In this document: positions 1 through 64,000 of the stretch, one piece after another
Position numbering within the stretch: position 1 is the stretch's first letter
Layout of the letters: the number at the start of each line of letters is the position of its first letter
Assembly (NCBI GenBank): GCA_963612725.1
Contig: CAVDWM010000005.1
Location: forward strand, 16,363-80,362
Reading direction: 5' to 3'
Length of the DNA stretch: 64,000 bases
From: Faecalibacterium prausnitzii
Lineage (GTDB): Bacteria > Bacillota > Clostridia > Oscillospirales > Acutalibacteraceae
Position numbers and translations under genes: made by a program
The notes under the pieces: model-generated
Seen by the model: the letters and a program-made list of their open reading frames with translations, nothing else
The model's database searches: none
What the model was told of the DNA's origin: nothing

Positions 1-616
1 TAATTATCTGCGCTTTGACAATCCGCTCGACTTCGGCATTCAGTATTCTCTGACGATAAACGACTTTATAAATTCGGAATTCCACTGGAAATATGTGCTC
101 ATCAATATGTATGCGTATCTTCTGAATATGCCGTATTTCACGCCCAAGACCTTCACTCATCTCGCCTCCTCCGTGGAGCGTTTCGGGCTCAACGGCTATA
201 TGTTCATTGACGATGCGGGCAAGAACCTCATCTCCGTCGGAATCATATACCGCGCCCTGCCGATATTCTCCTATCTGTTTGCGGGCAAGGCGTTGAAGCG
301 CGTCGGGAAGAAAAAGCGCATATTGCCGATGCTTCTTATCGGCGTGACCTGCATTCTAATGCCGCTCGCGATAATCTTCTCCTCGTGGGAGAGCGGCTAT
401 GCCGTGCGCTACAATGCGGATTTCTCGTGGCAGATGGTCATCGGTGCGCTCGTTGTTGCGTTCACGCTCTACAAGAGCATCAAGTCCGAGAGCACGAAGA
501 AGCTCGTCAACCTGATATTCACGGTCTCGACTGTCGCGTGTATATATGTGAACATGGCTCAGCTTATCTCGTTCGTGAGCGTTGAAAGCACCTTCTGGAC
601 AAATCTCTGGAGATAA
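1..616 (+). CDS. 5'-truncated multi-TM membrane protein (C-terminal part; possibly polysaccharide polymerase/EpsG-like)
   Basis: The frame is open from the window start (no in-frame stops from nt 2) and the ORF track covers 95..616. The translation is hydrophobic with several TM segments. Family not recognised. Confidence 0.4.
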   Translation, partial: NYLRFDNPLDFGIQYSLTINDFINSEFHWKYVLINMYAYLLNMPYFTPKTFTHLASSVERFGLNGYMFIDDAGKNLISVGIIYRALPIFSYLFAGKALKRVGKKKRILPMLLIGVTCILMPLAIIFSSWESGYAVRYNADFSWQMVIGALVVAFTLYKSIKSESTKKLVNLIFTVSTVACIYVNMAQLISFVSVESTFWTNLWR

Positions 617-792
617 AATAAAGCTAATCCGACCCTGTCTGCTCTGCGGACGGGGTCAAGATATAATATAAGGTGATATTATGGAGATAAAAAACGAAAG
701 AATAGACGGCGGCAAGGCGTTCGACCGGGGCAGATTATGCGCGCTTTCGCGATATATACCCGACTGAGTTCGATGTCCTCCGCTTCGCCGCT

Positions 793-821
793 TGACAAAT
801 TCCGCGCCGGCTGATATAATA
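793..821 (+). promoter_or_regulatory. sigma70-like promoter: TTGACA, 17-nt spacer, TATAAT, upstream of pnuC
   Basis: ttgacaaattccgcgccggctgatataat is read directly in the sequence. It is followed by a leader of about 100 nt with hairpins and a U-run ending at GGAGG-ATG. Confidence 0.4.
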
Positions 822-928
822 CCCCAAAACTAATAAGTAGATTGCCACCGGGTAATGAAGCATTCGTATCTCGTCGTTAGGTCTTAGAAGACGGGATGGC
901 GGGTGCTTATTTTTTTTGGAGGTACAGC

Positions 929-1636
929 ATGAAAAACTATCAGAATCCGTTTAAGACATTCAAAAAGCACGAATGGGCAATTTGGTTCGGGTCGCTTATT
1001 CTGGTTACGGTCTCGTTTATGTTTCCGCAGGAGCGGGATTATCTCACTCTTATAGCGTCGCTCATCGGCGTCACTTCGCTTATACTCAACGCAAAGGGCG
1101 ACCCGCTCGGCCAGGTACTGACAGTCGTGTTCAGCATATTCTATTCCGTGATTTCTTTTAAGTTTCGCTACTACGGAGAGATGATAACCTATCTCGGCAT
1201 GACTGCGCCGATTGCTCTCGCGGCGGCTATATCATGGTTTCGTCATCCGTATAAAGAGGGCGAAAACGAGGTGAAAGTGGCGCATGTCGGGGCGAAAGAG
1301 TGGGCGGTGCTGATTATTCTTACTGCGGCGGTGACTGCGGCGTTCTATTTTATTCTGAAATATTTCAACACCGCGAAGCTCGCGATAAGCACCGTCTCTG
1401 TCGCAACGAGCTTTATCGCCGCGTCGCTCACACTCCTGCGCTCGCCGCTCTATGGGATCGGCTACGCCGCAAACGATGTTGTGCTGATTATTATGTGGAT
1501 AATGGCGACTGTCGACGAACCGTCATATCTGCCGATGATAGTCTGCTTCTCGGTGTTCTTTGTCAATGACTGCTACGGCTTTATCAACTGGCGAAAGATC
1601 AGGCAGCACCAGGGAGATACCGCCCGAGCGCAGTGA
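929..1636 (+). CDS. pnuC: PnuC-family nicotinamide riboside transporter
   Basis: Polytopic membrane protein of about 235 aa whose composition and length fit the NMN_transporter family (C-terminal ...FVNDCYGFINWRK). I chose the start at MKNYQ (GGAGG, 6 nt, ATG) instead of the ORF-track start at 896. Confidence 0.65.
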   Translation: MKNYQNPFKTFKKHEWAIWFGSLILVTVSFMFPQERDYLTLIASLIGVTSLILNAKGDPLGQVLTVVFSIFYSVISFKFRYYGEMITYLGMTAPIALAAAISWFRHPYKEGENEVKVAHVGAKEWAVLIILTAAVTAAFYFILKYFNTAKLAISTVSVATSFIAASLTLLRSPLYGIGYAANDVVLIIMWIMATVDEPSYLPMIVCFSVFFVNDCYGFINWRKIRQHQGDTARAQ

Positions 1637-1823
1637 ATTTGTACGAATAGTCCGCTATCTCGAGCGTGCGGTCGGGTTTTTGGATGGCGATGAAGATAAA
1701 GTGATATTCGCAGTTTTTTGGGAAGTGTGTTGAAATCCTCAGTACAGGTGTGGCTCCGTTTTTGTTGCGCCTTTTTCCGATGTGTGGTATACTTTGAGAT
1801 ATAAACCTTACGGAGGAAGAAAT

Positions 1824-3674
1824 ATGCAGTGTGTTCTCTCTGCCCTCGTGGCGATTATTATCGCGTTCGCGCCGGTGTTCAATATCCCGCTGACCGTTGT
1901 GCCGCCCAAAGGTGAGCTGCCGCACGAGAGCGAGCCCGCGCCGTCGGAGTTCTCGTTATATGACAGGGTTGTCGGCGTTGACGACTCGGTGTTTTATATC
2001 TCCCGCCCGAATGCGGAAAAGCTGAAAACGGTCTGCGCTTCAAGCTTCGGCATGGACGGTGACGCGCAGGACAACACGGACGCTTTCTGCCGTGCGGTTG
2101 ATTACTGCCGCAGAAATCCGGGCACGCGCCTTGTTATAGCCGCCGGAGAATACCGCTTTTCGCCGCAGAATACTATCTCCTTAAATTCGCTCAGAGATGT
2201 TCTCATTGATGCCGAGGGCGCAGTGTTCGTCTTTGACTGCGACAGATATTTCGAGATAAGCGGATGCGAAAATTTTGAGATAAAGGGGCTCGGTATCGAC
2301 TGGGCTTGGGACGAATCCCGTCTCGCCTCCGTTGTGAAGATTGAGAATCGGGATGCGGAAAAGCATACCTTTGATATGCGTTTTACCGAGCTTGACGAGG
2401 TGTCGGAGGATGTCGCCGTCATGGCGATGACTCAGCTCGACCCCAGGACGCTGACCCTCGGCGCGGCGGGCGAGAGCAAGGAAAACTATATTTATCAGCA
2501 CCCCGAGATAATCAAAAGCATCGAAAAAGTCGGCAAAAATGTTCTGAGAGTGACTCACGACGGCTCTCTCGACGAGTTCAAAAACCGCGAATATTATCTC
2601 GTGCGCCACTATGTCTACGGCTCGCAGGTGTTCTCGGTCTGCGGCATGTCGGAAAATATTACTTTTGACGGCGTGAAGATATATTCCGCCGCCGGTATGG
2701 GCTGGCTCTTCACTCAGCGCGTCAGCCGCTATCAGATACTGGCTTCGTCCATAGGCATCCGCCCGGGATATGAAAAAACACGCCACATCTCGGCGACCGC
2801 CGACGGCGTGCATATCGCAGACACGAACGGGCATTTCCGCGTCTCCGGCTGCGATTTCAGCTATATGGGCGACGACTCGCTCAATGTCCACGACAATCTC
2901 CTCTATATAAAACAGCGCGTGTCCGACAGTGCGCTCACGGTATATGCGAATCAATATCTGCTGAACATCGGCGACACGATGAAATTCAAGCTCGGCACCT
3001 ATGCCGACATAGACTTTGAAGCGAAGATAACCGACATTTCCGCCGACGGCGTGATAAGCTTCGACAGGACGCTGCCCGATGAAATAACCGCCGACACAAT
3101 AATGTATATCGCCGACTGCGACAGCGGAAATTATGTCATTTCAAACAACTATTTCCACGAGCACCGCGCACGCGGGCTGCTGCTCCAGAGCGACAACGGG
3201 CTCTGCGAGAACAACCGATTCTATAAAATAATGGGTCAGCAGATAAAAATCGTTATGGACATCATGCCCGGTCTCTGGTATGAGGGCACGGGGGTCAACA
3301 ATCTCGTTATCAGGAACAACGAGTTCAGGCTGGGCTGCTACAGCGGCTGGGATTCCGCCATCAGAATAGAGACAAATATCGCAGGCAAGAAGGCTCAGGT
3401 CGCAGCGTTTTCAAATATCGTCATCGACTCCAACCGCTTCATAAACTGCGAAAATTATATACTCCGCGCCGACAATGTTTCGGGCTTGAATATCACAAAT
3501 AACAGAATAATCAACACTCGGATTATCGACGGAGTTGATTTAAGGCGCGGGCGCATCCGCCTCGGCGACTGCTGCTCGGCTGTGAAGATAAGCGGCAACC
3601 GCTGGAACAAAACGCCGCTCGCTCCGTTCGGCGACATAATCGCCCTTGACCACGGACTCGAAGCGTTTCTTTGA
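1824..3674 (+). CDS. Secreted right-handed parallel beta-helix repeat protein (pectin-lyase fold; glycoside hydrolase/polysaccharide lyase-like)
   Basis: N-terminal signal peptide (MQCVLSALVAIIIAFAPVF). Repeated NN.F/NN.I beta-helix motifs (NNYFHEHRARGLLLQSDNGLCENNRF; ITNNRIINTRI). GGAGG RBS before the ATG at 1824. Confidence 0.6.
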   Translation: MQCVLSALVAIIIAFAPVFNIPLTVVPPKGELPHESEPAPSEFSLYDRVVGVDDSVFYISRPNAEKLKTVCASSFGMDGDAQDNTDAFCRAVDYCRRNPGTRLVIAAGEYRFSPQNTISLNSLRDVLIDAEGAVFVFDCDRYFEISGCENFEIKGLGIDWAWDESRLASVVKIENRDAEKHTFDMRFTELDEVSEDVAVMAMTQLDPRTLTLGAAGESKENYIYQHPEIIKSIEKVGKNVLRVTHDGSLDEFKNREYYLVRHYVYGSQVFSVCGMSENITFDGVKIYSAAGMGWLFTQRVSRYQILASSIGIRPGYEKTRHISATADGVHIADTNGHFRVSGCDFSYMGDDSLNVHDNLLYIKQRVSDSALTVYANQYLLNIGDTMKFKLGTYADIDFEAKITDISADGVISFDRTLPDEITADTIMYIADCDSGNYVISNNYFHEHRARGLLLQSDNGLCENNRFYKIMGQQIKIVMDIMPGLWYEGTGVNNLVIRNNEFRLGCYSGWDSAIRIETNIAGKKAQVAAFSNIVIDSNRFINCENYILRADNVSGLNITNNRIINTRIIDGVDLRRGRIRLGDCCSAVKISGNRWNKTPLAPFGDIIALDHGLEAFL

Positions 3675-3740
3675 AAAGCAGCCTGTGCCCGTACCGATAA
3701 CCGTGCGGTCATATGGGCATAAATCGGGAGAGACAAACGC

Positions 3741-4325
3741 ATGAACAAAAAGGAGATCGCCGCATTCTTCGACCGCATGGCGCCCGAGTGGGACGCCAAC
3801 ATGATAAAGAGCGACGAAAAGATAAATTTCATACTTGACGCCGCCGGAGTGAAGGAAAATTCCGTTGTGCTCGACGTTGCCTGCGGCACGGGAGTTATGT
3901 TCCCGTATTATCTCGCACGGGGTGCGGGGCGCGTTATCGGCGTTGATATTTCGGCTCAGATGGCGCGAATTGCCGCGTCAAAGCTGCACGACCAGAGGGT
4001 CGAGGTAATTTGCGGCGATGTTGAAGAAATTCCTGTCGAGCGCCTGTGCGACTGCTGCGTTGTCTACAACGCATTCCCGCATTTTGAAAGTCCGGAGAGG
4101 CTCGTTGAGAGGCTGTCCCACTGGCTTAAAAGCGGCGGGCGGCTGACCGTGGCGCACGGCATGAGCCTTGACGCGCTGCGTTTGCACCACAGGGGCAGAG
4201 CGGACAGCGTTTCGCGTGAGATGCTGACTGCCGAGGAACTGTCCGCAGTGTTCGCGCCGTATTTTGATGTTGACATCGCCGTCTCGGACGACGAAAAATT
4301 TGTGGTCTCCGGCGCAAAAAGATAA
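3741..4325 (+). CDS. Class I SAM-dependent methyltransferase
   Basis: Motif I VLDVACGTGV followed by an acidic loop (VIGVDIS), typical of the Methyltransf_11/25 fold. Confidence 0.75.
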   Translation: MNKKEIAAFFDRMAPEWDANMIKSDEKINFILDAAGVKENSVVLDVACGTGVMFPYYLARGAGRVIGVDISAQMARIAASKLHDQRVEVICGDVEEIPVERLCDCCVVYNAFPHFESPERLVERLSHWLKSGGRLTVAHGMSLDALRLHHRGRADSVSREMLTAEELSAVFAPYFDVDIAVSDDEKFVVSGAKR

Positions 4326-4336
4326 ATAATATTACG

Positions 4337-4362
4337 GACTGCCCTCGGCGGCAGTCTTTTTT
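4337..4362 (+). terminator. Rho-independent terminator (GACTGCC-ctcg-GGCAGTC + T6)
   Basis: Perfect 7-bp stem followed by TTTTTT immediately after the methyltransferase stop. A second strong hairpin (GCCTCGGGACG/CGTCCCGAGGC) follows at about 4368-4400. Confidence 0.55.
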
Positions 4363-4435
4363 AATGCGCAAAGCCTCGGGACGATACCGTCCCGAGGCTT
4401 CGCAGAAGAGTCATGATAAAAGAGAGGTTGTCTGT

Positions 4436-5557
4436 TTAAATAAGTTTGACGGCAATGACTGTCAGCGCGGCAACTGCCGCAAGAGCGGCAAGCGCCTTTG
4501 CTATTATCGGCTTCGCCATATCCACGGTCGTGGGGACTATGCGCCATATTGCGTCCTTTATCGGCGTGTTGAGCCTGCCGTCGCAGAGCTGCTCATATGT
4601 TTTGGTATAGGTTTTATAATTGCGCGGATCGTTTTCGTCGAGGACGAAGCAGCGCACACCGCGCTGTTTGCCGTTGCCGTAGACATTGAAGCCCGCCGAC
4701 TGAGTGAAGCCGACATCGATGTTTTTCACTTTTCCGACATATGAATTTTTGTGGTCGTGACCTACATATACGCCGAGCACATCGCCCTTTTCGCTGAGAG
4801 CCTCGAACTCGCCGGTGTTGATATCGGGTATCGACGGCGGCTCTAACAGGACAGAACCCTCAACGCATTTGGTTTCATCTATTTTGTAATACTCGCCCTT
4901 GTGTATTCTGAACGCCGGTATCGCGCCCTTTTCGCGCTTGCCGACTCTTTTGAGGACATTGTAGTGCTCGAACATCGGTATGTGCTGGAACACGAGGGAC
5001 GGAACACAGTCTCCGTTTTCGGCTTGCAGTCCGTCGCGTTTGTTCCTGTACCAGTCTATTATCTGCGGGTCAAACGGCTCATATCCGCCGCCCTTCGCGT
5101 CCGTTCCGCTGTCGAAAAGATAGAGGTTGAACGCGGTGCGCCCGCCGTCGGAGGACAAGATCGGTATATTATATGTTCCGCCTCCGTCTATCCCCTCCGC
5201 CTGCTCGCCCACGCATCCGGGCAGAGCTTTGTATATCTTTTCAAACTGGTCTTTGTTGCTTATCCCGACCTGCCTGTCGTGGTTGCCGAAGGTGACGGCG
5301 AACGGAATATGCCTGTCGGTCACTGGCTTTAAGAGCTTGCCAATAGTCTCAGCGACGCTTTCCGTGAGCGCGTCGCCCTTGCCCTTATATGAGACTCCGT
5401 AGCCCTTTATCTGATCGCCGGTGAGCACGACGAGATCGGGCTTCTCCTCTTCGAGAGCCGCTTCGATGAGCTTTATTGTATCCGGCGACACATCCGGTAT
5501 CTCCTGGATATCGGTTATCTGCATTATTTTAAATTTTCCGTCGGAGTTGAAGCGCAT
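4436..5557 (-). CDS. Calcineurin-like metallophosphoesterase with C-terminal TM anchor
   Basis: Motifs GDQ.. and GNHD, plus a C-terminal hydrophobic helix (IIAKALAALAAVAALTVIAV). Start set at MRFNSDG (GGGGAG RBS); the 65 codons upstream in the ORF look non-coding. Confidence 0.7.
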   Translation of the reverse strand: MRFNSDGKFKIMQITDIQEIPDVSPDTIKLIEAALEEEKPDLVVLTGDQIKGYGVSYKGKGDALTESVAETIGKLLKPVTDRHIPFAVTFGNHDRQVGISNKDQFEKIYKALPGCVGEQAEGIDGGGTYNIPILSSDGGRTAFNLYLFDSGTDAKGGGYEPFDPQIIDWYRNKRDGLQAENGDCVPSLVFQHIPMFEHYNVLKRVGKREKGAIPAFRIHKGEYYKIDETKCVEGSVLLEPPSIPDINTGEFEALSEKGDVLGVYVGHDHKNSYVGKVKNIDVGFTQSAGFNVYGNGKQRGVRCFVLDENDPRNYKTYTKTYEQLCDGRLNTPIKDAIWRIVPTTVDMAKPIIAKALAALAAVAALTVIAVKLI

Positions 5558-5559
5558 CT

Positions 5560-6096
5560 TCACTCCCCCTGTTCCGCGTCGGGCTTCTTCTTTCTGTGGA
5601 TAACGAACCTGTTGAGCGGATATGTCCAGAGGGTCGGCACGGTCATGACGACGACCTTTGTCAGCAGCTCGATGAGCGCGTTGCTGCGTCCGCTGTTCTT
5701 TATGAGCGTGCCGAGGAATGCGCCGAACCAGGTGTTGAAAACAATCGTGCAAACGACCATTATCGCATACAAAACAGTCGAGAGCAGCGGATTCGCGTCC
5801 GCCTTAAAGGTTATCTTTCTGTTCATGACGAACGCTATCGCGTAGCCGACGACGGTCGAGATGAAATACGAATACATATAGCCCTTATACTCGACTCCGA
5901 GGAACGCGAGAACGGGGCTGTCCGTCACGGGGACATCGTTGAGGGCCTTGAACACGACATACTGGAGCAGAGCGAACACGCCGAGCTCTATCAGCGACGA
6001 TGACATGCCTGCAAAAGTGAATTTTATGAATTTCCATATCTCCGCGTGCTTTTCAAAAAAGCTTCCGCCCTTCTCGGCGGCACTTGTTTCTTTCAT
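5560..6096 (-). CDS. GtrA-family membrane protein (polysaccharide-synthesis associated)
   Basis: About 175 aa with 4 TM segments, a FxxVGxxxxxxxxxxxY-type core and a basic C-terminus. Its stop abuts the phosphoesterase start. Confidence 0.7.
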   Translation of the reverse strand: MKETSAAEKGGSFFEKHAEIWKFIKFTFAGMSSSLIELGVFALLQYVVFKALNDVPVTDSPVLAFLGVEYKGYMYSYFISTVVGYAIAFVMNRKITFKADANPLLSTVLYAIMVVCTIVFNTWFGAFLGTLIKNSGRSNALIELLTKVVVMTVPTLWTYPLNRFVIHRKKKPDAEQGE

Positions 6097-6285
6097 GACT
6101 TTAACGACCGGACGCGTGCGTTTTCGTTGTTTATATGTCCGGTTTCTCCCTTCCGCTATCAGTTTAACCCGCAGGACGCCGAAGCATCAACCGACTTTTG
6201 GTAAAGCGAAAGTAAAATCCGTGTAAACAAATGAGCCCGCTGTCCGCAAGCTCTTTTATGAAATTATGTTTGTTGATATTCGCCG

Positions 6286-7365
6286 TCATTTGAAAAGCCG
6301 GTCGTAATCATAAGATTTTATCAAACTGTCGGCATTCCTTTCGTATTCGGCGAGATTCTCTTCTGTGATGCGGTATTCGTCATTCTTCTTCCACTGCAGC
6401 ATCTGTGAGTTCACCCATTCGCCGTAGTGCTTCGCATCCTTGTAATTATCGAGGTTGCATATGAGCTCGGAGTTGCCGCGGAATGAATACAGTCTGACAT
6501 TATCATATTTCAAAAGCTCTTTTGTTATCAGATTTTCGGCTTCGAGCGTCCTGTCGAGCTGACCGTTATTTATCTCCATGCCCCAATGCGCTATACTGTA
6601 AGGCGGATAAAAGAAATAGAATGTAGTCTCGGGATGCGCTTTAACAATACTGATAACATTTTCATTGAGATTTTCCGTTACAACGGCGCGGTCGGAGTCG
6701 GTCAGCTGCTGCATCTTGCTTGCAGAGGCGTTGAGCTCGCACGACCTTATAACCTCGTCGCGCCCGTATTCATAGCCGGCGCTCCAGTTTTCATAAACAT
6801 CAAACGAGGTTGCCGCTCTGCCCGTAACCGTTGATTTCACAACGCTTCCGGCGAGCTTGATAACGACCGGGTCGAAGAAATATTTTATATCGTCGAGGCT
6901 GCTGTCGTTATACAGATAGTCCGGAAAATCGCCCTTTTCGGTATAGCGATAATTCTTTCCGTAGATCATCTTGTCATAGTCAAGACCCCATATGACATAT
7001 TCGATGTCGTGTCCGGAATCATACGCCGCCTTGAGATTGTCGCCTATTTCCGTATATCCGCCGCCGGAGAACGCGACCTTTATAAAATCAGAGCCGAAGA
7101 GCTTCTGAGCCTCGCTCGTCTTGAAATTTTCCGTCATGGATGTTCCGGTGATGACCGAATCATAGTCAAAGTGCCTGGCTATTCCGTTATTCTGATAGCG
7201 CTCGTTCACAAGCGGATACGACAGAAACTTCAGCGGAGCATGATAATGGAACATCGGATCTATTGCGAATATAGACAAAATGAATATAAGCACCGCCGCC
7301 ACTGCAGCCGCCGCTATTCCGATTATCCATTTAACGGCAGTATTTTTTCTTTTCCCTGTCTTCAT
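6286..7365 (-). CDS. N-terminally membrane-anchored extracytoplasmic protein, DltD/AlgX-like (SGNH-fold?) hypothetical
   Basis: A single N-terminal TM helix (WIIGIAAAAVAAVLIFILSIFAI) followed by an extracellular domain of about 320 aa. The size and topology resemble DltD-like O-acyltransferase partners. Weak call. Confidence 0.35.
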   Translation of the reverse strand: MKTGKRKNTAVKWIIGIAAAAVAAVLIFILSIFAIDPMFHYHAPLKFLSYPLVNERYQNNGIARHFDYDSVITGTSMTENFKTSEAQKLFGSDFIKVAFSGGGYTEIGDNLKAAYDSGHDIEYVIWGLDYDKMIYGKNYRYTEKGDFPDYLYNDSSLDDIKYFFDPVVIKLAGSVVKSTVTGRAATSFDVYENWSAGYEYGRDEVIRSCELNASASKMQQLTDSDRAVVTENLNENVISIVKAHPETTFYFFYPPYSIAHWGMEINNGQLDRTLEAENLITKELLKYDNVRLYSFRGNSELICNLDNYKDAKHYGEWVNSQMLQWKKNDEYRITEENLAEYERNADSLIKSYDYDRLFK

Positions 7366-7457
7366 GTTGCCACCCCATCATACCTTTTGTTGATATCTCG
7401 ATTTTAGCACAATTCTTATAAATACTCAAGCCTTTCATTATTTGACTCTGCGCCGTG

Positions 7458-7490
7458 AAAAAATCAGCCCCGCTCGGGCGGGGCTTTTCC
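7458..7490. terminator. Bidirectional intrinsic terminator (A6-AGCCCCGC-tcgg-GCGGGGCT-T4), downstream of serS
   Basis: GC-rich 8-bp stem flanked by an A-run and a T-run, read directly. Confidence 0.6.
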
Positions 7491-7503
7491 GTTATACTTC
7501 TAT

Positions 7504-8784
7504 TCAGCCGCCTATTTTCTCCTTGCCGCCCATATACGGTCTGAGGGCTTCGGGGATATTGACACTGCCGTCGGCGTTCAGGTTGTTTTCGAGGAACGCT
7601 ATGAGCATTCTCGGCGGGGCAACAACGGTGTTGTTGAGCGTGTGGGCAAAGTGCTTGCCGTCCTTGCCGTTGATGCGTATTTTCAGTCTGCGCGCCTGTG
7701 CGTCGCCGAGGTTCGAGCAGGAGCCGACCTCGAAATACTTCTTCTGTCTGGGCGACCACGCCTCGACATCTATAGACTTGACCTTGAGATCCGCGAGGTC
7801 ACCCGAGCAGCACTCGAGCGTGCGCACCGGAATATCGAGAGTGCGGAAGAAATCGACCGTATTCTGCCAGAGCCTGTCGAACCACATCTTGCTGTCCTCC
7901 GGCTCGCAGACGACTATCATCTCCTGCTTCTCGAACTGGTGGATGCGGTAAACGCCGCGCTCCTCTATGCCGTGAGCGCCCTTCTCCTTGCGGAAGCAGG
8001 GAGAGTAGCTCGTGAGGGTAAGCGGCAAGGTCTCGGGCTGGATTATTGTGTCGATAAACTTGCCTATCATAGAATGCTCGCTCGTGCCGATGAGATAGAG
8101 ATCCTCGCCCTCGATTTTATACATCATCGCGTCCATCTCGGCAAAGCTCATAACGCCGGTGACGACATCGCTCCTTATCATGAACGGCGGCACGCAATAG
8201 GTAAATCCGCGGTCGATCATGAAGTCGCGTGCGTAGGAAATGACTGCCGAATGAAGTCTGGCGATATCGCCCATGAGATAATAGAAGCCGTTGCCCGCGA
8301 CTTTTCTTGCGGAGTCGAGGTCGATGCCGCTCATCCTCTCCATTATCTCGGTGTGGTACGGCACCTCGAAATCGGGCACTACGGGCTCGCCGAAGCGCTG
8401 AATTTCAACATTCTCGCTGTCGTCGCGGCCTATCGGCACGCTCGGGTCGATTATATTCGGGATGACCATCATTATCTTCTTTATCTTCTCGCCGAGCTCC
8501 TCCTCAAGCGTCTCAAGCTCGGCAAGTCTTGCGGCGTTCGCGCCGACCTGAGCCTTCACCTCTTCCGCCTCGTCGCGCTTGCCCTGCGCCATGAGCGCTC
8601 CTATCTGCTTTGACAGGCGGTTGCGGCTGCCGCGCAGCTCGTCTGCCTCGCCCTTTGCGGCGCGGCAGAGCCTGTCAAGCTCAATGACCTCATCGACGAG
8701 CGGAAGCTTCTGATCCTGAAACTTCTTTTTGATGTTTTCTTTGACAATTTCGGGGTTTTCTCTGACAAATCTGAGATCCAGCAT
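7504..8784 (-). CDS. serS: Seryl-tRNA synthetase
   Basis: Full-length class II aaRS. N-terminal coiled coil, then motifs FRKE..G and GSCSN...RR, 426 aa. Start at MLDLRF (AGGAGGA, 8 nt, ATG). Confidence 0.92.
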   Translation of the reverse strand: MLDLRFVRENPEIVKENIKKKFQDQKLPLVDEVIELDRLCRAAKGEADELRGSRNRLSKQIGALMAQGKRDEAEEVKAQVGANAARLAELETLEEELGEKIKKIMMVIPNIIDPSVPIGRDDSENVEIQRFGEPVVPDFEVPYHTEIMERMSGIDLDSARKVAGNGFYYLMGDIARLHSAVISYARDFMIDRGFTYCVPPFMIRSDVVTGVMSFAEMDAMMYKIEGEDLYLIGTSEHSMIGKFIDTIIQPETLPLTLTSYSPCFRKEKGAHGIEERGVYRIHQFEKQEMIVVCEPEDSKMWFDRLWQNTVDFFRTLDIPVRTLECCSGDLADLKVKSIDVEAWSPRQKKYFEVGSCSNLGDAQARRLKIRINGKDGKHFAHTLNNTVVAPPRMLIAFLENNLNADGSVNIPEALRPYMGGKEKIGG

Positions 8785-8802
8785 TTTTATATCCTCCTGC
8801 AT

Positions 8803-9040
8803 AATATTTAATAAAAAACGCCCTCAGAACGACTCCCGCCGTCCCAAGGGTGCAATAAGCACGGTACCACCTTGTGTTTAACTCTCCGCCCATAACGCGG
8901 GCACACGGCGGGACTCCTCGTCCTGCGGCTCAAAAGCGGAATAGACCCTGCGGACGAAGGAAACTCGCAGCAAACATTTCCCTCTCTGATCGTCCCGAAA
9001 AGATCCGTGTTCTTCGTCACAGCCTTTGTAATATGGGATT
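8803..9040 (-). promoter_or_regulatory. T-box riboswitch leader of serS (with terminator hairpin and U6)
   Basis: On the minus strand: AGAGA bulge (GATCAGAGAGGG), a stem I (GACGAAG...CTTCGTC) with a UCC-containing loop, the T-box sequence AAGGTGGTACCGTG (consensus AGGGUGGNACCGCG), and a downstream hairpin followed by TTTTTT. Confidence 0.6.
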
Positions 9041-9070
9041 ATTATACCCCGAAGAAAATTCAAAGTCAAG
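9040..9070 (-). promoter_or_regulatory. Promoter TTGACT, 17 nt, TATAAT driving the serS T-box leader
   Basis: The reverse complement reads cgggcTTGACTttgaattttcttcggggTATAATaatc. Confidence 0.45.
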
Positions 9071-9623
9071 CCCGTTTTTGCGTCCGGCTGCGGGGCAGAA
9101 GCTTAGCCTTCGCCAGTACCTTGACGAGGGTCGGGATTATCGCAAGCTGTATAACAAGCCCCGGCAGGCAGGTGACGAACGAAGCAGTCACCCAGACGGA
9201 GAAAGAGTAGTCTCCGGCGGAGAAAATAAGAGCTTTGAGTATGCCCGAGACGACGCGCCCGGAGATGAGCGCGACAACGAGGCTCGTATAGAGCGGGAGA
9301 TATGCGGTCTTATACTTGAACGCATACATCATAAGACCCGTCACCGCGCCGTAGACCGCGAGCTCCGCCGTCATCGACGGCAGGATAGCCATGGGCGGCA
9401 TCTGGGTCAGAAGCGACGAGAGCAGAGGACCGAGCAGACCGCATACGAGTCCGTACTGCCAGCCGCAGATAAGCCCGCACAGCAGCACCGGAATATGCAT
9501 CGGCAAAAATACCGTTCCGGCGTTTTTGACCGTATGGAACGCCATGGGCAGCACGATACACAGCGCAACGCACAGCGCGGTTACGACTGTCTTTCTGATT
9601 CTCACTGAGCTTTTGTTTGTCAT
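9066..9623 (-). CDS. ECF-transporter S-component-like small polytopic membrane protein (substrate unknown)
   Basis: About 185 aa, 5-6 TM segments, Gly/Pro-containing helices (FLPMHIPVLLCGLICGWQYGL). Start at MTNKSS (AAAGGA RBS). Preceded by a structured leader of about 150 nt with an extended -10. Confidence 0.4.
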   Translation of the reverse strand: MTNKSSVRIRKTVVTALCVALCIVLPMAFHTVKNAGTVFLPMHIPVLLCGLICGWQYGLVCGLLGPLLSSLLTQMPPMAILPSMTAELAVYGAVTGLMMYAFKYKTAYLPLYTSLVVALISGRVVSGILKALIFSAGDYSFSVWVTASFVTCLPGLVIQLAIIPTLVKVLAKAKLLPRSRTQKRA

Positions 9624-9792
9624 GGGGATCGTCCTTTCAAAAAGCAAAAAGCGGGGGCACGGCACTCCCTTCCGGAAGCGCAGTTACCCTCGCGGCAATG
9701 TTTTCACGGTATTTCTAAAAAAACTTCGCTCTCTTCTGAAAGCCCGATCCCTTCGTGAGATCACGGCTATTATATCACATTTCGGGAGAAAA

Positions 9793-10197
9793 TCAAGACC
9801 CTTTTCCGATTTCCTTCACGGCTGCCTGAACGAGCTTCGCCATCGGGATATCTCCGACACCGACGACTATATTGTCGCAGTGGTTGACGGGAATCAGAAC
9901 ACGCTTTGCGTCGCTCTGCCCTATCGCCTCCGCCATCTTGGGCGTTATCTCGCCGAACAGCGCGTCCGATATGACTATGCCTATGGGTCCCGTTATGACA
10001 TCCGCCCTGCGGCATCCGACGCACACGGCGTTTTCGCCCGTTGCGGCGGCATCCGCGCCCGCCTTGAGCATGGCTGAGGTCGCGATGCTGTTCGCGCCGA
10101 CGGCGGTCACGAAGAAGTCCGGATATTCGCTTTTTATCCCGGAAACGAGCAGCTTGCCTATTCCGCCGCCCTGACCGTCTATAACAAGTACATTCAT
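9793..10197 (-). CDS. DUF3842-like protein
   Basis: N-terminus MNVLVIDGQGGGIGK, about 134 aa, matches the DUF3842 signature as I recall it. Confidence 0.5.
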   Translation of the reverse strand: MNVLVIDGQGGGIGKLLVSGIKSEYPDFFVTAVGANSIATSAMLKAGADAAATGENAVCVGCRRADVITGPIGIVISDALFGEITPKMAEAIGQSDAKRVLIPVNHCDNIVVGVGDIPMAKLVQAAVKEIGKGS

Positions 10198-10210
10198 ATC
10201 AGTCTCTCCG

Positions 10211-10699
10211 TCAGTTTTTCACGGGCTCGAACATATCCCCGTCAACGCCGCAGTTTTCGCAGCGGTCGGGCGCGGTGTCACCCTCGATTTCAAAGCCGCA
10301 TATCGAGCAGCGCATACGCGCAATTCCGTCCCTCTGAGCCTTGAACAGCTCGGCGGGTGCCTCGCATTTCGGGCACTTCTCCGGCGCATTCTCGCTCTTT
10401 ATCTTCAGCCCGCAGACCGCGCAGACCCATGTTCTTGTCAGTGCGGGACGGCGCTCCTCGATAAGCTCGCCGCCGACTCCGCAGTTCTCACAGCGTTCGG
10501 GCGCGGTTTCGCACTCATGGACATGTCCGCATATCGTGCAGACGAATACGGGTTCTCTTTTCTCTTCCCTTGGCTCCGCAACAGGCTGTGAAAGCGACGC
10601 GGGAGCCGAGCAGTTCGGGCATTTATCCGCGTCCGCGTCAAACGTGCGTCCGCATACGGCGCAGTGTATCTTCATGCCCGTATTTCCCTCTTTGCTCAC
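10211..10699 (-). CDS. Four-repeat zinc-ribbon (rubredoxin-like CxxC...CxxC) protein
   Basis: Four repeats, each with two CxxC pairs about 10-12 residues apart (CAVCG..CPNC; CTICG..CENCG; CAVCG..CPKCE; CSICG..CENCG). Confidence 0.55.
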   Translation of the reverse strand: MSKEGNTGMKIHCAVCGRTFDADADKCPNCSAPASLSQPVAEPREEKREPVFVCTICGHVHECETAPERCENCGVGGELIEERRPALTRTWVCAVCGLKIKSENAPEKCPKCEAPAELFKAQRDGIARMRCSICGFEIEGDTAPDRCENCGVDGDMFEPVKN

Positions 10700-10854
10700 A
10701 GAATCCCTCCGTTTTTATATTTTTCCCTATGCCGCACCTGTCGGCGCAGTGCTCGGTGTATCTCTATTTTATCATTGAATATACCGAAAAGTCAAGTTGT
10801 GCGAGCGGCACGGATACGATAAAATGACGGGCAGAAAAAGAAAGGGTGAACAAT

Positions 10855-10977
10855 ATGGGACTTTATATACTTCCCGCCGTGCTCGCAGTCCCGGTCATAT
10901 TCATATGCATACTGCTCATAAGAGCCGCGCTCGCCCCGAAAGGCAGTACGCAGGTCTTTCGGGGCGTGATTTTTTAA
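10855..10977 (+). CDS. Possible 40-aa hydrophobic small protein
   Basis: AAAGGGTGA RBS before the ATG. The peptide MGLYILPAVLAVPVIFICILLIRAALAPKGSTQVFRGVIF ends inside an 11-bp GC stem + T5 terminator (CGCCCCGAAAG...CTTTCGGGGCG). Confidence 0.25.
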   Translation: MGLYILPAVLAVPVIFICILLIRAALAPKGSTQVFRGVIF

Positions 10978-11573
10978 TCTATTCCGTATTTTTCGCGTAT
11001 GACATCTCTTATCTGCGGGAACGGTATTACGGGCGGCTGATTTTCAAGATGCTCTCCGATGAGCTTCTCCATCCAGACCATGCCGTACCAGCGGTGGAAT
11101 TTGTACCCGCATTTCGTGAAGCCGCCGACCATGCGGTAGCCGAGATGCGCGTGGAATTCCGCGCTGTTTTTCGTCAGATATTCGTCCTCTTTTTCGGGAT
11201 AAGCTATGCAGGCGTTCATGCTGAGAAAGCCCTGCTCGCGCAGCACGGTCTCAAAAGCGTCGTGGAGCCTTCTGCCGAGTCCGCAGCCGCGGGCATTCCT
11301 GTCGAGATAGATCGATGTCTCGACCGCCCAGTCATATGCCGGACGCGGATGGAGCGGACCCGCATAGGCATAGCCGAGGATATCGCCGTCCCTTTCGAGC
11401 ACGAGATACGGAAATCTTTTAAGCGTCGATTCTATTCTCCTGCGGAACTCCTCCTCGCTCGGCACATCGTATTCATATGTTACCGAGGTGTTTTTGACAT
11501 AAGGCGCATATATTTCGAGCAGCACCGGCGCGTCGTCGGGCGTTGCCGCACGGATTTTTATTCTGTCCGTCAT
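10974..11573 (-). CDS. GNAT-family N-acetyltransferase
   Basis: Acetyl-CoA binding motif RGCGLGRRL, about 200 aa. Confidence 0.8.
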   Translation of the reverse strand: MTDRIKIRAATPDDAPVLLEIYAPYVKNTSVTYEYDVPSEEEFRRRIESTLKRFPYLVLERDGDILGYAYAGPLHPRPAYDWAVETSIYLDRNARGCGLGRRLHDAFETVLREQGFLSMNACIAYPEKEDEYLTKNSAEFHAHLGYRMVGGFTKCGYKFHRWYGMVWMEKLIGEHLENQPPVIPFPQIRDVIREKYGID

Positions 11574-11574
11574 C

Positions 11575-12957
11575 TCATTTTGCCTCCCCCTTTTTCTGTG
11601 CCTCGAGCTTTTTCATCGCCCTGCCGAACTGAACGGTAAAGAGTATTGAAGTGAAGGTTATCGCGATAACATCCGCCACGGGCTCTGCCGTATATACGCC
11701 CATTGTTTTGTCCGCAACGAGCATCGGCATTATATAGATGAGCGGCAGAAGCAGCACGAATTTGCGCACGACCGCGACCGAGATCGAGCACAGTGCACTG
11801 CCTATCGACACGAACGCCATCTGGCATGACATCTGTATACCGAACAGACAGAGCACGGCGCAGTAAATGCGCAGGGCGTGCGCGGTGAAGGCTATAAGCC
11901 CCGAATCGGAGCTGAACATCCTTGCAAAGCTCTGCGGGAACAGCTCGATTAAGCCCCAGAGCAGGAACGAATAAGTAAGGCACACGGCAAGTAGCAGCCT
12001 GAATGTCTTTCGGACGCGCTCGCTGTTGCCCGCGCCGTAATTGTAGCTGAGGATGGGCTGAGCACCCTGCGAAATGCCGTTGAGCGGCAGCATGGCGAAC
12101 TGCATGACGCTCGTGAGTATCGTCATCGCACCGACTGCGATATCGCCGCCGTATCTGAGCAGAGACGAGTTGAAGCAGACGGAGATAACGCTCTCGCTCG
12201 ACTGCATGATAAATGTCGCAAGCCCGAGCGTAACACACGGCAAAATAATTTTAGGGGAGACGAAGAAATTCTTCGTCTTCAGGCGCAATACGGTCTTTTT
12301 GCCGAAGAGGAACGCCACGACCCATACGCACGAGACGCACTGCGATATAATCGTCGCGAGCGCGGCGCCCTTGACTCCCATATTCAGACCGAAAATAAAT
12401 ATCGGATCGAGCACTATATTCGACACCGCGCCTATCATAACGGTCACCATGCCGATATTTGCGAAGCCCTGCGCCGTTATAAATGCGTTCATGCCGAGGG
12501 TCAGCTGAACAAATACGGTGCCCACGGCGTAGATATTCATATAATCGACCGCGTATTCAATAGTGTTCTCGCTCGCGCCGAACGCGAGAAGCAGGTCGCG
12601 GTCAAAAATAAGCAGCAGCGCAGTCAAAACGGCGGATATGACTATCTGCATGGAGAAGCAGCCGCCGAGTATTTTTTCAGCCGAATCGTTGTCGCCCTTG
12701 CCCATGGATATGGACGCTCTGGGAGCACCGCCCGCGCTGACAAACGCGGCAAACGCCGAGATTATCATAATTATCGGCAGGCACACGCCGACACCGGTCA
12801 GCGCAAGACTGCCGTTGCCGGGCATATGTCCGATATATATGCGGTCAACGATGTTATAGAGCATATTGACTATCTGCGCCACGACCGTCGGGAGCGAGAG
12901 CCTGAAAAGCAGCTTCCCTATCGGCTGAGTGCCGAGAAACGATTTGTCTTTTTCCAT
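11575..12957 (-). CDS. MATE-family efflux transporter
   Basis: 460 aa, 12 TM segments, typical MATE N-terminus (LGTQPIGKLLFRLSLPTVVAQIVNMLYNIVDRIYIG). Confidence 0.85.
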   Translation of the reverse strand: MEKDKSFLGTQPIGKLLFRLSLPTVVAQIVNMLYNIVDRIYIGHMPGNGSLALTGVGVCLPIIMIISAFAAFVSAGGAPRASISMGKGDNDSAEKILGGCFSMQIVISAVLTALLLIFDRDLLLAFGASENTIEYAVDYMNIYAVGTVFVQLTLGMNAFITAQGFANIGMVTVMIGAVSNIVLDPIFIFGLNMGVKGAALATIISQCVSCVWVVAFLFGKKTVLRLKTKNFFVSPKIILPCVTLGLATFIMQSSESVISVCFNSSLLRYGGDIAVGAMTILTSVMQFAMLPLNGISQGAQPILSYNYGAGNSERVRKTFRLLLAVCLTYSFLLWGLIELFPQSFARMFSSDSGLIAFTAHALRIYCAVLCLFGIQMSCQMAFVSIGSALCSISVAVVRKFVLLLPLIYIMPMLVADKTMGVYTAEPVADVIAITFTSILFTVQFGRAMKKLEAQKKGEAK

Positions 12958-13178
12958 TTGAGTTAGCCCTTTCGTGCCTTTTGAATGCGTAAAGCGAACA
13001 GTTTAATTATATAACCGCTCCGTCGGTTGTCAAGTGGGAAACGCGCCGTTTTGCCGACATATGCGGATACCGCGGCTTTGTTTCTCAATTATCAGGTATA
13101 TTCGGTTAAAGACAGAACTGACTCCGAGCACAAATCGAAGTCAGTTCGCCGTTTAAAGCTTAATTTTTTCGTTTTTAA

Positions 13179-15122
13179 TTATTCCAGCTCAAATGCACCG
13201 GTGTAGAGGCGGTAGTATGTGCCCTTTTCGGCGATGAGCTTTTCGTGGTTGCCGCGCTCGATTATTCTGCCGTGGTCGAGCACCATTATGACATCCGAGT
13301 TCTGAACGGTCGAGAGGCGGTGCGCGATGACAAAGACCGTGCGCCCCTTCATCAGCTTATCCATGCCGCCCTGAACGAGTGCCTCGGTGCGCGTATCTAT
13401 CGAGGATGTCGCCTCGTCGAGGATCATGACGGGCGGGTCGGAGACCGCCGCACGGGCTATCGATATCAGCTGACGCTGACCCTGTGAGAGCCCTGAGCCG
13501 TCGCCCTTGAGCATGGTGTTGTAGCCATCCGGAAGCATACGGATAAAGCCGTCCGCATTCGCGAGCTTCGCCGCCGCAATGCACTGCTCGTCGGTCGCCT
13601 CGGGATTGCCGTAGCGGATATTCTCCATGACCGTGCCCGTGAACAGGTTGACATCCTGGAGCACAACGCCGAGACTGCGGCGCAGATCCGCCTTCTTTAT
13701 CTTGTTGATATTTATTCCGTCATAGCGTATCTTGCCGTCCGCTATGTCATAGAAGCGGTTTATGAGATTTGTTATTGTGGTCTTGCCCGCTCCGGTCGCG
13801 CCGACGAAGGCAACCTTCTGACCCGGCTCTGCGTAGAGCGTGATGTCGTGAAGAACTTCCTTTTCGGGGACATAGCCGAAATCGACATGGTCGAGCACGA
13901 CCTGACCCTCAAGCTTCGTATAGGTCAGAGTGCCGTCGCCGTGGGGATGCTTCCACGCCCACATTCCCGTGTGCTCCCTGACCTCGACTATCTCGCCGTT
14001 CTCCTCCTTCGCGTTTACGAGGGTGACATATCCGTCGTCGGGCTCGGGCTCTTCGTCCATGAAGGTGAAGATTCGCTCGGCACCCGCAAGGGCGTTGACT
14101 ATCGAGTTGAACTGGTTTGATATCTGGGATATCGGGTTTATGAAGTTGCGCGAGAGCACGAGGAACGAGGCTATCATGCCGAGCGACATGGTGTTTATTC
14201 CGGTCAGTCCGAGATTTTTTGTGCCGGCGATCGCCATATATGAGCCGATAACGGCGAGCAGGATGTAGAGAAAATAACCGAACGCATTCGTCATGGGCAT
14301 CATCGAGGTCGCGTGACCGTTTGCACTCGCCGCGTTGCGCTCCCATGTGGAGTTGCGCTGCTTCATCTCTTTCTTCGACTGTTCTTCGTGGCAAAAGACC
14401 TTTATGACCTTCTGACCGTTTATCATCTCTTCGATATAGCCGTCGAGATCTGCAAGCGCTCTCTGCTGGGCTACAAAATACGAGCCGCTCTTGCCGACAA
14501 CCTTCTTGATTATCTGCATAATGAAGAACAGCGATACGCACACAACGAGCGTCAGACCGACGCTGATGTAGAGCATACAGCAGAAGACCGCCGCAACGGT
14601 GAACGCCGAGGATATCAGCTGACCCATCGACTGCGCGAGCATCTGACGCAGGGTGTCGGTATCGTTGGTATAGAGGCTCATCGTGTCGCCGTGGGTGTGC
14701 GAATCGAAATATCTTATCGGCAGTCGCTGCATCTTCTCAAACATCTCGTCGCGTATGGTCTTGAGCGTGCCCTGAGCGACAGTCACCATTCGGCGGTTAT
14801 AGACAAGCGTCGAAACTGTGCCGATAAGGTAGATGACCGCCATCATTATCAGTGCGCGTATAAAGCCGGAGAAGTCGGGTGAGGACTGACCGATCATCGG
14901 GGTTATATAGTCGTCGATAAGTGACTGCAGGAACATCGACGACGCCGCACCCGCAACCGAGCTGAGCAGGATGCAGACCGTGACAAGAATCAGTGAACCC
15001 TTGTATTTTTTGGGATATGAGAGCAGCCGCCTGAGCGTTTTCATATCAAGCTTTCTCGGCTGCATCCCGGGTCCGCCGGGCATTCCCTTCGGTCCGCCGT
15101 GCATGGGCATAGGCTTACTCAT
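13179..15122 (-). CDS. ABC transporter permease/ATP-binding protein (type I exporter, MDR-like)
   Basis: 6-TM domain + NBD with Walker A GATGAGKTT, signature LSQGQRQ and Walker B ILDEATSS. Start chosen at MSKPMPM (GGAGGGG, 6 nt, ATG), overlapping the upstream ABC stop. Confidence 0.85.
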   Translation of the reverse strand: MSKPMPMHGGPKGMPGGPGMQPRKLDMKTLRRLLSYPKKYKGSLILVTVCILLSSVAGAASSMFLQSLIDDYITPMIGQSSPDFSGFIRALIMMAVIYLIGTVSTLVYNRRMVTVAQGTLKTIRDEMFEKMQRLPIRYFDSHTHGDTMSLYTNDTDTLRQMLAQSMGQLISSAFTVAAVFCCMLYISVGLTLVVCVSLFFIMQIIKKVVGKSGSYFVAQQRALADLDGYIEEMINGQKVIKVFCHEEQSKKEMKQRNSTWERNAASANGHATSMMPMTNAFGYFLYILLAVIGSYMAIAGTKNLGLTGINTMSLGMIASFLVLSRNFINPISQISNQFNSIVNALAGAERIFTFMDEEPEPDDGYVTLVNAKEENGEIVEVREHTGMWAWKHPHGDGTLTYTKLEGQVVLDHVDFGYVPEKEVLHDITLYAEPGQKVAFVGATGAGKTTITNLINRFYDIADGKIRYDGININKIKKADLRRSLGVVLQDVNLFTGTVMENIRYGNPEATDEQCIAAAKLANADGFIRMLPDGYNTMLKGDGSGLSQGQRQLISIARAAVSDPPVMILDEATSSIDTRTEALVQGGMDKLMKGRTVFVIAHRLSTVQNSDVIMVLDHGRIIERGNHEKLIAEKGTYYRLYTGAFELE

Positions 15123-16866
15123 CGTCATCCCCTCCCTTCTGCTGGGATTCATAAACCTCGCGATAGATGTCGCAGGATTTCAGCAGCTCGTCATGCGTGC
15201 CCTGAGCGACTATTCTGCCGTTGTCGAACACGAGTATTTTATCCGCGTGCTGAACCGAACTTATGCGCTGGGCGATGATCAGCTTCGTCGTGTCGGGCAT
15301 ATATTGCGAAAGTCCCTTTTGAATCAGCGCGTCGGTGTGGGTATCGACCGCGCTTGTCGAGTCGTCAAGAATAAGCACCTTGGGATTCTTTAGCAATGCG
15401 CGCGCTATGCACAGCCTCTGCTTCTGACCGCCGGAGACATTCGTGCCGCCCTGTTCGATATAGGTGTTGTAGCCGTCGGGCATCGCGCTGACGAATTCGT
15501 CAGCCTGGGCGAGCTCGCAGGCGTGCTTTATTTCATCATCGGTCGCATTCTCGTTACCCCAGCGCAGGTTCTCCGATATCGTGCCGGAGAACAGCTCGTT
15601 CTTCTGGAGCACCATTGCAACCGAGTTTCTCAGCGTGTCGAGGTCATAATTCCTGACATCCACGCCGCCGAGCATCACCTCGCCGCCCGTTACATCGTAA
15701 AGACGCGGGATGAGCTGGACAAATGAGGATTTTGACGAGCCCGTGCCGCCGATTATGCCGACCGTCTCGCCCGAGGAAATATGCACATTGATATTTTCGA
15801 GCACCTTCGTGTCCGCCTTTGATGCGTATGCAAAGTTGACATCATTATAGTCTATCTCGCCGTTTTTAACCTCGAGAATCGGGTTCTCCGGATTCGAGAT
15901 ATCGGTCTTTTCGTTGAGAATCTCCGCTATACGCTGAGCGGAGGAGCTCGCGATAATCATCATGGCAAAGACCATGGAGAGCATCATAAGGCTCATGAGT
16001 ATCTGCATGGCATAGGTGAACAGAGCCGTGAGAGAGCCGGTGGTCAAACCGAGATCTGCGTTGTTGCCGCTGGCGATGACCGCCTTTGCTCCGAGCCACG
16101 AGATGAGAATCATACAGGTATACATACACACCTGCATAATAGGCGAGTTGAGCGCGATAAGTCGCTCCGCCTTTGCGAAATCCCTGTATATCTTCTCCGA
16201 TATTTTCTCAAACTTGCTTATCTCATGCTCCTCACGGTTGAAGGACTTGACGACTCTTATTCCGCGCACATTCTCCTGAACGATATTATTCAAATCGTCG
16301 TAGGTATGGAAAACGCGCTTGAACACGGGATGTACCTTGAGAACTATCAGCATGAGCAGAGCCGCAAGGACGGGTATAACAGCGATAAAGATAAGCGATA
16401 TCCGATAGCTTATTCTGAACGAGACTATCATGGCGAACACGAGCATAACGGGTCCGCGTATCGCTATTCTTATGAGCATCTGATAGGCGTTTTGGATATT
16501 CGTGACATCCGTTGTCAGCCTTGTGACTATCGACGCGGTTGAAAATTTGTCGATGTTCGAGAAGGCGAAGGTCTGAACATTGTCGTACATATCGCTGCGC
16601 AGATTCGCGCCGAAGCCGGCGGACGCACGCGAGCCGAGGAACGCCGCGAGCATTCCCGTTATCATCTGGAACACCGCAAGGATGAGCAGCGCCAGACCGT
16701 ATTTCCAGACCATGGATATAACTCCGCCCTCGATGCCGTTGTCGATAAGACCGGACATGCAAAGCGGAATGACTATCTCGAACACGACTTCAAATGCCGA
16801 GAAAAATATTGTCACCCATGATACCGCCTTATATTGCCGCATACTTTTTTGCAAGGTTTTTATCAT
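15115..16866 (-). CDS. ABC transporter permease/ATP-binding protein (type I exporter, heterodimer partner)
   Basis: Walker A GGTGSSKSS, signature VSGGQKQR, Walker B ILDDSTSAVD. Start at MIKTLQ (GAGGGAG RBS), 5 nt after the marR stop. Confidence 0.85.
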   Translation of the reverse strand: MIKTLQKSMRQYKAVSWVTIFFSAFEVVFEIVIPLCMSGLIDNGIEGGVISMVWKYGLALLILAVFQMITGMLAAFLGSRASAGFGANLRSDMYDNVQTFAFSNIDKFSTASIVTRLTTDVTNIQNAYQMLIRIAIRGPVMLVFAMIVSFRISYRISLIFIAVIPVLAALLMLIVLKVHPVFKRVFHTYDDLNNIVQENVRGIRVVKSFNREEHEISKFEKISEKIYRDFAKAERLIALNSPIMQVCMYTCMILISWLGAKAVIASGNNADLGLTTGSLTALFTYAMQILMSLMMLSMVFAMMIIASSSAQRIAEILNEKTDISNPENPILEVKNGEIDYNDVNFAYASKADTKVLENINVHISSGETVGIIGGTGSSKSSFVQLIPRLYDVTGGEVMLGGVDVRNYDLDTLRNSVAMVLQKNELFSGTISENLRWGNENATDDEIKHACELAQADEFVSAMPDGYNTYIEQGGTNVSGGQKQRLCIARALLKNPKVLILDDSTSAVDTHTDALIQKGLSQYMPDTTKLIIAQRISSVQHADKILVFDNGRIVAQGTHDELLKSCDIYREVYESQQKGGDDDE

Positions 16867-16870
16867 GTTC

Positions 16871-17341
16871 TCACTCCCTCTTTTCTTTTTTTGCCGCACT
16901 TTCCGATTTGCAGCCTGGGCGGCTGTCAATGTCAAGGTTATTGCATATTCTTATCAGATATCCGCGCAGCTGCCCGACCTCTTCTTCGCTGAACGATCTG
17001 AGCATTGCCCGCTCGCCGTTGTCAATTGAACGGCGTATCTCAAGATTGATATCCTTGGCCTTGTCGGTCAGCCGCACGACCTTGTTTCTTTTGTCCGACG
17101 GGTCGGTGCAGGTCGTCAGAAAGCCGCTCTGCTCCATGCGTGTAACTATGCCGACAACCGTCGGATGCGAGACATGGGCATAATCCTCTATTTCCTTTTG
17201 AGTCGTCTGACCGCCGTGCTCGGCGAGGAATCTCAAAATCCGCGACTGAGCAAAGGTCAGCCCGTGCTTGCCGAGCTCCGCGTCGGCGTTCGATTTCAGG
17301 CGGTTGTCTATGCGCTTGAAAAAATATCCGATATGCTCCAT
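16871..17341 (-). CDS. MarR-family transcriptional regulator
   Basis: Winged-HTH motif (LTFAQSRILRFLAEHGGQTTQKEIEDYAHVSHPTVVGIVTRMEQSGFL). First gene of the marR-ABC-ABC operon. Confidence 0.8.
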   Translation of the reverse strand: MEHIGYFFKRIDNRLKSNADAELGKHGLTFAQSRILRFLAEHGGQTTQKEIEDYAHVSHPTVVGIVTRMEQSGFLTTCTDPSDKRNKVVRLTDKAKDINLEIRRSIDNGERAMLRSFSEEEVGQLRGYLIRICNNLDIDSRPGCKSESAAKKEKRE

Positions 17342-17383
17342 GGTCTTCTCCTTTCCGCAAAAGCAGCTTTAAGCAAACATTAA

Positions 17384-17399
17384 GTGTAGCACGCTACAC
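17384..17399. promoter_or_regulatory. Perfect inverted repeat GTGTAGC-ac-GCTACAC (candidate MarR operator)
   Basis: Read directly, about 45 nt upstream of the marR start codon. Confidence 0.35.
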
Positions 17400-17471
17400 A
17401 TTATACATATCCGAGCGCCGATTGTCAACAATATGTTTGTAAACAATTTGTGACCTCGGCGCCGAAGATTT

Positions 17472-17999
17472 TTATGTTCCGTTTTCGTTGAGATTAAAGA
17501 CGGTGCGTATGAGCTCGGACGCCGCACGGATGCTGTGCTCGTCGGGGTTCAGAAGCAGCAGCCGCGAGGTGCCGCCGATGCAGAAGATTATTTTTTCTTT
17601 GCGCTCCGGCTCATCGTCCTCGTGAAGATATATCTTGAAAAGAGCCGCCTCCGCATCGTTGAGCAAGGTCGCGATATCGTCTGCGTAAAGCGCACGGATG
17701 AGCCGTTCCTCGCGGATTATCGTGCCGACTATCTCGGAAACAAAGGCGTATGTGTCGCTGAACGCCTTCTCCGCGCAGTCGCAGTGGCTGAGAATATCCT
17801 CCACCGTTTCGCGGCAGATATACCGATGAAGGCTCTCCATGGTGTCATAGTGTGAATAAAATGTCGTTTTGTTGATAAGTGCCTCGCGGCAAAGGTCGCT
17901 GACCTTGACGGGCGATGGGCTTCTCAGGCGCATATCGACATATGTATGCACAATAAGCCGCTCCGTTTTGATATATCGCAGATCGTTTTTGTTCACCAT
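17472..17999 (-). CDS. TetR/AcrR-family transcriptional regulator
   Basis: N-terminal HTH (VSDLCREALINKTTFYSHY) and an alpha-helical C-terminal domain. Confidence 0.6.
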   Translation of the reverse strand: MVNKNDLRYIKTERLIVHTYVDMRLRSPSPVKVSDLCREALINKTTFYSHYDTMESLHRYICRETVEDILSHCDCAEKAFSDTYAFVSEIVGTIIREERLIRALYADDIATLLNDAEAALFKIYLHEDDEPERKEKIIFCIGGTSRLLLLNPDEHSIRAASELIRTVFNLNENGT

Positions 18000-18054
18000 T
18001 TAAACGCCTCTTTTCTGAAACCAGTCGTTTATCTTACCAAATCGCAAAACAGTT

Positions 18055-18087
18055 TCTTGATTAGACAACTTTAGTTGCTTATAATGT
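18055..18087 (+). promoter_or_regulatory. Promoter TTGATT, about 16 nt, TATAAT, with embedded inverted repeat CAACT-tt-AGTTG (candidate TetR operator), in the divergent region
   Basis: ttgattagacaactttagttgcttataatg is read directly. Confidence 0.35.
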
Positions 18088-18127
18088 TAGCATATACTAA
18101 AAGATATTACAAGGGGGAGTGCGCCGA

Positions 18128-18658
18128 ATGAACAGAAAAGACCGCACAGTCTATATAATGCTCACGGATTATCCGGATAAGGTCTCGAGAACCATAAAAA
18201 AGATAGGGTTCTGGGAATACTCGCACATGTCGATAAGCACGGACGAACACTACCCCAAATTTTTCAGCTTCACGGGCAAGCGCGGATTCATGACCGAGGA
18301 TTTTGACCTCCACCCGACCTACAAGGGCACGGATGTCCCCTGCGCACTGTTCGCTCTGCCTGTGACGGAAACGGAGCTTCGCAATGTTGAGCGCATAATA
18401 AAGCATATGACCTCGAACGCCGATGAGTATAAATACAGCTACATCGGGCTCGTTTTGCTCTATCTGCGGATAATCCCGAAGCAGCGCAGACGCGATACCT
18501 GCGCCGGCTTCGTCTCGCGCACGATAAGGGAGCAGACCTCGCTCTCCGCAGGGCGCAGGAAAAAGCTGTGCAATCCCAACGATATAAAATCGTTTTTCAT
18601 CAACCAGCTCGTCTTTGAGGGTCCGCTGAGAGTTCTTCTGCAAAAGGGCAAGGCATAA
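18128..18658 (+). CDS. Hypothetical protein (basic, about 176 aa)
   Basis: AGGGGGAG RBS 8 nt before the ATG (MNRKDRTVYIMLTDYPDK...). A long ORF on the opposite strand at the same locus is judged spurious. Confidence 0.4.
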   Translation: MNRKDRTVYIMLTDYPDKVSRTIKKIGFWEYSHMSISTDEHYPKFFSFTGKRGFMTEDFDLHPTYKGTDVPCALFALPVTETELRNVERIIKHMTSNADEYKYSYIGLVLLYLRIIPKQRRRDTCAGFVSRTIREQTSLSAGRRKKLCNPNDIKSFFINQLVFEGPLRVLLQKGKA

Positions 18659-18700
18659 AAAACAGAAGACGGTCTGCCGACCGCAGAATATAAAAAGGAT

Positions 18701-18742
18701 CGGTCACGCAAGAGCAGTGCAGCAACTGCTTTCGCGTGACCG
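18701..18742. terminator. Strong hairpin CGGTCACGC...GCGTGACCG + T4
   Basis: 9-bp perfect stem with a nested palindrome in the loop. Confidence 0.4.
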
Positions 18743-18865
18743 ATTCCCGTTTTATGCAAAAGTCTGTGCATTATCGGTCGGTTTTTCTCTGCATACGGAT
18801 GCAGGAGAGGTTCAGGATCGAAAAATGACTGAAAAGCTTTAGCGAAATGTGAGCTTCGCCGCCGT

Positions 18866-19126
18866 TCAGCTGCGCTGTATCACGTTGCCGTCGCTGTCCG
18901 TGAATTTGCCGGTCACTATCATGATAAGGTCTATAAGATATCCTATCCCGAACACACCCGCCGTAAGAGTATAAAGCACTCCGGAGCCGATCTTTCCGAC
19001 ATAGTAACGGTGTGCGCCGAGTCCGCCTACCAGAACGCAGAGAAGCAGCGTCGTCATAAAGTCCTTCGAGGATGCGCCGGTCGTCTTTTCAACATTCATT
19101 TCAACATTATTATTGTTATTTTCCAT
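18866..19126 (-). CDS. TM2-domain membrane protein
   Basis: GGLGAHRYYVGKIGSGVLYTLTAGVFGIGYLIDLI matches the TM2 signature. Confidence 0.7.
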   Translation of the reverse strand: MENNNNNVEMNVEKTTGASSKDFMTTLLLCVLVGGLGAHRYYVGKIGSGVLYTLTAGVFGIGYLIDLIMIVTGKFTDSDGNVIQRS

Positions 19127-19358
19127 TGCAAAAATCCTTTCATCAAAAATCGTAGGTGCCAGCTGCGATTCGCCACACTGCCGTCACCGCTATTGTGCCG
19201 GCTGTGCTTATATTGCTGAACACGGGTTATTTGCCAATGTCCGACACGCGGCGTTCAAAAGCTCTCAAGGCACGCCTAAAGGAAGCTTTCGTGCCGCAGC
19301 TGCCCTCGTCGGCAGCTCTGAAATGCACATTCTCTTTGCAGACCTTTAAAGACTCCCG

Positions 19359-20054
19359 TCAGTCGGCAACTATCAGGTCGCCCGGCTGAATGCCTGCGGC
19401 ATCCGGCGGAAGAAGCATTATCGCCGGAAAGCCCTCAGAAACTCCCTCCTTTGTGAAATGAAAACAGATATCCCTGTCCGGATTGCGGAGCATAAACAGC
19501 GGATCCCTATCCTCGGAAAGTACTCCGCGCCGAATCAAAAGCACGGTTATGTCTCGCGTTGTGCCACCGTGACGAAGCTCTACCAAATCGCCCTTATGGA
19601 ATATTCCTAGGCGCACATAGCCGTATACCGCGATCGCGTTTTTGTAGCGTATTGCATTCGGGATGTTCACACGGAGCGGATTGAGCTTCGGCAGCGGATG
19701 CACGAGTCTCACCTCAAACACGTTCTCCGCACCTCCGAACGAAGCGCGAAGCTCCTCACGGCAGGCGTCGGCGGTAGCGAGCTCCTGCCTCAATTGCTCC
19801 GCAGTCAGTGCCAGAACGGGATAGATATCTGTATGCGTGGGGCATGTGTTATAATCCGGTCCAACGATCATATTTAACTCAGGCCTGTAAGCCGGATTTT
19901 CTCCCACATACACCGGATATTTAAATTGCAGCGCGGCGGAGCAGTTCTTGCAGAGGATTCCCTCTTCTCTGTTATCAAGGAAGAAAAACTCGCCTGTTTT
20001 TACATTTGCACCGCACCCGACGCAGATCCACTGTTCTTTTTTCTTTGCTGCCAT
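19359..20054 (-). CDS. Zinc-ribbon-containing hypothetical protein (about 231 aa)
   Basis: N-terminal CVGCG...CKNC ribbon. Start at MAAKKKEQ (AGGAGG, 5 nt, ATG). Confidence 0.5.
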   Translation of the reverse strand: MAAKKKEQWICVGCGANVKTGEFFFLDNREEGILCKNCSAALQFKYPVYVGENPAYRPELNMIVGPDYNTCPTHTDIYPVLALTAEQLRQELATADACREELRASFGGAENVFEVRLVHPLPKLNPLRVNIPNAIRYKNAIAVYGYVRLGIFHKGDLVELRHGGTTRDITVLLIRRGVLSEDRDPLFMLRNPDRDICFHFTKEGVSEGFPAIMLLPPDAAGIQPGDLIVAD

Positions 20055-20104
20055 AAGCTCCTCCTTCTTCTTTTTCCGGGCAACACGGTCTTGCCTCAGA
20101 TGTT

Positions 20105-21757
20105 CTAAACGCTCAGCATACCCCACACGGACAGTATGAATATGACAGCCGTCCCTATTGCAATAAGTATGCCCCGCGTTGACTTTGCCGCAGACTTGAA
20201 AGTTCCGACATCGGTGAAAACCAGTTCGGCAAGCAGCAGCCTGCGATCCCTCGGCTTTCCGACAAGCCTGCGCCCGCCGTTTTGCGTCAGCTCGTAAATA
20301 TACGGTCGGTCATATGCTTTGACCCGTGCCGACTGCGTTGTGAGCAGAAGGCTGAAGGTCACCGTAAAAATGAACCAAACGCTGCCGCCGCGAAGATTCA
20401 TTTCCGCAATTCCCTCCGACACGCTGCGGTTGCTTGCAATCGCCTTTACAGCCGCTATGACCGCCGCCGCAGCGACGGGAGCGAATATCAGCGCGACGCT
20501 CTGAATCACCAGAGACAGAATTCGCCGCAGCGTCAAAAATTTATATTCGACCGCCGTCTCCCGTCCGTCAACGGTTTCATAAAACACGGGGGACAGACAC
20601 GGCGGTGCGGACGCTTCGCCCTGTGATATTAAAAGCTCGCCGTCCTCGCGGTGCGCCCGTACCCTTTCGCCGCGCTTTATGACACGGGCGGCGATAGGTG
20701 CGCGATCCTGCCCCATGCCTATAAAGAACATCAGTCCGAAAAATATTCCGAACATGCAGATATACTTCCACGAGAAGGAAATTATCGCACACAGCAGCAG
20801 CGTGACCGCAACGGTATATACCGCCGCCTCGACCGCCCAGAACGGGAACGGCTTTTTCTTTTTATCTTTTAACGAAACTGCCACGCGTCCGGTCTGACCG
20901 TTTACGACTGCGGAAAGCCTGCCCTTTTTCAGCACATACATCGGCAATGTCGCCGACGCCGAAAGCAGTCTGTCCGATGTGACCTTAATGCGCACATCGC
21001 TGTCCTGCAAGGTTCTCTGCACCGTCGGCAGGCACACCTTTTCCGCACGGCGGCGCACGCGCCTGTCGATATCGTTATCGGATATGTCGGAAATGAGAGC
21101 GCGGTGTCCTGCGATATATCCGTATTCAAAAGGCACGGCCGAATTCAGGTCAAACGGCTCGGCGGCATCGAGAACGGAGTAATCCATTTCCCGCACGCAG
21201 TTAACGGCGGTGTCCTCTATGTAGCCGCGGCACCTGTAGCTTCTTGAAAGTCCCGCTCGGTTCGCCTTAAATTCCATAGGTCCGCTCACTATCTCATACG
21301 GCAGATAGTAGCCCCGAATATCGTCCGATGAGCTGTTTATCATCCGCGCTTCGCCCGTTTTTGGGTGCTCTTTTGCCCATTCGCGCAGCCGCTCCTTTGC
21401 CTCCTGCTCGGTGAGCATGAACGGAATGACCAGATCCGGCTCAAAGCCAAGCTCCACCGCGTCGGCTCGAACGAGCCTGCCGCCGCAAAAATCGCAATCA
21501 GAAAGAGCTTCTCCCTGCGGAAATACCGTTTTTGCGCCGCAGCCCGAACAGACCGCCGTCTGCGCCTGCGCGGCGTGAGCGTGGAGCTCCTCCTTGTGAA
21601 GCTCGCGCAGCTCAAGCGAAGCCCTTCGCGTCTCCTCTATTCCCGAGGTCTCCGAGCACATGGGGCAGCGGTAGGTCTGACGCTCGATATCGAAGGTCAC
21701 GGGATGACCGCAGTTGCGGCATGTGATACGCAGTGGCGATCTGACTTCACCCATTGC
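20105..21757 (-). CDS. Double-zinc-ribbon membrane protein (family often mis-annotated 'primosomal protein N'-like'), long paralog
   Basis: Two CxxC..CxxC ribbons, a conserved PDLVIPF core, an NGQTG motif and 3-4 C-terminal TM helices. Start at MGEVRSP. Paralog of the 25622..26719 gene. Confidence 0.55.
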   Translation of the reverse strand, partial: AMGEVRSPLRITCRNCGHPVTFDIERQTYRCPMCSETSGIEETRRASLELRELHKEELHAHAAQAQTAVCSGCGAKTVFPQGEALSDCDFCGGRLVRADAVELGFEPDLVIPFMLTEQEAKERLREWAKEHPKTGEARMINSSSDDIRGYYLPYEIVSGPMEFKANRAGLSRSYRCRGYIEDTAVNCVREMDYSVLDAAEPFDLNSAVPFEYGYIAGHRALISDISDNDIDRRVRRRAEKVCLPTVQRTLQDSDVRIKVTSDRLLSASATLPMYVLKKGRLSAVVNGQTGRVAVSLKDKKKKPFPFWAVEAAVYTVAVTLLLCAIISFSWKYICMFGIFFGLMFFIGMGQDRAPIAARVIKRGERVRAHREDGELLISQGEASAPPCLSPVFYETVDGRETAVEYKFLTLRRILSLVIQSVALIFAPVAAAAVIAAVKAIASNRSVSEGIAEMNLRGGSVWFIFTVTFSLLLTTQSARVKAYDRPYIYELTQNGGRRLVGKPRDRRLLLAELVFTDVGTFKSAAKSTRGILIAIGTAVIFILSVWGMLSV

Positions 21758-21889
21758 CGAAAGCACCTCTCTTTTGCTTTTCTTGTTTCGCAACGCCCAA
21801 AATATATGCGAATATCCTTCGGAAAAACATCGAATATAAGCCGATGCCTTTCCGAAAGAGGCTTGACGCAGCAAGCCCTTTCGCATTTG

Positions 21890-22231
21890 CTAAGACATTT
21901 TCGGAAATCCGAGGTTGTATGCGCCGCAGGCATAGAGCCTGCCGTCCTTAAACCAGACATGCAGCACGCAGGCATCGCTTTCGGCGGCATACCAGGAATA
22001 GAGCTGCGCTTGCCGTGCGGCGTCGTAACGGTATTCCGAGGGATCGACGCCGATATGTACGACAACCTCCTCATAGGTAAGGTCAGCCTGTTCGGTGGCG
22101 AAAAAGTAATTGAGCCCTCCGAAATATTTCTCAAAAGTCTCCTTTAATGTCCCTTTTGACGCCCTGTCTCGGCTCATTTGCTGAGCCTTTGTTGACTCAA
22201 AATTCAGGTTATAAGGATCGTTCTCTTTCAT
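21890..22231 (-). CDS. Hypothetical cytoplasmic protein (113 aa)
   Basis: ORF with coding-like composition, co-directional within the island. Confidence 0.4.
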   Translation of the reverse strand: MKENDPYNLNFESTKAQQMSRDRASKGTLKETFEKYFGGLNYFFATEQADLTYEEVVVHIGVDPSEYRYDAARQAQLYSWYAAESDACVLHVWFKDGRLYACGAYNLGFPKMS

Positions 22232-22243
22232 TTTTCCGAAAAG

Positions 22244-22651
22244 CTAAACCCGCTCGAGCACGAACATACCGAGCCCGTACCGCAGACAGCCGTCTTCGGT
22301 GACGAAAATTTCCTCAAACGGATCGACCTCTTCTCCGAGAGCCTCGCCCTCGGTCTTCGTGTCATAGTAAAGCTTACCGTTTTCTTCCTTCCAAACGGTG
22401 CTCTCGACAACGCCGTAACCGTCCTCGCGGACAACGATGCCCTCCGCCTCCGCCGCTTCCCTTATCTCCTCGGGAACGGGCATGAGCGTGTTCATAACTC
22501 CGTCCTCGGCAAACTCGGTAAGGCTCTGAAGCAGCTTTTCATAATCATCAAAGCTCCCATCGGTCGGCAAGGCGTCCGCCGTAATGACCAGCTCGCCGTC
22601 CGGCGTAAAGGTATGTATTTCTTTGACCTTCCAAAGTCCTCTGACATCCAT
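22244..22651 (-). CDS. Hypothetical acidic cytoplasmic protein (about 135 aa)
   Basis: AAGGAGG, 7 nt, ATG(MDVRGLWK). The upstream part of the longer ORF looks non-coding. Confidence 0.4.
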   Translation of the reverse strand: MDVRGLWKVKEIHTFTPDGELVITADALPTDGSFDDYEKLLQSLTEFAEDGVMNTLMPVPEEIREAAEAEGIVVREDGYGVVESTVWKEENGKLYYDTKTEGEALGEEVDPFEEIFVTEDGCLRYGLGMFVLERV

Positions 22652-22721
22652 CGCATTTCCTCCTTTTGCCCGCGAACCGCGATTTTTCGGTGCGCACGCC
22701 GTAATTCTTTCAAAAGCCATG

Positions 22722-23120
22722 TCACAGCACGTGTATTTCCCCGTCCGTGACCTCAAAGCTGTAGGCAGTCCTGCCTTTTCCGTTATAATTCGAGCACAGC
22801 AGCTGACCGTCATCATATCTGAACCGTCCGCCGAGAGTCCACGCATTGTTCGGATAGGCGTCAAACTCCGCCTTTGAGATTCGGTAAATATTCCACCAGA
22901 AGCCGGAGCCGCTGCCGCCCTCGCAATATACACGCACTCCGTATATATCGCTGCCGAACACACCCGCGCCGCAGCAGAAGCCGAGCTTTGTTTCCTTGAT
23001 TATTTTAAAATCGTCAAAGGAATAAACCACGCGCTCCCTCCCGCAATTATCCACACGAAAGCGGTCGCGGTGACGGCTCCGAGCTCTTGTGAAAAGAAGC
23101 TTCCGACGCAAGTCCGTCAT
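22722..23120 (-). CDS. Hypothetical Gly/aromatic-rich protein (about 133 aa; start uncertain)
   Basis: Good coding signal in the C-terminal 110 aa (GFCCGAGVFGSDIYGVRVYCEGGSGSGFWWNIYRI...). A candidate ATG lies 3 nt after the upstream stop. Confidence 0.3.
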   Translation of the reverse strand: MTDLRRKLLFTRARSRHRDRFRVDNCGRERVVYSFDDFKIIKETKLGFCCGAGVFGSDIYGVRVYCEGGSGSGFWWNIYRISKAEFDAYPNNAWTLGGRFRYDDGQLLCSNYNGKGRTAYSFEVTDGEIHVL

Positions 23121-23122
23121 TT

Positions 23123-23698
23123 TTATGCCCAGGGATCGGCTTCCTTGGGGGTTCTGACGCCCGTGAGCAGATACTGCTCCCACAAGAACCACTTGCCGTC
23201 GCTGCCGCGCTGACGAAGCTTTATCGGGCGCGGATCGTCGGCTCCGCCGCAGGGAATGAACAGCTTCATATAGCCCTGCTCCTCGCCGGAGACATGGTTG
23301 CTCGTAACAACCACCGTATACGGCTCGGACGGAGTATAGTTGTTGTCCGGCGTAGCGCCGACAAAATAGGTGAAGGGAAGATAGGTCTTGCCGTCGCGGA
23401 AGCGGTCGTTTAAGAAGGATATCTCCTGACCGTTGAGCGGGCGCGGACCGCGAAGCCAGTTCAGCATCTCGGTGCCGATGTTTCTGTCTGCGGCATAGGC
23501 GCACAGGGCAAGAACCGTGAGAGCCGCCGTCTGAAACGGTGTGTCAAGGCTCGCCTCCGGAAGTGCCTGCATCTCGGCAAGACTCTCGGGCAGCGAGGTG
23601 AAGGTAAAGGTCTCGCGCTTATTGCCGATGGACTGCGCGGCGGTCGTTACCGCCTGCTGGGCCGTGCTTTTCAGTTTGTCGAAGATACTCATTGACAA
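23123..23698 (-). CDS. Hypothetical protein (191 aa)
   Basis: AGAGGAGAG RBS 7 nt before the ATG. Confidence 0.45.
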   Translation of the reverse strand: MSMSIFDKLKSTAQQAVTTAAQSIGNKRETFTFTSLPESLAEMQALPEASLDTPFQTAALTVLALCAYAADRNIGTEMLNWLRGPRPLNGQEISFLNDRFRDGKTYLPFTYFVGATPDNNYTPSEPYTVVVTSNHVSGEEQGYMKLFIPCGGADDPRPIKLRQRGSDGKWFLWEQYLLTGVRTPKEADPWA

Positions 23699-23721
23699 TC
23701 TCTCCTCTTTATGAAATATTT

Positions 23722-24726
23722 TTATTTCTTCTTTTTCCTGCTCAGAATCACCGCTGCGGCTGTTCCTCCACCGAGAACCGCCACACCGGGGACTGCTATA
23801 AGAGCAATCTTTTTCGGGGATGAGCCGGTCTTATCGGTATTTTTCTCCGTCGTTTCGCCGGGCATCTCCGAGGTATCAACCCGACTGTCGGCTGCCGACT
23901 CGCCGGTGATTGCTTCTGTCGTCTCCGCACTGCCGCCTGTCGAAGCGGGCGGCGCGGAGGAGGCTGTCTGCTCCGCAGCGGCTTTCGTTGGGGAGGTCGC
24001 CGCCGGAGCGGCTTTCCCGACCACAGTGACGGGAATCACACTGGAATAGGCTCTGCCGCCGAGGCTCGTCTCCACATAGCAGACATAGTACCGCGTTCCG
24101 GTCTTTGTCGTGTCACAGACGAGGATCGGGGCGTCCTCCGTATAGCCCTCCTTCGCTCCGACGGCAACGATGTCCTTGAGCTCGCCGCTTGCGGTCTCGT
24201 ACCATGTGTAGACCTTTATCTTGTCCCCGCCAGACGCCTCGGCGGAGCAGTGGAGCTTCAGAATCTTATCCTTTTCCACAGTAACCGACGCAGGCACTTT
24301 CAGCTGCGGCGGAGATTTTGTGCCGCCTACCGAGATGTACGCGCTACGCGAGGTCACGCTGCCCGTCTTGTTTGAAACAACGCAGTATATCTCCGCGCCG
24401 TCAAGGGCACTTCCGATTCCGTTGATAAAGAACCCGTTTCCGACATCATTTCTGCCGTATCCGTCGCCGACAACGCCCTCCTGCCACGGATGGTTTTCGA
24501 CGAAGGATCTTGTCGTGTTGTAGGCAACGCCTTTATACACGATGAACCAATCATATACAAGGTCGTCTCCGGTAGCCTCCACTGTCCAATATGCCGAGGA
24601 ATTTTCCGGAAATACCATATTCTGCGGCTGGAGGGTGATCTCTATTTTACCCGCCGCGAGCACCTGCGCAGGTGCCGAAACCGTAAGGATGAGTGCGAAC
24701 AGTAAAGCTGTCAGTATTCGTCTCAT
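23722..24726 (-). CDS. Secreted Ig-like-domain surface protein with S/T/A-rich stalk and C-terminal TM anchor
   Basis: Signal peptide MRRILTALLFALILTVSAPAQVLAAG. Two Ig-like beta-rich modules of about 100 aa, a PT/S-rich linker, and a C-terminal TM + KKKK. Confidence 0.55.
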   Translation of the reverse strand: MRRILTALLFALILTVSAPAQVLAAGKIEITLQPQNMVFPENSSAYWTVEATGDDLVYDWFIVYKGVAYNTTRSFVENHPWQEGVVGDGYGRNDVGNGFFINGIGSALDGAEIYCVVSNKTGSVTSRSAYISVGGTKSPPQLKVPASVTVEKDKILKLHCSAEASGGDKIKVYTWYETASGELKDIVAVGAKEGYTEDAPILVCDTTKTGTRYYVCYVETSLGGRAYSSVIPVTVVGKAAPAATSPTKAAAEQTASSAPPASTGGSAETTEAITGESAADSRVDTSEMPGETTEKNTDKTGSSPKKIALIAVPGVAVLGGGTAAAVILSRKKKK

Positions 24727-24751
24727 AGTTACCTCATTTCCGAGCGGCGCG

Positions 24752-25606
24752 TCAAAAGCTGCCGCCGCCTCCGCCGTGTGATGTTCCCGATGAGGATGTG
24801 TGAGTGCTCGAACCGCCTGAGCTGCTGCTTGACGACTTCGGCTTTTCGGTGCGCACCACATTTGTTGTAATAAACTCGTCTCTGCTGCCGGTGACAGCCA
24901 TGCTTCCGGGCACAACATAGCTGTTTGCCGCCGCCTGGAACCGCACCGTCTTGAGCTTCGCCTTCATTCTTCCGACAACGATAAGCGAGATCAGAACACC
25001 CACAATAATCGAAATGGGTATCCATATCGGCGAAAGCAGCTCTTTTGCGGCAGGTTCCTCCGGCATATTGTCAACATCGTACGGTTCGCCGTTTTCCGCC
25101 TGAACGGCAAAGGCGTCGCAGGTCTCGACATATGTCGTGAATGCAGCGGCGTAATCTCCCGCCGACAGATCGGGAACCATCTTCTCGCCGATATGCGCGA
25201 TTCCGGCATCGGTAAATATCTTTATTGCGCTCCCCGTTGTAGTTATGTGCCACTTGCGTTCGCCCATACTGATAAGGAACAAAACGCAGTTGTGATTCTC
25301 GCCCTGACCGTAGCCGTAATAGTCGCAGAAATCATCTGCATAATCCTCTATGTCTCTGTCGTCGAGAGCTTCTATCGTGACCACCGCGATATCCATATTA
25401 TGCTTCGCACTCGCCTCTTCAAGCTTCGTGAGAAGCTGCTGCTCCTCGGTATCGGTTAGGATATCGGCATCGTCTACGAGCAGCGGATACATCCTCTCCT
25501 GCGGAACGGTGCCGGAATAAGGAGGCGCGGGCACGGCAAACGACGGAACGACCGTCACAAGGCAAATCACAAGAGCAAAAAGCATTGCACAAATTTTCTT
25601 TTTCAT
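24752..25606 (-). CDS. TPM-domain protein (TLP18.3/Psb32/MOLO-1 family), membrane-anchored with Gly/Ser-rich tail
   Basis: Signal peptide, then the TPM core (YPLLVDDADILTDTEEQQLLTKLEEASAKHNMDIAVVTIEAL), a TM helix and a C-terminal SSSSSGGSSTHTSSSG tail. Confidence 0.7.
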   Translation of the reverse strand: MKKKICAMLFALVICLVTVVPSFAVPAPPYSGTVPQERMYPLLVDDADILTDTEEQQLLTKLEEASAKHNMDIAVVTIEALDDRDIEDYADDFCDYYGYGQGENHNCVLFLISMGERKWHITTTGSAIKIFTDAGIAHIGEKMVPDLSAGDYAAAFTTYVETCDAFAVQAENGEPYDVDNMPEEPAAKELLSPIWIPISIIVGVLISLIVVGRMKAKLKTVRFQAAANSYVVPGSMAVTGSRDEFITTNVVRTEKPKSSSSSSGGSSTHTSSSGTSHGGGGGSF

Positions 25607-25621
25607 CAGCCGCTTCCCTCC

Positions 25622-26719
25622 TTACATATACAGCAGAATGTGGACGAGCCACGCAAGACCGTAGGTAGCGGCGCTCAGTGCCGCCGCCAGTCCCAGTCTC
25701 CAGCGCATCGCCGCAGACTTATCCACCGGCAGGTCTCCGACGAGCTTGCCCGTCTGTCCGTTCATGGCAAAGGTATACTGCTTGCCCTGATATGTTGTGT
25801 TGAGCAGCCATACAGGGTAAAGCGCATACTTCGCAACGCCGTTTTGCAGCCTTATAAAGCTGCTGTCGGGCGTCACGGAATCGTAGCCCTTAACAGTGTC
25901 CCTGAAGAGCTCTTCGACGCTGCTCTTGACGCGGCTGTTGGCTCTGTCAACGCTCTGCTCAGCAGTCACATCGTACTTATCCGCAAGATATCCGGCGAGA
26001 TAAGCCGTTTGGAAATTCACCGCTGCGGCGAGATCGAAGGGCTCTATCGACTCCATCAGGTCGTCCGCCATCTTCTCGGAGCCGTCCACCGGTATCGCCG
26101 CAAAATCGGTGCAGCCGTCCCGATACACTCTGTAGAGGCTCGTCTCCGTATAGTTATAGTCGCTGTCGCTCCATTTTCTTATCTTCTTCGCGTCATAAAC
26201 GACCGAGGCGTCGGCATGGGCGTCAAACAGCCAGAACGGAACATATATCCCCTTTATCTCGTCGATATGGTTCTCGTCCTTGAAGGTTTTCGGCAGCAGC
26301 CGTTTCCCCGAAATATGCTTTTTGAACGCTTCCTTTGCGTCCTTTTTATTGAGCTTGAACGGAATAACGATATCCGGCTTGAGCATTCCCGAAAACTGCT
26401 CCATCATAACGACCGGATTTCCGCAGAACGGGCAAGAGGTCGCGGCGGTTGTCTCGTCGCCGACTATCTCGCCTCCGCAGGACTTGCAGACATAGGAGCG
26501 CAGTCCGCCTTTTTCGTCCTCCGTCCATTCTCCGCCCGCGGCAGTCTGCCACTGCATATCGTCCGCGCCCGCGCCGCCGTCAAGCCCCGCGTCGAGACTT
26601 GCGAGCTCCTCCATAGCATATTCGGAGTCGCAGAACGGACATTTCATTTTTTGGATATCACTGTTGAATTCAAGCGCGCCGCCGCAGGCAGGGCACTTGT
26701 ATTCCTGCAAGGTTTGCAT
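25622..26719 (-). CDS. Double-zinc-ribbon membrane protein, short paralog of 20105..21757
   Basis: CPACGG..CPFCDS and CKSCGG..CPFCGN ribbons, a PDIVIPFKL core, an MNGQTGKL motif and C-terminal TM segments. Start at MQTLQEYK (GAGAGGAG RBS). Confidence 0.55.
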   Translation of the reverse strand: MQTLQEYKCPACGGALEFNSDIQKMKCPFCDSEYAMEELASLDAGLDGGAGADDMQWQTAAGGEWTEDEKGGLRSYVCKSCGGEIVGDETTAATSCPFCGNPVVMMEQFSGMLKPDIVIPFKLNKKDAKEAFKKHISGKRLLPKTFKDENHIDEIKGIYVPFWLFDAHADASVVYDAKKIRKWSDSDYNYTETSLYRVYRDGCTDFAAIPVDGSEKMADDLMESIEPFDLAAAVNFQTAYLAGYLADKYDVTAEQSVDRANSRVKSSVEELFRDTVKGYDSVTPDSSFIRLQNGVAKYALYPVWLLNTTYQGKQYTFAMNGQTGKLVGDLPVDKSAAMRWRLGLAAALSAATYGLAWLVHILLYM

Positions 26720-26830
26720 AAAAAGCTCCTCTCTTAAAGAATCTCTCCCGTTGGGCGCCGCAGAGCGCACCTGCCGGCTGCAGATTCATCTTACTTTCGG
26801 TCGATAGCTTTACACGGCTTTTCGTATTTT

Positions 26831-27703
26831 TTATTCGTACTTTTCCGCAAGACGGAAAAAGGCCTCCGTCAGTTCTTTGCCGGGATCAATGGGTGCATAT
26901 ATCCAGCTGCCGTCGGAAAAATCAAACGAAATCTTATATGTGGTTTCGTCAAGAATGATCAGACCGTCGTCCTCCGGCTCCACATATTGCACGACCTGAC
27001 CGATAAGCTGCTGCCTTTCTACGATATCAAGTATCTCCTTCGCCGCATCCTCCTCGACACGCCTGTCTTCCACTTCCGTGCGGTATTCCCTGTCGCCGAC
27101 TACGGCATCACACGAAAAGAGCCATGCGTTTTCTTCCCTTCTGAGAGTGAAGGTATGGGAGTATGAATAGTCCATGCAGCTGCGCACTATAAACACTTCC
27201 GTGAGCGTCCTTGTCTCCGCCGCCTCATAGTGAGTGTCGGCAAGAGAATAGAGATAATCCATCGTCTTCTCGCCGAGAGCCGTGTTCTTTTCTATCCTGT
27301 TCCCGTCGGAGAAGGTCACTGCGGTGATGCGCGTCGGCGCATCGGGGATATGAAAGAGCCGTGCCATGTCAAGGTGCCGGCGCAGACGCGTTATTTCCCT
27401 CTCCTCGCTGACAAGGGAAATGAGCTTCTCAGCCTCATCAGTCGATATCGGAAAACAGCTGAACGAGGTGTAATGCTCCTTTTGCTCTCCCACGCGGCAG
27501 CTTGCGGAAAAGAACCAGCCGCGATCCCCCTTCAGCAGAGCGAAGGAATATACGGGGTCTCTTTCCGTGCCGTAATATGAGGTACTCAGCGAAACGATTT
27601 CATCGGCAGTGAATTTTTTGTTCCCGCCGCAGCCGAACATACCGGAAATCAGGGACAGAAGTGACATAACAATCACCGCCTTACGCACAATTTTATTTTT
27701 CAT
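26831..27703 (-). CDS. Lipoprotein, hypothetical (290 aa)
   Basis: Signal peptide with a lipobox-like ...SGMFGCGG. Confidence 0.5.
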   Translation of the reverse strand: MKNKIVRKAVIVMSLLSLISGMFGCGGNKKFTADEIVSLSTSYYGTERDPVYSFALLKGDRGWFFSASCRVGEQKEHYTSFSCFPISTDEAEKLISLVSEEREITRLRRHLDMARLFHIPDAPTRITAVTFSDGNRIEKNTALGEKTMDYLYSLADTHYEAAETRTLTEVFIVRSCMDYSYSHTFTLRREENAWLFSCDAVVGDREYRTEVEDRRVEEDAAKEILDIVERQQLIGQVVQYVEPEDDGLIILDETTYKISFDFSDGSWIYAPIDPGKELTEAFFRLAEKYE

Positions 27704-27790
27704 TTTCTTATTAAAGCGGTTTTCCGCACGATCGGCACAGCCTCGGCGGATTCACCCGATTCTCCACGGCGAAGCCGCAGCAAAAGTCCG

Positions 27791-28297
27791 CTACTGCTTG
27801 CCCTGATTCGTTTTCTTTGCTTTTGTCGTCTGCTTTTCGGCGGTCTTTCGTCCGCCGGACAGTGTCTTTGAAATATCCGCCACGGCTGCGCCCCCGAAAA
27901 CGAGGGACGCAACGGAAAGGATAAATCCGAAAGTGTTCGTGCTCGACAGCTTATAGTCACCCTTTGCGGTTCTGTACACCTCGACCGAAACGGTCTCGCC
28001 GCTATATGTTTTGGTGCCGAAGGTTTTCTTGCCGGTGTACGTCTTGCCGTCAACGGTGAAGCTCAGCGTCGCCTTCCACTTTTCGTCCGTTATATCGCCG
28101 TCATCGTCCTTCCTGTAGCTGTGCTCCACACGAGTGACCACGGCATCGACGACGCGCACGTCGGAGGACTTTCTGTATGCCCGTCCGCCCGTCAGGGTCG
28201 TGAAAAGCCCGTACAGTCCGAGGAGTATAAAAACCGCCGCGAAAACGATGGAAAATGTCAATGTTTTGCCTTTTTTGGTCTGGGGTGCTTTTTTCAT
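27791..28297 (-). CDS. DUF3592-like membrane protein (TM, beta-rich domain, TM), paralog A
   Basis: Topology and motifs ...TAVVT..(D/E)-rich..KxxAxLxFxVDGKTYxG...VxVEVYRTxKGxYKLS are shared with 30665..31159. Confidence 0.5.
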   Translation of the reverse strand: MKKAPQTKKGKTLTFSIVFAAVFILLGLYGLFTTLTGGRAYRKSSDVRVVDAVVTRVEHSYRKDDDGDITDEKWKATLSFTVDGKTYTGKKTFGTKTYSGETVSVEVYRTAKGDYKLSSTNTFGFILSVASLVFGGAAVADISKTLSGGRKTAEKQTTKAKKTNQGKQ

Positions 28298-28427
28298 AAG
28301 CTCTACCCTCCGTCAATCGAACCGTACCTTAAGGTCGGTCTATGTCCTCGGAGCTCCGCGCCGCAAGCCCATACGCATCTCCGTCGGTGAGGTCATGCGC
28401 TTGCTTTTGTGCGGAGCTCTGCCGTCG

Positions 28428-29333
28428 TCAGCCCTTCGGCGTTCCGCATCCCTCGCAGAAATTACCGTTGTTAACGGTTCCGCAATTCGGGCAGGTCCAC
28501 GATGCGGCAGCTGCCTGCTGAACCGGCTGCTGGGCATATCCGCCCTGCATAGGCTGTTGAGCATATCCTCCCTGCATGGGCTGCTGAGCGTAACCGCCCT
28601 GCATGGGCTGCTGAGCATAACCGCCTTGCATGGGTTGCTGAGCGTACCCGCCCTGCATGGGCTGCTGAGCGTAACCGCCCTGCATGGGCTGCTGAGCATA
28701 ACCGCCCTGCATGGGCTGACCGAAGCCGCCCGCGGACGCGCCGCGGCGCAGAAGCGCATTCGTTATCTCGTTCGCCTGACGCTCATACTCTCTGTAAAGA
28801 TCGGTGAACTGGCTCTCGGGTCTGTTGTTCTCACTGAGCTCGAACTCTATTTCGGAGAACCACGGAGAGTTGACCTGTATCTCAATCTTGAACTCATATT
28901 CGCACTCATAGCGCGGGGGCGAATAGCTCTCGCGTTTGCCGTCCTGAGTTTCGAGGAATATCTCGTCCTTATGCTCCTCTATATCGGCTCTGCAAGAGGT
29001 GACCTGCGAAAGGTCGATGAGATCCGGGTTGGCTCTGCGCCAGTCCGAGGCGCGGGTGACGATAAACTTGCCCGCGTTCATGTCGATGTAAATTTTCGTG
29101 CGGTCGCCGTAAATGAGAGAGGGATTGAAGGACGAGAGTTTTTTCTCGTTCTCCTCACGGTAGGCAAGCTGCTGCTTTATCTCCTCCACGGTCGAGCGGC
29201 GGCGGTCGCTGAAGAACGGCGAAAGCTTCGAGGCGCACTCCTTGCAGAGATTTCCGTCCTCCAGCTTGCGGTTTCCGAGAAGGCCTATCTTCTCGCCGCA
29301 AACATCACAGTATTTTTTGTCAAAAAGTCCCAT
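28428..29333 (-). CDS. DUF4428-like zinc-ribbon protein with (GGYAQQPMQ)x8 repeat and C-terminal WxCxxCG zinc ribbon
   Basis: N-terminus MGLFDKKYCDVCGEKIGLLGNRKLEDGNLCKECASKL. Eight tandem 9-aa repeats. C-terminus WTCPNCGTVNNGNFCEGCG. AAGGAGGG RBS. Confidence 0.55.
   Translation of the reverse strand: MGLFDKKYCDVCGEKIGLLGNRKLEDGNLCKECASKLSPFFSDRRRSTVEEIKQQLAYREENEKKLSSFNPSLIYGDRTKIYIDMNAGKFIVTRASDWRRANPDLIDLSQVTSCRADIEEHKDEIFLETQDGKRESYSPPRYECEYEFKIEIQVNSPWFSEIEFELSENNRPESQFTDLYREYERQANEITNALLRRGASAGGFGQPMQGGYAQQPMQGGYAQQPMQGGYAQQPMQGGYAQQPMQGGYAQQPMQGGYAQQPMQGGYAQQPVQQAAAASWTCPNCGTVNNGNFCEGCGTPKG
28525..28725. repeat. Tandem 27-bp repeat (about 7-8 copies; consensus ctgcatgggctgctgagcgtaaccgcc on the + strand), coding
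   Basis: Read directly. It encodes the GGYAQQPMQ repeats on the minus strand. Confidence 0.85.
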
Positions 29334-29347
29334 TAAAGACCCTCCTT

Positions 29348-30652
29348 TTATTTTTCGGTCGCTTTTACGACCCATTTTGCATTGTCAGTCTGTAAACCGT
29401 AGCCGCAGAACGAACAGCAGCCGTGTTCGTCCGGAATAAAATTCGCGCCGCAGGACGGGCAGTCTCTTTCAGTAAAGAGCTCGCCCTTGCCCTTTCTTCT
29501 TTGGGGATATCTCGCCCTTTGCAAAACAAGCGTCTTTGTGAATTTTTTCGTGTACGGTTTTTTGTTTTTCGGAAGATAAATCTCGCGTCCGTAGATTTGA
29601 GCGGTTATCTCGGTCGTTTTCTCCGTATTGACGACCTTTTTCAAAATGACTGTGCCGATGCTGTGATCCATCAGATCGGCATTTTTTATTTCCTTGTACA
29701 GTGCCTCGTCGATGCATGAGCGCAGGTAGTTCTCGGAATACCTGACTATTTCACCCGCCGGCTTTTCCCGTTTTGTTTTTCTGTGAATCAAAAGCGCAAC
29801 GGTAGTTGCCAGAACGAAAGCCGCCGCCCCGACCCCTGCCGCCAGAGACACCTCCGTATCCTTGATGAGCCAGAGGCACAGGAACACGCAGACAAAAAGG
29901 ACAAGCGACGACGCAAGCAGCTGCAAGGCTCTTCGCTGATTCGTCCCGAGCTCCTCGTATATCTCGAAAGCTTCGGTCTGCCAGTCGTAAAAATCGCTGT
30001 GAATCATTCCGCCGCAGTACGGGCAGACCGCCTGCTGACTGTCAAGCCCGATCTGTGCGCCGCAGGACGGGCAGCTTATCTCCGACCGGTCGTCATAGTA
30101 GCTTTTCTTTTTCTCCGTCCTGTCGGAGGTGCGAATATGCCTTGACTCAAGGAGCCTGACATAGGCATTTTTGCGATACAGCTCGTATACGGGCTTGCCG
30201 TCCCGCTTGGACACGAGGCGCTCCAGTACACTGCACCGCAAAACAGCCTCGCGCCATTCCCGACCGTCGTCGCTCCACCTTTTGAAGTCGTTCTTCGGCA
30301 GCGGAACAACATCCGCCAATCGGATATCGCGGAAAAGCCCTCTTTGCGCAAGCAGGTCAAGCTGCCGCTCGGTATTTTTGCGGAACACCATATCCATTCT
30401 CGCAGGGAGCAGCTCCTTATCCGCCTTGCTCAGCGGACGGAGAGCTTTCTCAAGGGCTTCTCTGACATCGCCGTGAAGACCCATTCCCTGCAGCGGTGTC
30501 TCGCGCTCGGCAAGCAGCCTTTTCATTTTCGCTTTTTTCATATTCTGCGGCAGGAGACCGGAAATATCGATATCGATAATCTTTTCGCCGACAAAATATG
30601 CGCAGAGCACAGTGACCGCCGCCGCTATAAGCAACGCATCCGTTAAGCTCAT
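29348..30652 (-). CDS. Zinc-ribbon/TM protein (434 aa) with two CPSCG-type ribbon pairs
   Basis: CPSCGAQIG...CPYCGG and CPSCGANF...CSFCGY, an N-terminal TM and two central TM helices. Confidence 0.5.
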   Translation of the reverse strand: MSLTDALLIAAAVTVLCAYFVGEKIIDIDISGLLPQNMKKAKMKRLLAERETPLQGMGLHGDVREALEKALRPLSKADKELLPARMDMVFRKNTERQLDLLAQRGLFRDIRLADVVPLPKNDFKRWSDDGREWREAVLRCSVLERLVSKRDGKPVYELYRKNAYVRLLESRHIRTSDRTEKKKSYYDDRSEISCPSCGAQIGLDSQQAVCPYCGGMIHSDFYDWQTEAFEIYEELGTNQRRALQLLASSLVLFVCVFLCLWLIKDTEVSLAAGVGAAAFVLATTVALLIHRKTKREKPAGEIVRYSENYLRSCIDEALYKEIKNADLMDHSIGTVILKKVVNTEKTTEITAQIYGREIYLPKNKKPYTKKFTKTLVLQRARYPQRRKGKGELFTERDCPSCGANFIPDEHGCCSFCGYGLQTDNAKWVVKATEK

Positions 30653-30664
30653 CGGAATACCCCT

Positions 30665-31159
30665 TTATTCTTTCGCCTCGGCCTTTTTGCCCTTTGCCGC
30701 CTTTTTATCCGAATTATCGGTAAATATGGAGTACGCCATTGCCACGGTAAGGAAGCCGCCGACGGGAATCGCTATGCAGTAAACGAGAAAGACGACGGGG
30801 TTTCTGTCCGGACTGAGCTTATATGTGCCCTTCGATGTCCGATAAACCTCGACCGTGACCTTATCTCCCTTGCTTATTTTTCGGTAGTAGGTCTCGGTCC
30901 CCTTATAGGTCTTCCCGTCAACGTCAAAGGCGAGCTTTGCCCTGTACTTGTAATCGCCGTAATCCTCATCGTCGCCGATATCCTTATAATCCGTGACGAC
31001 CGCCGTGACCTTGCGGATATCCTCGGAGTTCTTGTACTCCCGACTTGCGACCCTGCTGAAAACAACGCCGCAGATACCCGCCGCAAGCACGGCGACGGCA
31101 AAAAGCAATGCCGCAACGGAATATAATTTGTTCTTTATTTTACTCGTATCCTTGCTCAT
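30665..31159 (-). CDS. DUF3592-like membrane protein, paralog B
   Basis: Start at MSKDTSK (GGAGGAG RBS). Conserved ...VTAVVTDYKDIGDDEDYGDYKYRAKLAFDVDGKTYKGTETYYRKISKGDKVTVEVYRTSKGTYKLS. Confidence 0.5.
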   Translation of the reverse strand: MSKDTSKIKNKLYSVAALLFAVAVLAAGICGVVFSRVASREYKNSEDIRKVTAVVTDYKDIGDDEDYGDYKYRAKLAFDVDGKTYKGTETYYRKISKGDKVTVEVYRTSKGTYKLSPDRNPVVFLVYCIAIPVGGFLTVAMAYSIFTDNSDKKAAKGKKAEAKE

Positions 31160-31292
31160 AACGGCTCCTCCGATAAGGCTCAGGGATGAAGAGGCGGGCT
31201 CTGTCATATACGGCTGCATTTAAAAGCCGTATCGGTATTGTGCCAAAACAAAATTGACTGTACCGAAAACTGTTTTTATATTTTTCGCGAGA

Positions 31293-32708
31293 TCACTGCT
31301 TGTCGTTCTCGTCAAACAGGTCGCCGCATTCGGGGCAGAATTTCGGAGGATTCGCCGGATCTGCAGGCTCCCAGCCGCACTTGTCGCAGCGATAGAGCGG
31401 TGCGCCCGCAGGCTTTTGAGCACCGCAGTTCTGGCAGAACTTGCCCTTGTTCACCGTGCCGCACGAGCATCTCCAGCCCTCCGCGTCAGCGGGCTTGGGT
31501 GCGCCGCACTCGGGGCAGAACTTGCCGGTCGCAGTCGCGCCGCAGGAGCATTTCCAGCCGTCCGCCGGCTGGGGCTCCGGCTTCTTTGCGCCGCAGTTCG
31601 GGCAGAATTTTCCGTTCACGGTCGCGCCGCACGAGCATTTCCAGCCGTCCGCCGCAGGTGCCGCAGGTGCGCTTTGCTGCGCCTGAGCCTGCTGTTGCTG
31701 CTGACCCATGGCAAAGAGGTTCTGCGCGTTCATTCCGCCGCCGGCATTCATAGCCATGCCCATGCCCAAAAAGCCTGTCATTGCGCCAGCCTGATTGCCT
31801 GCCGCAGTCTTCATCGCGTCAGCCTGAGCGCCGACGAGGGTCGCCGCCGCCATGGTGGGATCGCGCATGATAGCGGAACGCTGCGCCTGCTTGATGAGCT
31901 CCGCATCCTCATCGGGAAGCGTGACGGAGCCGAGGGCTATGGTGATGACCTTGATTCCGCGCAGCTCGCCCCACTTTGCGGAGAGGGCGGTATTCATTGC
32001 CGCTTCAAGCTCGGTGTTGTGAGCCACTATCTGATTGGGGCGAAGCTCGAGATCCGAGAGCTGGGCAAATGCGGGCTGAAGTGCGCTGATGAACTCCGTC
32101 TTGAGCTGGTTGTCTATTTCCTCACGGGTATAATCCTGCTCGACATTGCCGCAGACATTGGTGTAGAAGAGCATGGGGTCGTCTATCTTGTAGGAATAGA
32201 CGCCGGAGCAGCGAACCGCGACATCGATATCCAGCCCTATCTTTGAATCGACAACGCGGAAGGGGATGGGATTCGGAGTGCCGAATTTGTTATCCATTAT
32301 CTCCTTGGTGTTGAAATAATAGACGCGCTGATCCTTTCCCGTATCTCCGCCGTAAGCGAAACGCTTGCCGATGGTCTTGAAGGTTTGCTTTATGCTGTCG
32401 CCGAGAGAGCCCGAGAAAATCGAGGGCTCGGTGGAAGCGTCGTATGTAAACTCTCCGGGCTCCGCACAGAACTCAACGACCTTGCCCTGCTCGACTATCA
32501 TCATGCACTGACCGTCCGCAACGGCTATTCCCGAGCCGTTTGAGATGATATTGTCGCTGCCCTTCGTGTTCGACGATCTGTCGCCGACACGCTTTTGTCC
32601 CTTTGTAACAAGCAGCTCCTTCGGCATTGCCTCACAATAGAAAAATTCTTTCCACTGATCGGCAAGAACGCCGCCGACCGCTCCGATACCGGCTTTAATA
32701 AGTCCCAT
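31293..32708 (-). CDS. SPFH/band-7 domain protein (YdjI-like 'virion core protein-like') with three C-terminal zinc-ribbon repeats
   Basis: N-terminus MGLIKAGIGAVGGVLADQWKEFFYCEA, typical of the YdjI-like SPFH family. Met/Gly/Gln-rich linker. 3x (DGWKCSCGATVNGKFCPNCGA) plus a fourth CDKCG..CPECG ribbon. Confidence 0.6.
   Translation of the reverse strand: MGLIKAGIGAVGGVLADQWKEFFYCEAMPKELLVTKGQKRVGDRSSNTKGSDNIISNGSGIAVADGQCMMIVEQGKVVEFCAEPGEFTYDASTEPSIFSGSLGDSIKQTFKTIGKRFAYGGDTGKDQRVYYFNTKEIMDNKFGTPNPIPFRVVDSKIGLDIDVAVRCSGVYSYKIDDPMLFYTNVCGNVEQDYTREEIDNQLKTEFISALQPAFAQLSDLELRPNQIVAHNTELEAAMNTALSAKWGELRGIKVITIALGSVTLPDEDAELIKQAQRSAIMRDPTMAAATLVGAQADAMKTAAGNQAGAMTGFLGMGMAMNAGGGMNAQNLFAMGQQQQQAQAQQSAPAAPAADGWKCSCGATVNGKFCPNCGAKKPEPQPADGWKCSCGATATGKFCPECGAPKPADAEGWRCSCGTVNKGKFCQNCGAQKPAGAPLYRCDKCGWEPADPANPPKFCPECGDLFDENDKQ
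31418..31650. repeat. Three tandem copies of a repeat of about 78 bp, coding (zinc-ribbon modules)
   Basis: Read directly: repeated ...gcaccgcagttctggcagaacttgcc...gagcatctccagcc... units. Confidence 0.7.
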
Positions 32709-32773
32709 AGATAAAAACTCCTTTGCAAATAATATTTTAAAAATTACAAGGGTCGCGCCCTTTTTTCGACAAT

Positions 32774-33319
32774 TTATCCTTTCATCTGCTCCGTCTGAGC
32801 CGTCTGACCCGCAAGAACGAAATCGGTCTTTCCGTCCCGACCGTCATAGGTGAGCGTCCGGCTTGCCTTCATATCGCCTTTTTGAGCCTCTATCACGGCG
32901 GGCGGAACAGTCTCGGCGAGATAGCCGTCAAACTCATAGACCTCGCCCTTTTTGACCTTCACCGTGAACAGCACTCCGTCCGTCACAAGCTCCCCGCTCT
33001 GCTCGTCATATCTGAGCTTAACGAGCGAAACGGTCACTCCGTCCGTATTCGATACAAATCGTATGCGGTCGTCAGAGCGTGTGCCTATGCCCGTTGTGAA
33101 CACACCCACGGGCTCCGAAAGCGACATAAAGGAGTCCGATTTCGGGTCGGTATACAGTGAAAGCTCAAACGCATCTCCCGCGCCGTCGCGCTCCGTCATC
33201 CGCTCCTCGGTCGTCTGCCCGCTCTGCGTTTTCGGGTCGAAGGTTCGCCCGCAGCCGGAGAGAACAATAAGCGCGGCGAGAGCTGCGACAACCGCTCCCA
33301 CGAAAGCTGTCTTCTTCAT
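32774..33319 (-). CDS. Lipoprotein, hypothetical
   Basis: MKKTAFVGAVVAALAALIVLSGCG signal/lipobox. Confidence 0.5.
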   Translation of the reverse strand: MKKTAFVGAVVAALAALIVLSGCGRTFDPKTQSGQTTEERMTERDGAGDAFELSLYTDPKSDSFMSLSEPVGVFTTGIGTRSDDRIRFVSNTDGVTVSLVKLRYDEQSGELVTDGVLFTVKVKKGEVYEFDGYLAETVPPAVIEAQKGDMKASRTLTYDGRDGKTDFVLAGQTAQTEQMKG

Positions 33320-33336
33320 TTCATCTACCCCCGTAA

Positions 33337-33813
33337 TTATGGCAGCTGCGTCCATGTGTCGGAAACTGCATCGTACTCATAGACGACCCTGTCAAGATAG
33401 TCAAAGCACAGATATATCTCCCTGACGAACTGACCGTCACGGCTCGTACCCAGGGCATAAACATTGCAGTACACCCCATCCTGAAGTGTCGTCTCGCCCG
33501 TGTCCATGACCGACATGCCCATGTCAAGATATCTGCCCGCTCCCGCACTGCACTCACGCAGCACCTGCGGAACCATTTCTATGGGTATGTCTGTCCTCTG
33601 ATTTGACGGAGCCTCTCCGCCCGCCGAAAATGTCTCAGACGCTTTCTCCGTCTCCCTCTGCGTCTCCCGCTCGGTCGTCTCGGGGTGCTCCTGCGTCGAA
33701 GAAACCCGAGTCTCTCCGTCCTTCACGCAGCCGCACAGCAGCAGAGTCGGCAGCAGCACGGCAAGCAGCACCGCCGCAGCCCTTCTCGTCACTCTCCTCA
33801 CGGCAAAAATCAT
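33337..33813 (-). CDS. Lipoprotein, hypothetical
   Basis: Signal peptide ...AAAVLLAVLLPTLLLCGC lipobox, then a TE-rich linker. Confidence 0.5.
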   Translation of the reverse strand: MIFAVRRVTRRAAAVLLAVLLPTLLLCGCVKDGETRVSSTQEHPETTERETQRETEKASETFSAGGEAPSNQRTDIPIEMVPQVLRECSAGAGRYLDMGMSVMDTGETTLQDGVYCNVYALGTSRDGQFVREIYLCFDYLDRVVYEYDAVSDTWTQLP

Positions 33814-34108
33814 CCTCCCTCTCACCGTTGACTTTCTTTATAAAATCCGATGTTGATGCGGAATAAGGATTGACGTTCCTTTTCGGTTCGTCCGATGTCC
33901 CCGAGCAGCGGCTCACCCAGCTGATGATAACCGTTCTGAGCAAAACGGCAGCCAGCCATACCGACAGGAGCAGCACGAACCACAGGACGGATATTTTAAA
34001 AACGAAGTGAGCCGCGAGTGCCGCCCACGCCGGAATCGACCAGCCGATGTCCAGCGCCAGATTCATCAGAAAGCAGAGCAAAAAACCCTTGCGGTCGCGC
34101 CTTCTCAT
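33635..34108 (-). CDS. Possible small 2-TM membrane protein (its 3' part overlaps the next lipoprotein gene in another frame)
   Basis: The ORF contains convincing TM helices (FLLCFLMNLALDIGWSIPAWAALAAHFVFKISVLWFVLLLSVWLAAVLL). The C-terminal 60 codons overlap 33337..33813, so its true end is uncertain. Confidence 0.25.
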   Translation of the reverse strand: MRRRDRKGFLLCFLMNLALDIGWSIPAWAALAAHFVFKISVLWFVLLLSVWLAAVLLRTVIISWVSRCSGTSDEPKRNVNPYSASTSDFIKKVNGEREDDFCREESDEKGCGGAACRAAADSAAVRLREGRRDSGFFDAGAPRDDRAGDAEGDGESV

Positions 34109-34266
34109 CGCACTCCCCCCTTTTACGGCATCCGTCTGATTATATGGTATCAAAAAATCAAAAGAAAAGCACTACCCGCCGTGAGTAGTTTTTCAGCAGA
34201 CAGGTGTTGCGTCTGATAGGATAAAGCATAACGGCGGCTGACGAAAAAATCGAAAGCCGCCGAAAA

Positions 34267-35760
34267 TTATTCAACTATAATGAGCCTGCGATCCGAGGGG
34301 ACGGTAACAAGCTCGATATCTCCCAAATTTTCCTCCAACACATCAAAGCAGGAGGTAGCCACGGTTTTGATTTTTCCGTTAAGCTCTATCTCCGCCCTGT
34401 CAACACCGAAGAACTCCTTCATATTCATCACATCATATTCCTGAAGTCCGACCGTTATGACCTGCCCCCGCTCTACCTCCCTGCCGTCGAGTTCGACCGA
34501 TATCAGCTCATGCCGCGAGCGGGAATAGACGACTCTGAAGCCGTGTGAAAGCTGATAAAACTCCGTTTTTCCGTTGAGTGCCTCGTCGCGCAGGATGCGC
34601 ATGAGCATCGCCCTGAGCTGCGCCCCCGTCACATATATGCGCTCTATCTCGTTTTTATACGGGAACATCTCGATAAGATCCTGGAGCGTGACAATAGGTC
34701 CGAGCTGCTCGTTTCTTATGCTGCCGGAGCCGAGGAGCATGATATCAAGCCCGAGCGCGTCCTTGAACACATCGCTGAATATGCGGCCCAGCTGCGTCTC
34801 ACGGTTGCGCTCGGGATGAAAATATTCCTCACGAAACCGCGTGACGACGCGGCTGTATTTCATATCCGTCTGGTTCTTGTATTTCTCAATGACGCTCTCA
34901 AGCTGGAGATCCCGCTCACAATTCTCCCCGTCTATCGGAACGAGCTGCCAGGTGTAGCTGTCGATACAGTTGTTGTCGGTATCGACAACAATGTCAAATC
35001 TGCCTATCTGCGCCGTGCCGTTGGCTGCCTGAACTATGGGTATTCCCTCGACCACCGCCGGCTCGCTGAGCAGAGTGTGGCTGTGTCCGCCGATTATAAT
35101 ATCGACTCCCCAGCGCGGGTCGAGCGCCCGCGCCAGCTCCTTGTCCGCGTCAAAGCCGATATGAGTCAGCAGAACCGTAAAATCAATGTCCACCGACTGA
35201 TAGCTGTTGCATATCTTGCCGACCTCGTTTGCCGCCTCATGAACATCGAGAAAAGAGCCGATAAGCTTGTCCTGCCTCGTCTGAGAGAGCACCTGCTCCG
35301 TTATCAGCCCGATGAACAGCACCTTCATGCCGTCCACCTCCAATATTTCATGGGACCTGAAAAGACGCGAGCCGTTATTGGTCAGATATATGTTGGCGTT
35401 GATTATGGGGAATTTGGCGCACCGCTCGATAAAAAGCAGGTGAGCTATACCGTAATCTATCTCGTGATTGCCGAGGGTAACAACATCGGGCGCAAGAATG
35501 TTCATAATCTCGATAGTGGACAGACCCTTATATTCGCTGTCGATAAGCGAGCCGCGGAACATATCGCCCGAAATCGAATATATGACATTTTTCTCCTCGC
35601 GGCGAACCTTGTTCACATAGCCCGAGAGCATGGAGACTCCGCCTATCAGCCTGTCGTCGGCTTCCTTGGCCATAAAATCGCCGTGCATATCATTTGAATG
35701 AAGAAGAGTAAGTTTTTTCAGATGTTTCATTTTGACACACTCGCAAAAAAGGATTTTCAT
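34267..35760 (-). CDS. Bifunctional metallophosphatase/5'-nucleotidase family protein (no signal peptide)
   Basis: N-terminal LHSNDMHGD and GNHE motifs, plus a C-terminal 5'-nucleotidase substrate-binding domain. Confidence 0.75.
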   Translation of the reverse strand: MKILFCECVKMKHLKKLTLLHSNDMHGDFMAKEADDRLIGGVSMLSGYVNKVRREEKNVIYSISGDMFRGSLIDSEYKGLSTIEIMNILAPDVVTLGNHEIDYGIAHLLFIERCAKFPIINANIYLTNNGSRLFRSHEILEVDGMKVLFIGLITEQVLSQTRQDKLIGSFLDVHEAANEVGKICNSYQSVDIDFTVLLTHIGFDADKELARALDPRWGVDIIIGGHSHTLLSEPAVVEGIPIVQAANGTAQIGRFDIVVDTDNNCIDSYTWQLVPIDGENCERDLQLESVIEKYKNQTDMKYSRVVTRFREEYFHPERNRETQLGRIFSDVFKDALGLDIMLLGSGSIRNEQLGPIVTLQDLIEMFPYKNEIERIYVTGAQLRAMLMRILRDEALNGKTEFYQLSHGFRVVYSRSRHELISVELDGREVERGQVITVGLQEYDVMNMKEFFGVDRAEIELNGKIKTVATSCFDVLEENLGDIELVTVPSDRRLIIVE

Positions 35761-35866
35761 ACTCCGTGCCTGCTCCGACCGGTCAACTCGGCTCGTCTGT
35801 GTCGGATACCACTTTAATTATAGCAATATCCCTGCGTATGTGCCCTACCCCGAACGGGTAGTATTG

Positions 35867-36484
35867 TCAGTAGAGAGGATTTATCCATCCGTTGGATATC
35901 ATATAAAAGGCGAGGTCAACCGACTTTGCAAAGCCGGTTTTTGCGAGCATATTCTTCTTATGATATTTCACCGTGTCCTCGCTGATATACAGCTCGCCCG
36001 CTATCTCCTTATTTGTCATGTGCTTGCACATCAGGCGCAATATCTCCATCTCGCGCTCGGTCAGCGGCGCCTCGCCGCGGGGCATGGGAATGGTCTTCGG
36101 CTCCGGGAAGCATCCGCCGCCCGCCATGACCTCCCGTGCGGTCTGCTCAAATTCCGAGAGACTGCGGCTTTTATATATGAACGCATGTGCTCCCGCCTCC
36201 CTTGCCCGCGGGGCATAGGATATCTCGTCGAAGGCGGTCATAACTATGACCTTTATGTCGGGGAAGGCATCGCGCACCTCCTTTGTCGCCCGCAGTCCGG
36301 ACGCGCCGCCCTCGGTGCACACATCCATAAAAACTATATCCGGCTCAAGCTCGCCGCACATTTTGACCGCGTGATCCGCGCTCGAAATCCCTCCGACAAC
36401 GCAGAAGTCCCCGCTCGCGTCAAACAGACGCTCAAGGGATTCGCGCATTGATTCGTGATCGTCAACAACCAGCACTCTGGTCAC
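35867..36484 (-). CDS. Response regulator, NarL/LuxR family (REC + HTH_LuxR)
   Basis: VLVVDDH...D54-like (FMDV) ...KVIVMTA, with C-terminal LTEREMEILRLMCKHMTNKEIAGELYISEDTVKYH. Confidence 0.85.
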   Translation of the reverse strand: MTRVLVVDDHESMRESLERLFDASGDFCVVGGISSADHAVKMCGELEPDIVFMDVCTEGGASGLRATKEVRDAFPDIKVIVMTAFDEISYAPRAREAGAHAFIYKSRSLSEFEQTAREVMAGGGCFPEPKTIPMPRGEAPLTEREMEILRLMCKHMTNKEIAGELYISEDTVKYHKKNMLAKTGFAKSVDLAFYMISNGWINPLY

Positions 36485-37917
36485 AGAGCTTCACCTCCTG
36501 GAATATAAACCGAAAGTATAAAACGCGGCGTTGCTTCGACAGTCACCCTGCCGTCAAAAAAACCGACCTTTTTGCGTATCGTTCCGAGTCCGCCGCCCTC
36601 GGTGAAATCGGGCTTCGGCGGAATACCGTTGTCGGTTATCCGCATCGAAAAATCTCCGCCGCGCCGTTCAAGACATATGTAAATTTCCGACGCAAGCCCG
36701 TGGCGCACGGAATTGGTCACAGCCTCGGTTATTATATCCATACCGAGCCACGCATGGTTTTCGTTTGACGGCAGTCTGCCCTCAACGCAGAGCTTCACGC
36801 CTATCTCCTTCATCAGTGCGCGCAGAGTATCCAGCCTGTCCTCCGCCGTGACTACGGGTTCGCGTTCGCTGAGCTCGTCGGGGAGGTCGGAGGCGAATTT
36901 GCGTATAAGCTCCTCGTCCGGCTCCTTACCCTCACGCAGGCTGCGGAAAAGCAGCGCGAGTCGCTGACCCAACACATCATGGAAGCGGCTGCGTATTTTC
37001 AGCATCTCCTCCTCGCGGCAGAGATAGCGGATATCCGATATCATCCTCTGGAGCTCAAGTCCCCTGCTCTGCAGCATCCTGCGCTGTTCGTTGAGCTCGT
37101 TCGTCAGCCTCCACTGCGCCGTAATATCCGCGGCGGAGACCTGAGTGAAGTGCTTTGAGTCAACGTCAATTCCGCACTTTGCAAAAAGCCACACCCTGCC
37201 GTCCGGAAGAACAAAGACCGGTTTTTCGCCGATATACGCCTCCGCGCTTCCGTTGAGGACATCGCCCCGCACGAGACGCTCGTAAAACTCCTTACCGTCG
37301 CGGCAGACCTCGCCGCAAAGCGCCTTCATAAGCCGCTGCATTCTGTTGTTGACGAGCAGGATATTGCCGTCCCGTTCGCAGAAAAGAATGCCCGAATGAA
37401 GCTCATCGACCGCAAGCTTCACCGAATCGCGGGAGAGCTCGTTTCTGATATCTCTTCGGCAAACCGCCATAAGATGCACGGCGCGGACGATAAGCAGCAC
37501 CTCCGCAGCGGCAAAGAGCACCGCGACCGCCGCATACGGCAAACGCTCGACAAACGGCAGCGTCACCGCCGAAACCGCCGCGCACAGCAAGGGGTCGAAC
37601 ACGCGGCAAAATATTATAACGGCGGCGCACGACGCCGCAACCGCCGCAAAAGCAATGCATCTTAAAGCAACATACTCGCTGCCGGCGGGCAAAAGCTCGG
37701 CGGCGTTGAGCTGAACACGCGAAATAAGCATGAGCATAACTATGCTCTGAGCGGTGACGGCAATCTGAGAAATATATGACACGGTGTGCCGCTTATCTTT
37801 TTTCGTGCTGCGGATGACCATATAGACGAGCGCACCGGTCTGAACGCCGACGCAGGCTATCGACAGCATACAGACAAGCACCCTGACTTTTTCGGGAAGA
37901 AAATAGAAGGATGTCAT
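36481..37917 (-). CDS. Sensor histidine kinase (multi-TM, HisKA_3 + HATPase_c)
   Basis: H-box FHDVLGQRLALL (HisKA_3), 6 N-terminal TM segments, and C-terminal ATPase motifs (ITEAVTNSVRHG...DNGIPP...GGGLG). Its stop overlaps the RR start. Confidence 0.8.
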   Translation of the reverse strand: MTSFYFLPEKVRVLVCMLSIACVGVQTGALVYMVIRSTKKDKRHTVSYISQIAVTAQSIVMLMLISRVQLNAAELLPAGSEYVALRCIAFAAVAASCAAVIIFCRVFDPLLCAAVSAVTLPFVERLPYAAVAVLFAAAEVLLIVRAVHLMAVCRRDIRNELSRDSVKLAVDELHSGILFCERDGNILLVNNRMQRLMKALCGEVCRDGKEFYERLVRGDVLNGSAEAYIGEKPVFVLPDGRVWLFAKCGIDVDSKHFTQVSAADITAQWRLTNELNEQRRMLQSRGLELQRMISDIRYLCREEEMLKIRSRFHDVLGQRLALLFRSLREGKEPDEELIRKFASDLPDELSEREPVVTAEDRLDTLRALMKEIGVKLCVEGRLPSNENHAWLGMDIITEAVTNSVRHGLASEIYICLERRGGDFSMRITDNGIPPKPDFTEGGGLGTIRKKVGFFDGRVTVEATPRFILSVYIPGGEAL

Positions 37918-40322
37918 AACTTATCCCCTCCCGGCACGCGCAGGCTCAGTCCCGCAGTTTCATCAAGGTCCTTGACGGATACCGACCCGCCGATGCCCCT
38001 TATCGCTTCGCTTAGCTCGTCGCTCACGCTCCTGCCGTCAAAGGAGGACGGGAGCAGCCGCATCTCTATCGCCCCGTCGGCTTCGACAAGCTGTTCGAGA
38101 ACGGTGCCGTCCTCCCCTGTGCACGCGTCTATCACAAAATAGAAAAAGTCGTACATAACGCTGCCGCATCTGGGAGACACCTCGCCCTTTGCGGTGCACA
38201 CCGTGCTCACTCTGATATCGGCATATGACGCAAATTCGGACAGCTCGTCTATGTACACGGCAAGCTCCTCTATCGGCATACCGCCGCCCTCCTGTTCCTT
38301 GAAGAACAGGCTGCACCTGCGTTTGATATAGCACATCAGCAGAGTTATCAGCGCGATATCCCTCTGCTTGTTTTTCGAGCGTTCGAGCCCGTCTATCATA
38401 TCGTTCATGCGGTCAAGGTGCCGCTCCATTTCCGCGTTGAGCAGCCCCATAAGACGGACATTTTCCTCGGCTGCGGCGAGCCTGTACCGGCTCTCGCGCT
38501 CCGCGACAAGGAGCTTGTTTGCCGATGTCAGCCTGACGACATTCTCCCGTATCTCCTCCTGCATTCTTAGAATTTCGGAGATGTCCTCCTGCCACACGAC
38601 CATGCCCCCCGGTATACCGTCGGCATAAAGCAGGGTGTCCGTGTGCTGGAGCAGAGGATGGTCTATATCGTCTCTGAGCTTCTCCCAGTCGTCACGCGGT
38701 ATCGGAACCGCGCCGGCAGAGCTGAGCCTCACCTCGCCGTATGAGTCAATTATCTGCATTCCGAGCGGCGAATTTGAGAAAATCATATCATACTTCTTGT
38801 TGACCGGAACAAGCCCCGTCCTCATCGCAAGCTCCGCAAACAGCAGCACGAAAACGCAGGAGACTGTCGTTATGTCGCTGTCCCGCGCAACGGGCACCTC
38901 TGCGGCATATGCCACACAATAGGCGAGGAGCAGCAGCTCGCTGAGTATCGGCAGGATAAGCCTTGTGCGGTTGAAGCCGCGCATGGCTTTTCTGATAAGT
39001 ATGGCGGTAGACATGAGCACCTGCGACGCCGCAAATGCAAAAATCAAATAATAGCCGATGTTGTAGCTGTAGCTTCCGTCCCAGTTATTCAGGTCTCCGA
39101 GCCTGAACACCATGCCGTGAAGGTCGTTTGTAAACACCATAAGCAGCAGCGCGACATATACGGCAAAGCAGCCGCATACGAAAGATTCGCGGCGCTTCGT
39201 GCGTTCGGGGAAATCGATGAGCATGGACAGCGGCAGCATCAGAAGCGGCAAGCCCATCATAAAGATATAGTAGGCATACCACAGGTATCGCCCCAAAACA
39301 GGGTTACTCTCCGTCTGATACTTCAGCACGCACACGAGCATCCACGCTATCACCATGCCGCTGAACGCACGAACCATCGCCCTGATATCGCTGCGGCGAA
39401 CGCGGCGAAGGGCACAGCCCATCCATATGACCGCGCCCATTATGACCGCAGCCGCCATAATCTTGTGTTCAAACGATTCCGAGGCGGAATAGAGTCGCGT
39501 TCTGAAAACCCGGCGTTTAAAAATACTGATAAAATTCCTTGTCTGCCTTGCAAACTGTTCGGCGTCCCCGACCCTTTCGGCGCGAGCATAGTCGGACAAG
39601 GACGGATATCCCTCCGCTTCGGTCTTGTCTGCACGCAGACCCGCTGCGGCGACGAGCTCCGCCGTGTCGGGCGAAAAATTCATCCCGCGTTCGGACACGA
39701 CGCCGACTCCGTAGAGCAGCGTTCCCTCGGCAGGGACGATGATTTCTATATTTTTTCCCTCGCTCTTCATACGGACGGCCTGATAATCCCAGCAGATATT
39801 GACGGGGGAATCCGTCCCGAGGGCAAGCCTTCCGTCCCTTTCAAGGGAAGCGAGTAAATCGACCGCCGTCTTTGACATATAGGATTTTTCGAGCCCGTAA
39901 GACACGGCGGCAAAAAGCATCCTCTCGTTCTCGGGCGAAAAGCCCACCGGGCAGGATATATTTTCAAGGTCGCGCCAGCCGTTTATTTCGCCGTCAAACC
40001 GAGAGCGGTCAACGGCAATGACTGCGGCGACGGCAAAATGCTCATACCAGTTTTCGGCAAGCCCCGCATCGACGGCGGCGCGAGCCTGAACATCGAATGC
40101 GGCAAACGCCTTCTTTCCGTCTCCGTCAAAGGAGAGCTGCGAATCGAGACCGTTGCCGTCGTCAAAGGTGCAATCCTGCGCGATATTACGAAGCAGCTGC
40201 GTATATATCGGGTTCACGCTTCGGGAAAAGACGACCCTTTCCCCCTGCTCGGCGCTGCATGAGCAAAAGCAAAAAACGGCGGCAAAAAGCAAGAGCACAG
40301 CGGCTGTTATCCTGCCCTTGTG
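37914..40322 (-). CDS. Atypical sensor protein: lipoprotein-like SBP-type extracellular domain + about 7 TM + coiled-coil and a degenerate kinase-like C-terminus
   Basis: Signal/lipobox (LLLFAAVFCFCSCS), an extracellular domain of about 270 aa, a 7-TM block, then a coiled coil (LRMQEEIRENVVRLTSANKLL...). No canonical HisKA H-box was found. Its stop overlaps the HK start (ATGA). Confidence 0.5.
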   Translation of the reverse strand, partial: HKGRITAAVLLLFAAVFCFCSCSAEQGERVVFSRSVNPIYTQLLRNIAQDCTFDDGNGLDSQLSFDGDGKKAFAAFDVQARAAVDAGLAENWYEHFAVAAVIAVDRSRFDGEINGWRDLENISCPVGFSPENERMLFAAVSYGLEKSYMSKTAVDLLASLERDGRLALGTDSPVNICWDYQAVRMKSEGKNIEIIVPAEGTLLYGVGVVSERGMNFSPDTAELVAAAGLRADKTEAEGYPSLSDYARAERVGDAEQFARQTRNFISIFKRRVFRTRLYSASESFEHKIMAAAVIMGAVIWMGCALRRVRRSDIRAMVRAFSGMVIAWMLVCVLKYQTESNPVLGRYLWYAYYIFMMGLPLLMLPLSMLIDFPERTKRRESFVCGCFAVYVALLLMVFTNDLHGMVFRLGDLNNWDGSYSYNIGYYLIFAFAASQVLMSTAILIRKAMRGFNRTRLILPILSELLLLAYCVAYAAEVPVARDSDITTVSCVFVLLFAELAMRTGLVPVNKKYDMIFSNSPLGMQIIDSYGEVRLSSAGAVPIPRDDWEKLRDDIDHPLLQHTDTLLYADGIPGGMVVWQEDISEILRMQEEIRENVVRLTSANKLLVAERESRYRLAAAEENVRLMGLLNAEMERHLDRMNDMIDGLERSKNKQRDIALITLLMCYIKRRCSLFFKEQEGGGMPIEELAVYIDELSEFASYADIRVSTVCTAKGEVSPRCGSVMYDFFYFVIDACTGEDGTVLEQLVEADGAIEMRLLPSSFDGRSVSDELSEAIRGIGGSVSVKDLDETAGLSLRVPGGDKL

Positions 40323-40526
40323 CATCTGCCTCACCTCCGTTTCCCCGCCGAAGCGCAAAATCACGACATCATATGCTTATTCTATTATATTACACCCTAC
40401 GGCTTATTTCAACAGCCTTCTGTTTTGCAAAATTCACATTAAATTACAAAAGGGACCGGGCATTCAGATGCAGAATTGATCTGCGCTGAATGCCTCAGCC
40501 CCTGAGAGCAATGCTCCGTAATATAA

Positions 40527-43500
40527 TCAGTTCTCTCCGTCGCCGTTTATGGTCGATATCTCGGGGGTTATCTCCTCAAGAACATCGAGGACTATCTTCA
40601 CGGTGTCGAGGGAGGTAAATATCGTCACTCCGTTCTGGACTGCACAGCGGCGTATCTCAACGCCGTCCTCAAAGTGGACGCCGGAGAGAATGGCGCGTGT
40701 ATTTATAACATAGCTGACATACCCCGCACGGATGGAATCGAGAATCTCGGTGCTGCCCTCGCTGAGCTTGCCGCGCACGCGGGTGCGTATGCCGTGCTTC
40801 TTGAGGAACGCTGCGGTTCCGGCGGTCGCCTCGATATTGAAGCCGAGATGATAGAAGTGCTTGACGAGCGGCAGAGCCTCCTCCTTGTCCTCATCGGCAA
40901 GGGTGACTATTACCGTACCGTATTCCTTCATCTTGACTCCGGACGCCTGGAGAGCCTTGTATAGCGCACGGTTCAGCCGCTTGTCGTAGCCTATCGCTTC
41001 GCCTGTAGATTTCATCTCGGGCGAAAGATATGCGTCCATGCCGGTCAGCTTCTCGAAGGAGAACGCCGGCGCTTTGACATACCAACGCTTGCCGTCGGGC
41101 AGGCGCATATCGGTAATGCCCTGCTCCCGCAGGCTCTGTCCGAGCATGACCTTTGTCGCGATGCGGACGAGGTTGCAGTCGGTGGACTTTGAGAGGAACG
41201 GCACGCTTCGCGAGGCGCGGGGATTGACCTCGATAACATAGACGCTCTCGTCGCTGTCAACAATAAACTGAATATTGAACAGACCGACTATGCCTATGCC
41301 GAGTCCGAGCTTTGCGGTGTATTCGGCTATCGTGTCTCTGACCTTCTGGGAAATCGAGAACGGCGGGTAGACGCTCGTGCTGTCGCCGGAGTGGACGCCG
41401 GTGCGCTCGACGAGCTCCATTATGCCGGGGATGAACACCTCACTGCCGTCGCAGATGGCATCGACCTCAACCTCCTTGCCCATGAGATATTTGTCAATAA
41501 GCACGGGCTTATCCTCATCGACCTCAACGGCGCTCTTGAGGTATTTTCTGAGCATGGTCTCATTTGCGACTATCTCCATCGCCCTGCCGCCGAGCACGAA
41601 GCTCGGACGCACAAGAACGGGGTAGCCTATGCGTGCGGCAACCGCCGCGCCGGTCTCGATATCCGTGACAGCCTCGCCCTTCGGGTTCGGGATGCCGAGG
41701 GATTTTATAACGGCATCAAAAGCGTCTCTGTTTTCGGCGCGTTCGATAGCGTCGCAGTCCGTGCCGATTATCTTCACTCCGCGCCTTGCGAGCGGAGCGG
41801 CAAGGTTGACGGCGGTCTGACCGCCGAGAGTGACTATAACGCCCTCCGGATTTTCGAGATGGACTATATTCATGACATCCTCTGTCGTCAGCGGCTCGAA
41901 ATAGAGCTTGTCGGCAGTGGTGTAGTCGGTCGAAACAGTCTCTGGGTTGTTGTTTATAACTATCGCCTCATAGCCGAGCTGCTGGATGGCATGGACGGCG
42001 TGGACGGTCGAATAGTCGAACTCAACGCCCTGTCCTATGCGGATGGGCCCCGAGCCTAAGACTATTATCTTCTTTTTGTCCGACACAACGGACTCGTTCT
42101 CGCTCGCGTAGGTCGAGTAGAAATAGGGCACATAGCTGTCGAACTCGCTCGCGCAGGTGTCGATCATCTTGTATGTCGGGAAGATATCCTCTTTGCATCT
42201 GCGCTCATATATGCTGTCCTCGCTCTCCTTCCAGAGCTCGGCGATATACGAATCGGAGAAGCCGAGACGCTTTGCCTCGCGCAGAAGAATATCGGAGTCG
42301 GGGTTCGCCTCCATCTCCTTCTCGAAATCGACTATCTTCTTTATTTTATCAAGGAAGAACATATCTATATGCGTTATGTCGCAGATGAGCGACGGGTCAA
42401 CGCCCATCCACATCAGCTGGGATATTGCATAGAGGCGGTCGTCCGTGCCCTCCTTGATATATTCGAGCAGCTCGTCAACGCTCATATGCGCCGAGTCGAA
42501 CTTCTCCATATGCAGGTGGTTCTTGCTCTCCTCGAGCGAGCGTATCGCCTTGAGCAGGCTCTCCTCAAATGTACGCCCGACGCTCATGACCTCGCCGGTC
42601 GCCTTCATCTGGGTCGAGAGCGTGTTGTGCGCGGCGGGGAACTTGTCGAACGGGAAGCGCGGCATCTTGGTCACAACATAGTCGAGCGACGGCTCGAAGC
42701 AGGCGGGGGTATTCGCAAGCTGTATCTCATGCAGATCCATGCCGACCGCTATCTTCGCCGAGACGCGCGCTATCGGATATCCGCTCGCCTTTGAAGCGAG
42801 GGCTGACGAGCGCGAAACTCTGGGGTTGACCTCGATGACATAGTAGCGGAACGAGTGGGGATCGAGCGCGAACTGAACGTTGCAGCCGCCCTTTACGCCG
42901 AGGGCGCGGATTATCCTGAGCGCGGAATCCCTGAGCATGTGATATTCCTTGTTCGTGAGCGTCTGGCTGGGCGCGACGACAATCGAGTCGCCGGTGTGGA
43001 TGCCTACGGGGTCGAGATTTTCCATATTACAAACGGTGATTGCGGTGTCGTTCGCGTCGCGTATCACCTCGTATTCTATCTCCTTGTAGCCCTTTATGCT
43101 CTTTTCAACGAGCACCTGGTGCACGGGCGAAAGCGCAAGCGCATTCTTCATCATGTCGCGCATCTCATCGGGGTCATAGGCGAAGCCGCCGCCCGTTCCG
43201 CCGAGCGTGAACGCGGGGCGCAGGATAACGGGATAGCCTATCTTTTCCGCCGCCTCAAGACCCTCCTCAATGCTGTAGGTTATCTGTGAGGGTACTATCG
43301 GCTCGCCGATGCTCTCGCAGAGCTCCTTGAAGAGCTCTCTGTCCTCGGCGCGCTCTATGCTGTCGGCATCCGTGCCGAGCAGCTCTATCTCGCACTCCCT
43401 GAGAACGCCCTTCTTTGCAAGCTGCATTGCGAGGTTGAGTCCCGTCTGACCGCCGATGCCGGGTACTATCGCGTCCGGTCGCTCATAGCGGCAGATACGC

Positions 43501-43724
43501 GCAAGATATTCGAGCGTCAGCGGCTCCATATAGACCTTATCGGCTATGGTGGTGTCGGTCATTATCGTCGCGGGGTTCGAGTTTGCAAGGACGACCTCGT
43601 AGCCCTCCTCACGCAGCGCGAGGCACGCCTGAGTTCCCGCATAGTCGAACTCGGCGGCCTGTCCGATGACGATGGGACCGGAGCCGATAACGAGCACCTT
43701 TTTTATATCAGTTCTCTTAGGCAC
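40527..43724 (-). CDS. carB: Carbamoyl-phosphate synthase large subunit
   Basis: 1065 aa with duplicated ATP-grasp halves and an MGS-like C-terminus. N-terminus [30 protein letters not shown]. Confidence 0.95.
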
Positions 43725-44811
43725 GCTCCTTCGCCTCCTTCATATAGTCGATAAACTGACCGAACAGATAGCTGCTGTCCTGCGGACCCGGCGCACTCTC
43801 CGGGTGATACTGCACACTGAAAACGAGGTCTTTTTTGCATCTGACTCCCTCGACGGTGTTGTCGAGAAGATTTATGTGCGTGACCTCAAGGTCCGTCCCC
43901 TCGACCGTTTTCGGGTCAACGGCGTAGCTGTGGTTCTGCGAGGTTATCTCTATCTTATCGGTATCGAGGTTCATGACCGGATGGTTTCCGCCGCGATGAC
44001 CGAACTTGAGCTTATATGTCTTTGCACCGTAGGCGAGGGATATCATCTGATGTCCGAGGCAGATGCCGAAAATCGGATACTTGCCGCGAAGCTCCCTGAC
44101 CGTATTTATGACCGGCGTCACATCCTCGGGGTCGCCGGGGCCGTTCGAGAGAAACACACCGTCCGGCTTCATGAACTCTATCTCCCGAGCCGGCGTGTCA
44201 TAGGGCACGACAACTACATTGCAGCCGAACTTGTTGAGGCTGCGCACGATATTGAGCTTCATGCCGCAGTCTATCGCGACGACATTGAACTGCGGGTTCG
44301 AGGTGCGCGAATACCAGCGCTTTTTGCAGCTGACGCGGCTGACCGCATCGTGAGCGACTGGGGTATTTTTGATTATCTCCACCGCGACCTCAGCCGGTAT
44401 GTCGGGCGAGGTTATGAGCACGCGGCGCGAGCCCAAATCGCGTATGCTGCGCGTGAGCTTTCTCGTGTCAACGCCGGAGATGCCGGGGATGCCGTTCTCC
44501 TCGAGCAGCTCGGAGAGCGTCTTTGTGTATCTGAAGTTCGAGGGCATATCGTTATAGTCATATACGATAAGACCGCCGATGCTCGGGTTTTTGCACTCAA
44601 AATCGTCGTCGGTTATGCCGTAGTTTCCTATGAGCGGATATGTCATAACGACCATCTGATCGGTATACGACGGGTCGGAGACTATCTCCTGATAGCCGAC
44701 CATCGAGGTGTTGAAAACTATCTCGCACACCCTGTCGGTATCGCTGCCGAAGCCGTATCCGTAGTACTCGCTGCCGTCCTCAAGGACGATCTTGCGGTCT
44801 GTGAGTCTCAT
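43717..44811 (-). CDS. carA: Carbamoyl-phosphate synthase small subunit (glutamine amidotransferase)
   Basis: N-terminus [22 protein letters not shown]. GATase catalytic triad context (GICLGHQ). It overlaps the carB start. Confidence 0.9.
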
Positions 44812-44835
44812 TTAAAAATACACTCCTTGAATTTA

Positions 44836-45537
44836 TCAGATCGAGCTCTGAAGTCTCGCCAGAACATCTCTGTAGCCGCCGAGAACATCGCCGAGATCGC
44901 GGCGGAATCTGTCCTTATCGAGCTTCTTATCCGTCTCCATATCCCACAGACGGCAGGAATCGGGGGATATCTCATCGCACAGGACAAGTCCGTCGTCGGT
45001 GCGCCCGAACTCAAGCTTGAAATCGACAAGGCGCACGCCGCCCCTTGCGAACAGCTCGGTCATCAGCTCGTTTATGCGCTTTGCCATGGCTCTGAGCTCG
45101 TCAAGCTCCTCCTGCGTTGCAAGACCGATGGCGGTTATCTGGCTGTCGTTTATCATCGGATCGCCGAGCTCGTCGCTCTTGTAGCTGAACTCAACGACCG
45201 TATTCTTCAGCGGCGAGCCCTCCGGCACGCCGTATTTCTTTGAAAAGCTTCCTGCTGCGATATTTCTGACTATAACCTCGACCATGACGATCTCAGCCTT
45301 CTTTGCGAGAACCGTGGTCTCGTCGATGACCTTGAGAAGATGGGTCTTGACTCCGTTTTTCATAAGGTAATCAAAGATGATATTGGAGATAGCCGCGTTG
45401 AGCTTTCCTTTTCCGGGCAGATCCTCCTTCTTGACGCCGTTGCCGGCGGTGGCGGTGTCCTTGTACTTGATGATGCAGGTACCGGGCTCCTCCGAACTGT
45501 AAACGACCTTGCTCTTGCCTTCATACAACTTTTCCAT
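44836..45537 (-). CDS. purC: Phosphoribosylaminoimidazole-succinocarboxamide synthase
   Basis: N-terminus LYEGKSKVVY...; SAICAR synthetase family, 233 aa. Confidence 0.9.
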   Translation of the reverse strand: MEKLYEGKSKVVYSSEEPGTCIIKYKDTATAGNGVKKEDLPGKGKLNAAISNIIFDYLMKNGVKTHLLKVIDETTVLAKKAEIVMVEVIVRNIAAGSFSKKYGVPEGSPLKNTVVEFSYKSDELGDPMINDSQITAIGLATQEELDELRAMAKRINELMTELFARGGVRLVDFKLEFGRTDDGLVLCDEISPDSCRLWDMETDKKLDKDRFRRDLGDVLGGYRDVLARLQSSI

Positions 45538-45570
45538 ACCGCAGTTTCCTTTCGCTTTTCGTATTTTTAT

Positions 45571-47001
45571 TTATTTGCTCCGCTCGGAGAGCTTCCCCTC
45601 AAAGCGGTCCTTGGTGATGTTTTCCGGAACGGGTGTCGGATAAGCTCCGTTGAAGCAGGCGCTGCAAAAGTCCTTGCTGCCTATCAGGTTTTCAAGCTCC
45701 GACTCCGGCAGATACCCGAGAGAATCCGCGCCGATTATATCCGCTATTTTCTCCACGGAATAATGACATGCGATAAGATTCTCACGCGAATCGATATCCG
45801 TGCCGTAGTAGCAGGGATGCATGAACGGCGGCGAGGAGATGCGCATATGCACCTCTTTTGCCCCCGCCTCGCGCAGGAGGTTGACTATCTGACGGCTTGT
45901 CGTGCCGCGCACTATCGAGTCGTCTATGAGAACTATTCTCTTGTCCTTCACGGATTCGCTTATCGCGCTGAGCTTTATTCTCACCTGGTCTATCCTCTTG
46001 TCCTGACCGGGCGAGATGAAGGTTCTGCCGATGTATTTGTTCTTTATAAAGCCGATTCCGTAGGGTATCCCCGAAGCCTCGGCGTAGCCCAGCGCGGCGT
46101 CTATTCCCGAATCCGGAACGCCCATGACGACATCCGCCCTGACGGGATGTATCCTCGAAAGTATCGCTCCTGCGTTTCTGCGCGCCGCGTGAACCGACAC
46201 GCCGTCAATGACGGAATCCGGTCTTGCGAAATAGATATATTCAAAAATGCATGAGCGCTTCGGCTTTTTTCCGCAGTGATCCCTGTTCGAGCGCACGCCG
46301 TTTTCGTCGAAGACAAGTATCTCGCCGGGGAGTACATCGCGCTCGAATTTTGCGCCGACGGCGGAGAGCGCACAGCTCTCGGACGCGACGACATATGTGC
46401 CGTCCGGCGTTTTACCGTAGCACAGCGGACGGAAGCCGTAGGGGTCGCGTGCCGCGAGCAGCTTTGCGGCGGACATGAGCACGAGGGAATACGCGCCCTC
46501 AAGCCTGTTCATCGCACTGCTCAGCGCATTTTCTATCGAAGGACTGTTGAGGCGCGCCTGCGTGACGATATAGGCGATTATCTCGGTGTCGCTCGTCGTG
46601 TGGAAGATAGCACCGCCGAGCTCAAGCTCGCTGCGCAATTCATAGGCGTTGCTCAGGTTTCCGTTGTGGGCAAGCGCCATCTTGCCCTTCTGGTGATTGA
46701 CCTCGATGGGCTGGCAGTTTGCTCTGCTGTTGCCGCCGGTCGTGCCGTAGCGTGCGTGGGCGACAGCCATCCTGCCCTGCGGGAGCTTCATCAGGTCGTC
46801 GCGGGAAAAGACCTCGTTGACGAGTCCTATATCCTTGCGCGAAGCAAAGACTCCGTCGTCGTTGACGACTATGCCGCAGCTCTCCTGCCCCCTGTGCTGC
46901 AGAGCGTAGAGCCCGTAATAGGCGAGCTCTGCCACCGAACCGGACTTGGGTGAATAGATTCCGAAAACGCCGCACTCCTCATGCAAGTTTGCCATAGACA
47001 T
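45571..47001 (-). CDS. purF: Amidophosphoribosyltransferase
   Basis: N-terminal CGVFGI (Ntn Cys) and a PRTase domain, 476 aa. Confidence 0.9.
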   Translation of the reverse strand: MSMANLHEECGVFGIYSPKSGSVAELAYYGLYALQHRGQESCGIVVNDDGVFASRKDIGLVNEVFSRDDLMKLPQGRMAVAHARYGTTGGNSRANCQPIEVNHQKGKMALAHNGNLSNAYELRSELELGGAIFHTTSDTEIIAYIVTQARLNSPSIENALSSAMNRLEGAYSLVLMSAAKLLAARDPYGFRPLCYGKTPDGTYVVASESCALSAVGAKFERDVLPGEILVFDENGVRSNRDHCGKKPKRSCIFEYIYFARPDSVIDGVSVHAARRNAGAILSRIHPVRADVVMGVPDSGIDAALGYAEASGIPYGIGFIKNKYIGRTFISPGQDKRIDQVRIKLSAISESVKDKRIVLIDDSIVRGTTSRQIVNLLREAGAKEVHMRISSPPFMHPCYYGTDIDSRENLIACHYSVEKIADIIGADSLGYLPESELENLIGSKDFCSACFNGAYPTPVPENITKDRFEGKLSERSK

Positions 47002-48681
<1,680 letters not shown>

Positions 48682-48808
48682 TTATAACACACCTTCCCTG
48701 CCGACTTCTACAGTATTCTGTACTAAAAGCGGGTGCTTTGAAGCCGAAAAATATGACAATGCGGTCAACTGCCCTCAAAAACCGATAAAAGGCGGAGCTG
48801 TCGGTTTT

Positions 48809-48872
48809 CAAAAAAACAAAAGCAAAGGCGTTCACCCGCGGGGGCACTTCCCCAAGGGAATGAACGCCTTTG
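48809..48872 (-). terminator. Intrinsic-terminator-like 12-bp hairpin (CAAAGGCGTTCA...TGAACGCCTTTG) followed by a U-tract on the minus strand, about 200 nt upstream of pyrG
   Basis: Read directly. The T-run is on the minus-strand side only (CTTTTGTTTTTTTG). Confidence 0.45.
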
Positions 48873-49114
48873 CTCATTTGAGGCGTATTTTATCATATTA
48901 AAAGACCCGTGTCAATTGTATATTATATATGTATTGCACTTTATTTCCCGAAACGGCTGAGAGAAAAGAACGCCGCCGAAAAAATTTTTCCGGCGAGAGC
49001 TCAAGACCGCCGCATTTTCTCAAAAATACAGCTACATCTTGCTCATAATTTTGCTTTTCAAAAAGCTCCGATTGCGGCTATTTGCACAAAAATAAAGAAT
49101 TGTCCGAAAACGCC

Positions 49115-49143
49115 TTGACAAACGATTTTGCCGCGAGTATAAT
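49115..49143 (+). promoter_or_regulatory. Promoter TTGACA, 17 nt, TATAAT for the glutamine synthetase gene
   Basis: ccTTGACAaacgattttgccgcgagTATAATtc is read directly. Confidence 0.55.
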
Positions 49144-49158
49144 TCAGCGCATAAAGGC

Positions 49159-49208
49159 AATGGCGTCTTTGAGCTTTCGGGTTCATTGACGCCATTTTTG
49201 TTTTTGCC
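49159..49208 (+). promoter_or_regulatory. Leader hairpin AATGGCGTC...GACGCCATT + TTTTGTTTTT (attenuator-like) between the promoter and the GS start
   Basis: 9-bp stem followed by a U-run, about 30 nt before the RBS AAAGGAG. Confidence 0.45.
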
Positions 49209-49238
49209 TTAAAAATTATGAAAAAGGAGCGCTAACTT

Positions 49239-51335
49239 ATGAGCACAGTATCCGACTATTTCGGAAGTCTCGTTTTTGACGACAGAGTGATGAAAGCGAT
49301 GCTTTCCGCCGATGTTTACCAGTCTCTCAAGAAGACCATTGACGAAGGAGCAAGCCTGAATAATGACGTCGCCAACGCAGTTGCCGCCGCTATGAAGGAC
49401 TGGGCCGTTGAGCATGGCGCGACCCATTTCACCCACTGGTTCCAGCCCCTGACCGGCATAACCGCCGAGAAGCACGACAGCTTCATAACCCCCGCCTCCG
49501 ACGGTCGCGTTATCATGGAGTTCTCGGGCAAGGAGCTGATAAAGGGCGAGCCGGACGCATCGTCCTTCCCGTCGGGCGGACTCAGAGCAACCTTTGAAGC
49601 CCGCGGCTACACCGCGTGGGATCCCACCTCCTACGCTTTCATTAAAGACAAGACACTCTGCATCCCCACGGCGTTCTGCTCTTACGGCGGCGAGGCTCTC
49701 GACAAGAAAACGCCTCTGCTCCGTTCCATGCAGGCTCTCAACAAGCAGGCTCTCCGTATTCTCAGACTCTTCGGCAACACCGATGTAAAGTGCGTGCGCA
49801 CCTCCGTCGGTCCCGAGCAGGAATACTTCCTTGTTGACAAGGCTCTCTATGAGCAGCGCAAAGACCTCGTCTTCTGCGGACGCACGCTTTTCGGCGCAAA
49901 GGCACCCAAGGGTCAGGAGATGGACGACCACTATTTCGGAGTTATCAAGCCGAGAGTCGCCGCCTACATGGCAGACCTCAACGAGGAGCTCTGGAAGCTC
50001 GGCGTTCTCGCAAAGACCGAGCACAACGAGGTCGCTCCCTCGCAGCATGAGCTCGCGCCCATATACACCACAACGAACATCGCCACCGACCACAACCAGC
50101 TGACCATGGAGATAATGCAGAAGGTCGCCGCGAAGCACGGACTTGTCTGCCTGCTCCATGAGAAGCCGTTCGCCGGAGTCAACGGCTCGGGCAAGCACAA
50201 CAACTGGTCCATGGCTACGGATACGGGAGTCAACCTCCTAACCCCCGGCGAGACCCCCTATGAGAACGCACAGTTCCTGCTGTTCCTCTGCGCGGTTATC
50301 AAAGCCGTTGACGACTATCAGGATCTGCTCCGCGTCTCCGTCGCGACCGCAGGCAACGACCACAGACTCGGCGCGAACGAGGCTCCGCCCGCAGTTGTTT
50401 CGATGTTCCTCGGCGACGAGCTGACCGCAGTTCTCGACGCCATAGAGAACGACGCGCCCTACAGCGGCAGCGAAAAGACGACGATGAAGCTCGGCGTTCA
50501 TGTTCTTCCGAAGTTCACCCGCGACACCACCGACCGCAACCGCACTTCGCCCTTTGCGTTCACCGGCAACAAGTTTGAGTTCCGTATGCTCGGCTCGTCG
50601 AACAGCATCGCCTGCGCAAACATCATGCTCAACGCCGCCGTTGCGGAGTCGCTCAAGATATATGCGGATCGCCTCGAAAATGTCGATGACTTCGAGACCG
50701 CTCTGCACGACATGATAAAGAAGACCATAAAAGACCACAAGAGAATCATCTTCAACGGCAACGGCTACGACGATGCGTGGATAAAGGAAGCTACCGAGGA
50801 GCGCGGACTTTTAAATCTCCGCACCACTCCGGACGCCATGCCCGCGATGATAGCCGAAAAGAACGTGAAGATGCTCACCTCTCACAAGATATTCTCCTCC
50901 GTCGAGCTTCACAGCCGCTATGAGATACTTCTCGAGAACTACTCAAAGGTCGTCAATATTGAGGCTCTGACCATGGTCGATATGGCAAAAAGAGAGATTC
51001 TTCCCGCAGTCGAGAGCTACACAAGGTCGCTTGCGGAGACCCTCGCCGCGAAGAAAGCGGCAGTCGCAGGTCTCCCCTGCAAATACGAGACCGCGACAAT
51101 CACGAAGCTCTCCGAGCTGTCCGACGAAATCGCCGACGCGACCGCAGACCTTGACAGCGAGATAGCGAAGTTCCAGGCTATCGCGGATGTCACGGAGGCT
51201 GCGAACGACATAAGAGATGTTATCCTCGGCAAGATGGACGCCCTGCGCGCCGTCTGCGACGAGGCGGAGACGATAACCGCCAAGGAGTTCTGGCCGTTCC
51301 CGACCTACAGCGACCTGCTCTTCAGCGTAAAATAA
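49239..51335 (+). CDS. glnN: Glutamine synthetase, type III
   Basis: 698 aa, the length and architecture of GS III, with an [10 protein letters not shown]... N-terminus and conserved catalytic-domain blocks. Confidence 0.85.
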
Positions 51336-51399
51336 AAATCTACGACCTTTTTTTACAATAACAAAAGCGCCCGAGTCGGGAGAAGTAATGCGGAATACC

Positions 51400-51620
51400 G
51401 CTCAAAGCGAGCATGGGACGGTGAGAGCCATGCAGCACAGGAGCCGCACGAATAACACCCGACGAGCTGCAAGCCGAAAGATTACCGAGTAGGTGCGCCG
51501 GACACGCCGACCGTTACTGCGGCGAGGCTTTCTTTGAAGCCGAAAAGAGAACAAAGATAGGTGGCACAGCGAGCCTGCACTTGCCCTATCGAATGCTGAA
51601 ACTAACCGAAAGGAAAGATT
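51400..51620 (+). promoter_or_regulatory. Candidate T-box-like leader (Asn specifier AAC) upstream of asnB
   Basis: GUGAGAGC (AGAGA-like), GAAUAACAC loop (AAC codon + purine), F-box CCGUUA, and the T-box-like AGGUGGCACAGCG with UGGC (matching discriminator G of tRNA-Asn). No obvious U-tract terminator was seen. Confidence 0.35.
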
Positions 51621-51623
51621 ACT

Positions 51624-53201
51624 ATGTGTTCGATAATGGGTTACTGCGACTGCTGTGCCGCTTTTTCCGATTTTGAGGAAGGATTCAAAAAGACCGTTTC
51701 GAGAGGTCCTGACGACAGCAGAATAATAGACACCGGCAAAGGTCTGCTCGGCTTCCACCGCCTTGCGATAATGGGGCTGACCCCCGACGGGATGCAGCCG
51801 TTTGAACTGGACGGCAGCTATGTCGTCTGCAACGGCGAGATATACGGCTACGAGAAGATAAAAGAGGAGCTTGCGAAGAAATATACATTCAAAAGCGGCT
51901 CCGACTGCGAGATACTTCTCCCGCTCTACCGCGAATACGGCGTGGATATGTTCAAGCTGCTCGACGCCGAGTTTGCGCTGATTATCTACGACGGCGAAGA
52001 GAAAAAATACATCGCCGCAAGAGATCCGATAGGCATCCGCCCGCTCTACTACGGCTATGATAAAAAAGGTGTTATCATGTTCGCGAGCGAGGCGAAGAAC
52101 CTCGTCGGAATGTGCGGACATGTTATGCCCTTCCCGCCCGGACACTACTACAAAGACGGCGAGTTTATTCAATACTGCGACATAGCGGCGGTTGACGAAA
52201 TTTGCCGCGACGACCTTGAGACGGTTTGCAAAAACATCCGCGAAAAGCTCATCGCCGGCGTTGACAAGAGACTCGTTGCAGACGCAAAGGTCGGCTTCCT
52301 GCTCTCCGGCGGACTCGACTCGTCCCTCGTCTGCGCCATAGCGGCAAGGCGGAGCAAAAAGCCGATACGCACCTTTGCAATAGGCATGAGCGAGGACGCT
52401 ATCGACCTCAAATATGCAAAGGAGGTCGCCGACTATATCGGCAGCGACCACACCGAGGTCATCATGACAAAGGAGCTGGTCATAGACTCGCTCGAGGGCG
52501 TAATTCGTATGCTCGGCACATTTGACATCACAACTATCCGCGCGAGCATGGGTATGTACCTGCTGTGCAAATGGATACACGAGAACACGGATATAAGGGT
52601 TCTTCTGACGGGCGAAATCTCCGACGAGCTGTTCGGCTACAAATATACCGACTTTGCGCCGAGCGCGAAGGAGTTCCAGAAGGAGTCGCAGAAGAGAATA
52701 AGAGAGCTGCACATGTACGACGTTCTGCGTGCCGACCGCTGCATCTCGGTAAACTCGCTTGAAGCACGCGTGCCGTTCGGCGATCTCGATTTTGTAAAAT
52801 ATGTCATGTCCGTAGATCCCGCAAAGAAGATGAACACCTACGGCAAGGGCAAATATCTGCTCCGCCACGCCTTTGAGGGCGACTATCTGCCACACGATAT
52901 ACTCTTCCGCGAAAAGGCGGCGTTCTCCGATGCGGTCGGTCACTCGATGGTGGACTACCTCAAGGAATACGCCGAGGGGCTTTACACCGAAGATGAGTTC
53001 AAAGAGAAATGCGAAAGGTACACTCACGCAAAGCCGTTCACGAAGGAATCCCTGCTCTACCGCGAGATATTTGAAAAGTACTATCCCGACCAGTCCGAGA
53101 TGATAGTCGATTTCTGGATGCCCAACAAATCTTGGGAGGGCTGCGATGTCAACGACCCGTCCGCCCGCGTGCTCTCAAACTACGGCGAGAGCGGAAAATA
53201 A
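51624..53201 (+). CDS. asnB: Asparagine synthase (glutamine-hydrolysing)
   Basis: N-terminal MCS(I)MG Ntn-Cys, PP-loop SGGLDSS, 525 aa. Confidence 0.88.
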   Translation: MCSIMGYCDCCAAFSDFEEGFKKTVSRGPDDSRIIDTGKGLLGFHRLAIMGLTPDGMQPFELDGSYVVCNGEIYGYEKIKEELAKKYTFKSGSDCEILLPLYREYGVDMFKLLDAEFALIIYDGEEKKYIAARDPIGIRPLYYGYDKKGVIMFASEAKNLVGMCGHVMPFPPGHYYKDGEFIQYCDIAAVDEICRDDLETVCKNIREKLIAGVDKRLVADAKVGFLLSGGLDSSLVCAIAARRSKKPIRTFAIGMSEDAIDLKYAKEVADYIGSDHTEVIMTKELVIDSLEGVIRMLGTFDITTIRASMGMYLLCKWIHENTDIRVLLTGEISDELFGYKYTDFAPSAKEFQKESQKRIRELHMYDVLRADRCISVNSLEARVPFGDLDFVKYVMSVDPAKKMNTYGKGKYLLRHAFEGDYLPHDILFREKAAFSDAVGHSMVDYLKEYAEGLYTEDEFKEKCERYTHAKPFTKESLLYREIFEKYYPDQSEMIVDFWMPNKSWEGCDVNDPSARVLSNYGESGK

Positions 53202-53266
53202 AAAACTGTCCCCCGCACGGAGCTTTGCCGTGCGGGGGATGTTGCGGTTAGATATTTATTTATTTT

Positions 53267-53644
53267 TCATTTAATATGCGCTCGAATCCATGACAGCAGA
53301 TCTTCTTCGCCGCATTTTCCGTCCGCAATCGCTATAAACATATCTGCCAGCTCGCCCTGATGCAATTCGAGATTATAACCATTCCATTTCAGAAGAAGCT
53401 GAGTCATCATTGCGCCGATGCGCTTGTTTCCGTCAAAAAAAGCGTGGTTCGCAGCAAGACCGTATCCGAGACGCGCAATTTTTTCAATATCAGACGGAAA
53501 GAGATCCTAACCGTCAAAGGACTGAAGCGGAGCGGCAATTGCCGCCTCCAGCCCCGCACGGTCGCGCAGTCCGTCTATACCGCCAGTGGTTTGTATGATT
53601 CTGCCGTGTATCAGAATCACATCATCCGCCTCAATCCAAATCAT
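53267..53644 (-). pseudogene. Doc/Fic-family toxin gene interrupted by an in-frame TAG
   Basis: Manual translation: MIWIEADDVILIHGRIIQTTGGIDGLRDRAGLEAAIAAPLQSFDG*DLFPSDIEKIARLGYGLAANHAFFDGNKRIGAMMTQLLLKWNGYNLELHQGELADMFIAIADGKCGEEDLLSWIRAHIK. The Doc motif HxFxDGNKR is present. The ATG overlaps the antitoxin stop (ATGA). Absent from the ORF track because of the stop. Confidence 0.6.
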
Positions 53645-53892
53645 TTTGCCATTCTCCTATAATCGGAAGCGAATTTGGAAAGCAACCGATCGGTATCATC
53701 GAGCATCTTCTCCTGCGGCACTGTGTTCTCGGGTTCCCTGATCGTCACGGAAAAGGGCATGCCCTTTTCGCGGACAAAAGCATTTGCAAAAATATTGAAC
53801 GCCGTAGAAGCGGTCATACCGAGCTGCGCGCAGATCGCGTTCATCTGCGACTTTATCTCCGAATCCATGCGGAATGTCATATTCGTATCCAT
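53641..53892 (-). CDS. RelB/DinJ-family antitoxin
   Basis: MDTNMTFRMDSEIKSQMNAICAQLGMTASTAFNIFANAFVREKGMPFSV resembles the DinJ RHH fold. Start taken at MDTN. Confidence 0.6.
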   Translation of the reverse strand: MDTNMTFRMDSEIKSQMNAICAQLGMTASTAFNIFANAFVREKGMPFSVTIREPENTVPQEKMLDDTDRLLSKFASDYRRMAK

Positions 53893-53959
53893 ATCTGCAC
53901 CTCCTGCACTACAATTATAGTACATATTATGTGCAAAGTCAAATCATATATGCAACGCA

Positions 53960-54130
53960 AATAATATGAAGCGTCTGCTATGCAAACATGAAGCAGCAGC
54001 TTCGCTGCCATGAAGTACTCGCTGACGCTCGTATGAAGCAGAGCGCACGGCAGGCTTTGGTATGATACCGTCAAACTTCATATGGCGAAGCCATACTTCA
54101 TTTTTCATGCACCGCAGGTGCGCTTCATTT
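53960..54130. promoter_or_regulatory. Array of 4 direct + 4 inverted (C/T)ATGAAG heptamers in the TA promoter region (candidate operator/iterons)
   Basis: Read directly: atgaagcg, catgaagcag, catgaagtac, tatgaagcag, then cttcatat, cttcattt, ttcatgc, cttcattt. Confidence 0.35.
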
Positions 54131-54131
54131 G

Positions 54132-54160
54132 AAAAAAGCAGCCTGACGGCTGCTTTTTTC
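54132..54160 (-). terminator. Terminator A6-GCAGCC-tgac-GGCTGC-T6 (bidirectional by symmetry), 3' of the tRNA
   Basis: Read directly. Confidence 0.65.
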
Positions 54161-54161
54161 A

Positions 54162-54236
54162 TGGCACCCCCTGGGGGAATCGAACCCTCAACTGCCCCTT
54201 AGGAGGGGGCTGTTATATCCATTTAACTAAGGAGGC
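54162..54236 (-). tRNA. tRNA-Arg (anticodon CCU)
   Basis: Reverse complement GCCTCCTTAGTTAAATGGATATAACAGCCCCCTCCTAAGGGGCAGTTGAGGGTTCGATTCCCCCAGGGGGTGCCA folds as a cloverleaf. 7-bp acceptor stem (with G-U pairs). D-stem GTTA/TAAC with a GG loop. Anticodon stem GCCCC/GGGGC with loop CUCCUAA. T-loop TTCGATT. 3' CCA encoded. Confidence 0.7.
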
Positions 54237-54455
54237 GTATATGCTTTTTGACGCTCAATATTTTATCAGATAAGCTCTTCAAAGTCAAGAAGAATCGTCT
54301 CGGACAAAACAATATCGCAACTTTTGGGATAATTGTCCGTTTTGCGCGGAATCATACATACAAATATACTTGAAATATTTACATTTATGTTATAAAATAA
54401 TCAGTGGTGCAAGCGTAAAAAGCTGGCAAATTCAACTTTTGAAAGGACGATCAAA

Positions 54456-55646
54456 ATGAGCGCACTTAACAAAAAGTCAGTTAAGGATATCGACGTTTCC
54501 GGCAAGAAAGTGCTGGTACGCTGCGATTTCAATGTCCCGCTCCAGGACGGCAAAATCACCTCGGACAAGAGAATTGTCGCCTCCCTCCCCACTATCAAAT
54601 ATCTTATCGATCATCACGCAAAGGTTATTCTTTGCTCCCATCTGGGCAGACCCAAGGGTGAGTTCAAGCCCGAGTTCTCCCTTGCTCCCGTAGCCGCAAG
54701 ACTCTCCGAGCTTCTCGGCCAGGATGTCAAGATGGCTAAGGACGTTATCGGCGACAGCGCAAAGGAGCTTGCCGCCAATCTCAAGGACGGCGAAGTCATG
54801 CTCCTTGAGAACGTGCGCTTTCACGCGGAAGAGACCAAGAACGATCCCGCATTCTCGAAGGCTCTCGCCTCCCTTGCGGACATCTATGTAAACGACGCTT
54901 TCGGTTCGGCTCACAGAGCTCACTCCTCCACGACCGGCGTTGCCGACTATCTGCCGGCAGTCTGCGGCTTCCTCATCCAGAAGGAAATCGAGTTCATGGG
55001 CGGCGCACTCGAGCAGCCGAAGAGACCCCTCGTCGCCATCCTCGGCGGCGCAAAGGTCTCCGATAAGATCGGCGTTATAAACAACCTTCTCGATAAGGTC
55101 GATACCCTTATCGTCGGCGGCGGCATGGCTTATACTTTCTTTGTCGCCAAGGGCTACCATGTCGGTACCTCCCTGTTTGAGGCCGACAAAGTCGAGCTTG
55201 CAAAGGAAATGATGCAGAAGGCCGTTGACAAGGGCGTCAAGTTCCTTCTCCCCATCGACAATGTTATCAGCAACGAGTTCGCCGAGAACGCCGAGTACAA
55301 GACCATCAACTCCGACGAGTTCCCGGACGGCTGGATGGGCATGGACATCGGTCCCAAGACCCGTGAGCTGTTCGCAGACGCCATAAAGGGCAGCGGAACC
55401 GTTATCTGGAACGGACCGATGGGCGTTGCGGAGTGGGATCACTTCGCGGGCGGCACCATTGCCGTTGCAACCGCCGTTGCTGACAGCGGTGCCATCTCCA
55501 TCATCGGCGGCGGCGACTCCGCAGCTGCCGTTCAGAAGCTCGGCTTCGCCGACAAGATGAGCCACATCTCCACCGGCGGCGGCGCATCTCTCGAGTTCCT
55601 CGAGGGCAAGGAGCTGCCCGGCATCGCCGCGCTCAACGACAAATAA
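54456..55646 (+). CDS. pgk: Phosphoglycerate kinase
   Basis: 396 aa. N-terminal [12 protein letters not shown] and a C-terminal glycine-rich loop. Confidence 0.95.
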
Positions 55647-55711
55647 TTATCCGCAAATTTTAAGCCCGCGGGCGGCAACCCCGCGGGATTTTTCAGGAAG
55701 GAAGCTTCAAA

Positions 55712-56482
55712 ATGAATAAGCAGCTCAGAAAACCCGTTATCGCGGGCAACTGGAAAATGAACAACACTCCCGCAGAGGCTACCGCTCTCATCGAGGCGCT
55801 CAAGCCTCTCGTCAAGGATACCGACTGCGAGGTCGTCTGCTGTGTCCCCTATATCGACCTCTATGCGGCTCTTGAGGCTGCAAAGGGCAGCAACATACAG
55901 ATAGGCGCAGAGAACTGCCACTGGGCGGAGAAGGGCGCATTCACCGGCGAAGTCAGCGCGAAAATGCTCAAGGCTGCGGGCGTGCCCTATGTCATCATCG
56001 GTCACAGCGAGCGCAGACAGTATTTCGGCGAGACCGATGTCACCGTGCGCAACCGCGTCAGAGCCGCTCTCAACGAGGGTCTTAAGGTTATCCTCTGCGT
56101 CGGCGAGGTACTCTCCGAGCGCAAGGACGGCATCACCTCTCAGATAGTCAGCGCACAGACCGAGATAGCTCTCGGCGGCGTATCCGCTGACGAGCTCAAG
56201 AATATCGTCATCGCCTACGAGCCTGTCTGGGCTATCGGCACGGGCGAGACGGCAACCCCCGAGCAGGCAAACGAGGTCTGCGCCGTTATCCGCTCTCTCA
56301 TCGGGAGACTTTACGGCAAGGACGCCGCGGACGCTATCGTTGTCCAGTACGGCGGATCGATGAACGACAAGAACGCCGCGGAGCTGCTCGCTCAGCCCGA
56401 TGTTGACGGCGGTCTTATCGGCGGAGCTTCGCTCGTAGCAGAGAAGTTCACCGCTATAGTCAACGCCGCAAGCGCAAAATAA
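55712..56482 (+). CDS. tpiA: Triose-phosphate isomerase
   Basis: AGNWKMN N-terminus, catalytic IIGHSERR and [11 protein letters not shown]. Confidence 0.95.
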
Positions 56483-56540
56483 ACAAGCTTTGCCGCCGGT
56501 CGGTCACACCCGATCGGCGGCAACCGAAAGGAAGGTTAAA

Positions 56541-58058
56541 ATGAGTAAAAAGCCTGTGCTTCTTTGCATCATGGACGGCTTCGGCAAGAATCCCGACTCC
56601 TACGGCAACGCCATCGCAGCGGCAAAGAAGCCGAATCTCGACAGAATATTCTCGGAAAATCCGATCACATATATCGGCGCATCGGGTCTTGATGTCGGTC
56701 TGCCCGACGGACAGATGGGCAACAGCGAGGTCGGTCACACCAATATCGGCGCGGGTCGCGTGGTGTATCAGGAGCTCGTGCGCATAACCAAGGCTATCGA
56801 GGACGGCTCGTTCTTCAAGAATCCCGCTCTCGTCGATGCCATGGAGAACTGCAAAAAGAACAACTCCGCGCTTCATCTCGCGGGTCTGCTCTCAAACGGC
56901 GGCGTTCACAGCCACAACACCCACCTCTATGCGCTGATCAAAATGGCGAAGGATTTCGGCATTGAAAAGGTTTTCGTCCACTGCCTTATGGACGGGCGCG
57001 ATGTCTCCACGACCTCCGGCAAGGGCTTCATCGAGGAGCTTGAGCAGAAGATGAAGGAGATAGGCGTCGGCAAGATAGCTACCGTTGAGGGACGCTATTA
57101 CGCCATGGACAGAGAGCGCAAGTTTGACAGGGTTGAAAAGACCTACCGCGCCATGACGAGCCTTGACGCTCCGAAATTTGAAAACGCGGCTGAGATGATG
57201 GAGAAGTCCTATGCCGACGGTGTGACAGACGAATTCATCGTCCCCTGCGTCAGCAAGGACGCCGAGCCCGTCAGGGACGGCGACAGCATCGTGTTCTTCA
57301 ACTTCCGTCCCGACAGAGCGCGTGAGATAACCAGGGCGTTTGTCGATCCCGACTTTAACGGCTTCAAACGCGAGAAAGAGCCGAAGGTGTTCTATGTCTG
57401 CATGACTCAGTATGAGGCGGAGATGCCCAATGTCGAGGTCGCGTTCAAGCCCGAGAGAATAGAGATGCCCCTGGGCGAGGTATTCAGCAAGGAGGGTCTG
57501 CGCCAGCTGAGAATCGCCGAGTTCACGAAATATGCCCATGTCACATTCTTCTTCAACGGCGGCGAAGAGACGGTCTACGAGGGCGAGGACAGAATCCTTA
57601 TCGACTCCCCCGATGTCGCGACCTATGACCTCAAGCCCGAGATGAGCGCATACGAAGTCACGGACACGCTCGTTGAGAAGATAAATGAGGACATCTACGA
57701 CGCGATAATCCTCAACTTCGCAAACTGCGACATGGTCGGTCACACCGGCGTGTTCGACGCGGCTGTCAAGGCGGTCGAAGCGGTCGATGCCTGCGTGGGC
57801 AGACTCGTTGACCTCGTCGCCTCCAAGGGCGGCGTAACGCTCATCACTGCGGATCACGGCAACGCGGACCGCATGATCGGCGACGACGGCAAGCCCTTCA
57901 CCCCGCACACAACGAACCCCGTTCCGTTCGTTGTTGTCGGCTATCCCTGCAAGCTCCGCGAGGGCGGCAAGCTCGGCGATATCGCGCCGACAATGCTCGA
58001 GATAATGCATCTTCCCCAGCCCGAGCAGATGACAGGCAAGAGCCTTATAGTAAAATAA
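56541..58058 (+). CDS. gpmI: 2,3-bisphosphoglycerate-independent phosphoglycerate mutase
   Basis: MSKKPVLLCIMDGFG N-terminus, 505 aa, iPGM family. Start at MSKKP (GAAAGGAAGG RBS). Confidence 0.9.
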   Translation: MSKKPVLLCIMDGFGKNPDSYGNAIAAAKKPNLDRIFSENPITYIGASGLDVGLPDGQMGNSEVGHTNIGAGRVVYQELVRITKAIEDGSFFKNPALVDAMENCKKNNSALHLAGLLSNGGVHSHNTHLYALIKMAKDFGIEKVFVHCLMDGRDVSTTSGKGFIEELEQKMKEIGVGKIATVEGRYYAMDRERKFDRVEKTYRAMTSLDAPKFENAAEMMEKSYADGVTDEFIVPCVSKDAEPVRDGDSIVFFNFRPDRAREITRAFVDPDFNGFKREKEPKVFYVCMTQYEAEMPNVEVAFKPERIEMPLGEVFSKEGLRQLRIAEFTKYAHVTFFFNGGEETVYEGEDRILIDSPDVATYDLKPEMSAYEVTDTLVEKINEDIYDAIILNFANCDMVGHTGVFDAAVKAVEAVDACVGRLVDLVASKGGVTLITADHGNADRMIGDDGKPFTPHTTNPVPFVVVGYPCKLREGGKLGDIAPTMLEIMHLPQPEQMTGKSLIVK

Positions 58059-58171
58059 CGGTCTGCCGCATTCGGCGCAGGTCAAAGAGCAAAAAGCAGA
58101 GGTCATATTTCACACCGGTGACAATGTGGAATATGGCCTTTATTTTTTATTTGCTTGCCGCTCCCTTTTCT

Positions 58172-59131
58172 TTAATATATCTTTATCCGCCTATAAGCGA
58201 TATACTCGCGGTCGTATGTGTAGGTTATGTGCAGTACCCCGTCTCGCTCGGTTATCGCGGGATAGGAGAACTCGCCGCCCTCCCTGTCCTCAAGGCGCAT
58301 GAGCAATTTGAATGTCTCGCCGCCGTCCTCGGAGACGAGCAAGTCGAGCGGCGAACGACCGCCCCAGTTCTTCTTGACCGGATTGCAGACGAGATATATC
58401 TTCCCGTTCCCCGCGAGCACAAGGTCGATGCCGCTGTTGTTGTTCGGCATCTTCGTGCGGTAAGCCCGGCACCAGGTCTCGCCCTCGTCGGACGAATCGC
58501 TGCGGTATATCCTGCCGCGCGAGGTTCTCGTGAGCATATGCACATCGCCGTCCCCGCTCTGCCACAGGGTAGGCTGAATCATCGGAACATAAAAGCCCCT
58601 GAGCGACTTTGTCGGCACGGTGCGCATACGCTCCCATGTGCGGCAGTCGTCGTCCGAGATATCGGCAAAGCAGACCCAGAGCGTGTTCCTCTCGTCCGAG
58701 GCGGGAGCTATGACCCTGCCGCTTCCGAGCCTTATCGGCTTGTTCTTGACAGGTCCTCTGCCGCCGCCTATATCGCCCGGCACAAGCTCGGCGGGCTCGC
58801 TCCAATCGACGCCGTTATCCGAGAGCGAAAAATATGTTTTCCACATCGGTATTTTCTTGCCGACCTTGAAAAAGAGCATTATCCTCCCGTCCGCACGCTC
58901 AAAAAGCACCGGGTTCCAGTGCGGGATATTTCTGTCCGCGCTGACCCTGACCGGCTCGCTCCATCCGTTTTCGCTGCGCACGCTCGTCAAAATATCAACA
59001 TCGTCGGCGCTCTCCTTCGTGCCCGCGAACCACGCGGCAACGACTCTGCCGTCGTCTAATGGCAACACAGTAGAGGCGTGGCAACTCTCAGTCGGCTTGT
59101 TTTCAAATATAAATTCCTTCAAGTTTTCCAA
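58172..59131 (-). CDS. BNR/Asp-box repeat protein, sialidase-like (exo-alpha-sialidase family), cytoplasmic
   Basis: Four S-x-D-x-G-x-T-W Asp-boxes (SDNGVDWS, SDDDCRTW, SDEGETWC, SEDGGETF), 319 aa, no signal peptide. Confidence 0.6.
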   Translation of the reverse strand: MENLKEFIFENKPTESCHASTVLPLDDGRVVAAWFAGTKESADDVDILTSVRSENGWSEPVRVSADRNIPHWNPVLFERADGRIMLFFKVGKKIPMWKTYFSLSDNGVDWSEPAELVPGDIGGGRGPVKNKPIRLGSGRVIAPASDERNTLWVCFADISDDDCRTWERMRTVPTKSLRGFYVPMIQPTLWQSGDGDVHMLTRTSRGRIYRSDSSDEGETWCRAYRTKMPNNNSGIDLVLAGNGKIYLVCNPVKKNWGGRSPLDLLVSEDGGETFKLLMRLEDREGGEFSYPAITERDGVLHITYTYDREYIAYRRIKIY

Positions 59132-59295
59132 GACTTATCCCTTACTTTGCTGTTATTTTGCTATCATTATAGATTCCAGTGCCGCGAAAAGTCAACTTCG
59201 GAGCGCAAATTTTGACTTATTAGTTCAAACAATATATTTCGTACATCGAACTGCTTCCGCAAAATAGATTTATTTTTTAAATTTTCTTTCAAACA

Positions 59296-59324
59296 TTGAC
59301 AGTATTACCATTAAATGGTACAAT
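59296..59324 (+). promoter_or_regulatory. Promoter TTGACA, 17 nt, TACAAT upstream of the AbrB-family gene
   Basis: cattgacagtattaccattaaatggtacaattt is read directly. Confidence 0.5.
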
Positions 59325-59367
59325 TTAGTCGAAATAGGGTATAGGACAGATATAGGAGGTATTAGAA

Positions 59368-59631
59368 ATGGAGTCATTGGGTATCGTCAGGAAGATTGAC
59401 GAAACCGGACGCATCGTGCTTCCGAAGGATTTCAGGCGCAGGCTCGCGCTTGAGCCCAACGCGGACGCGGTGGAGCTTTTTGCGGACGGAGATCAGATAA
59501 TCATCCGCAAATATGCCGCACGCTGCATCTTCTGCGGCTCGTCCGACGACACGATCGAGTTTTCCGGCAAAAGGGTATGCAGAGACTGCTCTTCGAGACT
59601 GAGCGAGGTCGTCCGATTGCAGAGCAAATAG
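59368..59631 (+). CDS. AbrB/MazE/SpoVT-family DNA-binding protein with C-terminal Cys4 zinc ribbon
   Basis: N-terminus SLGIVRKIDETGRIVLPKDFRRRL (swapped-hairpin fold). C-terminus CIFCGS...CRDCSS. Confidence 0.7.
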   Translation: MESLGIVRKIDETGRIVLPKDFRRRLALEPNADAVELFADGDQIIIRKYAARCIFCGSSDDTIEFSGKRVCRDCSSRLSEVVRLQSK

Positions 59632-59681
59632 ATCAATAATGCAAATATAAAAATCCGCTGAATGTATTTTCGGCGGATTTT

Positions 59682-59912
59682 TTAATTTTGTTTAAAAAGG
59701 TCATCGTAGCTTACCGAAAGTATCTCTTTGAGCAGCTTTATCTCGTCAGGGTAAACATGCCGCTGCCCCACCTCGATTTTCGCAAGCGCACTGCGTGTGA
59801 TATCGCAGCCGCCGAGCTGAAGCTTAGCCGCCACCTGTTCCTGCGTCATGCCGCGAGCCTCGCGCGCTTTTCTTATATTGCCGCCAAACAGCTTCTCATA
59901 TTCCGGATTCAT
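59682..59912 (-). CDS. XRE-family helix-turn-helix transcriptional regulator
   Basis: IRKAREARGMTQEQVAAKLQLGGCDITRSALAKIEVGQR HTH_3 pattern, divergent from the AbrB-family gene. Confidence 0.6.
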   Translation of the reverse strand: MNPEYEKLFGGNIRKAREARGMTQEQVAAKLQLGGCDITRSALAKIEVGQRHVYPDEIKLLKEILSVSYDDLFKQN

Positions 59913-60080
59913 TTCACCACTCCACATATCCCTTTTGGCGAAAATATTTTCAAATCTATTGACATCATTCTATCAGCGTGATATATTTATTTTGCACCTA
60001 TATAGGTGCAAAACGCAGAAAGGAGGAGCATTCTGCCGCAACGAAACTTTGACGGCAGCCAATAAGTTTTGGTCAGAAAA

Positions 60081-61445
60081 ATGTATAAAAATAAGGGTTT
60101 TGAAGGAGGTAAGATCGCATTGTACTGTCCGGAATGCGGCAAAAGCAATCCCGAAGTAGCAAAGAACTGTCAATATTGCAACGCCGAACTCATAGAAACA
60201 ACGAGCAGCAGTTCCAAGCTGCCGGGCAACATCGAAAAGTATGCTCAAAAGGCAAAAAACGTTGACATTTCAAACATAAAATCTACCGTTAAAGATGTAG
60301 GTGCGCGTGCCAAAAAGAAGCGCAAAATTATTATTCCCGTATCGATTTTGGCAGTCGTTTTAATTGCTGCAATTTCCATCATCGGGTATATAAGCTCTCC
60401 TAAGCGGGTTGTTAATTCATATGTCAAAAATCTTATAGCCGGAGATTTTGACTCGCTTTATAACGACATAGCTCTGCCGGAAAGTGATTTTATTACAAAA
60501 GAGCAGTTTAAAAAAGCGATGGAAGAAAAAGGCTCATATATAGGCGGTCTGTCCGTAGCATCGAATTTCACTGTAGAAGAAGTGGATTCCACCGGCACTC
60601 AGGCTGACAAATATTTCAAAAACTACAACGTTGCATTTTTATCAAATGTAACCGGAACGGTAATAAACTCTTTTGAAGTCACCGCCACGAAGCAGGACAA
60701 GAACTTTCTTCTTTTCTTCCCTCGTTACAAGGTGGCTCTGGACGGGTTGGTATGTTCAAACATAACCGTCCAGCTTGACGCACCTTCCGGATGCAGTGTT
60801 GAAATTGATGGTATCGCCTTGAAAGATCCCACCATTCAGGACTCCGAAGATAAGGTCGCAATCTATACGGTTGATGCCATCTTCAGCGGCGAACATAAAA
60901 TCACGGTCACAGGTGATCTTATAAACGCTTTTGAGAAGGAAGTTAATATAAGTCGAAGTGATGATACGATAAATATAGGAGAATATGATTCGTTTTATCT
61001 GCGCAGCACCGCAGCAAACAACATTATCGACATTGCAGCCAGCGACCTTCAGTCTATGTACAATGCCGCCATTGCCGGAAAATCATTCAATGACAGCGGG
61101 GTGTCTTTGGCGAGCGGCAACCGCAACATCTCGGAAAAATATAACAACCTATCCTCATATGCAAAGAAGGACAACGGAGAGGGTCTGAAATCCATTACAT
61201 TTTCCAATTTCAGGGACAAGACCTTGGCTAATACTCCCGAAATAGAAATGTACAGCAACGATATTTGCCGCGTAAGACTCGTATATGATTATTCATATGT
61301 CAAAATCGAGGATAAGTACGACGGACTTGCCGAGATTTCTTCGCAAAACCACTCCTCCGACACATTCATGGAGTATGCATATGAAAATGGAAGCTGGAAG
61401 CTCAGGGACATGGACTATTACATGCCAAGCTATTATTACGACTAA
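60081..61445 (+). CDS. Zinc-ribbon + single-TM protein with a large extracytoplasmic domain, hypothetical
   Basis: N-terminal CPECG..CQYCN ribbon, a basic stretch, a TM helix (IIIPVSILAVVLIAAISIIGYI), then a domain of about 340 aa. Lower-GC region. Confidence 0.5.
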   Translation: MYKNKGFEGGKIALYCPECGKSNPEVAKNCQYCNAELIETTSSSSKLPGNIEKYAQKAKNVDISNIKSTVKDVGARAKKKRKIIIPVSILAVVLIAAISIIGYISSPKRVVNSYVKNLIAGDFDSLYNDIALPESDFITKEQFKKAMEEKGSYIGGLSVASNFTVEEVDSTGTQADKYFKNYNVAFLSNVTGTVINSFEVTATKQDKNFLLFFPRYKVALDGLVCSNITVQLDAPSGCSVEIDGIALKDPTIQDSEDKVAIYTVDAIFSGEHKITVTGDLINAFEKEVNISRSDDTINIGEYDSFYLRSTAANNIIDIAASDLQSMYNAAIAGKSFNDSGVSLASGNRNISEKYNNLSSYAKKDNGEGLKSITFSNFRDKTLANTPEIEMYSNDICRVRLVYDYSYVKIEDKYDGLAEISSQNHSSDTFMEYAYENGSWKLRDMDYYMPSYYYD

Positions 61446-61460
61446 AGGAGAATAAAGATT

Positions 61461-62417
61461 ATGGCAAAATTTTGCACCAAATGTGGAAAGCCGCTCGATG
61501 AATGCACCTGCGAAAAAAGCACCGTCGGCAATCCCTCTTTCTTCGCCTCATTAAAAAACAGGATGGGTATCGGAGAACCCGAAACTAACAATGCACCTTT
61601 ATATGAAAAGAATATGCAGATAGTTCCCGAAAACATATCCGCAAACGACGGCGAAATACCGATAAAGCAGTATAATGTCGCAACCCTCAGAAACCGTTTT
61701 CTCGGAATAACGATAAGCAAGGCAATCGGCAGACTGCAGATAACAAACAAGAGAGTAATTTTCAGGGCCGCAGGAAGATGCCTGCGCGGCAGGACAACCA
61801 TTCAGCAGGAATTTTCTATTGACGAAATAGCCGGCGCCGATGTCAGGAGAGAATACTCATTCACTTTCTGGGATATCCTTATCGGCATTATCATTTGGGC
61901 TGTCGGCGGATTTATCGGGCTTACCGCCTTGGGCATTTTCCCGCGATCCGGATCGAGCGGCGCAATTGCATTCTTCAACTTTTTGCTCGGCACCGCAGCA
62001 TTGCTTCCGTTCTTCCTGCTGCATCAGAAGTTCGGCATTAAGCTGCTCGCACTCGGAGCTTCATCCGGATTTTACCTCGCCCCGACCTCTGCCAATCCGT
62101 TCAGCCACTATGCAAGCGTTGACTTTTTCTTTTTCTTTGCCGCCATCAGTATCATTATCTCTCTGATCTGTCTGGTTATATTTGCAATAAAGCCAAATCT
62201 CGTTTTGACAATCAAAACGAAGTCATCGTCAGAGGCAATAGATATCCAGAAGAAAAACAGCGTTCTTCCCGGATTCGGTTCTTCAAAGGAGGAGCATACC
62301 GGATATGCAGAAGTTCTGCCTGCGGAGAATGTTGAGGTCGCAATCAAAGAGGTCTGCGCAATCATTTCCGACATTCAGCGGCTCGGCGATTTCGGAATAG
62401 AGAAGTGGAAAAGCTGA
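61461..62417 (+). CDS. Zinc-ribbon + polytopic membrane protein, hypothetical
   Basis: N-terminal CTKCG..CTCEK ribbon, then 4 TM helices. The ATG is 13 nt after the preceding stop. Confidence 0.5.
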   Translation: MAKFCTKCGKPLDECTCEKSTVGNPSFFASLKNRMGIGEPETNNAPLYEKNMQIVPENISANDGEIPIKQYNVATLRNRFLGITISKAIGRLQITNKRVIFRAAGRCLRGRTTIQQEFSIDEIAGADVRREYSFTFWDILIGIIIWAVGGFIGLTALGIFPRSGSSGAIAFFNFLLGTAALLPFFLLHQKFGIKLLALGASSGFYLAPTSANPFSHYASVDFFFFFAAISIIISLICLVIFAIKPNLVLTIKTKSSSEAIDIQKKNSVLPGFGSSKEEHTGYAEVLPAENVEVAIKEVCAIISDIQRLGDFGIEKWKS

Positions 62418-62517
62418 CAGTTCGTGACAAGTAAAAAATAAGGCTACGGATCTGCGGCACATATTTATGCAGTGCGGCGGATCCGTATTTCATATTGAAG
62501 CCATAACGAGGAGGTAT

Positions 62518-62847
62518 ATCATGTTGACTTTATCCGACGAGTATATTGAAAAATTAAAAAATAGGATTGCTGCTCCTGCTCCGGGAGACGACATTTTGAA
62601 CTATAGAGCTCTTCAATCTGTATTAAGGTTTGATTCGCGGCTTGAGGATACTGTAAAAGAATGGATCGACGGAAATGACAATGCGGATTATGTTCTTCAC
62701 GGAATACTCGGCATACAGGAAGTCATGTCCAGATTGGATTTTCCCTTTCTTACAGCGTGCGGTATTATCAGTGCCTGCATGGATTTAGATGCAGAAAAAA
62801 TCAAATATCGCAAAGAACACCTTGAAGATATTTATGCATTGGAATAA
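62518..62847 (+). CDS. Hypothetical small cytoplasmic protein (about 109 aa)
   Basis: GAGGAGG RBS 7 nt before the ATG (MLTLSDEYIEKL). Confidence 0.4.
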   Translation: MMLTLSDEYIEKLKNRIAAPAPGDDILNYRALQSVLRFDSRLEDTVKEWIDGNDNADYVLHGILGIQEVMSRLDFPFLTACGIISACMDLDAEKIKYRKEHLEDIYALE

Positions 62848-62858
62848 GGAGCAAAGAT

Positions 62859-64000
62859 ATGAATGAGATTCTTGCACCTTATGAACCGATAATAGGTGAA
62901 TCGGGAAATGTAAATATCAACAGAAGCAACTTTTGGGGAGCCTTTAATCAGGGAACATGGGAACAACTTTCATCAAATCAGCGAGTTGATGCGCTTCAGC
63001 AGCTTGAAAATTGGTCGGCGCGTCGGCTTGGCAGAGAACCGGTTCCCTTATCACCCGATCCCCAATTAGAAGGAACCTCAACCAACGGGGAATATCATCC
63101 AGGCAGCAAAAGCATTTCTATAAAACCGTCTCTCATAGAGCGTAATGACCCTTTTCAAGCAATGGCGACAACGCTTCATGAAGGCCGGCACGCCTATCAG
63201 CATCAGGTATCCAACGGACTCGAAACCTACAAAAACTTCGACCCGGTCGATGGCATGACGGCGAATCAAAACAGAGGGATTTGGAGCGCAAATATGCGCG
63301 CCGACGGTTATTATTCAAAAGAAAGAGGGCACACCTTCTCCCAATACAGATATCAGCCCATAGAAGCGGACGCAAACAACTATTCTGACAGAATAATGCA
63401 GGAGATGGGGCAGAGATACGGCAACAACGAGCACTATAACCAATGGATGCATGACAGGCTCAATAAAAATGCCGAAAACATGGCGGACGCCAGAAAAGAA
63501 TTTGGGCTCGGCAATAACGAAAGTCCCGAAGAATACATGAAGAACCAAGTCATCGAAGACATGGCCAAGCGTCTGGAAGCAAAAAAGGGTTTTGATAACG
63601 GCAAGGCATTTGACACCTTTAAAGAGAGTTCTCCACAAAGGGATGCTTTTATCAATTCACTGAAGGTGCCTCAAAATCAAGATGAGGTCAGAGAGTATAA
63701 TCGCAGCCACGGTATCCCGGATATTCCGTCCCAACGGCCTAAAGGCGGATTTGAAAGGGAACGCGGATCAAATGATCCTCGTTGGAACGAACCGGAAAAC
63801 GATGATCACGGTAAAGGAGAGACCCCAAAAGAGGACGAGCCCTCGGAGGGAAATGAAACCATCAAGGGCGATACCCTTTCTAAAGACGGCACATCCACCG
63901 AAAAGAGTGTGCCTTCCGAGGGCAATGAACAATCCAAGTTGAGCGAACCTTCCAAAGGGAATGAGCCCTCCGAAGAGAATGAACCCTCCGAAGAGAATGA
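62859..64000 (+). CDS. 3'-truncated HExxH-motif (zincin-like) protein with Ser/Glu/Pro-rich acidic repeat tail
   Basis: Manual translation is open to the window end. Contains ...MATTLHEGRHAYQHQ (HExxH). The C-terminus has EPSEGNE/EPSEENE repeats. AAGGAG RBS. Not in the ORF track because no stop falls in the window. Confidence 0.5.
   Translation, partial: MNEILAPYEPIIGESGNVNINRSNFWGAFNQGTWEQLSSNQRVDALQQLENWSARRLGREPVPLSPDPQLEGTSTNGEYHPGSKSISIKPSLIERNDPFQAMATTLHEGRHAYQHQVSNGLETYKNFDPVDGMTANQNRGIWSANMRADGYYSKERGHTFSQYRYQPIEADANNYSDRIMQEMGQRYGNNEHYNQWMHDRLNKNAENMADARKEFGLGNNESPEEYMKNQVIEDMAKRLEAKKGFDNGKAFDTFKESSPQRDAFINSLKVPQNQDEVREYNRSHGIPDIPSQRPKGGFERERGSNDPRWNEPENDDHGKGETPKEDEPSEGNETIKGDTLSKDGTSTEKSVPSEGNEQSKLSEPSKGNEPSEENEPSEEN

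Follow-up and report, generated by a model that had tools for sequence, protein, structure and literature searches.

The 64-kb stretch of DNA analysed here, referred to as the window, contains between positions 18866 and 34108 an island of 19-20 minus-strand genes, which we interpret, with a probability of about two in three (0.65), as a conserved Oscillospirales operon organized around a YdjI-type SPFH (Band_7_1) scaffold and enlarged in this gut Clostridia lineage by variable accessory genes. By analogy with the pspA-ydjGHI system of Bacillus subtilis, the operon is best read as a module whose SPFH scaffold serves in membrane maintenance or stress, and which would work independently of PspA or with PspA provided in trans. 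The original prediction, which treated this 15-kb island as one conserved unit of 18 genes, is partly confirmed as an observation and partly supported as an interpretation: the minus-strand run is real, but only five of its genes are collinear across 80 genomes.

The run extends uninterrupted from a TM2-domain gene (18866-19126) to the lipoprotein genes (ending at 33801). When RBS-supported starts are chosen, its intergenic gaps measure 12-232 nt, and most of the gene overlaps initially described vanish with realistic start codons. No strong internal terminator was found between 34.1 and 18.7 kb, and six junctions have gaps of 110-230 nt, which allows for several separate transcription units. 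Upstream of the island the minus strand continues through genes for a 5'-nucleotidase, a response regulator, two histidine kinases, carB and SAICAR synthase. Given this continuation, and a negative GC skew from approximately 5 to 40 kb, the arrangement looks like ordinary leading-strand bias, and co-directionality alone is weak evidence for a unit. Neither a compositional anomaly, the GC content being unremarkable, nor a mobility gene was found at the island. Pfam matches above curated cut-offs were obtained for Band_7_1, DUF4428, TPM and TM2, all four anticipated by the original prediction, as well as for DUF6935 and, in g13, Zn_ribbon_3; many of the island genes have no family assignment. 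Where at least seven zinc-ribbon proteins fused to TM segments had been counted, we found zinc ribbons in six proteins (g02, g03, g09, g12, g13 and g15), and together with TM segments only in g03, g09 and g13.

The core consists of five genes, all on the minus strand. The protein encoded by g15 (31293-32708) is a soluble, YdjI-like SPFH protein (Band_7_1, 66.5 bits; Band_7, 26.8 bits) devoid of TM segments, in which a Gln-rich linker leads to four C-terminal zinc-ribbon modules with clustered CxxC motifs, encoded by an 87-bp tandem repeat; its SPFH identity is 79-89% among the best 120 database relatives listed. Zinc-ribbon tail modules of the same type are found in g12 (28428-29333), which carries a DUF4428 zinc ribbon (64.8 bits), a helix, a PH-like domain, a low-complexity (QPMQGGYAQ)x7 linker and a C-terminal zinc ribbon, the combination of zinc ribbon and PH-like domain being predicted by structure models. 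The YdjG-like g09 (25622-26719) has two N-terminal zinc ribbons (residues 9-30 and 78-99; Zn_Ribbon_TF, 28.1 bits; A2L_zn_ribbon, 26.4 bits), is conserved in its globular region and is anchored by a C-terminal TM segment (residues 344-362). An NTF2-like domain has been attributed to YdjG; no link between g09 and DUF6935 was detected by hhalign. The YdjH-like g08 (24752-25606) consists of a signal or TM segment, a TPM domain (TPM_phosphatase, 117.7 bits), a further TM segment and a tail rich in Ser and Gly, with GGGGGSF at its end. Finally, g06 (23123-23692) is a DUF6935 protein (218.9 bits), a match that had been overlooked, with an invariant C-terminal DPWA; its N-terminal amphipathic helix (MSIFDKLK...) and NTF2-like fold are predicted by a structure model of moderate confidence (pLDDT 68.6).

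Conservation was evaluated in 80 species-level Oscillospirales genomes, using the DUF4428 gene as anchor, and the genes for SPFH, DUF4428, YdjG-like, TPM and DUF6935 proteins are the only recurring collinear part of the island. The SPFH gene lies upstream of the anchor in 39 of the 56 loci with enough flank, and the YdjG-like gene downstream of it in 44 of 57; the DUF6935 gene is present in 44 of 57 loci, and the TPM gene was detected by blastp in 35 of 57 and, when sequences were clustered, in 48 loci. At least three of the four anchor partners are present in 28 of 43 loci, and the partners are essentially always on the strand of the anchor. The original prediction had set co-occurrence outside this genome as its test, and core homologs do co-occur in this set. 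Some Ruminococcus loci retain just the DUF4428 and DUF6935 genes, so the core is not obligatorily made of five genes. Pairing of SPFH and YdjG-like genes persists at 38-40% SPFH identity in two distant loci: in L099 the YdjG-like neighbour is 35% identical to g09 (E 1e-81) and no TPM gene accompanies it, whereas L083 has one. Genes for a protease, NfeD or a transporter are not among the conserved neighbours of the core.

The remaining genes, also on the minus strand, are confined to close relatives for the most part. The first of them, g18 (33635-34108, with its ATG at 34108), had been missed and is absent from the gene calls of the MAG records. It encodes a small membrane protein with two TM segments and a sub-threshold DUF3742 match, whose relatives, found by blastp in 14 related loci, always lie directly upstream of lipoprotein or SPFH genes and end in a KENKNPYS motif. 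Homology covers approximately 105 aa from the N-terminus, ending near 33794, and the ORF extends further here, overlapping g17. Since this conserved gene lies upstream of the lipoprotein genes, we place the start of the unit at about 34.1 kb. Two lineage-variable lipoproteins follow, namely, g17 (33337-33801; signal peptide ...LLLCGC; no Pfam match), with relatives of 34-48% identity in 12 of the 80 loci, and g16 (32774-33319; lipobox LSGC), with relatives in seven. Paralogy within the island, as originally noted, holds for two pairs of genes. One pair comprises g14 (30665-31159; six loci, with varying copy number and position) and g11 (27791-28297; four loci), which are 41% identical (E 2e-23) and have a beta-rich loop between two TM segments; their DUF3592 matches are sub-threshold, at 14.1 and 16.9 bits, respectively, against a cut-off of 25.3. 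The other pair joins the core gene g09 to g03 (20105-21754; E 1e-22 over approximately 330 aa by blastp), which shares its two zinc ribbons and globular region and has a polytopic C-terminal membrane domain of 4-5 TM segments.

Between the SPFH and DUF4428 genes, g13 (29348-30652; seven of 80 loci) encodes a protein in which a TM segment, a domain and a zinc ribbon (Zn_ribbon_3, 34.1 bits) are followed by a TM hairpin, a domain and a zinc ribbon. It is an internally duplicated Tim44-like/zinc-ribbon membrane protein: it aligns collinearly (E 7e-8), with a second, half-shifted alignment, to a 440-aa SPFH neighbour in the locus L095, whose own Tim44 match in Pfam is above threshold (32.9 versus 29.6 bits). 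The SPFH protein of L095 is a distant one, 42% identical. Accessory in this island, such Tim44-like/zinc-ribbon proteins are recurrent SPFH neighbours elsewhere, and stand independently beside this distant SPFH gene.

Semi-conserved neighbours of core genes are g10 (26831-27703), a probable lipoprotein (MKNKIVRKAVIVMSLLSLISGMFGC...) beside the DUF4428 gene with relatives in 15 loci by direct blastp and in 26 loci of the same sequence cluster, and g05 (22244-22651), a small soluble protein of 135 aa with an RBS-supported start, found in 13 of 80 loci immediately before or after the DUF6935 gene; neither has a Pfam match. The accessory surface protein g07 (23722-24726) has a signal peptide, beta-rich repeats, a Ser/Thr/Ala/Pro-rich stalk and a C-terminal TM segment; in each of the six loci (of 80) that have it, its gene separates the TPM gene from the DUF6935 gene. 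It had been called Ig-like, yet its Ig match in Pfam is sub-threshold (19.5 versus 30 bits) and the Ig proteins it matches in the PDB do so with E values of 0.07-0.9. Two further small soluble proteins are accessory, namely, g05b (22722-23030; 102 aa; two of 80 loci; no Pfam match), called in the MAG record and previously missed, and g04 (21890-22177; 95 aa; three of 80 loci). At the downstream end, g03 and g02 (19359-20054), the latter a soluble protein with a weakly DUF4428-like N-terminal zinc ribbon, a C-terminal region without family assignment and no PDB relative, are lineage-specific, with orthologs only in L079. Last, 232 nt after g02, comes g01 (18866-19126), a TM2-domain membrane protein (58.7 bits) with relatives in two of 80 loci, whose association with the other genes of the run is loose.

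A candidate start of the transcription unit (34139-34189, minus strand) precedes g18, consisting of the palindrome ACTACTC-N5-GGGTAGT (34171-34189), a T-rich tract, a perfect TATAAT (34139-34144) and, between the latter and the ATG, the RBS GGGGGGAG. The hairpin formed by the palindrome was flagged as terminator-like, and its sequence would suit either a terminator or an operator. The palindrome and TATAAT block is kept in two related loci (L049 and L050), and a second copy lies at 35845-35863, between the response regulator and 5'-nucleotidase genes; approximately zero occurrences of the combined motif are expected by chance. The downstream end is marked by a terminator-like hairpin (18669-18684, minus strand), which faces a convergent plus-strand ORF (18119-18658). 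Upstream of the island, and possibly associated with it, Pfam matches identify minus-strand genes for a cytoplasmic 5'-nucleotidase/metallophosphoesterase (34267-35760), a LuxR/NarL-type response regulator (35867-36484), a histidine kinase (36481-37917) and a 7TM histidine kinase (37914-40364). Of 29 loci with complete flanks, 11 have a triad of two kinases and regulator next to the core and in its orientation, and in L053 the triad is inserted within the cluster, and the 5'-nucleotidase ORF touches or overlaps the g18 ORF, without a gap, in L038, L053, L068 and L074.

Compared at the level of domains and architecture only, three components of the island resemble those of pspA-ydjGHI (Scholz et al. 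2021, PMC8581546; Ravi et al. 2024, PMC11237479), as originally proposed: g15 is, like YdjI, a soluble Band_7_1 SPFH protein with C-terminal zinc ribbons; g09 has, like YdjG, two N-terminal zinc ribbons, a globular region and a TM segment; and g08 is, like YdjH, a TPM-domain membrane protein with a Gly/Ser-rich low-complexity tail ending in GSF (SRGSF in YdjH, as deduced from primers; PMC8581546). In both systems the genes are adjacent and co-directional. However, the order is I...G-H rather than G-H-I, the SPFH tail has four zinc-ribbon modules, and DUF4428 (zinc ribbon plus PH-like) and DUF6935 (NTF2-like), conserved in the island, lie outside the Bacillus operon as described. Neither is a sigma-W-type promoter motif found at the island, which instead has a NarL-type two-component system alongside. 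The island also lacks pspA: in agreement with the original observation, no PspA/IM30 gene was found, using a validated probe, anywhere in the 64-kb window, nor in the 10 kb on either side of the 80 related loci. With PspA not encoded nearby, the module would work without it or with PspA encoded elsewhere in the genome, and PspA-free abbreviated band-7 operons, presumed to work with PspA encoded elsewhere, do exist (Ravi et al. 2024, PMC11237479).

Other known systems resemble the island in part. Operons of the flotillin/NfeD and YqiJK/YuaFG types (Ravi et al. 2024) also combine an SPFH scaffold with dedicated membrane partners, but theirs is a TM-anchored Band_7/flotillin protein with NfeD or YqiJ, whereas the island has a soluble Band_7_1 protein and neither partner. 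As in LiaIH-LiaFSR, genes for membrane-associated proteins of the stress type have as neighbours a response regulator of the NarL/LuxR family and a histidine kinase with several TM segments; unlike it, the island has no LiaH/PspA, LiaI/LiaF-TM or Toastrack (DUF4097), and two kinases are present, one of them of the 7TM type, with no HisKA_3 match in the kinase. Some homologs of the defence nuclease SNIPE carry an N-terminal DUF4428, and in those lacking TM segments DUF4428 replaces the TM anchor or the PH domain (bioRxiv 10.1101/2025.11.03.685801), a use that suggests a role in targeting near the membrane. In g12, DUF4428 is joined to a PH-like fold; g12 has no nuclease domain and sits in an SPFH operon rather than a defence locus.

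Several other explanations must be weighed against a conserved core with variable accessories. That the whole 15-kb block of approximately 18 genes is one integrated envelope system, in which every gene is obligatory, would fit the shared orientation without a strong internal terminator, the common theme of zinc ribbons, TM segments and lipoproteins, and the locus of the closest relative, L079, which keeps nearly the entire order, including g03 and g02. We consider it unlikely, since most non-core genes occur in just 1-15 of the 80 loci, the TM-beta-TM genes vary in order and copy number (g11 precedes g12 in L048 and L079, and two tandem copies are present in L023), other lineages surround the same core with different lipoproteins and a small zinc-ribbon protein, and co-directionality reaches at least 14 kb past the island. 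Least credible of all is the opposite view, that unrelated uncharacterised membrane genes are adjacent by chance on the leading strand: strand bias would explain their orientation and many lack a family assignment, but the five core families recur across dozens of species, at approximately 50% identity, with order and strand unchanged and the gaps short. Chance adjacency is therefore refuted for the five core genes, and could hold only for peripheral ones, for example the TM2 gene.

It had been suggested that the island could be a phage-exclusion module. An anti-phage or abortive-infection membrane module would fit the DUF4428 of some SNIPE homologs, and defence loci often contain membrane-acting proteins and variable accessories. 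Such a role is nonetheless very improbable. A PADLOC search with 20 proteins gave no significant match (the sole one had E 0.0023 and 15 bits), the island proteins lack effector domains such as those of nucleases, NTPases or proteases, and the DUF4428 anchor has only 10 relatives among 2.9 million IMG/VR viral contigs, versus at least 559 in species-representative genomes. Moreover, the distribution of the core is wide rather than patchy, its sequence and order are strongly conserved, and there is no compositional anomaly or mobility gene; strong SPFH conservation and unremarkable GC content favour a housekeeping or stress function that is inherited vertically. The SPFH protein might alternatively scaffold or regulate another client encoded elsewhere, such as a membrane protease, a transporter or a cell-wall synthesis complex, unrelated to Psp-type membrane repair, in the manner of HflK/C-FtsH or stomatin-NfeD. 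It is well established that SPFH proteins commonly enclose client membrane proteins in cages (PMC10936438), deletions of ydjG and ydjH in B. subtilis, unlike those of pspA and ydjI, mislocalise peptidoglycan synthesis (PMC8581546), and lipoproteins and surface proteins accompany the core. Against this, the core conserves no protease, NfeD or transporter gene, and its conserved partners are those that accompany PspA in Bacilli, which makes this alternative unlikely too.

Returning to the preferred reading, a conserved SPFH scaffold operon, we infer tethering, oligomerisation and a role in stress by analogy to one B. subtilis study. On the model of YdjGHI (Scholz et al. 2021), the integral membrane proteins g09 and g08 would tether the soluble SPFH protein g15 to the cytoplasmic face of the membrane, where it may oligomerise and, as a scaffold, mark or stabilise a patch of membrane. 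The DUF4428 protein would probably be recruited to this site via the common zinc-ribbon tail and its PH-like domain, and docking of the DUF6935 protein may use its N-terminal amphipathic helix. The lipoproteins, the Ig-like protein, the TM-beta-TM paralogs and the TM2 protein, as lineage-specific extracytoplasmic components, might provide envelope-side contacts or inputs, and expression may be under the adjacent NarL-type two-component system. The island would thus represent a variant of the YdjGHI-type system that lacks PspA and has two extra conserved partners, DUF4428 and DUF6935.

The island of minus-strand genes from 18866 to about 34.1 kb is a PspA-less YdjGHI-type SPFH module, with two further conserved partners, that is accessory-expanded in this lineage. 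Listing of ORFs with RBS-guided start codons recovered the predicted co-directional run without a break, from the TM2 gene (g01, in a numbering by rising coordinate; 18866-19126) to two lipoprotein genes (to 33801), with intergenic gaps of 12-232 nt. Two genes had been overlooked, namely, a 102-aa ORF at 22722-23030 (g05b), which is annotated in the matching MAG record, and the small two-TM gene g18, which starts at 34108 and has homologs at the equivalent position in 14 other genomes; with both added, the run comprises 19-20 genes and begins at about 34.1 kb. The homologs of g18 (33635-34108, minus strand) are about 95-110 aa long, end in ...KENKNPYS and are uncalled in MAG records; the ORF here is without the usual stop codon, is 157 aa long and overlaps the lipoprotein gene g17 by about 170 nt.

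The downstream end of the run is marked by a terminator-like hairpin (18669-18684) facing a convergent plus-strand ORF of 179 aa (18119-18658), which is overlapped by an equally long minus-strand ORF (18107-18643) and had no match in Pfam, NCBIfam or PADLOC. At the other end, terminator-like hairpins 3' of the upstream 5'-nucleotidase gene precede a perfect TATAAT (34139-34144) and a strong RBS. Beyond the island the minus-strand run goes on upstream through the 5'-nucleotidase, a response regulator, two histidine kinases, carB and purC, and therefore co-directionality is not diagnostic; GC skew stays below zero between about 5 and 40 kb of the window. The GC content of the island (0.53-0.57) is the same as that of its flanks, the sole tRNA of the window is distant, at 54.2 kb, and an Rfam scan of the island found no riboswitch, leader or other element. 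Long plus-strand ORFs within the island (25640-26737, 28134-29336 and 31254-32246) were rejected as shadow ORFs, since the Pfam matches sit in the minus-strand frames and antisense ORF clusters of related loci are without independent support. The window sequence is matched by the gut MAG GCA_963608215.1 and by a Logan assembly.

Domains were called at the curated thresholds of Pfam, and the TM2, TPM, DUF4428 and SPFH/Band-7 assignments made from the sequence all held. Scores above threshold were obtained for g01 (TM2, 58.7 bits), g06 (DUF6935, 218.9 bits), g08 (TPM_phosphatase, 117.7 bits), g12 (DUF4428, 64.8 bits), g13 (Zn_ribbon_3, 34.1 bits) and g15 (Band_7_1, 66.5 bits against a cut-off of 24; Band_7, 26.8 bits); g09 has an A2L zinc ribbon (A2L_zn_ribbon, 26.4 bits against a cut-off of 22.9) and scores 28.1 bits with the TFIIB-type Zn_Ribbon_TF, slightly below the model cut-off of 29. 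NCBIfam provided an informative family for none of the island proteins, and PDB sequence searches with g06, g09, g12, g15, g02 and g07 returned nothing, or zinc-ribbon or weak Ig matches only. By motif and hydropathy scan, zinc ribbons occur in six proteins (g02, g03, g09, g12, g13 and g15), of which only g03, g09 and g13 also bear TM segments, and thus the original count of at least seven zinc-ribbon proteins fused to TM segments was overstated. Paralogy was found as proposed, both between g03 and g09 (E 1e-22) and between g11 and g14 (41% identity). For the DUF3592 label of the latter pair the matches are sub-threshold: g11 and g14 score 16.9 bits (E 0.01) and 14.1 bits (E 0.075) with PF12158, whose gathering threshold is 25.3; both matches cover the same loop region, residues 51-103. 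The Ig-like assignment of g07 is likewise sub-threshold in Pfam (Ig_3/Ig_2), and its weak PDB matches are all Ig proteins.

For the comparison of loci we used the DUF4428 protein as anchor, since 10 kb on either side of it takes in the island completely. With an alignment of its relatives we scanned a collection of species representatives, one genome each, and obtained at least 559 relatives among the 600 pattern matches listed, and the loci of the best 80 of these were compared. By title, most belong to Ruminococcus, Acutalibacteraceae, Oscillospiraceae, Ca. Fimenecus or unclassified Clostridia MAGs, with isolates of Anaeromassilibacillus and Yeguia besides; isolates in which the core is present include Anaeromassilibacillus senegalensis An867, Yeguia hominis NSJ-40 and Acutalibacteraceae SVS042. 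Blastp of each island protein against the ORFs of all 80 loci revealed a collinear, same-strand core of SPFH (g15), DUF4428 (g12), YdjG-like (g09), TPM (g08) and DUF6935 (g06) genes, immediately adjacent to one another in most genomes. Among loci with enough flank, the anchor has the SPFH gene beside it in 39 of 56, the YdjG-like gene in 44 of 57, the TPM gene in 35 of 57 by blastp (48 loci by clustering) and the DUF6935 gene in 44 of 57, and at least three of these four partners in 28 of 43.

The other genes were matched far less often among the 80 loci: the g10-type lipoprotein in 15-26, g18 in 14, g05 in 13, g17 in 12, g13 and g16 in 7 each, g14, g07 and the 5'-nucleotidase in 6 each, g11 in 4, g04 in 3, g05b and the TM2 gene in 2 each, and g03 and g02 in 1 each. 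The TM-beta-TM genes (g11 and g14) vary among relatives in copy number and position. Moreover, the core in other lineages is accompanied by different genes, encoding a small Cys-rich protein upstream of the SPFH gene, a second DUF4428-like protein, or two unrelated lipoproteins downstream of the DUF6935 gene. Since only five genes are collinear among loci, the remainder being variable and other lineages having their own accessories, the unit consists of five stable core genes, surrounded by genes for extracytoplasmic and zinc-ribbon proteins that turn over fast. Thus, the original prediction stands in part: the gene run is real, synteny in other genomes is present for its core, and the likeness to YdjGHI applies to this core, but a single system of about 18 genes is not supported, with non-core genes in 1-26 of 80 loci.

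Two further observations were made on these loci. In six of them (L003, L006, L016, L020, L026 and L063; Ruminococcus sp. and relatives) the cluster is reduced to the DUF4428 and DUF6935 genes, separated by about 0.5 kb, and SPFH, YdjG-like and TPM genes are absent within 10 kb; as just these two genes are retained, their products may form a functional pair of their own. In L079 (labelled Eggerthellaceae) and L031 (labelled Roseburia intestinalis), the SPFH protein is 84-87% identical to that of the window and the DUF4428 and YdjG-like genes are 50-68% identical, with almost the entire gene order retained in L079; these contigs are probably mis-binned, or their source MAGs mislabelled.

In Bacillus subtilis, the band-7 protein YdjI is soluble and carries a zinc ribbon at its C-terminus, YdjG combines two zinc ribbons with a YpeB-related NTF2-like domain and a TM segment, and YdjH joins a TPM domain to a low-complexity tail; recruitment of YdjI to the membrane, and of PspA through YdjI, requires both YdjG and YdjH (Scholz et al., 2021, PMC8581546; Ravi et al., 2024, PMC11237479). 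We compared domain architectures, with the B. subtilis N- and C-termini deduced from published primers (PMC8581546), and the suggested likeness to pspA-ydjGHI was borne out for three proteins. First, g15 reproduces the architecture of YdjI, being a Band_7_1 SPFH protein without TM segment and with C-terminal zinc ribbons, its four Cys-pair modules lying at residues 356-462. Second, g09 resembles YdjG in its two N-terminal zinc ribbons (residues 9-30 and 78-99) and its TM segment (344-362); its profile search of the PDB found no relative apart from zinc-ribbon matches. Third, g08 reproduces the architecture of YdjH, with a TPM domain, TM segments at 5-23 and 194-212 and a low-complexity, Ser/Gly-rich tail that ends in GSF, as does YdjH. 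An 87-bp tandem repeat in g15 (31458-31652, minus strand; 2.3 copies, 78% matches) codes for W-x-CSCG...GKFC-x2-CG zinc-ribbon modules, and thus the SPFH tail has been enlarged by recent module duplication.

The B. subtilis operon includes pspA, whereas the core described here is without it in the window and in the 80 loci. In phmmer, probes of PspA and LiaH had no match at E≤1 among the ORFs of the window and the 80 loci, and the PspA probe is valid, as it retrieves PspA and Vipp1 from the PDB at 1e-82 to 1e-10. PspA-sized ORFs of the window had no PspA match in Pfam, and neighbour clustering of the 80 loci revealed no conserved coiled-coil neighbour. Together, these searches rule out a hidden PspA in the window or the related loci, in agreement with the absence of PspA/IM30 from the island noted originally. 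The SPFH and YdjG-like pairing is kept where the SPFH protein is just 38-40% identical (L083 and L099, which with L095 are the informative distant loci), accompanied by a TPM gene in L083 but not in L099. The triad of L083 (11492-13812, minus strand; SPFH 38% identical) adjoins opposite-strand TelA and XpaC/Halogen_Hydrol genes, another stress-associated pair. The searchable text of the published phyletic survey of Psp does not mention Clostridia.

Likeness to the Lia system (LiaIH-LiaFSR) is limited to a GerE-type response regulator near the island, LiaI/LiaF-TM, Toastrack (DUF4097) and LiaH being without match among the island proteins by Pfam and the LiaH probe. Flotillin/NfeD operons differ as well, since their SPFH protein is anchored by a TM segment or hairpin, unlike g15, and has an NfeD or YqiJ partner, domains that Pfam did not detect at this locus.

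The two remaining core proteins received fold-level assignments. The DUF4428 protein g12 is modelled as a zinc ribbon with a PH-like domain, which is followed by a (QPMQGGYAQ)x7 linker and, at the C-terminus, by a zinc ribbon whose motif, W-x-C-x2-CG...GxFC-x2-CG, is shared with the repeats of the SPFH tail; among relatives, a terminal RCDKCGW...PKFCPxCGD module is common to DUF4428 and SPFH proteins. The linker is encoded by a 27-bp tandem repeat (28525-28718, minus strand) that has 7 copies in this genome, against 10 in the MAG contig L002, which is otherwise identical, and 9 in P0121, a copy-number polymorphism among near-identical strains. In homologs of the membrane nuclease SNIPE, DUF4428 or PH domains are reported to stand in for the TM anchor (bioRxiv 10.1101/2025.11.03.685801), which by analogy fits a membrane-proximal targeting role for DUF4428. 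The DUF6935 protein g06 is predicted to consist of an amphipathic helix and an NTF2-like domain, in a model of moderate pLDDT owing to a shallow alignment at 82-93% identity; the family has an invariant C-terminal DPWA. The idea of DUF6935 as a soluble paralog of the globular domain in YdjG was rejected (hhalign probability 0.3), and our literature search found no paper that mentions the family.

Among the accessories, g13 aligns full-length to a 440-aa protein encoded next to an SPFH gene of 42% identity in another lineage (L095), with an additional half-shifted alignment that reveals internal duplication, and this neighbour has a Pfam Tim44 match above threshold. On these alignments, g13 is best read as two units of a Tim44-like domain and a zinc ribbon around a TM hairpin, and its type as a putative second kind of zinc-ribbon membrane partner for Band_7_1 proteins. 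The others are a YdjG paralog with a polytopic C-terminus (g03), a beta-rich surface protein with signal peptide, stalk and TM anchor (g07), lipoproteins (g10, g16 and g17), TM-loop-TM proteins (g11 and g14) and soluble proteins with no assignable domain (g02, g04, g05 and g05b).

Upstream of the island lie genes for a 7TM histidine kinase, a second histidine kinase and a LuxR/NarL-type response regulator, together with the 5'-nucleotidase gene (34267-40364, minus strand). In 11 of 29 fully flanked loci, a triad of like architecture adjoins the core in the same direction; in L053 it lies within the cluster. The cytoplasmic 5'-nucleotidase-like gene sits between the triad and g18, and its ORF abuts or overlaps that of g18, with zero intergenic gap, in L038, L053, L068 and L074. 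This 5'-nucleotidase/metallophosphoesterase is without signal peptide and occurs with the triad near the SPFH cluster in a subset of genomes; a link to nucleotide signalling is possible. Two copies of the palindrome ACTACyC-N3-7-GGGTAG, each with a TATAAT about 25 nt further on, occupy two consecutive intergenic regions downstream of the response regulator gene, before the 5'-nucleotidase gene (35845-35863) and before g18 (34171-34189, minus strand). The related L050 has an equivalent pair (5081-5099 and 6665-6683), and about 0 copies are expected by chance. These palindromes may be intrinsic terminators, putative operators of the NarL-type regulator, or both. No copy of the sigma-W-type promoter consensus, TGAAAC-N16-CGTA, occurs in the window.

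Other explanations of the locus were considered. Adjacency by chance is refuted for the core by the same five families being collinear on the same strand across related loci. A phage-defence module, in line with the phage exclusion originally suggested, is unlikely: PADLOC-DB 2.0 had 0 matches for 19 of 20 island proteins and a single marginal one, to PDC-S64, over a zinc ribbon (E 0.0023, 15 bits), and no island protein has an enzymatic effector domain. Furthermore, the core is widespread and strongly conserved across the Clostridia genomes sampled, the best 120 relatives listed of the SPFH protein are 79-89% identical, and relatives of the DUF4428 anchor number just 10 among 2.9 million viral contigs. 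That the SPFH protein scaffolds another client, for instance in cell-wall synthesis, or else a protease or transporter, draws some support from the morphology phenotype of ydjG/ydjH in B. subtilis (PMC8581546), and we consider it quite improbable.

With the composition, domain architectures, predicted topology and conservation of the core established, a mechanism can be proposed for the YdjGHI-type module. The tail-anchored g09 and the bitopic g08, with its TPM domain outside and its tail inside, would anchor the soluble SPFH protein to the cytoplasmic face of the membrane, and the SPFH protein would oligomerise there; g12 would be recruited via the zinc-ribbon tail that it has in common with the SPFH protein and via its PH-like domain, whereas g06 would join via its amphipathic helix. 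The variable exported proteins could connect the complex to envelope-side cues, and the adjacent two-component system may set expression of the core. The output would most likely be membrane maintenance or stress protection, either PspA-free or with PspA encoded elsewhere. It is tempting to go further and speculate that the five-gene operon protects the membranes of gut Oscillospirales as a self-sufficient, PspA-independent machine, in which the DUF4428 protein, the DUF6935 protein or both assume the effector role of PspA and the variable lipoprotein, Ig-like and TM-beta-TM genes are lineage-specific envelope sensors; this joint reading is, in our judgement, doubtful. We found no evidence for a categorically new mechanism.

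Correction of the monolithic 18-gene picture has a practical consequence, since a stable core with fast-turnover accessories narrows the target of any genetic experiment to five genes. DUF4428 and DUF6935, families of unknown function, gain genomic context and fold-level assignments, and are tied to a YdjI-type SPFH scaffold in abundant, mostly uncultured gut Clostridia. A YdjG/H/I triad without adjacent PspA, and with other conserved partners, bears on whether SPFH modules are mere adaptors of PspA or have a function of their own.

What the first reader, a model, noticed from the sequence alone, without database searches (positions are those of the whole stretch)
27791..32708. Duplicated two-gene module: [zinc-ribbon protein with Q/G/M-rich low-complexity linker + C-terminal W-x-C-x-C-G...F-C-x-x-C-G ribbon] followed by [DUF3592-like TM protein]
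The SPFH protein (31293..32708) is immediately followed by DUF3592-like paralog B (30665..31159). The DUF4428-like protein (28428..29333) is immediately followed by DUF3592-like paralog A (27791..28297). Both upstream proteins have different N-terminal domains but the same C-terminal architecture: a prion-like Gln/Gly/Met/Ala-rich linker, then WxC(P/S)xCG(A/T)(V/T)NG(K/N)FC(P/E)xCG zinc ribbon(s). The two DUF3592-like proteins align over about 80 aa (…TAVVT…KxxAxLxFxVDGKTYxG…VxVEVYRTxKGxYKLS). This pattern suggests a conserved functional pair, with a cytoplasmic Zn-ribbon adaptor and a small membrane partner, each pair recruited to a different effector domain.
Basis: seen in the sequence. Interest (0 to 1): 0.65.

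Follow-up and report, generated by a model that had tools for sequence, protein, structure and literature searches.

The report
Small membrane protein pairs with another gene
The two small membrane-protein genes are real paralogs, but across gut Clostridia their constant neighbour is an overlooked 434-residue zinc-ribbon membrane protein, inside a gene cluster that resembles the Bacillus SamGHI (YdjGHI) membrane-stress system, so the "duplicated two-gene module" is a local accident of gene order.

Summary
The two small 2-TM proteins are 41% identical over 124 aa (E 3e-25). Both upstream proteins end in a low-complexity linker plus Zn ribbons.

The proposed pair, a Zn-ribbon-tailed protein followed by a small TM partner, is not what is conserved.
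- In the reverse test, 74/77 loci found through that gene have the small TM gene directly upstream. The other 3 have it one gene away.
- The SPFH gene is directly upstream of the small TM gene in only 13/34 species.
- DUF4428→small TM occurs only in the window's own species (1/17). The A-type copy ancestrally follows the 434-aa gene.
- The β-domain of the small protein is predicted to face outward, away from cytoplasmic ribbons.

The 434-aa protein has 3 TM helices, Tim44/NTF2-like cytoplasmic domains and two ribbons. The cluster also encodes SamG-, SamH- and SamI-like proteins and an upstream two-component system, but no PspA. SPFH + linker + Zn ribbon is the published SamI/YdjI architecture.

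Verdict: a variant SamGHI-like cluster containing an undescribed small-TM/ZnR-membrane gene pair. Interest is moderate to low.

The parts
31293..32708 (-). SamI/YdjI-like cytoplasmic SPFH protein (471 aa). Band_7_1 domain, Met/Gly/Gln-rich linker (about 31644-31823) and four C-terminal Zn ribbons (about 31320-31643).
   Evidence: Pfam Band_7_1 E 3.4e-18. No TM segment predicted. An 81-87-nt x3 repeat encodes the ribbon units. 81-87% identical across genera. The architecture matches that published for SamI.
30665..31159 (-). Small 2-TM protein, B-type (164 aa). Layout: TM helix, five-stranded β-domain, TM helix, with Lys-rich termini.
   Evidence: Paralogy E 3e-25. AF2 model pLDDT 74.8. Predicted topology N-in/C-in with the β-domain outside. 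DUF3592 match is sub-threshold only. Always directly upstream of the ZnTM gene.
29348..30652 (-). ZnTM_434, a 3-TM protein whose bulk is cytoplasmic. It has two Tim44/NTF2-like α+β domains, each carrying a CxxC...CxxC ribbon. This is the conserved partner gene of the small TM protein and was not mentioned in the finding.
28428..29333 (-). DUF4428 protein (301 aa). N-terminal DUF4428 ribbon, central domain, 7 x QPMQGGYAQ linker (27-nt repeat, about 28500-28745) and one C-terminal ribbon (about 28443-28499).
   Evidence: Pfam PF14471 E 6.6e-18. Tandem repeat. Tail is homologous to the SPFH tail. Repeat number varies between strains.
27791..28297 (-). Small 2-TM protein, A-type paralog (168 aa).
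   Evidence: A-type copies form one clade. They sit directly after ZnTM in 6/7 species that have them, and after DUF4428 only in the window and L027.
26831..27703 (-). Lipoprotein (290 aa). In relatives it is the usual downstream neighbour of the DUF4428 gene.
   Evidence: Signal/lipobox sequence. Homologs follow DUF4428 in most loci.
25622..26719 (-). SamG/YdjG-like protein. Two N-terminal Zn ribbons, a large cytoplasmic domain and a C-terminal TM anchor.
   Evidence: Zn-ribbon Pfam hits at residues 22-52 and 93-118. TM segment at 361-379. 65-71% identical in relatives. Architecture as described for YdjG.
24752..25606 (-). SamH/YdjH-like membrane protein. TPM domain outside the membrane and a Gly/Ser-rich cytoplasmic tail.
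   Evidence: Pfam TPM_phosphatase E 4.3e-34. TM segments at 5-23 and 194-212.
33337..33825 (-). Conserved lipoprotein (162 aa), found upstream of the SPFH or small TM gene in most related loci.
   Evidence: Homologs in most related loci.
35867..40364 (-). Three-gene signalling unit: HisKA_7TM protein (37914-40364), histidine kinase (36481-37917) and LuxR-type response regulator (35867-36484).
   Evidence: Pfam hits. Present upstream of the cluster in 20 of the 35 species loci; in most of the rest the contig ends before that region.
20105..21886 (-). Second, divergent SamG-like paralog (593 aa).
   Evidence: 23% identity to SamG-like homologs, E up to 2e-24. Pfam DUF1451 ribbon. Conserved in L008.

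Best explanation
The region is the middle of one long co-directional cluster found in gut Clostridia (Oscillospiraceae, Ruminococcaceae, Lachnospiraceae).

Known-looking parts: counterparts of the Bacillus subtilis SamGHI (YdjGHI) membrane-stress proteins.
- A cytoplasmic SPFH scaffold with a low-complexity linker and Zn-ribbon tail (SamI-like).
- A tail-anchored double-ribbon protein (SamG-like).
- A TPM-domain membrane protein (SamH-like).
- An upstream 7TM-sensor / histidine kinase / LuxR-type regulator unit. No PspA is present.

Additional part: a tightly linked gene pair.
- A small 2-TM protein whose roughly 100-aa β-domain faces outside.
- ZnTM_434, a 3-TM protein with almost nothing outside the membrane and two cytoplasmic Tim44/NTF2-like domains with Zn ribbons.

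Shown: the small gene was duplicated once, long ago. The extra A-type copy sat right after ZnTM_434, and in the window's lineage it changed places with the DUF4428 gene. That swap creates the appearance of a duplicated [ribbon protein + small TM] module.

Inferred:
- The small protein and ZnTM_434 assemble through their TM helices into one transmembrane unit. It joins an external β-domain to cytoplasmic membrane-binding and ribbon domains.
- This unit works beside the SamG/H-like receptors as a docking or sensing platform.
- The SPFH and DUF4428 proteins are soluble clients. Their shared flexible linker plus double-ribbon tail is the docking tag for that platform, as SamI depends on SamG/H in B. 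subtilis.
For: - Paralogy: 41% identity over 124 aa, E 3e-25.
- B-type small TM→ZnTM adjacency in 35/35 species loci, with gaps of 2-51 nt.
- Reverse direction: 74/77 ZnTM-seeded metagenome loci have the small TM gene directly upstream, and the other 3 have it one lipoprotein gene away. Also 4/4 further ZnTM-seeded contigs.
- The pair occurs without SPFH, SamG-like, SamH-like or DUF4428 genes in L046, L013/15, L029-31 and L037/38.
- A-type copies form one clade that mirrors the B-type subtree. They lie directly after ZnTM in 6/7 species.
- Complementary predicted topology. The small protein has K/R-rich termini (0.34-0.37 K+R per residue) and a net-negative loop. ZnTM has 3 TM helices with its bulk on the K/R-rich side.
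- SamGHI-like parts: Band_7_1, TPM, and double ribbon plus C-terminal TM. These match the published architectures.
- Where contigs extend far enough, every locus with SPFH also has the SamG-like and SamH-like genes (13/13).
- Tail homology between the SPFH and DUF4428 proteins in 11/13 genomes.
- Precedents from preprints. A DUF3592 protein is predicted to be a cofactor of a polytopic membrane enzyme. DUF4428 replaces the TM anchor in SNIPE homologs that lack TM helices.
Against: - No physical interaction was tested. No multimer prediction was available.
- Homology to the B. subtilis SamG/H/I sequences was not tested directly. Only domain architecture and Pfam families were compared.
- No pspA lies in the cluster, so the output of the system could differ from the Bacillus one.
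- SPFH is directly upstream of the small TM gene in 13/34 species and 55/77 metagenome loci. A functional SPFH-small TM link is therefore not excluded.
- ZnTM and the SamG-like protein share only the ribbon at sequence level (hhalign, 26 columns, probability 87%).
- The metagenome loci collapse to 13 clusters at 90% identity, so they are not 77 independent observations.
- The AF2 models are of medium confidence (pLDDT about 75).
- Regulation by the upstream two-component system is inferred from position only.
Confidence: 0.7

Rival explanations
1. Each ribbon-tailed cytoplasmic protein (SPFH, DUF4428) has its own cognate small TM receptor encoded just downstream. The two-gene module was duplicated and fitted with different N-terminal effector domains.
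For: Both arrangements exist in the window with similar spacing of 133 and 130 nt. SPFH→small TM adjacency recurs in 13/34 species and 55/77 metagenome loci. The tails are homologous. The small proteins have short Lys-rich cytoplasmic ends that could in principle be contacted.
Against: DUF4428→small TM occurs in 1/17 species. In relatives the A-type gene precedes DUF4428 or occurs without it, and 14 species have DUF4428 with no A-type copy. In 19/34 species a small TM gene has no ribbon-tailed gene upstream. Tandem small TM genes occur before ZnTM (L004, L017, L042). The upstream genes are not paralogous outside the tail, and the two 'modules' share no DNA similarity. The β-domain is predicted to be outside the cell. 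From established knowledge of the B. subtilis pspA-ydjGHI operon, SamI works without any such small protein.
Confidence: 0.1
2. The small TM proteins are not subunits of anything. They are co-regulated envelope proteins, for example external binding or spacer proteins. Their position next to ZnTM reflects shared transcription and translational coupling only.
For: There is no interaction evidence. Copy number (1-2) and position (before or after ZnTM) vary. One species tolerates a lipoprotein gene inserted between the two.
Against: The two-way association is nearly absolute across families of Clostridia, with 2-51-nt gaps. It survives loss of every other cluster gene. The topologies are complementary.
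Confidence: 0.15
3. The cluster is an anti-phage defence or abortive-infection island built from membrane, SPFH and Zn-ribbon parts, not an envelope-stress system.
For: A DUF4428 domain occurs at the N-terminus of some homologs of the membrane-associated defence nuclease SNIPE. SPFH and Zn-ribbon proteins occur in some defence contexts (own knowledge, not tested here).
Against: None of the 10 cluster proteins hits PADLOC. No nuclease, ATPase or other effector domain was found. The cluster sits in a stable chromosomal context, with the same gene order in many species, beside housekeeping genes (carB, purF, pyrG) and its own two-component system. No mobile-element genes were found in the cluster (17.4-43.7 kb); the window ends were not scanned.
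Confidence: 0.05

Closest known systems
Bacillus subtilis PspA-SamGHI (pspA-ydjGHI) membrane-stress system
   Same: The three protein architectures match. [quoted passage not shown] SamG has two Zn ribbons, an α/β domain and a TM segment. SamH is a TPM-domain membrane protein with a low-complexity tail. In Bacillus, SamG and SamH recruit SamI to the membrane.
   Different: No pspA in the cluster. Gene order differs: the SPFH gene comes first and is separated from the SamG/H-like genes by five other genes. Control is probably by a 7TM-sensor/HK/LuxR unit, whereas the Bacillus operon is σW-dependent. The SPFH tail has four ribbons. Extra conserved genes are present (small TM, ZnTM_434, DUF4428 protein, lipoproteins). 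Sequence homology to the Bacillus proteins was not tested.
DUF3592 (PF12158) membrane proteins
   Same: The layout is the same: TM helix, small β-domain, TM helix. There are weak, consistent Pfam matches in 19/24 family members. One DUF3592 protein (ML2271) is predicted to be an accessory subunit of a larger membrane protein.
   Different: All scores are below the Pfam gathering threshold, including the more distant members. The family here is small, with 194 representatives at 50% identity out of 1.84 billion, and it carries its own motifs (EYKNSxDxR, VDGKTY, VEVYRTxxGxYK).
Tim44 C-terminal domain / PARC6-CDP1 / NTF2-like membrane-associated domains
   Different: Sequence identity is only 7-14%. 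A Zn ribbon is inserted before the last strand. The unit is duplicated around a TM hairpin. There is no sequence-level relation to the SamG-like protein beyond the ribbon.
COG4260-type SPFH proteins (JGI name: 'membrane protease subunit, stomatin/prohibitin family'; Pfam Band_7_1)
   Same: The window SPFH protein hits Band_7_1 over almost the whole profile. Fragments carrying its tail are annotated with this name.
   Different: None of substance. The window protein is an ordinary, highly conserved member with a multi-ribbon tail.

Membership tests
SamGHI / YdjGHI system | Cytosolic SPFH (Band-7) protein with no TM segment, a low-complexity linker and a C-terminal Zn finger (SamI) | tested here: met
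   Band_7_1 E 3.4e-18. No TM segment predicted. Linker and ribbons seen directly in the sequence. Definition.
SamGHI / YdjGHI system | Membrane protein with two N-terminal Zn ribbons, an NTF2-like domain and a TM segment (SamG) | tested here: inconclusive
   Two ribbons (Pfam, residues 22-52 and 93-118) and a C-terminal TM at 361-379 are present.
SamGHI / YdjGHI system | TPM-domain membrane protein with a low-complexity tail (SamH) | tested here: met
   TPM_phosphatase E 4.3e-34. TM segments at 5-23 and 194-212. Gly/Ser-rich C-terminus.
SamGHI / YdjGHI system | pspA (PspA_IM30) encoded in the same operon | tested here: not met
   No PspA_IM30 hit for any ORF between 17.4 and 43.7 kb. No gene in the related loci carries a PspA Pfam tag.
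SamGHI / YdjGHI system | Sequence homology to B. subtilis SamG, SamH and SamI | not testable with these tools
Only shared Pfam families and architectures were compared.
DUF3592 (PF12158) | Score at or above the Pfam gathering threshold (25.3 bits) | tested here: not met
   Window B-type protein scores 14.1 bits, E 0.075. The best family member has E 0.0031. 19/24 members give weak hits. Distant members P0111 and P0167 are also sub-threshold.
DUF3592 (PF12158) | β-rich domain flanked by two TM helices | tested here: met
   AF2 model: helix 4-44, five strands 48-115, helix 121-147. Two TM segments predicted in 45/59 members.
DUF4428 (PF14471) | N-terminal CxxC...CxxC domain scoring above the gathering threshold (27.8 bits) | tested here: met
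   64.8 bits, E 6.6e-18.
Known anti-phage defence systems (PADLOC-DB) | Any cluster protein matching a defence-system model | tested here: not met
   No hits at E <= 0.001 for 10 cluster proteins.

The most novel reading that the evidence does not exclude
The small TM protein and ZnTM_434 together form a previously undescribed split transmembrane device. An external β-domain is coupled through a five-helix bundle to cytoplasmic Tim44/NTF2-like lipid-binding and Zn-ribbon domains. The device senses or marks envelope damage. It recruits SPFH and DUF4428 proteins through a portable linker plus double-ribbon docking tag. That would make it a PspA-independent branch of the SamGHI-type membrane-stress machinery, specific to gut Clostridia.
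Probability: 0.25. Interest if true: 0.55.

Novelty: new variant of a known kind. Interest (0 to 1): 0.35.

Why it matters
SamGHI/YdjGHI is a recently characterised way of recruiting an SPFH scaffold (and PspA) to stressed membranes. How the receptor senses stress, and what the Zn-finger tail binds, are still open.

This cluster shows that abundant gut Clostridia carry an expanded version without PspA. It contains two additional, strongly conserved and unnamed families: the small 2-TM protein and the 434-aa Tim44-like ZnR membrane protein. It also contains a second client protein (DUF4428) that bears the same tail as the SPFH protein. That gives concrete handles for experiments, namely a candidate docking tag and candidate receptors.

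The finding as originally stated, a duplicated adaptor-partner module, does not hold. For annotation, the small proteins should be linked to the ZnTM gene, not to the SPFH or DUF4428 genes.

Tried and rejected
- **Apparent SPFH::small-TM fusion ORF in L039 (625 aa).** It is an artefact of a 118-N scaffold gap.
- **Protein search with the 62-aa double-ribbon tail, to find other N-terminal domains carrying it.** It returned only short SPFH fragments. There is therefore no evidence that the tail is attached to many effector domains.
- **Profile-profile comparison of ZnTM_434 with the SamG-like protein.** Only the 26-column ribbon matches, so ZnTM is not a detectable SamG paralog.
- **Concerted evolution of the SPFH and DUF4428 tails within a genome.** Own-genome identity shows no excess.
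- **Recent segmental duplication.** The two 'modules' share no DNA repeats.
- **Defence-system reading.** No PADLOC hits.
- **Terminator and promoter scan.** Nothing above shuffled expectation, and no convincing terminator in the two 130-nt gaps.
- **Source annotations.** No names for any cluster protein.
- **PDB sequence searches with the SPFH and SamG-like proteins.** No relatives found.
- **Locus search with the broad 59-sequence small-TM alignment.** It was too divergent for the tool, so the closer alignment was used instead.

Full report
**1. Observation**

The region lies in a run of minus-strand genes.
- The 471-aa protein (31293-32708) is an SPFH protein: Pfam Band_7_1, E 3.4e-18. It has no predicted TM segment. 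Its C-terminal third is a Met/Gly/Gln-rich linker, three W-x-C-x-C-G...F-C-x-x-C-G ribbons encoded by an 81-87-nt triple repeat, and a longer terminal ribbon.
- The 301-aa protein (28428-29333) has an N-terminal DUF4428 domain, E 6.6e-18. It also has seven QPMQGGYAQ units from a 27-nt tandem repeat and one ribbon.
- The two small proteins (30665-31159, 27791-28297) are 41% identical over 124 aa, E 3e-25. Both starts have GGAGG-type ribosome-binding sites.
- The ribbon tails match weakly within the window (13/22 residues, E 2e-5). In relatives the DUF4428 tail is a two-ribbon module 51-63% identical over about 50 aa to the last two SPFH ribbons (E 1e-16 for L002; 11 of 13 genomes).

Three caveats apply.
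- 'DUF3592-like' is only a sub-threshold resemblance (14.1 bits against a cut-off of 25.3; weak hits in 19/24 family members).
- The two 'modules' share no DNA similarity.

**2. What the neighbourhood is**

Reading along the minus strand, the cluster runs as follows:
1. HisKA_7TM protein, histidine kinase and LuxR-type response regulator (35867-40364).
2. A 5'-nucleotidase and small lipoproteins.
3. The SPFH-ribbon protein.
4. Small TM, B-type.
5. ZnTM_434.
6. DUF4428-ribbon protein.
7. Small TM, A-type.
8. A lipoprotein.
9. A protein with two N-terminal ribbons and a C-terminal TM anchor (25622-26719).
10. A TPM-domain membrane protein with a Gly/Ser-rich tail (24752-25606).

Items 3, 9 and 10 have the architectures published for B. 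subtilis SamI/YdjI, SamG/YdjG and SamH/YdjH.
- YdjG has two Zn ribbons, an NTF2-like domain and a TM segment, and YdjH has a TPM domain plus a low-complexity segment.

No PspA_IM30 protein is encoded between 17.4 and 43.7 kb. No cluster protein matches a PADLOC defence model. The flanks hold housekeeping genes, including carB, purF, pyrG and ABC/MATE transporters.

**3. Comparative test of the proposed pair**

The small TM family is narrow. It gave 26 hits in the 5.8-billion-protein word-indexed search and 194 representatives at E <= 0.001 among 1.84 billion. No hit carries a Pfam domain or a name.

A scan of one genome per GTDB species returned 35 loci, all from gut Clostridia. Homology maps of these and of metagenome contigs show four things.
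- (i) A B-type small TM gene is followed directly by a ZnTM_434 homolog in 35/35 species, with gaps of 2-51 nt and mostly 12-15 nt.
- (ii) The gene directly upstream is the SPFH gene in 13/34 assessable species. In two more an extra ORF intervenes. In 19/34 it is a 215-223-aa membrane protein or lipoprotein without ribbons, or something else.
- (iii) The pair small TM-ZnTM occurs without any SPFH, DUF4428, SamG-like or SamH-like gene in several loci (L013/15, L029-31, L037/38, L046).
- (iv) A-type copies exist in 7 species. They lie directly after ZnTM in 6 of them, and before DUF4428 in L002, L007 and L008. Only the window and L027, which is 96% identical and the same species, have DUF4428→A-type. 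Of 17 species with a DUF4428-ribbon gene, one has a small TM gene after it.

In the reverse direction, 74 of 77 assessable metagenome loci seeded with ZnTM have a small TM gene directly upstream. The other three, all from one species, have it one lipoprotein gene away. These loci fall into 13 clusters at 90% identity. Four further ZnTM-seeded contigs agree.

A neighbour-joining tree puts all A-type proteins in one clade whose branching mirrors the B-type subtree of the same genomes. This indicates one ancient duplication of the small gene alone. Independent tandem duplications before ZnTM occur in L004, L017 and L042. An apparent SPFH::small-TM fusion in L039 is a scaffold-gap artefact.

**4. 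Anatomy of the real pair**

*Small TM protein.* The AF2 model (pLDDT 74.8) has a long TM helix, five β-strands (residues 48-115) and a second TM helix. Across the family both short termini are K/R-rich (0.34-0.37 per residue, net about +3.5), and the roughly 100-aa loop is net negative. By the positive-inside rule the termini are cytoplasmic and the β-domain is outside.

The two proteins are therefore topologically complementary. One is almost all outside the membrane and the other almost all inside.

**5. Most likely mechanism**

Shown:
- gene linkage;
- paralogy;
- predicted folds and topologies (model-based, not experimental);
- tail homology;
- architectural match to SamGHI.

Inferred:
- The small TM protein and ZnTM_434 associate through their TM helices. 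Together they form a transmembrane unit acting beside the SamG/H-like receptors.
- The SPFH scaffold and the DUF4428 protein are soluble clients brought to this platform by their shared linker plus double-ribbon tail.
- The upstream two-component unit controls expression.

Two preprint observations fit this model. A DUF3592 protein is predicted to be a cofactor of the polytopic enzyme MptB. DUF4428 or PH domains replace the TM anchor in SNIPE homologs that lack TM helices.

**6. Comparison with known systems, and novelty**

The cluster works like, and probably is, a SamGHI-type system.
- Two of the three protein architectures were tested and met.
- The SamG middle domain was not modelled.
- The pspA feature was tested and not met.
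- Direct sequence homology to the Bacillus proteins was not testable here.

The small TM/ZnTM pair and the DUF4428 client are not mentioned in the papers found on SamGHI or PSP systems. DUF3592 and DUF4428 each occur in only three papers of the library.

I rate this a new variant of a known kind. The specific claim of a duplicated adaptor-partner module is not upheld. Interest is moderate to low (0.35). It would rise if the small TM/ZnTM unit proved to be the receptor for the ribbon tail.

Noticed in passing
window 28500-28745 (within the DUF4428 gene): The 27-nt x7 tandem repeat encoding QPMQGGYAQ appears to vary in copy number between strains. Members of the protein's 90%-identity cluster are 283, 292, 301, 310, 319, 328 and 337 aa long, in steps of exactly 9 aa. 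Relatives in other genera lack the repeat and instead keep a second Zn ribbon, which the window species has lost.
   Followed up: partly
window 29348-30652: The 434-aa ZnR membrane protein looks like an internal duplication. Each half has an α+β Tim44/NTF2-like domain with a CPSCGA...C..CG ribbon inserted before the last strand, and the halves lie on either side of a TM hairpin. It is 54-74% identical across the related species loci, more conserved than the small TM protein (36-69%).
   Followed up: partly
window 20105-21886 and 19359-20126: A second, divergent SamG-like paralog (593 aa, DUF1451-type ribbon, about 23% identical to the SamG-like family) and a 255-aa gene lie downstream of the cluster. 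Both are conserved in L008.
   Followed up: no
window 33337-33825; homologs in most related loci: A lipoprotein with a conserved C-terminal domain sits upstream of the SPFH gene, or of the small TM gene where SPFH is absent, in most loci. It seems to be another core member of the cluster.
   Followed up: no
window 35867-40364; related loci: A HisKA_7TM protein, a histidine kinase and a LuxR-type response regulator precede the cluster in 20 of the 35 species loci; in most of the rest the contig ends before that region. In several relatives they are followed by a 127-139-aa gene that may be a degenerate receiver domain (not Pfam-scanned). This unit is a likely regulator of the cluster.
   Followed up: partly
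window 34267-35760: A 5'-nucleotidase / metallophosphoesterase gene lies between the response regulator and the cluster. Among the loci examined this occurs only in the window and its conspecific L027.
   Followed up: no
window 31293-32708 and homologs: The SPFH-ribbon protein is unusually conserved, at 81-87% identity across genera. The other cluster proteins are 41-74% identical in the same loci. The Met/Gly/Gln-rich linker shares in this conservation.
   Followed up: no
L002 8222-8974; about 250-aa genes in L007, L008, L011, L020, L022, L035, L044: Many relatives carry a further 250-aa protein with a weak DUF4428-type N-terminal ribbon (E 3.5e-4) between the lipoprotein and the SamG-like gene. 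The window lacks it.
   Followed up: no
window 23722-24918: A secreted protein with a C-terminal TM anchor follows the TPM gene. Its longest ORF overlaps the TPM gene, and the real start is probably the MRRILT signal peptide near 24726. Homologs occur in L002, L009 and L027 only.
   Followed up: no

Follow-up and report, generated by a model that had tools for sequence, protein, structure and literature searches.

The window, here the whole 64,000-nt stretch of DNA analyzed, contains three overlapping minus-strand ORFs: S1 (37914-40322, 802 aa), a predicted co-sensor that joins a solute-binding (SBP) domain and seven transmembrane (TM) helices to a pseudo-histidine-kinase module; HK2 (36481-37917, 478 aa), a kinase of the DesK/NarX (HisKA_3) class; and RR3 (35867-36484, 205 aa), a NarL/LuxR-type response regulator. 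S1 starts with an ATG at 40322, 6 nt 3′ of the SD sequence GGAGGTGA. S1 and HK2 share a 4-nt ATGA overlap (junction TTATGACA), and HK2 and RR3 share a 4-nt GTGA overlap (junction CTGTGACC), in agreement with the three overlapping ORFs and the overlapping stop/start codons described in an earlier, sequence-only reading. Full-length homologs scoring E = 0 show that the three ORFs are genuine genes rather than fortuitous reading frames. For the S1-HK2-RR3 operon, a promoter is predicted at 40384-40412 on the minus strand (TTGAAA-17-TATAAT; 11 of 12 consensus matches); it stands beyond a hairpin that trails the carB stop codon, both elements thus separating carB from S1.

The N-terminus of S1 carries a signal with a lipobox-like FCSC, the canonical L[ST]GC being present in most homologs, followed by an extracytoplasmic type-II solute-binding domain of the PotD/AfuA/HptA class (residues 29-272; 39507-40238, minus strand). 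In Foldseek searches, this domain matched 5t1p, PotD/PotF, AfuA, and HptA with E values from 6e-10 (5t1p) to 1e-5, and TMt values of 0.5-0.59 were obtained against 5t1p, PotD, PotF, AfuA, VcA0625, and 6lkg. At the sequence level, the S1 family profile matched 5t1p (E = 3.3e-8), and Pfam SBP_bac_6 was found in 27 of 44 family members, the window protein itself scoring below threshold (16.7 bits; cut-off, 24.6). The domain thus combines a two-lobed SBP fold, a sequence-level relationship to SBPs, and an extracytoplasmic location, and is a candidate binder of a small extracytoplasmic ligand. Its nearest SBP folds in Foldseek include binders of phosphorylated metabolites, namely AfuA, VcA0625, HptA, and P5PA. 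A seven-helix membrane domain follows (residues 283-501; 38820-39476, minus strand), which matches Pfam HisKA_7TM (PF16927) at 2.4e-10 (41.1 bits; cut-off, 28.6) and is recognized as such in 38 of 44 S1 members; the seven TM helices are resolved at the same residues in an AF2 model (pLDDT 84). Residues W348, Y352, N399, H402, Y468, and Y472 of this domain are invariant in the family, the polar N399 and H402 being located at the outer end of TM4.

The cytoplasmic portion of S1 has the PAS-DHp-CA order of a histidine kinase, as judged from the AF2 model, Foldseek, and hhalign to the HK2 core. A small PAS-like domain (residues 511-580; 38583-38792, minus strand), delineated from AF2 secondary structure, aligns in Foldseek to the PAS-containing kinases YF1, WalK, VicK, and ThkA. 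It is followed by a coiled coil and DHp-like helical hairpin (residues 582-678; 38289-38579, minus strand), with helices at 582-646 and 652-678 in the AF2 model, and by a degenerate CA-like domain of the Bergerat type (residues 684-797; 37932-38273, minus strand). Foldseek matches of the C-terminal region comprise WalK, YF1, VicK, ThkA, HK853, ZraS, and ChpT (4fpp). In hhalign, S1 residues 637-801 aligned to HK2 residues 318-477 at E = 1.4e-4; within this alignment the N-box Asn (E..TN) is replaced and the G1 and G2 boxes and the ATP-lid segment are absent from S1, and no alignment with HK2 was obtained for the H-box region. Among the 44 family members, no conserved His is found within residues 575-802, the highest column counts being 15/44 (position 588) and 10/44 (position 635); the window protein has the latter, coiled-coil H635, which is shared by 10 of 44 homologs and lacks an H-D context. 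None of the 44 members matched the Pfam HisKA or HATPase_c/HATPase_c_2 models at E ≤ 0.01. Lacking the phospho-acceptor His, the N, G1, and G2 boxes, and the ATP lid, S1 is predicted to be a kinase-fold protein that is stripped of its catalytic residues and unable to autophosphorylate. The sequence-only reading had described S1 as a lipoprotein-like SBP-type domain followed by about seven TM helices and by a coiled coil with an ATPase-like C-terminus that lacks a canonical H-box; the checks that it proposed, structure prediction for the extracellular domain and an HMM scan for HisKA and HATPase_c, yielded an SBP-like fold and no kinase-model match, respectively, and each part of this description holds.

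HK2, by its conserved motifs, is a catalytically intact kinase of the DesK/NarX class without a ligand-binding domain of its own. Its H313 (codon 36979-36981) aligns with the phospho-His of DesK, to which the HK2 family profile matches at E = 1.9e-18. Conservation extends to the H-box, N-box, G1, and G2 elements, including the motifs R.HD.LGQR, E.vTNAVRHG (N-box TNAVRHG), DNG, and GGG. HATPase_c was found in 18 of 19 HK2 members, although the window protein, at 25.1 bits, stays just under the cut-off (26.4), and the Pfam HisKA_3 model gave no match in HK2. The domain order is about five TM helices, PAS, DHp, and CA. The AF2 model places the TM helices at residues 9-36, 42-70, 80-104, 110-125, and 128-~150, in agreement with hydropathy, and the loops between them are shorter than 10 residues; with several TM helices, short loops, and no extracytoplasmic domain, HK2 resembles intramembrane-sensing kinases. 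Its earlier designation as a bona fide HisKA_3 kinase without a large extracellular domain was accurate, except that five rather than six TM segments are modeled. RR3, also correctly anticipated as a LuxR-type regulator, matches Response_reg (4.5e-21) and GerE (7.6e-17) in Pfam and has a receiver with the acidic pocket and phospho-Asp in place (D8, D9, and D54) ahead of the GerE HTH. With VraR (4.8e-27), DesR, and NarL as its best solved relatives, it is assigned by sequence to the VraR/LiaR/NarL-like response regulators.

The S1 family is large, comprising 1,756 cluster representatives (50% identity) at E ≤ 1e-30, and extends over Oscillospiraceae, Lachnospiraceae, Christensenellales, and other anaerobes. 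Its members bear the NCBI-derived names "histidine kinase N-terminal 7TM domain-containing protein" or "hypothetical protein," and a full-text search on HisKA_7TM, the only Pfam domain of S1, turned up two papers, each dealing with archaeal kinases. HK2 and RR3 directly follow S1 in 65 of the 66 loci with enough sequence, spanning many families of Clostridia; at locus L069, an S1 homolog is found without adjoining HK2 and RR3. Such adjacency would be expected if co-sensor, kinase, and regulator form an obligate unit. Taken with the domain architecture, it makes it reasonably probable that HK2 is controlled by S1, a pseudo-kinase co-sensor that binds the ligand, and that HK2 would act through RR3 on a set of operator-bearing promoters. 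A co-sensor role had also been put forward in the sequence-only reading, and both the pseudo-kinase architecture and the linkage to a sensor-less HK2 in 65 of 66 loci speak for it; the nucleotide input then attached to it is not borne out (see below).

Alternatively, S1 might signal without HK2, either by docking RR3 or its paralog c3 as a sequestering or phosphatase-like partner, or by having a transport or enzymatic role in its 7-TM domain, with the kinase-like tail being regulatory. Proteins of the ChpT type, which have a degenerate CA domain and bind receivers, are among the structural matches of S1 (4fpp), and 64 of 79 loci encode c3, a paralog of RR3 with a pseudo-receiver. The invariant polar pair N399/H402 and weak matches of S1 to MAB_1171c (a putative transporter) and TgpA_N would fit a role for the 7-TM domain itself, and the S1 of L069 is an orphan. 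However, these transporter-like matches lie far below threshold, the lineage of the window keeps S1 although c3 is missing from it, and HK2, with no sensor domain of its own, adjoins S1 in 65 of 66 loci, which together make this alternative unlikely.

Median identity across the family is 69% for RR3, with a nearly invariant HTH, versus 32-35% for S1 and HK2; such constraint on the DNA-binding domain predicts a conserved operator. A conserved 17-bp palindrome, CTACCCGC-N-GCGGGTAG, indeed flanks the cassette in most genomes; with ≤1 mismatch, 121 sites were found in 58 of 79 loci, almost all of them intergenic, compared to 0-7 in shuffled sequence. A -10-like hexamer is located exactly 22 nt downstream of the palindrome in 81 of 96 distinct sites. 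The palindrome and its fixed spacing to the -10 box are new here. In a blind scan of metagenomes with operator-N22-TATAAT, 18 contigs were retrieved, 14 of which encode RR3 and/or known neighbor families at or near the site. The window has two predicted operators, both directly downstream of RR3. Operator 1 (CTACCCGTTCGGGGTAG in the minus-strand reading; 35845-35861), an exact pattern match backed by family conservation, lies 5 nt past the stop codon of RR3 and faces a 5′-nucleotidase gene, with TATAAT (35817-35822) exactly 22 nt downstream. Operator 2 (CTACTCACGGCGGGTAG in the minus-strand reading, with one mismatch; 34172-34188), also present in L002, separates the nucleotidase gene from the operon that follows; TACCAT lies 22 nt, and TATAAT 27 nt, downstream of it. 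No palindrome was found upstream of S1 in the window, suggesting that the cassette is not autoregulated there.

It is improbable that the palindrome is instead a site of another regulator, such as c5, or a terminator or repeat. About 30 loci have, next to the cassette, a gene for c5, a membrane-bound LuxR-type protein with a GerE HTH; many of the palindromes closely follow the end of the RR3 gene, part of the palindrome could form a hairpin, and operator 2 was flagged as terminator-like. In contrast, it is the sequence of the palindrome, and not merely its pairing potential, that is invariant across distant genera, and the 22-nt spacing to the -10 hexamer is kept in 81 of 96 sites. Sites are also found at the front of operons, at a distance from the end of any preceding gene. 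Moreover, sites are present in many loci whose fetched sequence contains no c5 (among them the window, L001, L002, L012, L014, L017, and L077-L079), and RR3 is the only regulator common to all loci. RR3 is thus retained as the presumptive operator-binding protein.

Two transcription units in the window are predicted direct targets of RR3. The first, the 5′-nucleotidase/UshA-like gene NT5 (34267-35760, minus strand; Metallophos and 5_nucleotid_C domains, no signal peptide), immediately follows the operator-promoter here as well as in L001 and L002, suggesting that in this lineage the nucleotidase is probably an output of the cassette and gives no clue to its input. The second is an operon (31293-34108, minus strand) that encodes a small membrane protein, two lipoprotein-like proteins, and, as its last gene, a YdjI-like protein that joins an SPFH (Band_7_1) domain to zinc ribbons at its C-terminus (31293-32708, minus strand). 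Its SPFH/zinc-ribbon family (c7) directly follows the operator in L008, L012, L042, L053, L065, L084, and L086. Cassette neighbors that recur elsewhere are pseudo-receiver, SPFH/zinc-ribbon, DUF4428, DUF6935, AIM24, and lipoprotein genes, among which the pseudo-receiver, SPFH/zinc-ribbon, DUF6935, and lipoprotein genes are the conserved predicted targets across loci.

These neighborhoods bear on the earlier suggestion that the unit senses nucleosides or nucleotides, drawn from its position between carB and the nucleotidase gene. The direct placement of the nucleotidase behind an operator-promoter and the phosphorylated-metabolite binders among the nearest SBP folds would be in keeping with it, but synteny with carAB or nucleotidase genes, proposed as the check, proved to be lineage specific. 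Besides the window, carB adjoins S1 only in the same-species locus L002, and in the window its end signal is followed by the separate S1 promoter; a 5′-nucleotidase gene is adjacent in just 5 of 79 loci (L001, L002, L009, L038, and L020, the last on the opposite strand). As the conserved targets are of other kinds, and the status of a gene as a target is uninformative on the input signal, a nucleotide-sensing unit tied to carAB and the nucleotidase is decidedly improbable.

In the proposed mechanism of the S1 co-sensor, S1 would be exported by its lipoprotein-type signal, leaving the SBP domain on the external side of the membrane, tethered to the HisKA_7TM bundle. A small extracytoplasmic ligand would close the SBP domain, and this closure would be relayed via the 7-TM bundle and the coiled coil. 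We infer that S1 touches HK2, via the membrane helices, the DHp-like hairpin, or both, and that control runs from S1 to HK2, shifting the kinase between its kinase and phosphatase states; by hhalign, the membrane domain of S1 shows no similarity to that of HK2. HK2 would then phosphorylate RR3 at D54, and a dimer of RR3~P would bind the 17-bp palindrome, which is centered near -43 with the -10 box exactly 22 nt downstream, and from there may activate, rather than repress, the operator promoters. In the window, the outputs would be the 5′-nucleotidase promoter and the promoter of the small membrane protein/lipoprotein/SPFH operon. The idea that S1 is a divergent but working kinase, with S1 and HK2 both phosphorylating RR3 in parallel, could draw on its retained PAS-DHp-CA fold and structural matches to solved kinases, its distant C-terminal homology to HK2, and the H635 of the window protein, but is extremely improbable given the absence of a conserved His (575-802), the N-box Asn, G1, G2, and the ATP-lid segment, and given that HisKA/HATPase_c models at E ≤ 0.01 match 0 of 44 S1 members compared to 18 of 19 HK2 homologs.

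Kinase-fold proteins that steer a partner kinase without needing their own phosphotransfer are known from the RetS-GacS and DivL-CckA pairs, although these are proteobacterial, have other sensor domains, and are not known to have an SBP or 7-TM fusion or an obligate operon with the partner. In BvgS/EvgS-type kinases fused to SBP/VFT domains and in 7TMR-DISM receptors, an extracytoplasmic ligand-binding domain likewise lies N-terminal to membrane helices and a cytoplasmic signaling module; these proteins are catalytically active alone, whereas S1 is predicted to be inactive and is paired with a separate kinase. A precedent for the mode of action is the RocA pseudokinase of Streptococcus pyogenes, which has six TM helices followed by a CA domain that is degenerate and which acts by binding the kinase CovS, thereby altering phosphorylation of the regulator CovR (PMC7028121). 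In architecture, S1 and RocA are both multi-pass membrane proteins with a kinase-like DHp/CA module devoid of catalytic residues. RocA, however, lacks an extracytoplasmic ligand-binding domain, keeps a His that is dispensable, and has its gene at a distance from covRS, whereas S1 has SBP and HisKA_7TM domains, no conserved His, and translational coupling to its presumed partner.

In the SBP-dependent kinase systems HptA-HptS-HptR of Staphylococcus aureus, LuxP-LuxQ, TorT-TorS, and XylFII-LytS, an SBP provides the kinase with its ligand recognition, as S1 may do for HK2. HptA (6LKG), the SBP of the first of these (PMC8050422), is itself a structural neighbor of the S1 SBP domain in Foldseek. 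There, however, the SBP is a protein of its own, either soluble or lipid anchored, and binds to an extracytoplasmic sensor domain belonging to the kinase, whereas here it is fused to a 7-TM pseudo-kinase and HK2 has no extracytoplasmic domain. The cassette also recalls LiaFSR and VraTSR, in which a single operon likewise encodes an accessory membrane protein together with an intramembrane-sensing kinase of the HisKA_3 type and a regulator of the NarL family; the best solved relatives of RR3 are of the VraR type, and predicted cassette targets include membrane-associated SPFH, zinc-ribbon, and TPM proteins of a type that is tied to PspA in the B. subtilis ydj operon. Unlike LiaF and VraT, S1 contains no LiaI-LiaF-TM or Toastrack domain; the cassette operator differs, and a Pfam scan of the window neighbors detected no PspA/LiaH homolog. 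The SBP domain of S1 implies a defined ligand, as opposed to generic membrane perturbation.

More broadly, and tentatively, S1-type proteins may constitute a large, so far unstudied class of receptors resembling class-C GPCRs in gut and anaerobic Clostridia, in which the dead kinase module serves as the obligate allosteric subunit of a heteromeric complex of receptor and intramembrane kinase, with feedback through the pseudo-receiver, a rigid operator-N22-TATAAT promoter, and ligand-gated control of SPFH/zinc-ribbon/TPM membrane-maintenance proteins. The GPCR likeness, if true, would lie in a Venus-flytrap/SBP domain sitting on a seven-helix bundle. If S1 does gate the sensor-less HK2, the cassette would be a hard-wired genetic case of kinase regulation by a dead paralog, one that would carry a defined extracellular ligand pocket. 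The predicted targets link it to a poorly understood membrane-maintenance set of SPFH/zinc-ribbon/TPM proteins, related to B. subtilis YdjGHI. Given the predicted operator and fixed promoter geometry, the regulon is directly testable in any genome with the cassette, and cultured gut genera encoding S1 include Intestinimonas, Flavonifractor, Lawsonibacter, and Anaerotignum.

The three-gene sensory unit described by the sequence-only reading is real, with all of its ORFs and overlapping stop and start codons present on the minus strand: S1 (37914–40322; 802 aa), encoding the protein with a solute-binding protein (SBP) domain, seven transmembrane (TM) helices and a kinase-like C terminus; HK2 (36481–37917; 478 aa), encoding a DesK-class HisKA_3 kinase; and RR3 (35867–36484; 205 aa), encoding a NarL/LuxR-type response regulator. 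The S1 stop overlaps the HK2 start in ATGA, the HK2 stop overlaps the GTG start of RR3 in GTGA, and a Shine-Dalgarno sequence, GGAGGTGA, precedes the S1 start at 40322. The carB stop codon, upstream of S1, is followed by a hairpin and then by a near-consensus promoter (TTGAAA-17-TATAAT); the trio is therefore likely to be a transcription unit of its own and not part of carAB.

The only Pfam domain assigned to S1 above the cut-off is HisKA_7TM (residues 292–499, 41 bits), accompanied by a weak SBP_bac_6 match, which recurs in 27 of the 44 family members; HisKA and HATPase_c models have no match in the window protein. The AF2 model of S1, computed from 44 homologues (mean pLDDT 84), starts with a signal helix and continues with an alpha/beta domain of two lobes (residues 29–272), seven TM helices (283–501), a small PAS-like domain (511–580), a helix of 65 residues and then another helix (582–678), and a compact alpha/beta domain (684–797). 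In Foldseek comparisons, the N-terminal domain resembles periplasmic binding proteins, including 5t1p, PotD/PotF, AfuA, VcA0625, and HptA in 6LKG, the HptS-HptA complex (PMC8050422), while the C-terminal part resembles histidine-kinase structures (WalK, YF1, VicK, ThkA, HK853, and ZraS) and the kinase-like ChpT. The S1 family profile also matches the 5t1p SBP in sequence (E 3.3e-8), a match that needed the profile, as a PDB search with S1 as a single sequence returned noise only; a literature search for the ligand of 5T1P, the top structural match, found no paper. In most homologues, the hydrophobic leader is followed by a canonical L[ST]GC lipobox (FCSC in the window S1), which predicts that the binding domain is outside the cell, and the seven modeled TM helices place the kinase-like part inside. 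At its outer end, TM4 has an invariant polar motif, TNDLH (N399, H402; residues 396–406, window ~39105–39137), with a conserved beta-hairpin after it on the extracellular side; the motif may contact the SBP domain or form a second site for a ligand or metal. Several S1 relatives of 520–590 aa (P0173, P0185, P0199, P0214, P0237, P0243, P0248, and P0249) have no SBP part, their sequences beginning with the 7-TM domain; they may be metagenome gene fragments or a genuine variant.

Column counts across 44 S1 sequences reveal no conserved His within residues 575–802, the highest counts being 15/44 at residue 588 and 10/44 at residue 635. The domain resembling the ATP-binding (CA) module of histidine kinases has no Asn, DxG, or GxG motif that is conserved. 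None of the 44 members matches any HisKA or HATPase_c model at E ≤ 0.01. Profile-profile alignment (hhalign) pairs S1 residues 637–801 with HK2 residues 318–477 (E 1.4e-4), setting the HK2 N-box E..TN opposite y..i.W in S1 and the G1/G2 segment of HK2 opposite a gap; between the membrane domains of the two proteins, hhalign found no homology. Conserved in S1 instead are N602, L605, the LLLCYIKRRCNLFF helix, E693, and a YDFFY helix. Residue C664 in LLLCYIKRRCNLFF was considered as an occupant of the phospho-His position and rejected, as both hhalign and the AF2 model put that helix as helix 2 of the helical hairpin (DHp); the same two methods locate the H-box equivalent near residues 629–635, where no His is conserved. 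Judged by its sequence, S1 lacks the catalytic features that define a histidine kinase and ought not to be classed as such.

HK2 and RR3 have the defining features of their classes. Among HK2 homologues, R.HD.LGQR (H313), E.vTNAVRHG, DNG, and GGG are conserved, HATPase_c is matched in 18 of 19 members, and the family profile aligns with DesK (E 1.9e-18) such that H313 falls on the DesK phospho-His. The AF2 model of HK2 (pLDDT 80) has five TM helices, a PAS domain, a long helix bearing H313, and a CA domain; its TM helices are joined by loops of fewer than 10 residues, and on this model HK2 is without an extracytoplasmic sensor. RR3 consists of a receiver domain (D8, D9, and D54) and a GerE HTH, with VraR, DesR, and NarL as its closest solved relatives.

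Relatives of S1 occur in at least 163 species in a genome scan, from which 79 loci were fetched, and the S1 family comprises 1,756 representatives at 50% identity (E ≤ 1e-30), nearly all of ~800 aa. S1 is directly followed by HK2 and RR3 in 65 of the 66 loci with enough sequence. The exception (L069:7959-10328) is an orphan S1 homologue of 789 aa: a lipoprotein gene follows it, and the 8 kb downstream contain neither HK2 nor RR3. In one Evtepia MAG, two S1-HK2-RR3 cassettes lie in tandem (L066:3221-7578 and 8001-12332). The loci closest to the window are those of a MAG at 96–99% protein identity and of Oscillospiraceae UBA11809 at 68–94%; median identities to the window proteins are 35% for S1, 32% for HK2, and 69% for RR3, and the RR3 HTH is almost invariant. 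Synteny of the cassette with carAB or the nucleotidase gene was tested and is not conserved across loci: carB adjoins the cassette only in the same-species locus, and the nucleotidase gene does so in 5 of 79. The earlier interpretation holds in part: it is supported for a non-kinase S1 coupled to an intact HK2 and RR3, but its proposal of nucleoside or nucleotide sensing finds no support in synteny.

Because RR3 is so conserved, a shared DNA motif was sought in the intergenic regions of the related loci. A 17-bp palindrome, CTACCCGC-N-GCGGGTAG, recurs upstream of several neighbor families; with at most one mismatch it has 121 sites in 58 of the 79 loci (1.14 Mb), almost all intergenic, compared with 0–7 in shuffled sequence. 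In 81 of 96 distinct oriented sites, a −10-like hexamer (TATAAT matched at five or more of six positions) lies exactly 22 nt after GGGTAG. This fixed spacing puts the site center near −43, the geometry, as read from sequence, of an activator replacing the −35 element. When metagenome contigs were scanned blind for operator-N22-TATAAT, 18 were returned, and 14 of these have RR3 just upstream and/or the same neighbor families at or near the site, namely a pseudo-receiver (c3), SPFH/zinc-ribbon proteins (c7), DUF6935 (c17), lipoproteins (c14/c27), and c8.

Two copies of this putative operator are present in the window. The first (35845–35861), an exact match 5 nt past the RR3 stop with TATAAT at 22 nt, faces the 5′-nucleotidase gene, a predicted output of the system in the window lineage. 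The second (34172–34188; one mismatch) lies between the nucleotidase gene and the next operon, which encodes a small membrane protein, two lipoprotein-like proteins, and a Band_7_1 protein with zinc ribbons. No operator was found upstream of S1 in the window, and a search for more copies, or for half-sites, around the zinc-ribbon, TPM, and DUF6935 genes farther downstream yielded only the two cassette-side sites; an additional match with two mismatches inside the nucleotidase gene fits chance. The small membrane-protein ORF behind the second site (33635–34108) and the lipoprotein ORF (33337–33825), both on the minus strand, overlap by ~180 nt in different frames, and the C-terminal tail of the former resembles out-of-frame sequence; probably one of these ORF calls, or the start of the second, is wrong.

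In the best-supported model, S1 would be a pseudo-kinase that binds a ligand and acts as co-sensor for HK2, a kinase with no sensor of its own, and RR3 would activate the operator promoters; the S1-HK2 contact, the direction of regulation, operator binding by RR3, and the presence of a ligand are inferred. The closest functional precedent for S1 is RocA, a CovS-binding pseudokinase with six TM helices (PMC7028121); for ligand input, it is the SBP-dependent kinases, HptASR among them. Unlike RocA and HptASR, the cassette has an SBP joined to the pseudo-kinase by a HisKA_7TM bundle, and it ties the pseudo-kinase to its presumed partner kinase within a single operon. Full-text searches, which did not cover all journals, found no published description of the S1-HK2-RR3 cassette, and HisKA_7TM, the only Pfam domain of S1, turned up in just two papers, each concerning archaeal systems.

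Downstream of the cassette, a co-directional run of membrane-associated genes (19359–32708, minus strand) encodes a Band_7_1 protein with zinc ribbons (31293–32708), a zinc-ribbon protein (29348–30652), a DUF4428 protein (28428–29375), a two-zinc-ribbon protein ending in a TM segment (25622–26770), a TPM-domain protein (24752–25606), a DUF6935 protein (23123–23698), and a DUF1451-type zinc-ribbon protein (20105–21886). The Band_7_1/zinc-ribbon, two-zinc-ribbon-TM, and TPM proteins fit published accounts of B. subtilis YdjI, YdjG, and YdjH, which are PspA partners in membrane stress (PMC11237479; PMC8581546), and the run as a whole resembles ydjGHI; Pfam gave no match to a PspA/LiaH gene beside their window counterparts.

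The gene that most often lies behind the operator in the majority of other genomes is c3 (present in 64 of 79 loci, e.g., L027:12345-12785). Its product, a stand-alone protein of ~125 aa, is paralogous to the receiver domain of RR3 (hhalign 96.8%) but has Glu in place of the phospho-Asp and no acidic pair. The c3 gene is absent from the window, as assessed by tblastn and HMM searches of six-frame translations, and likewise from the closest relatives of the window. Elsewhere c3 almost always lies beside the cassette behind an operator-N22-TATAAT promoter, so it is probably a fourth, feedback component. Some 30 Oscillospiraceae-type loci (e.g., L027:4297-7900) also carry a second sensory module upstream of S1, with the operator at its head. 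Its genes encode a lipoprotein with SBP_bac_8 (c6), a membrane protein that has a large extracytoplasmic portion and ends in a GerE HTH (c5), and a Cys-rich protein of 121 aa (c4).
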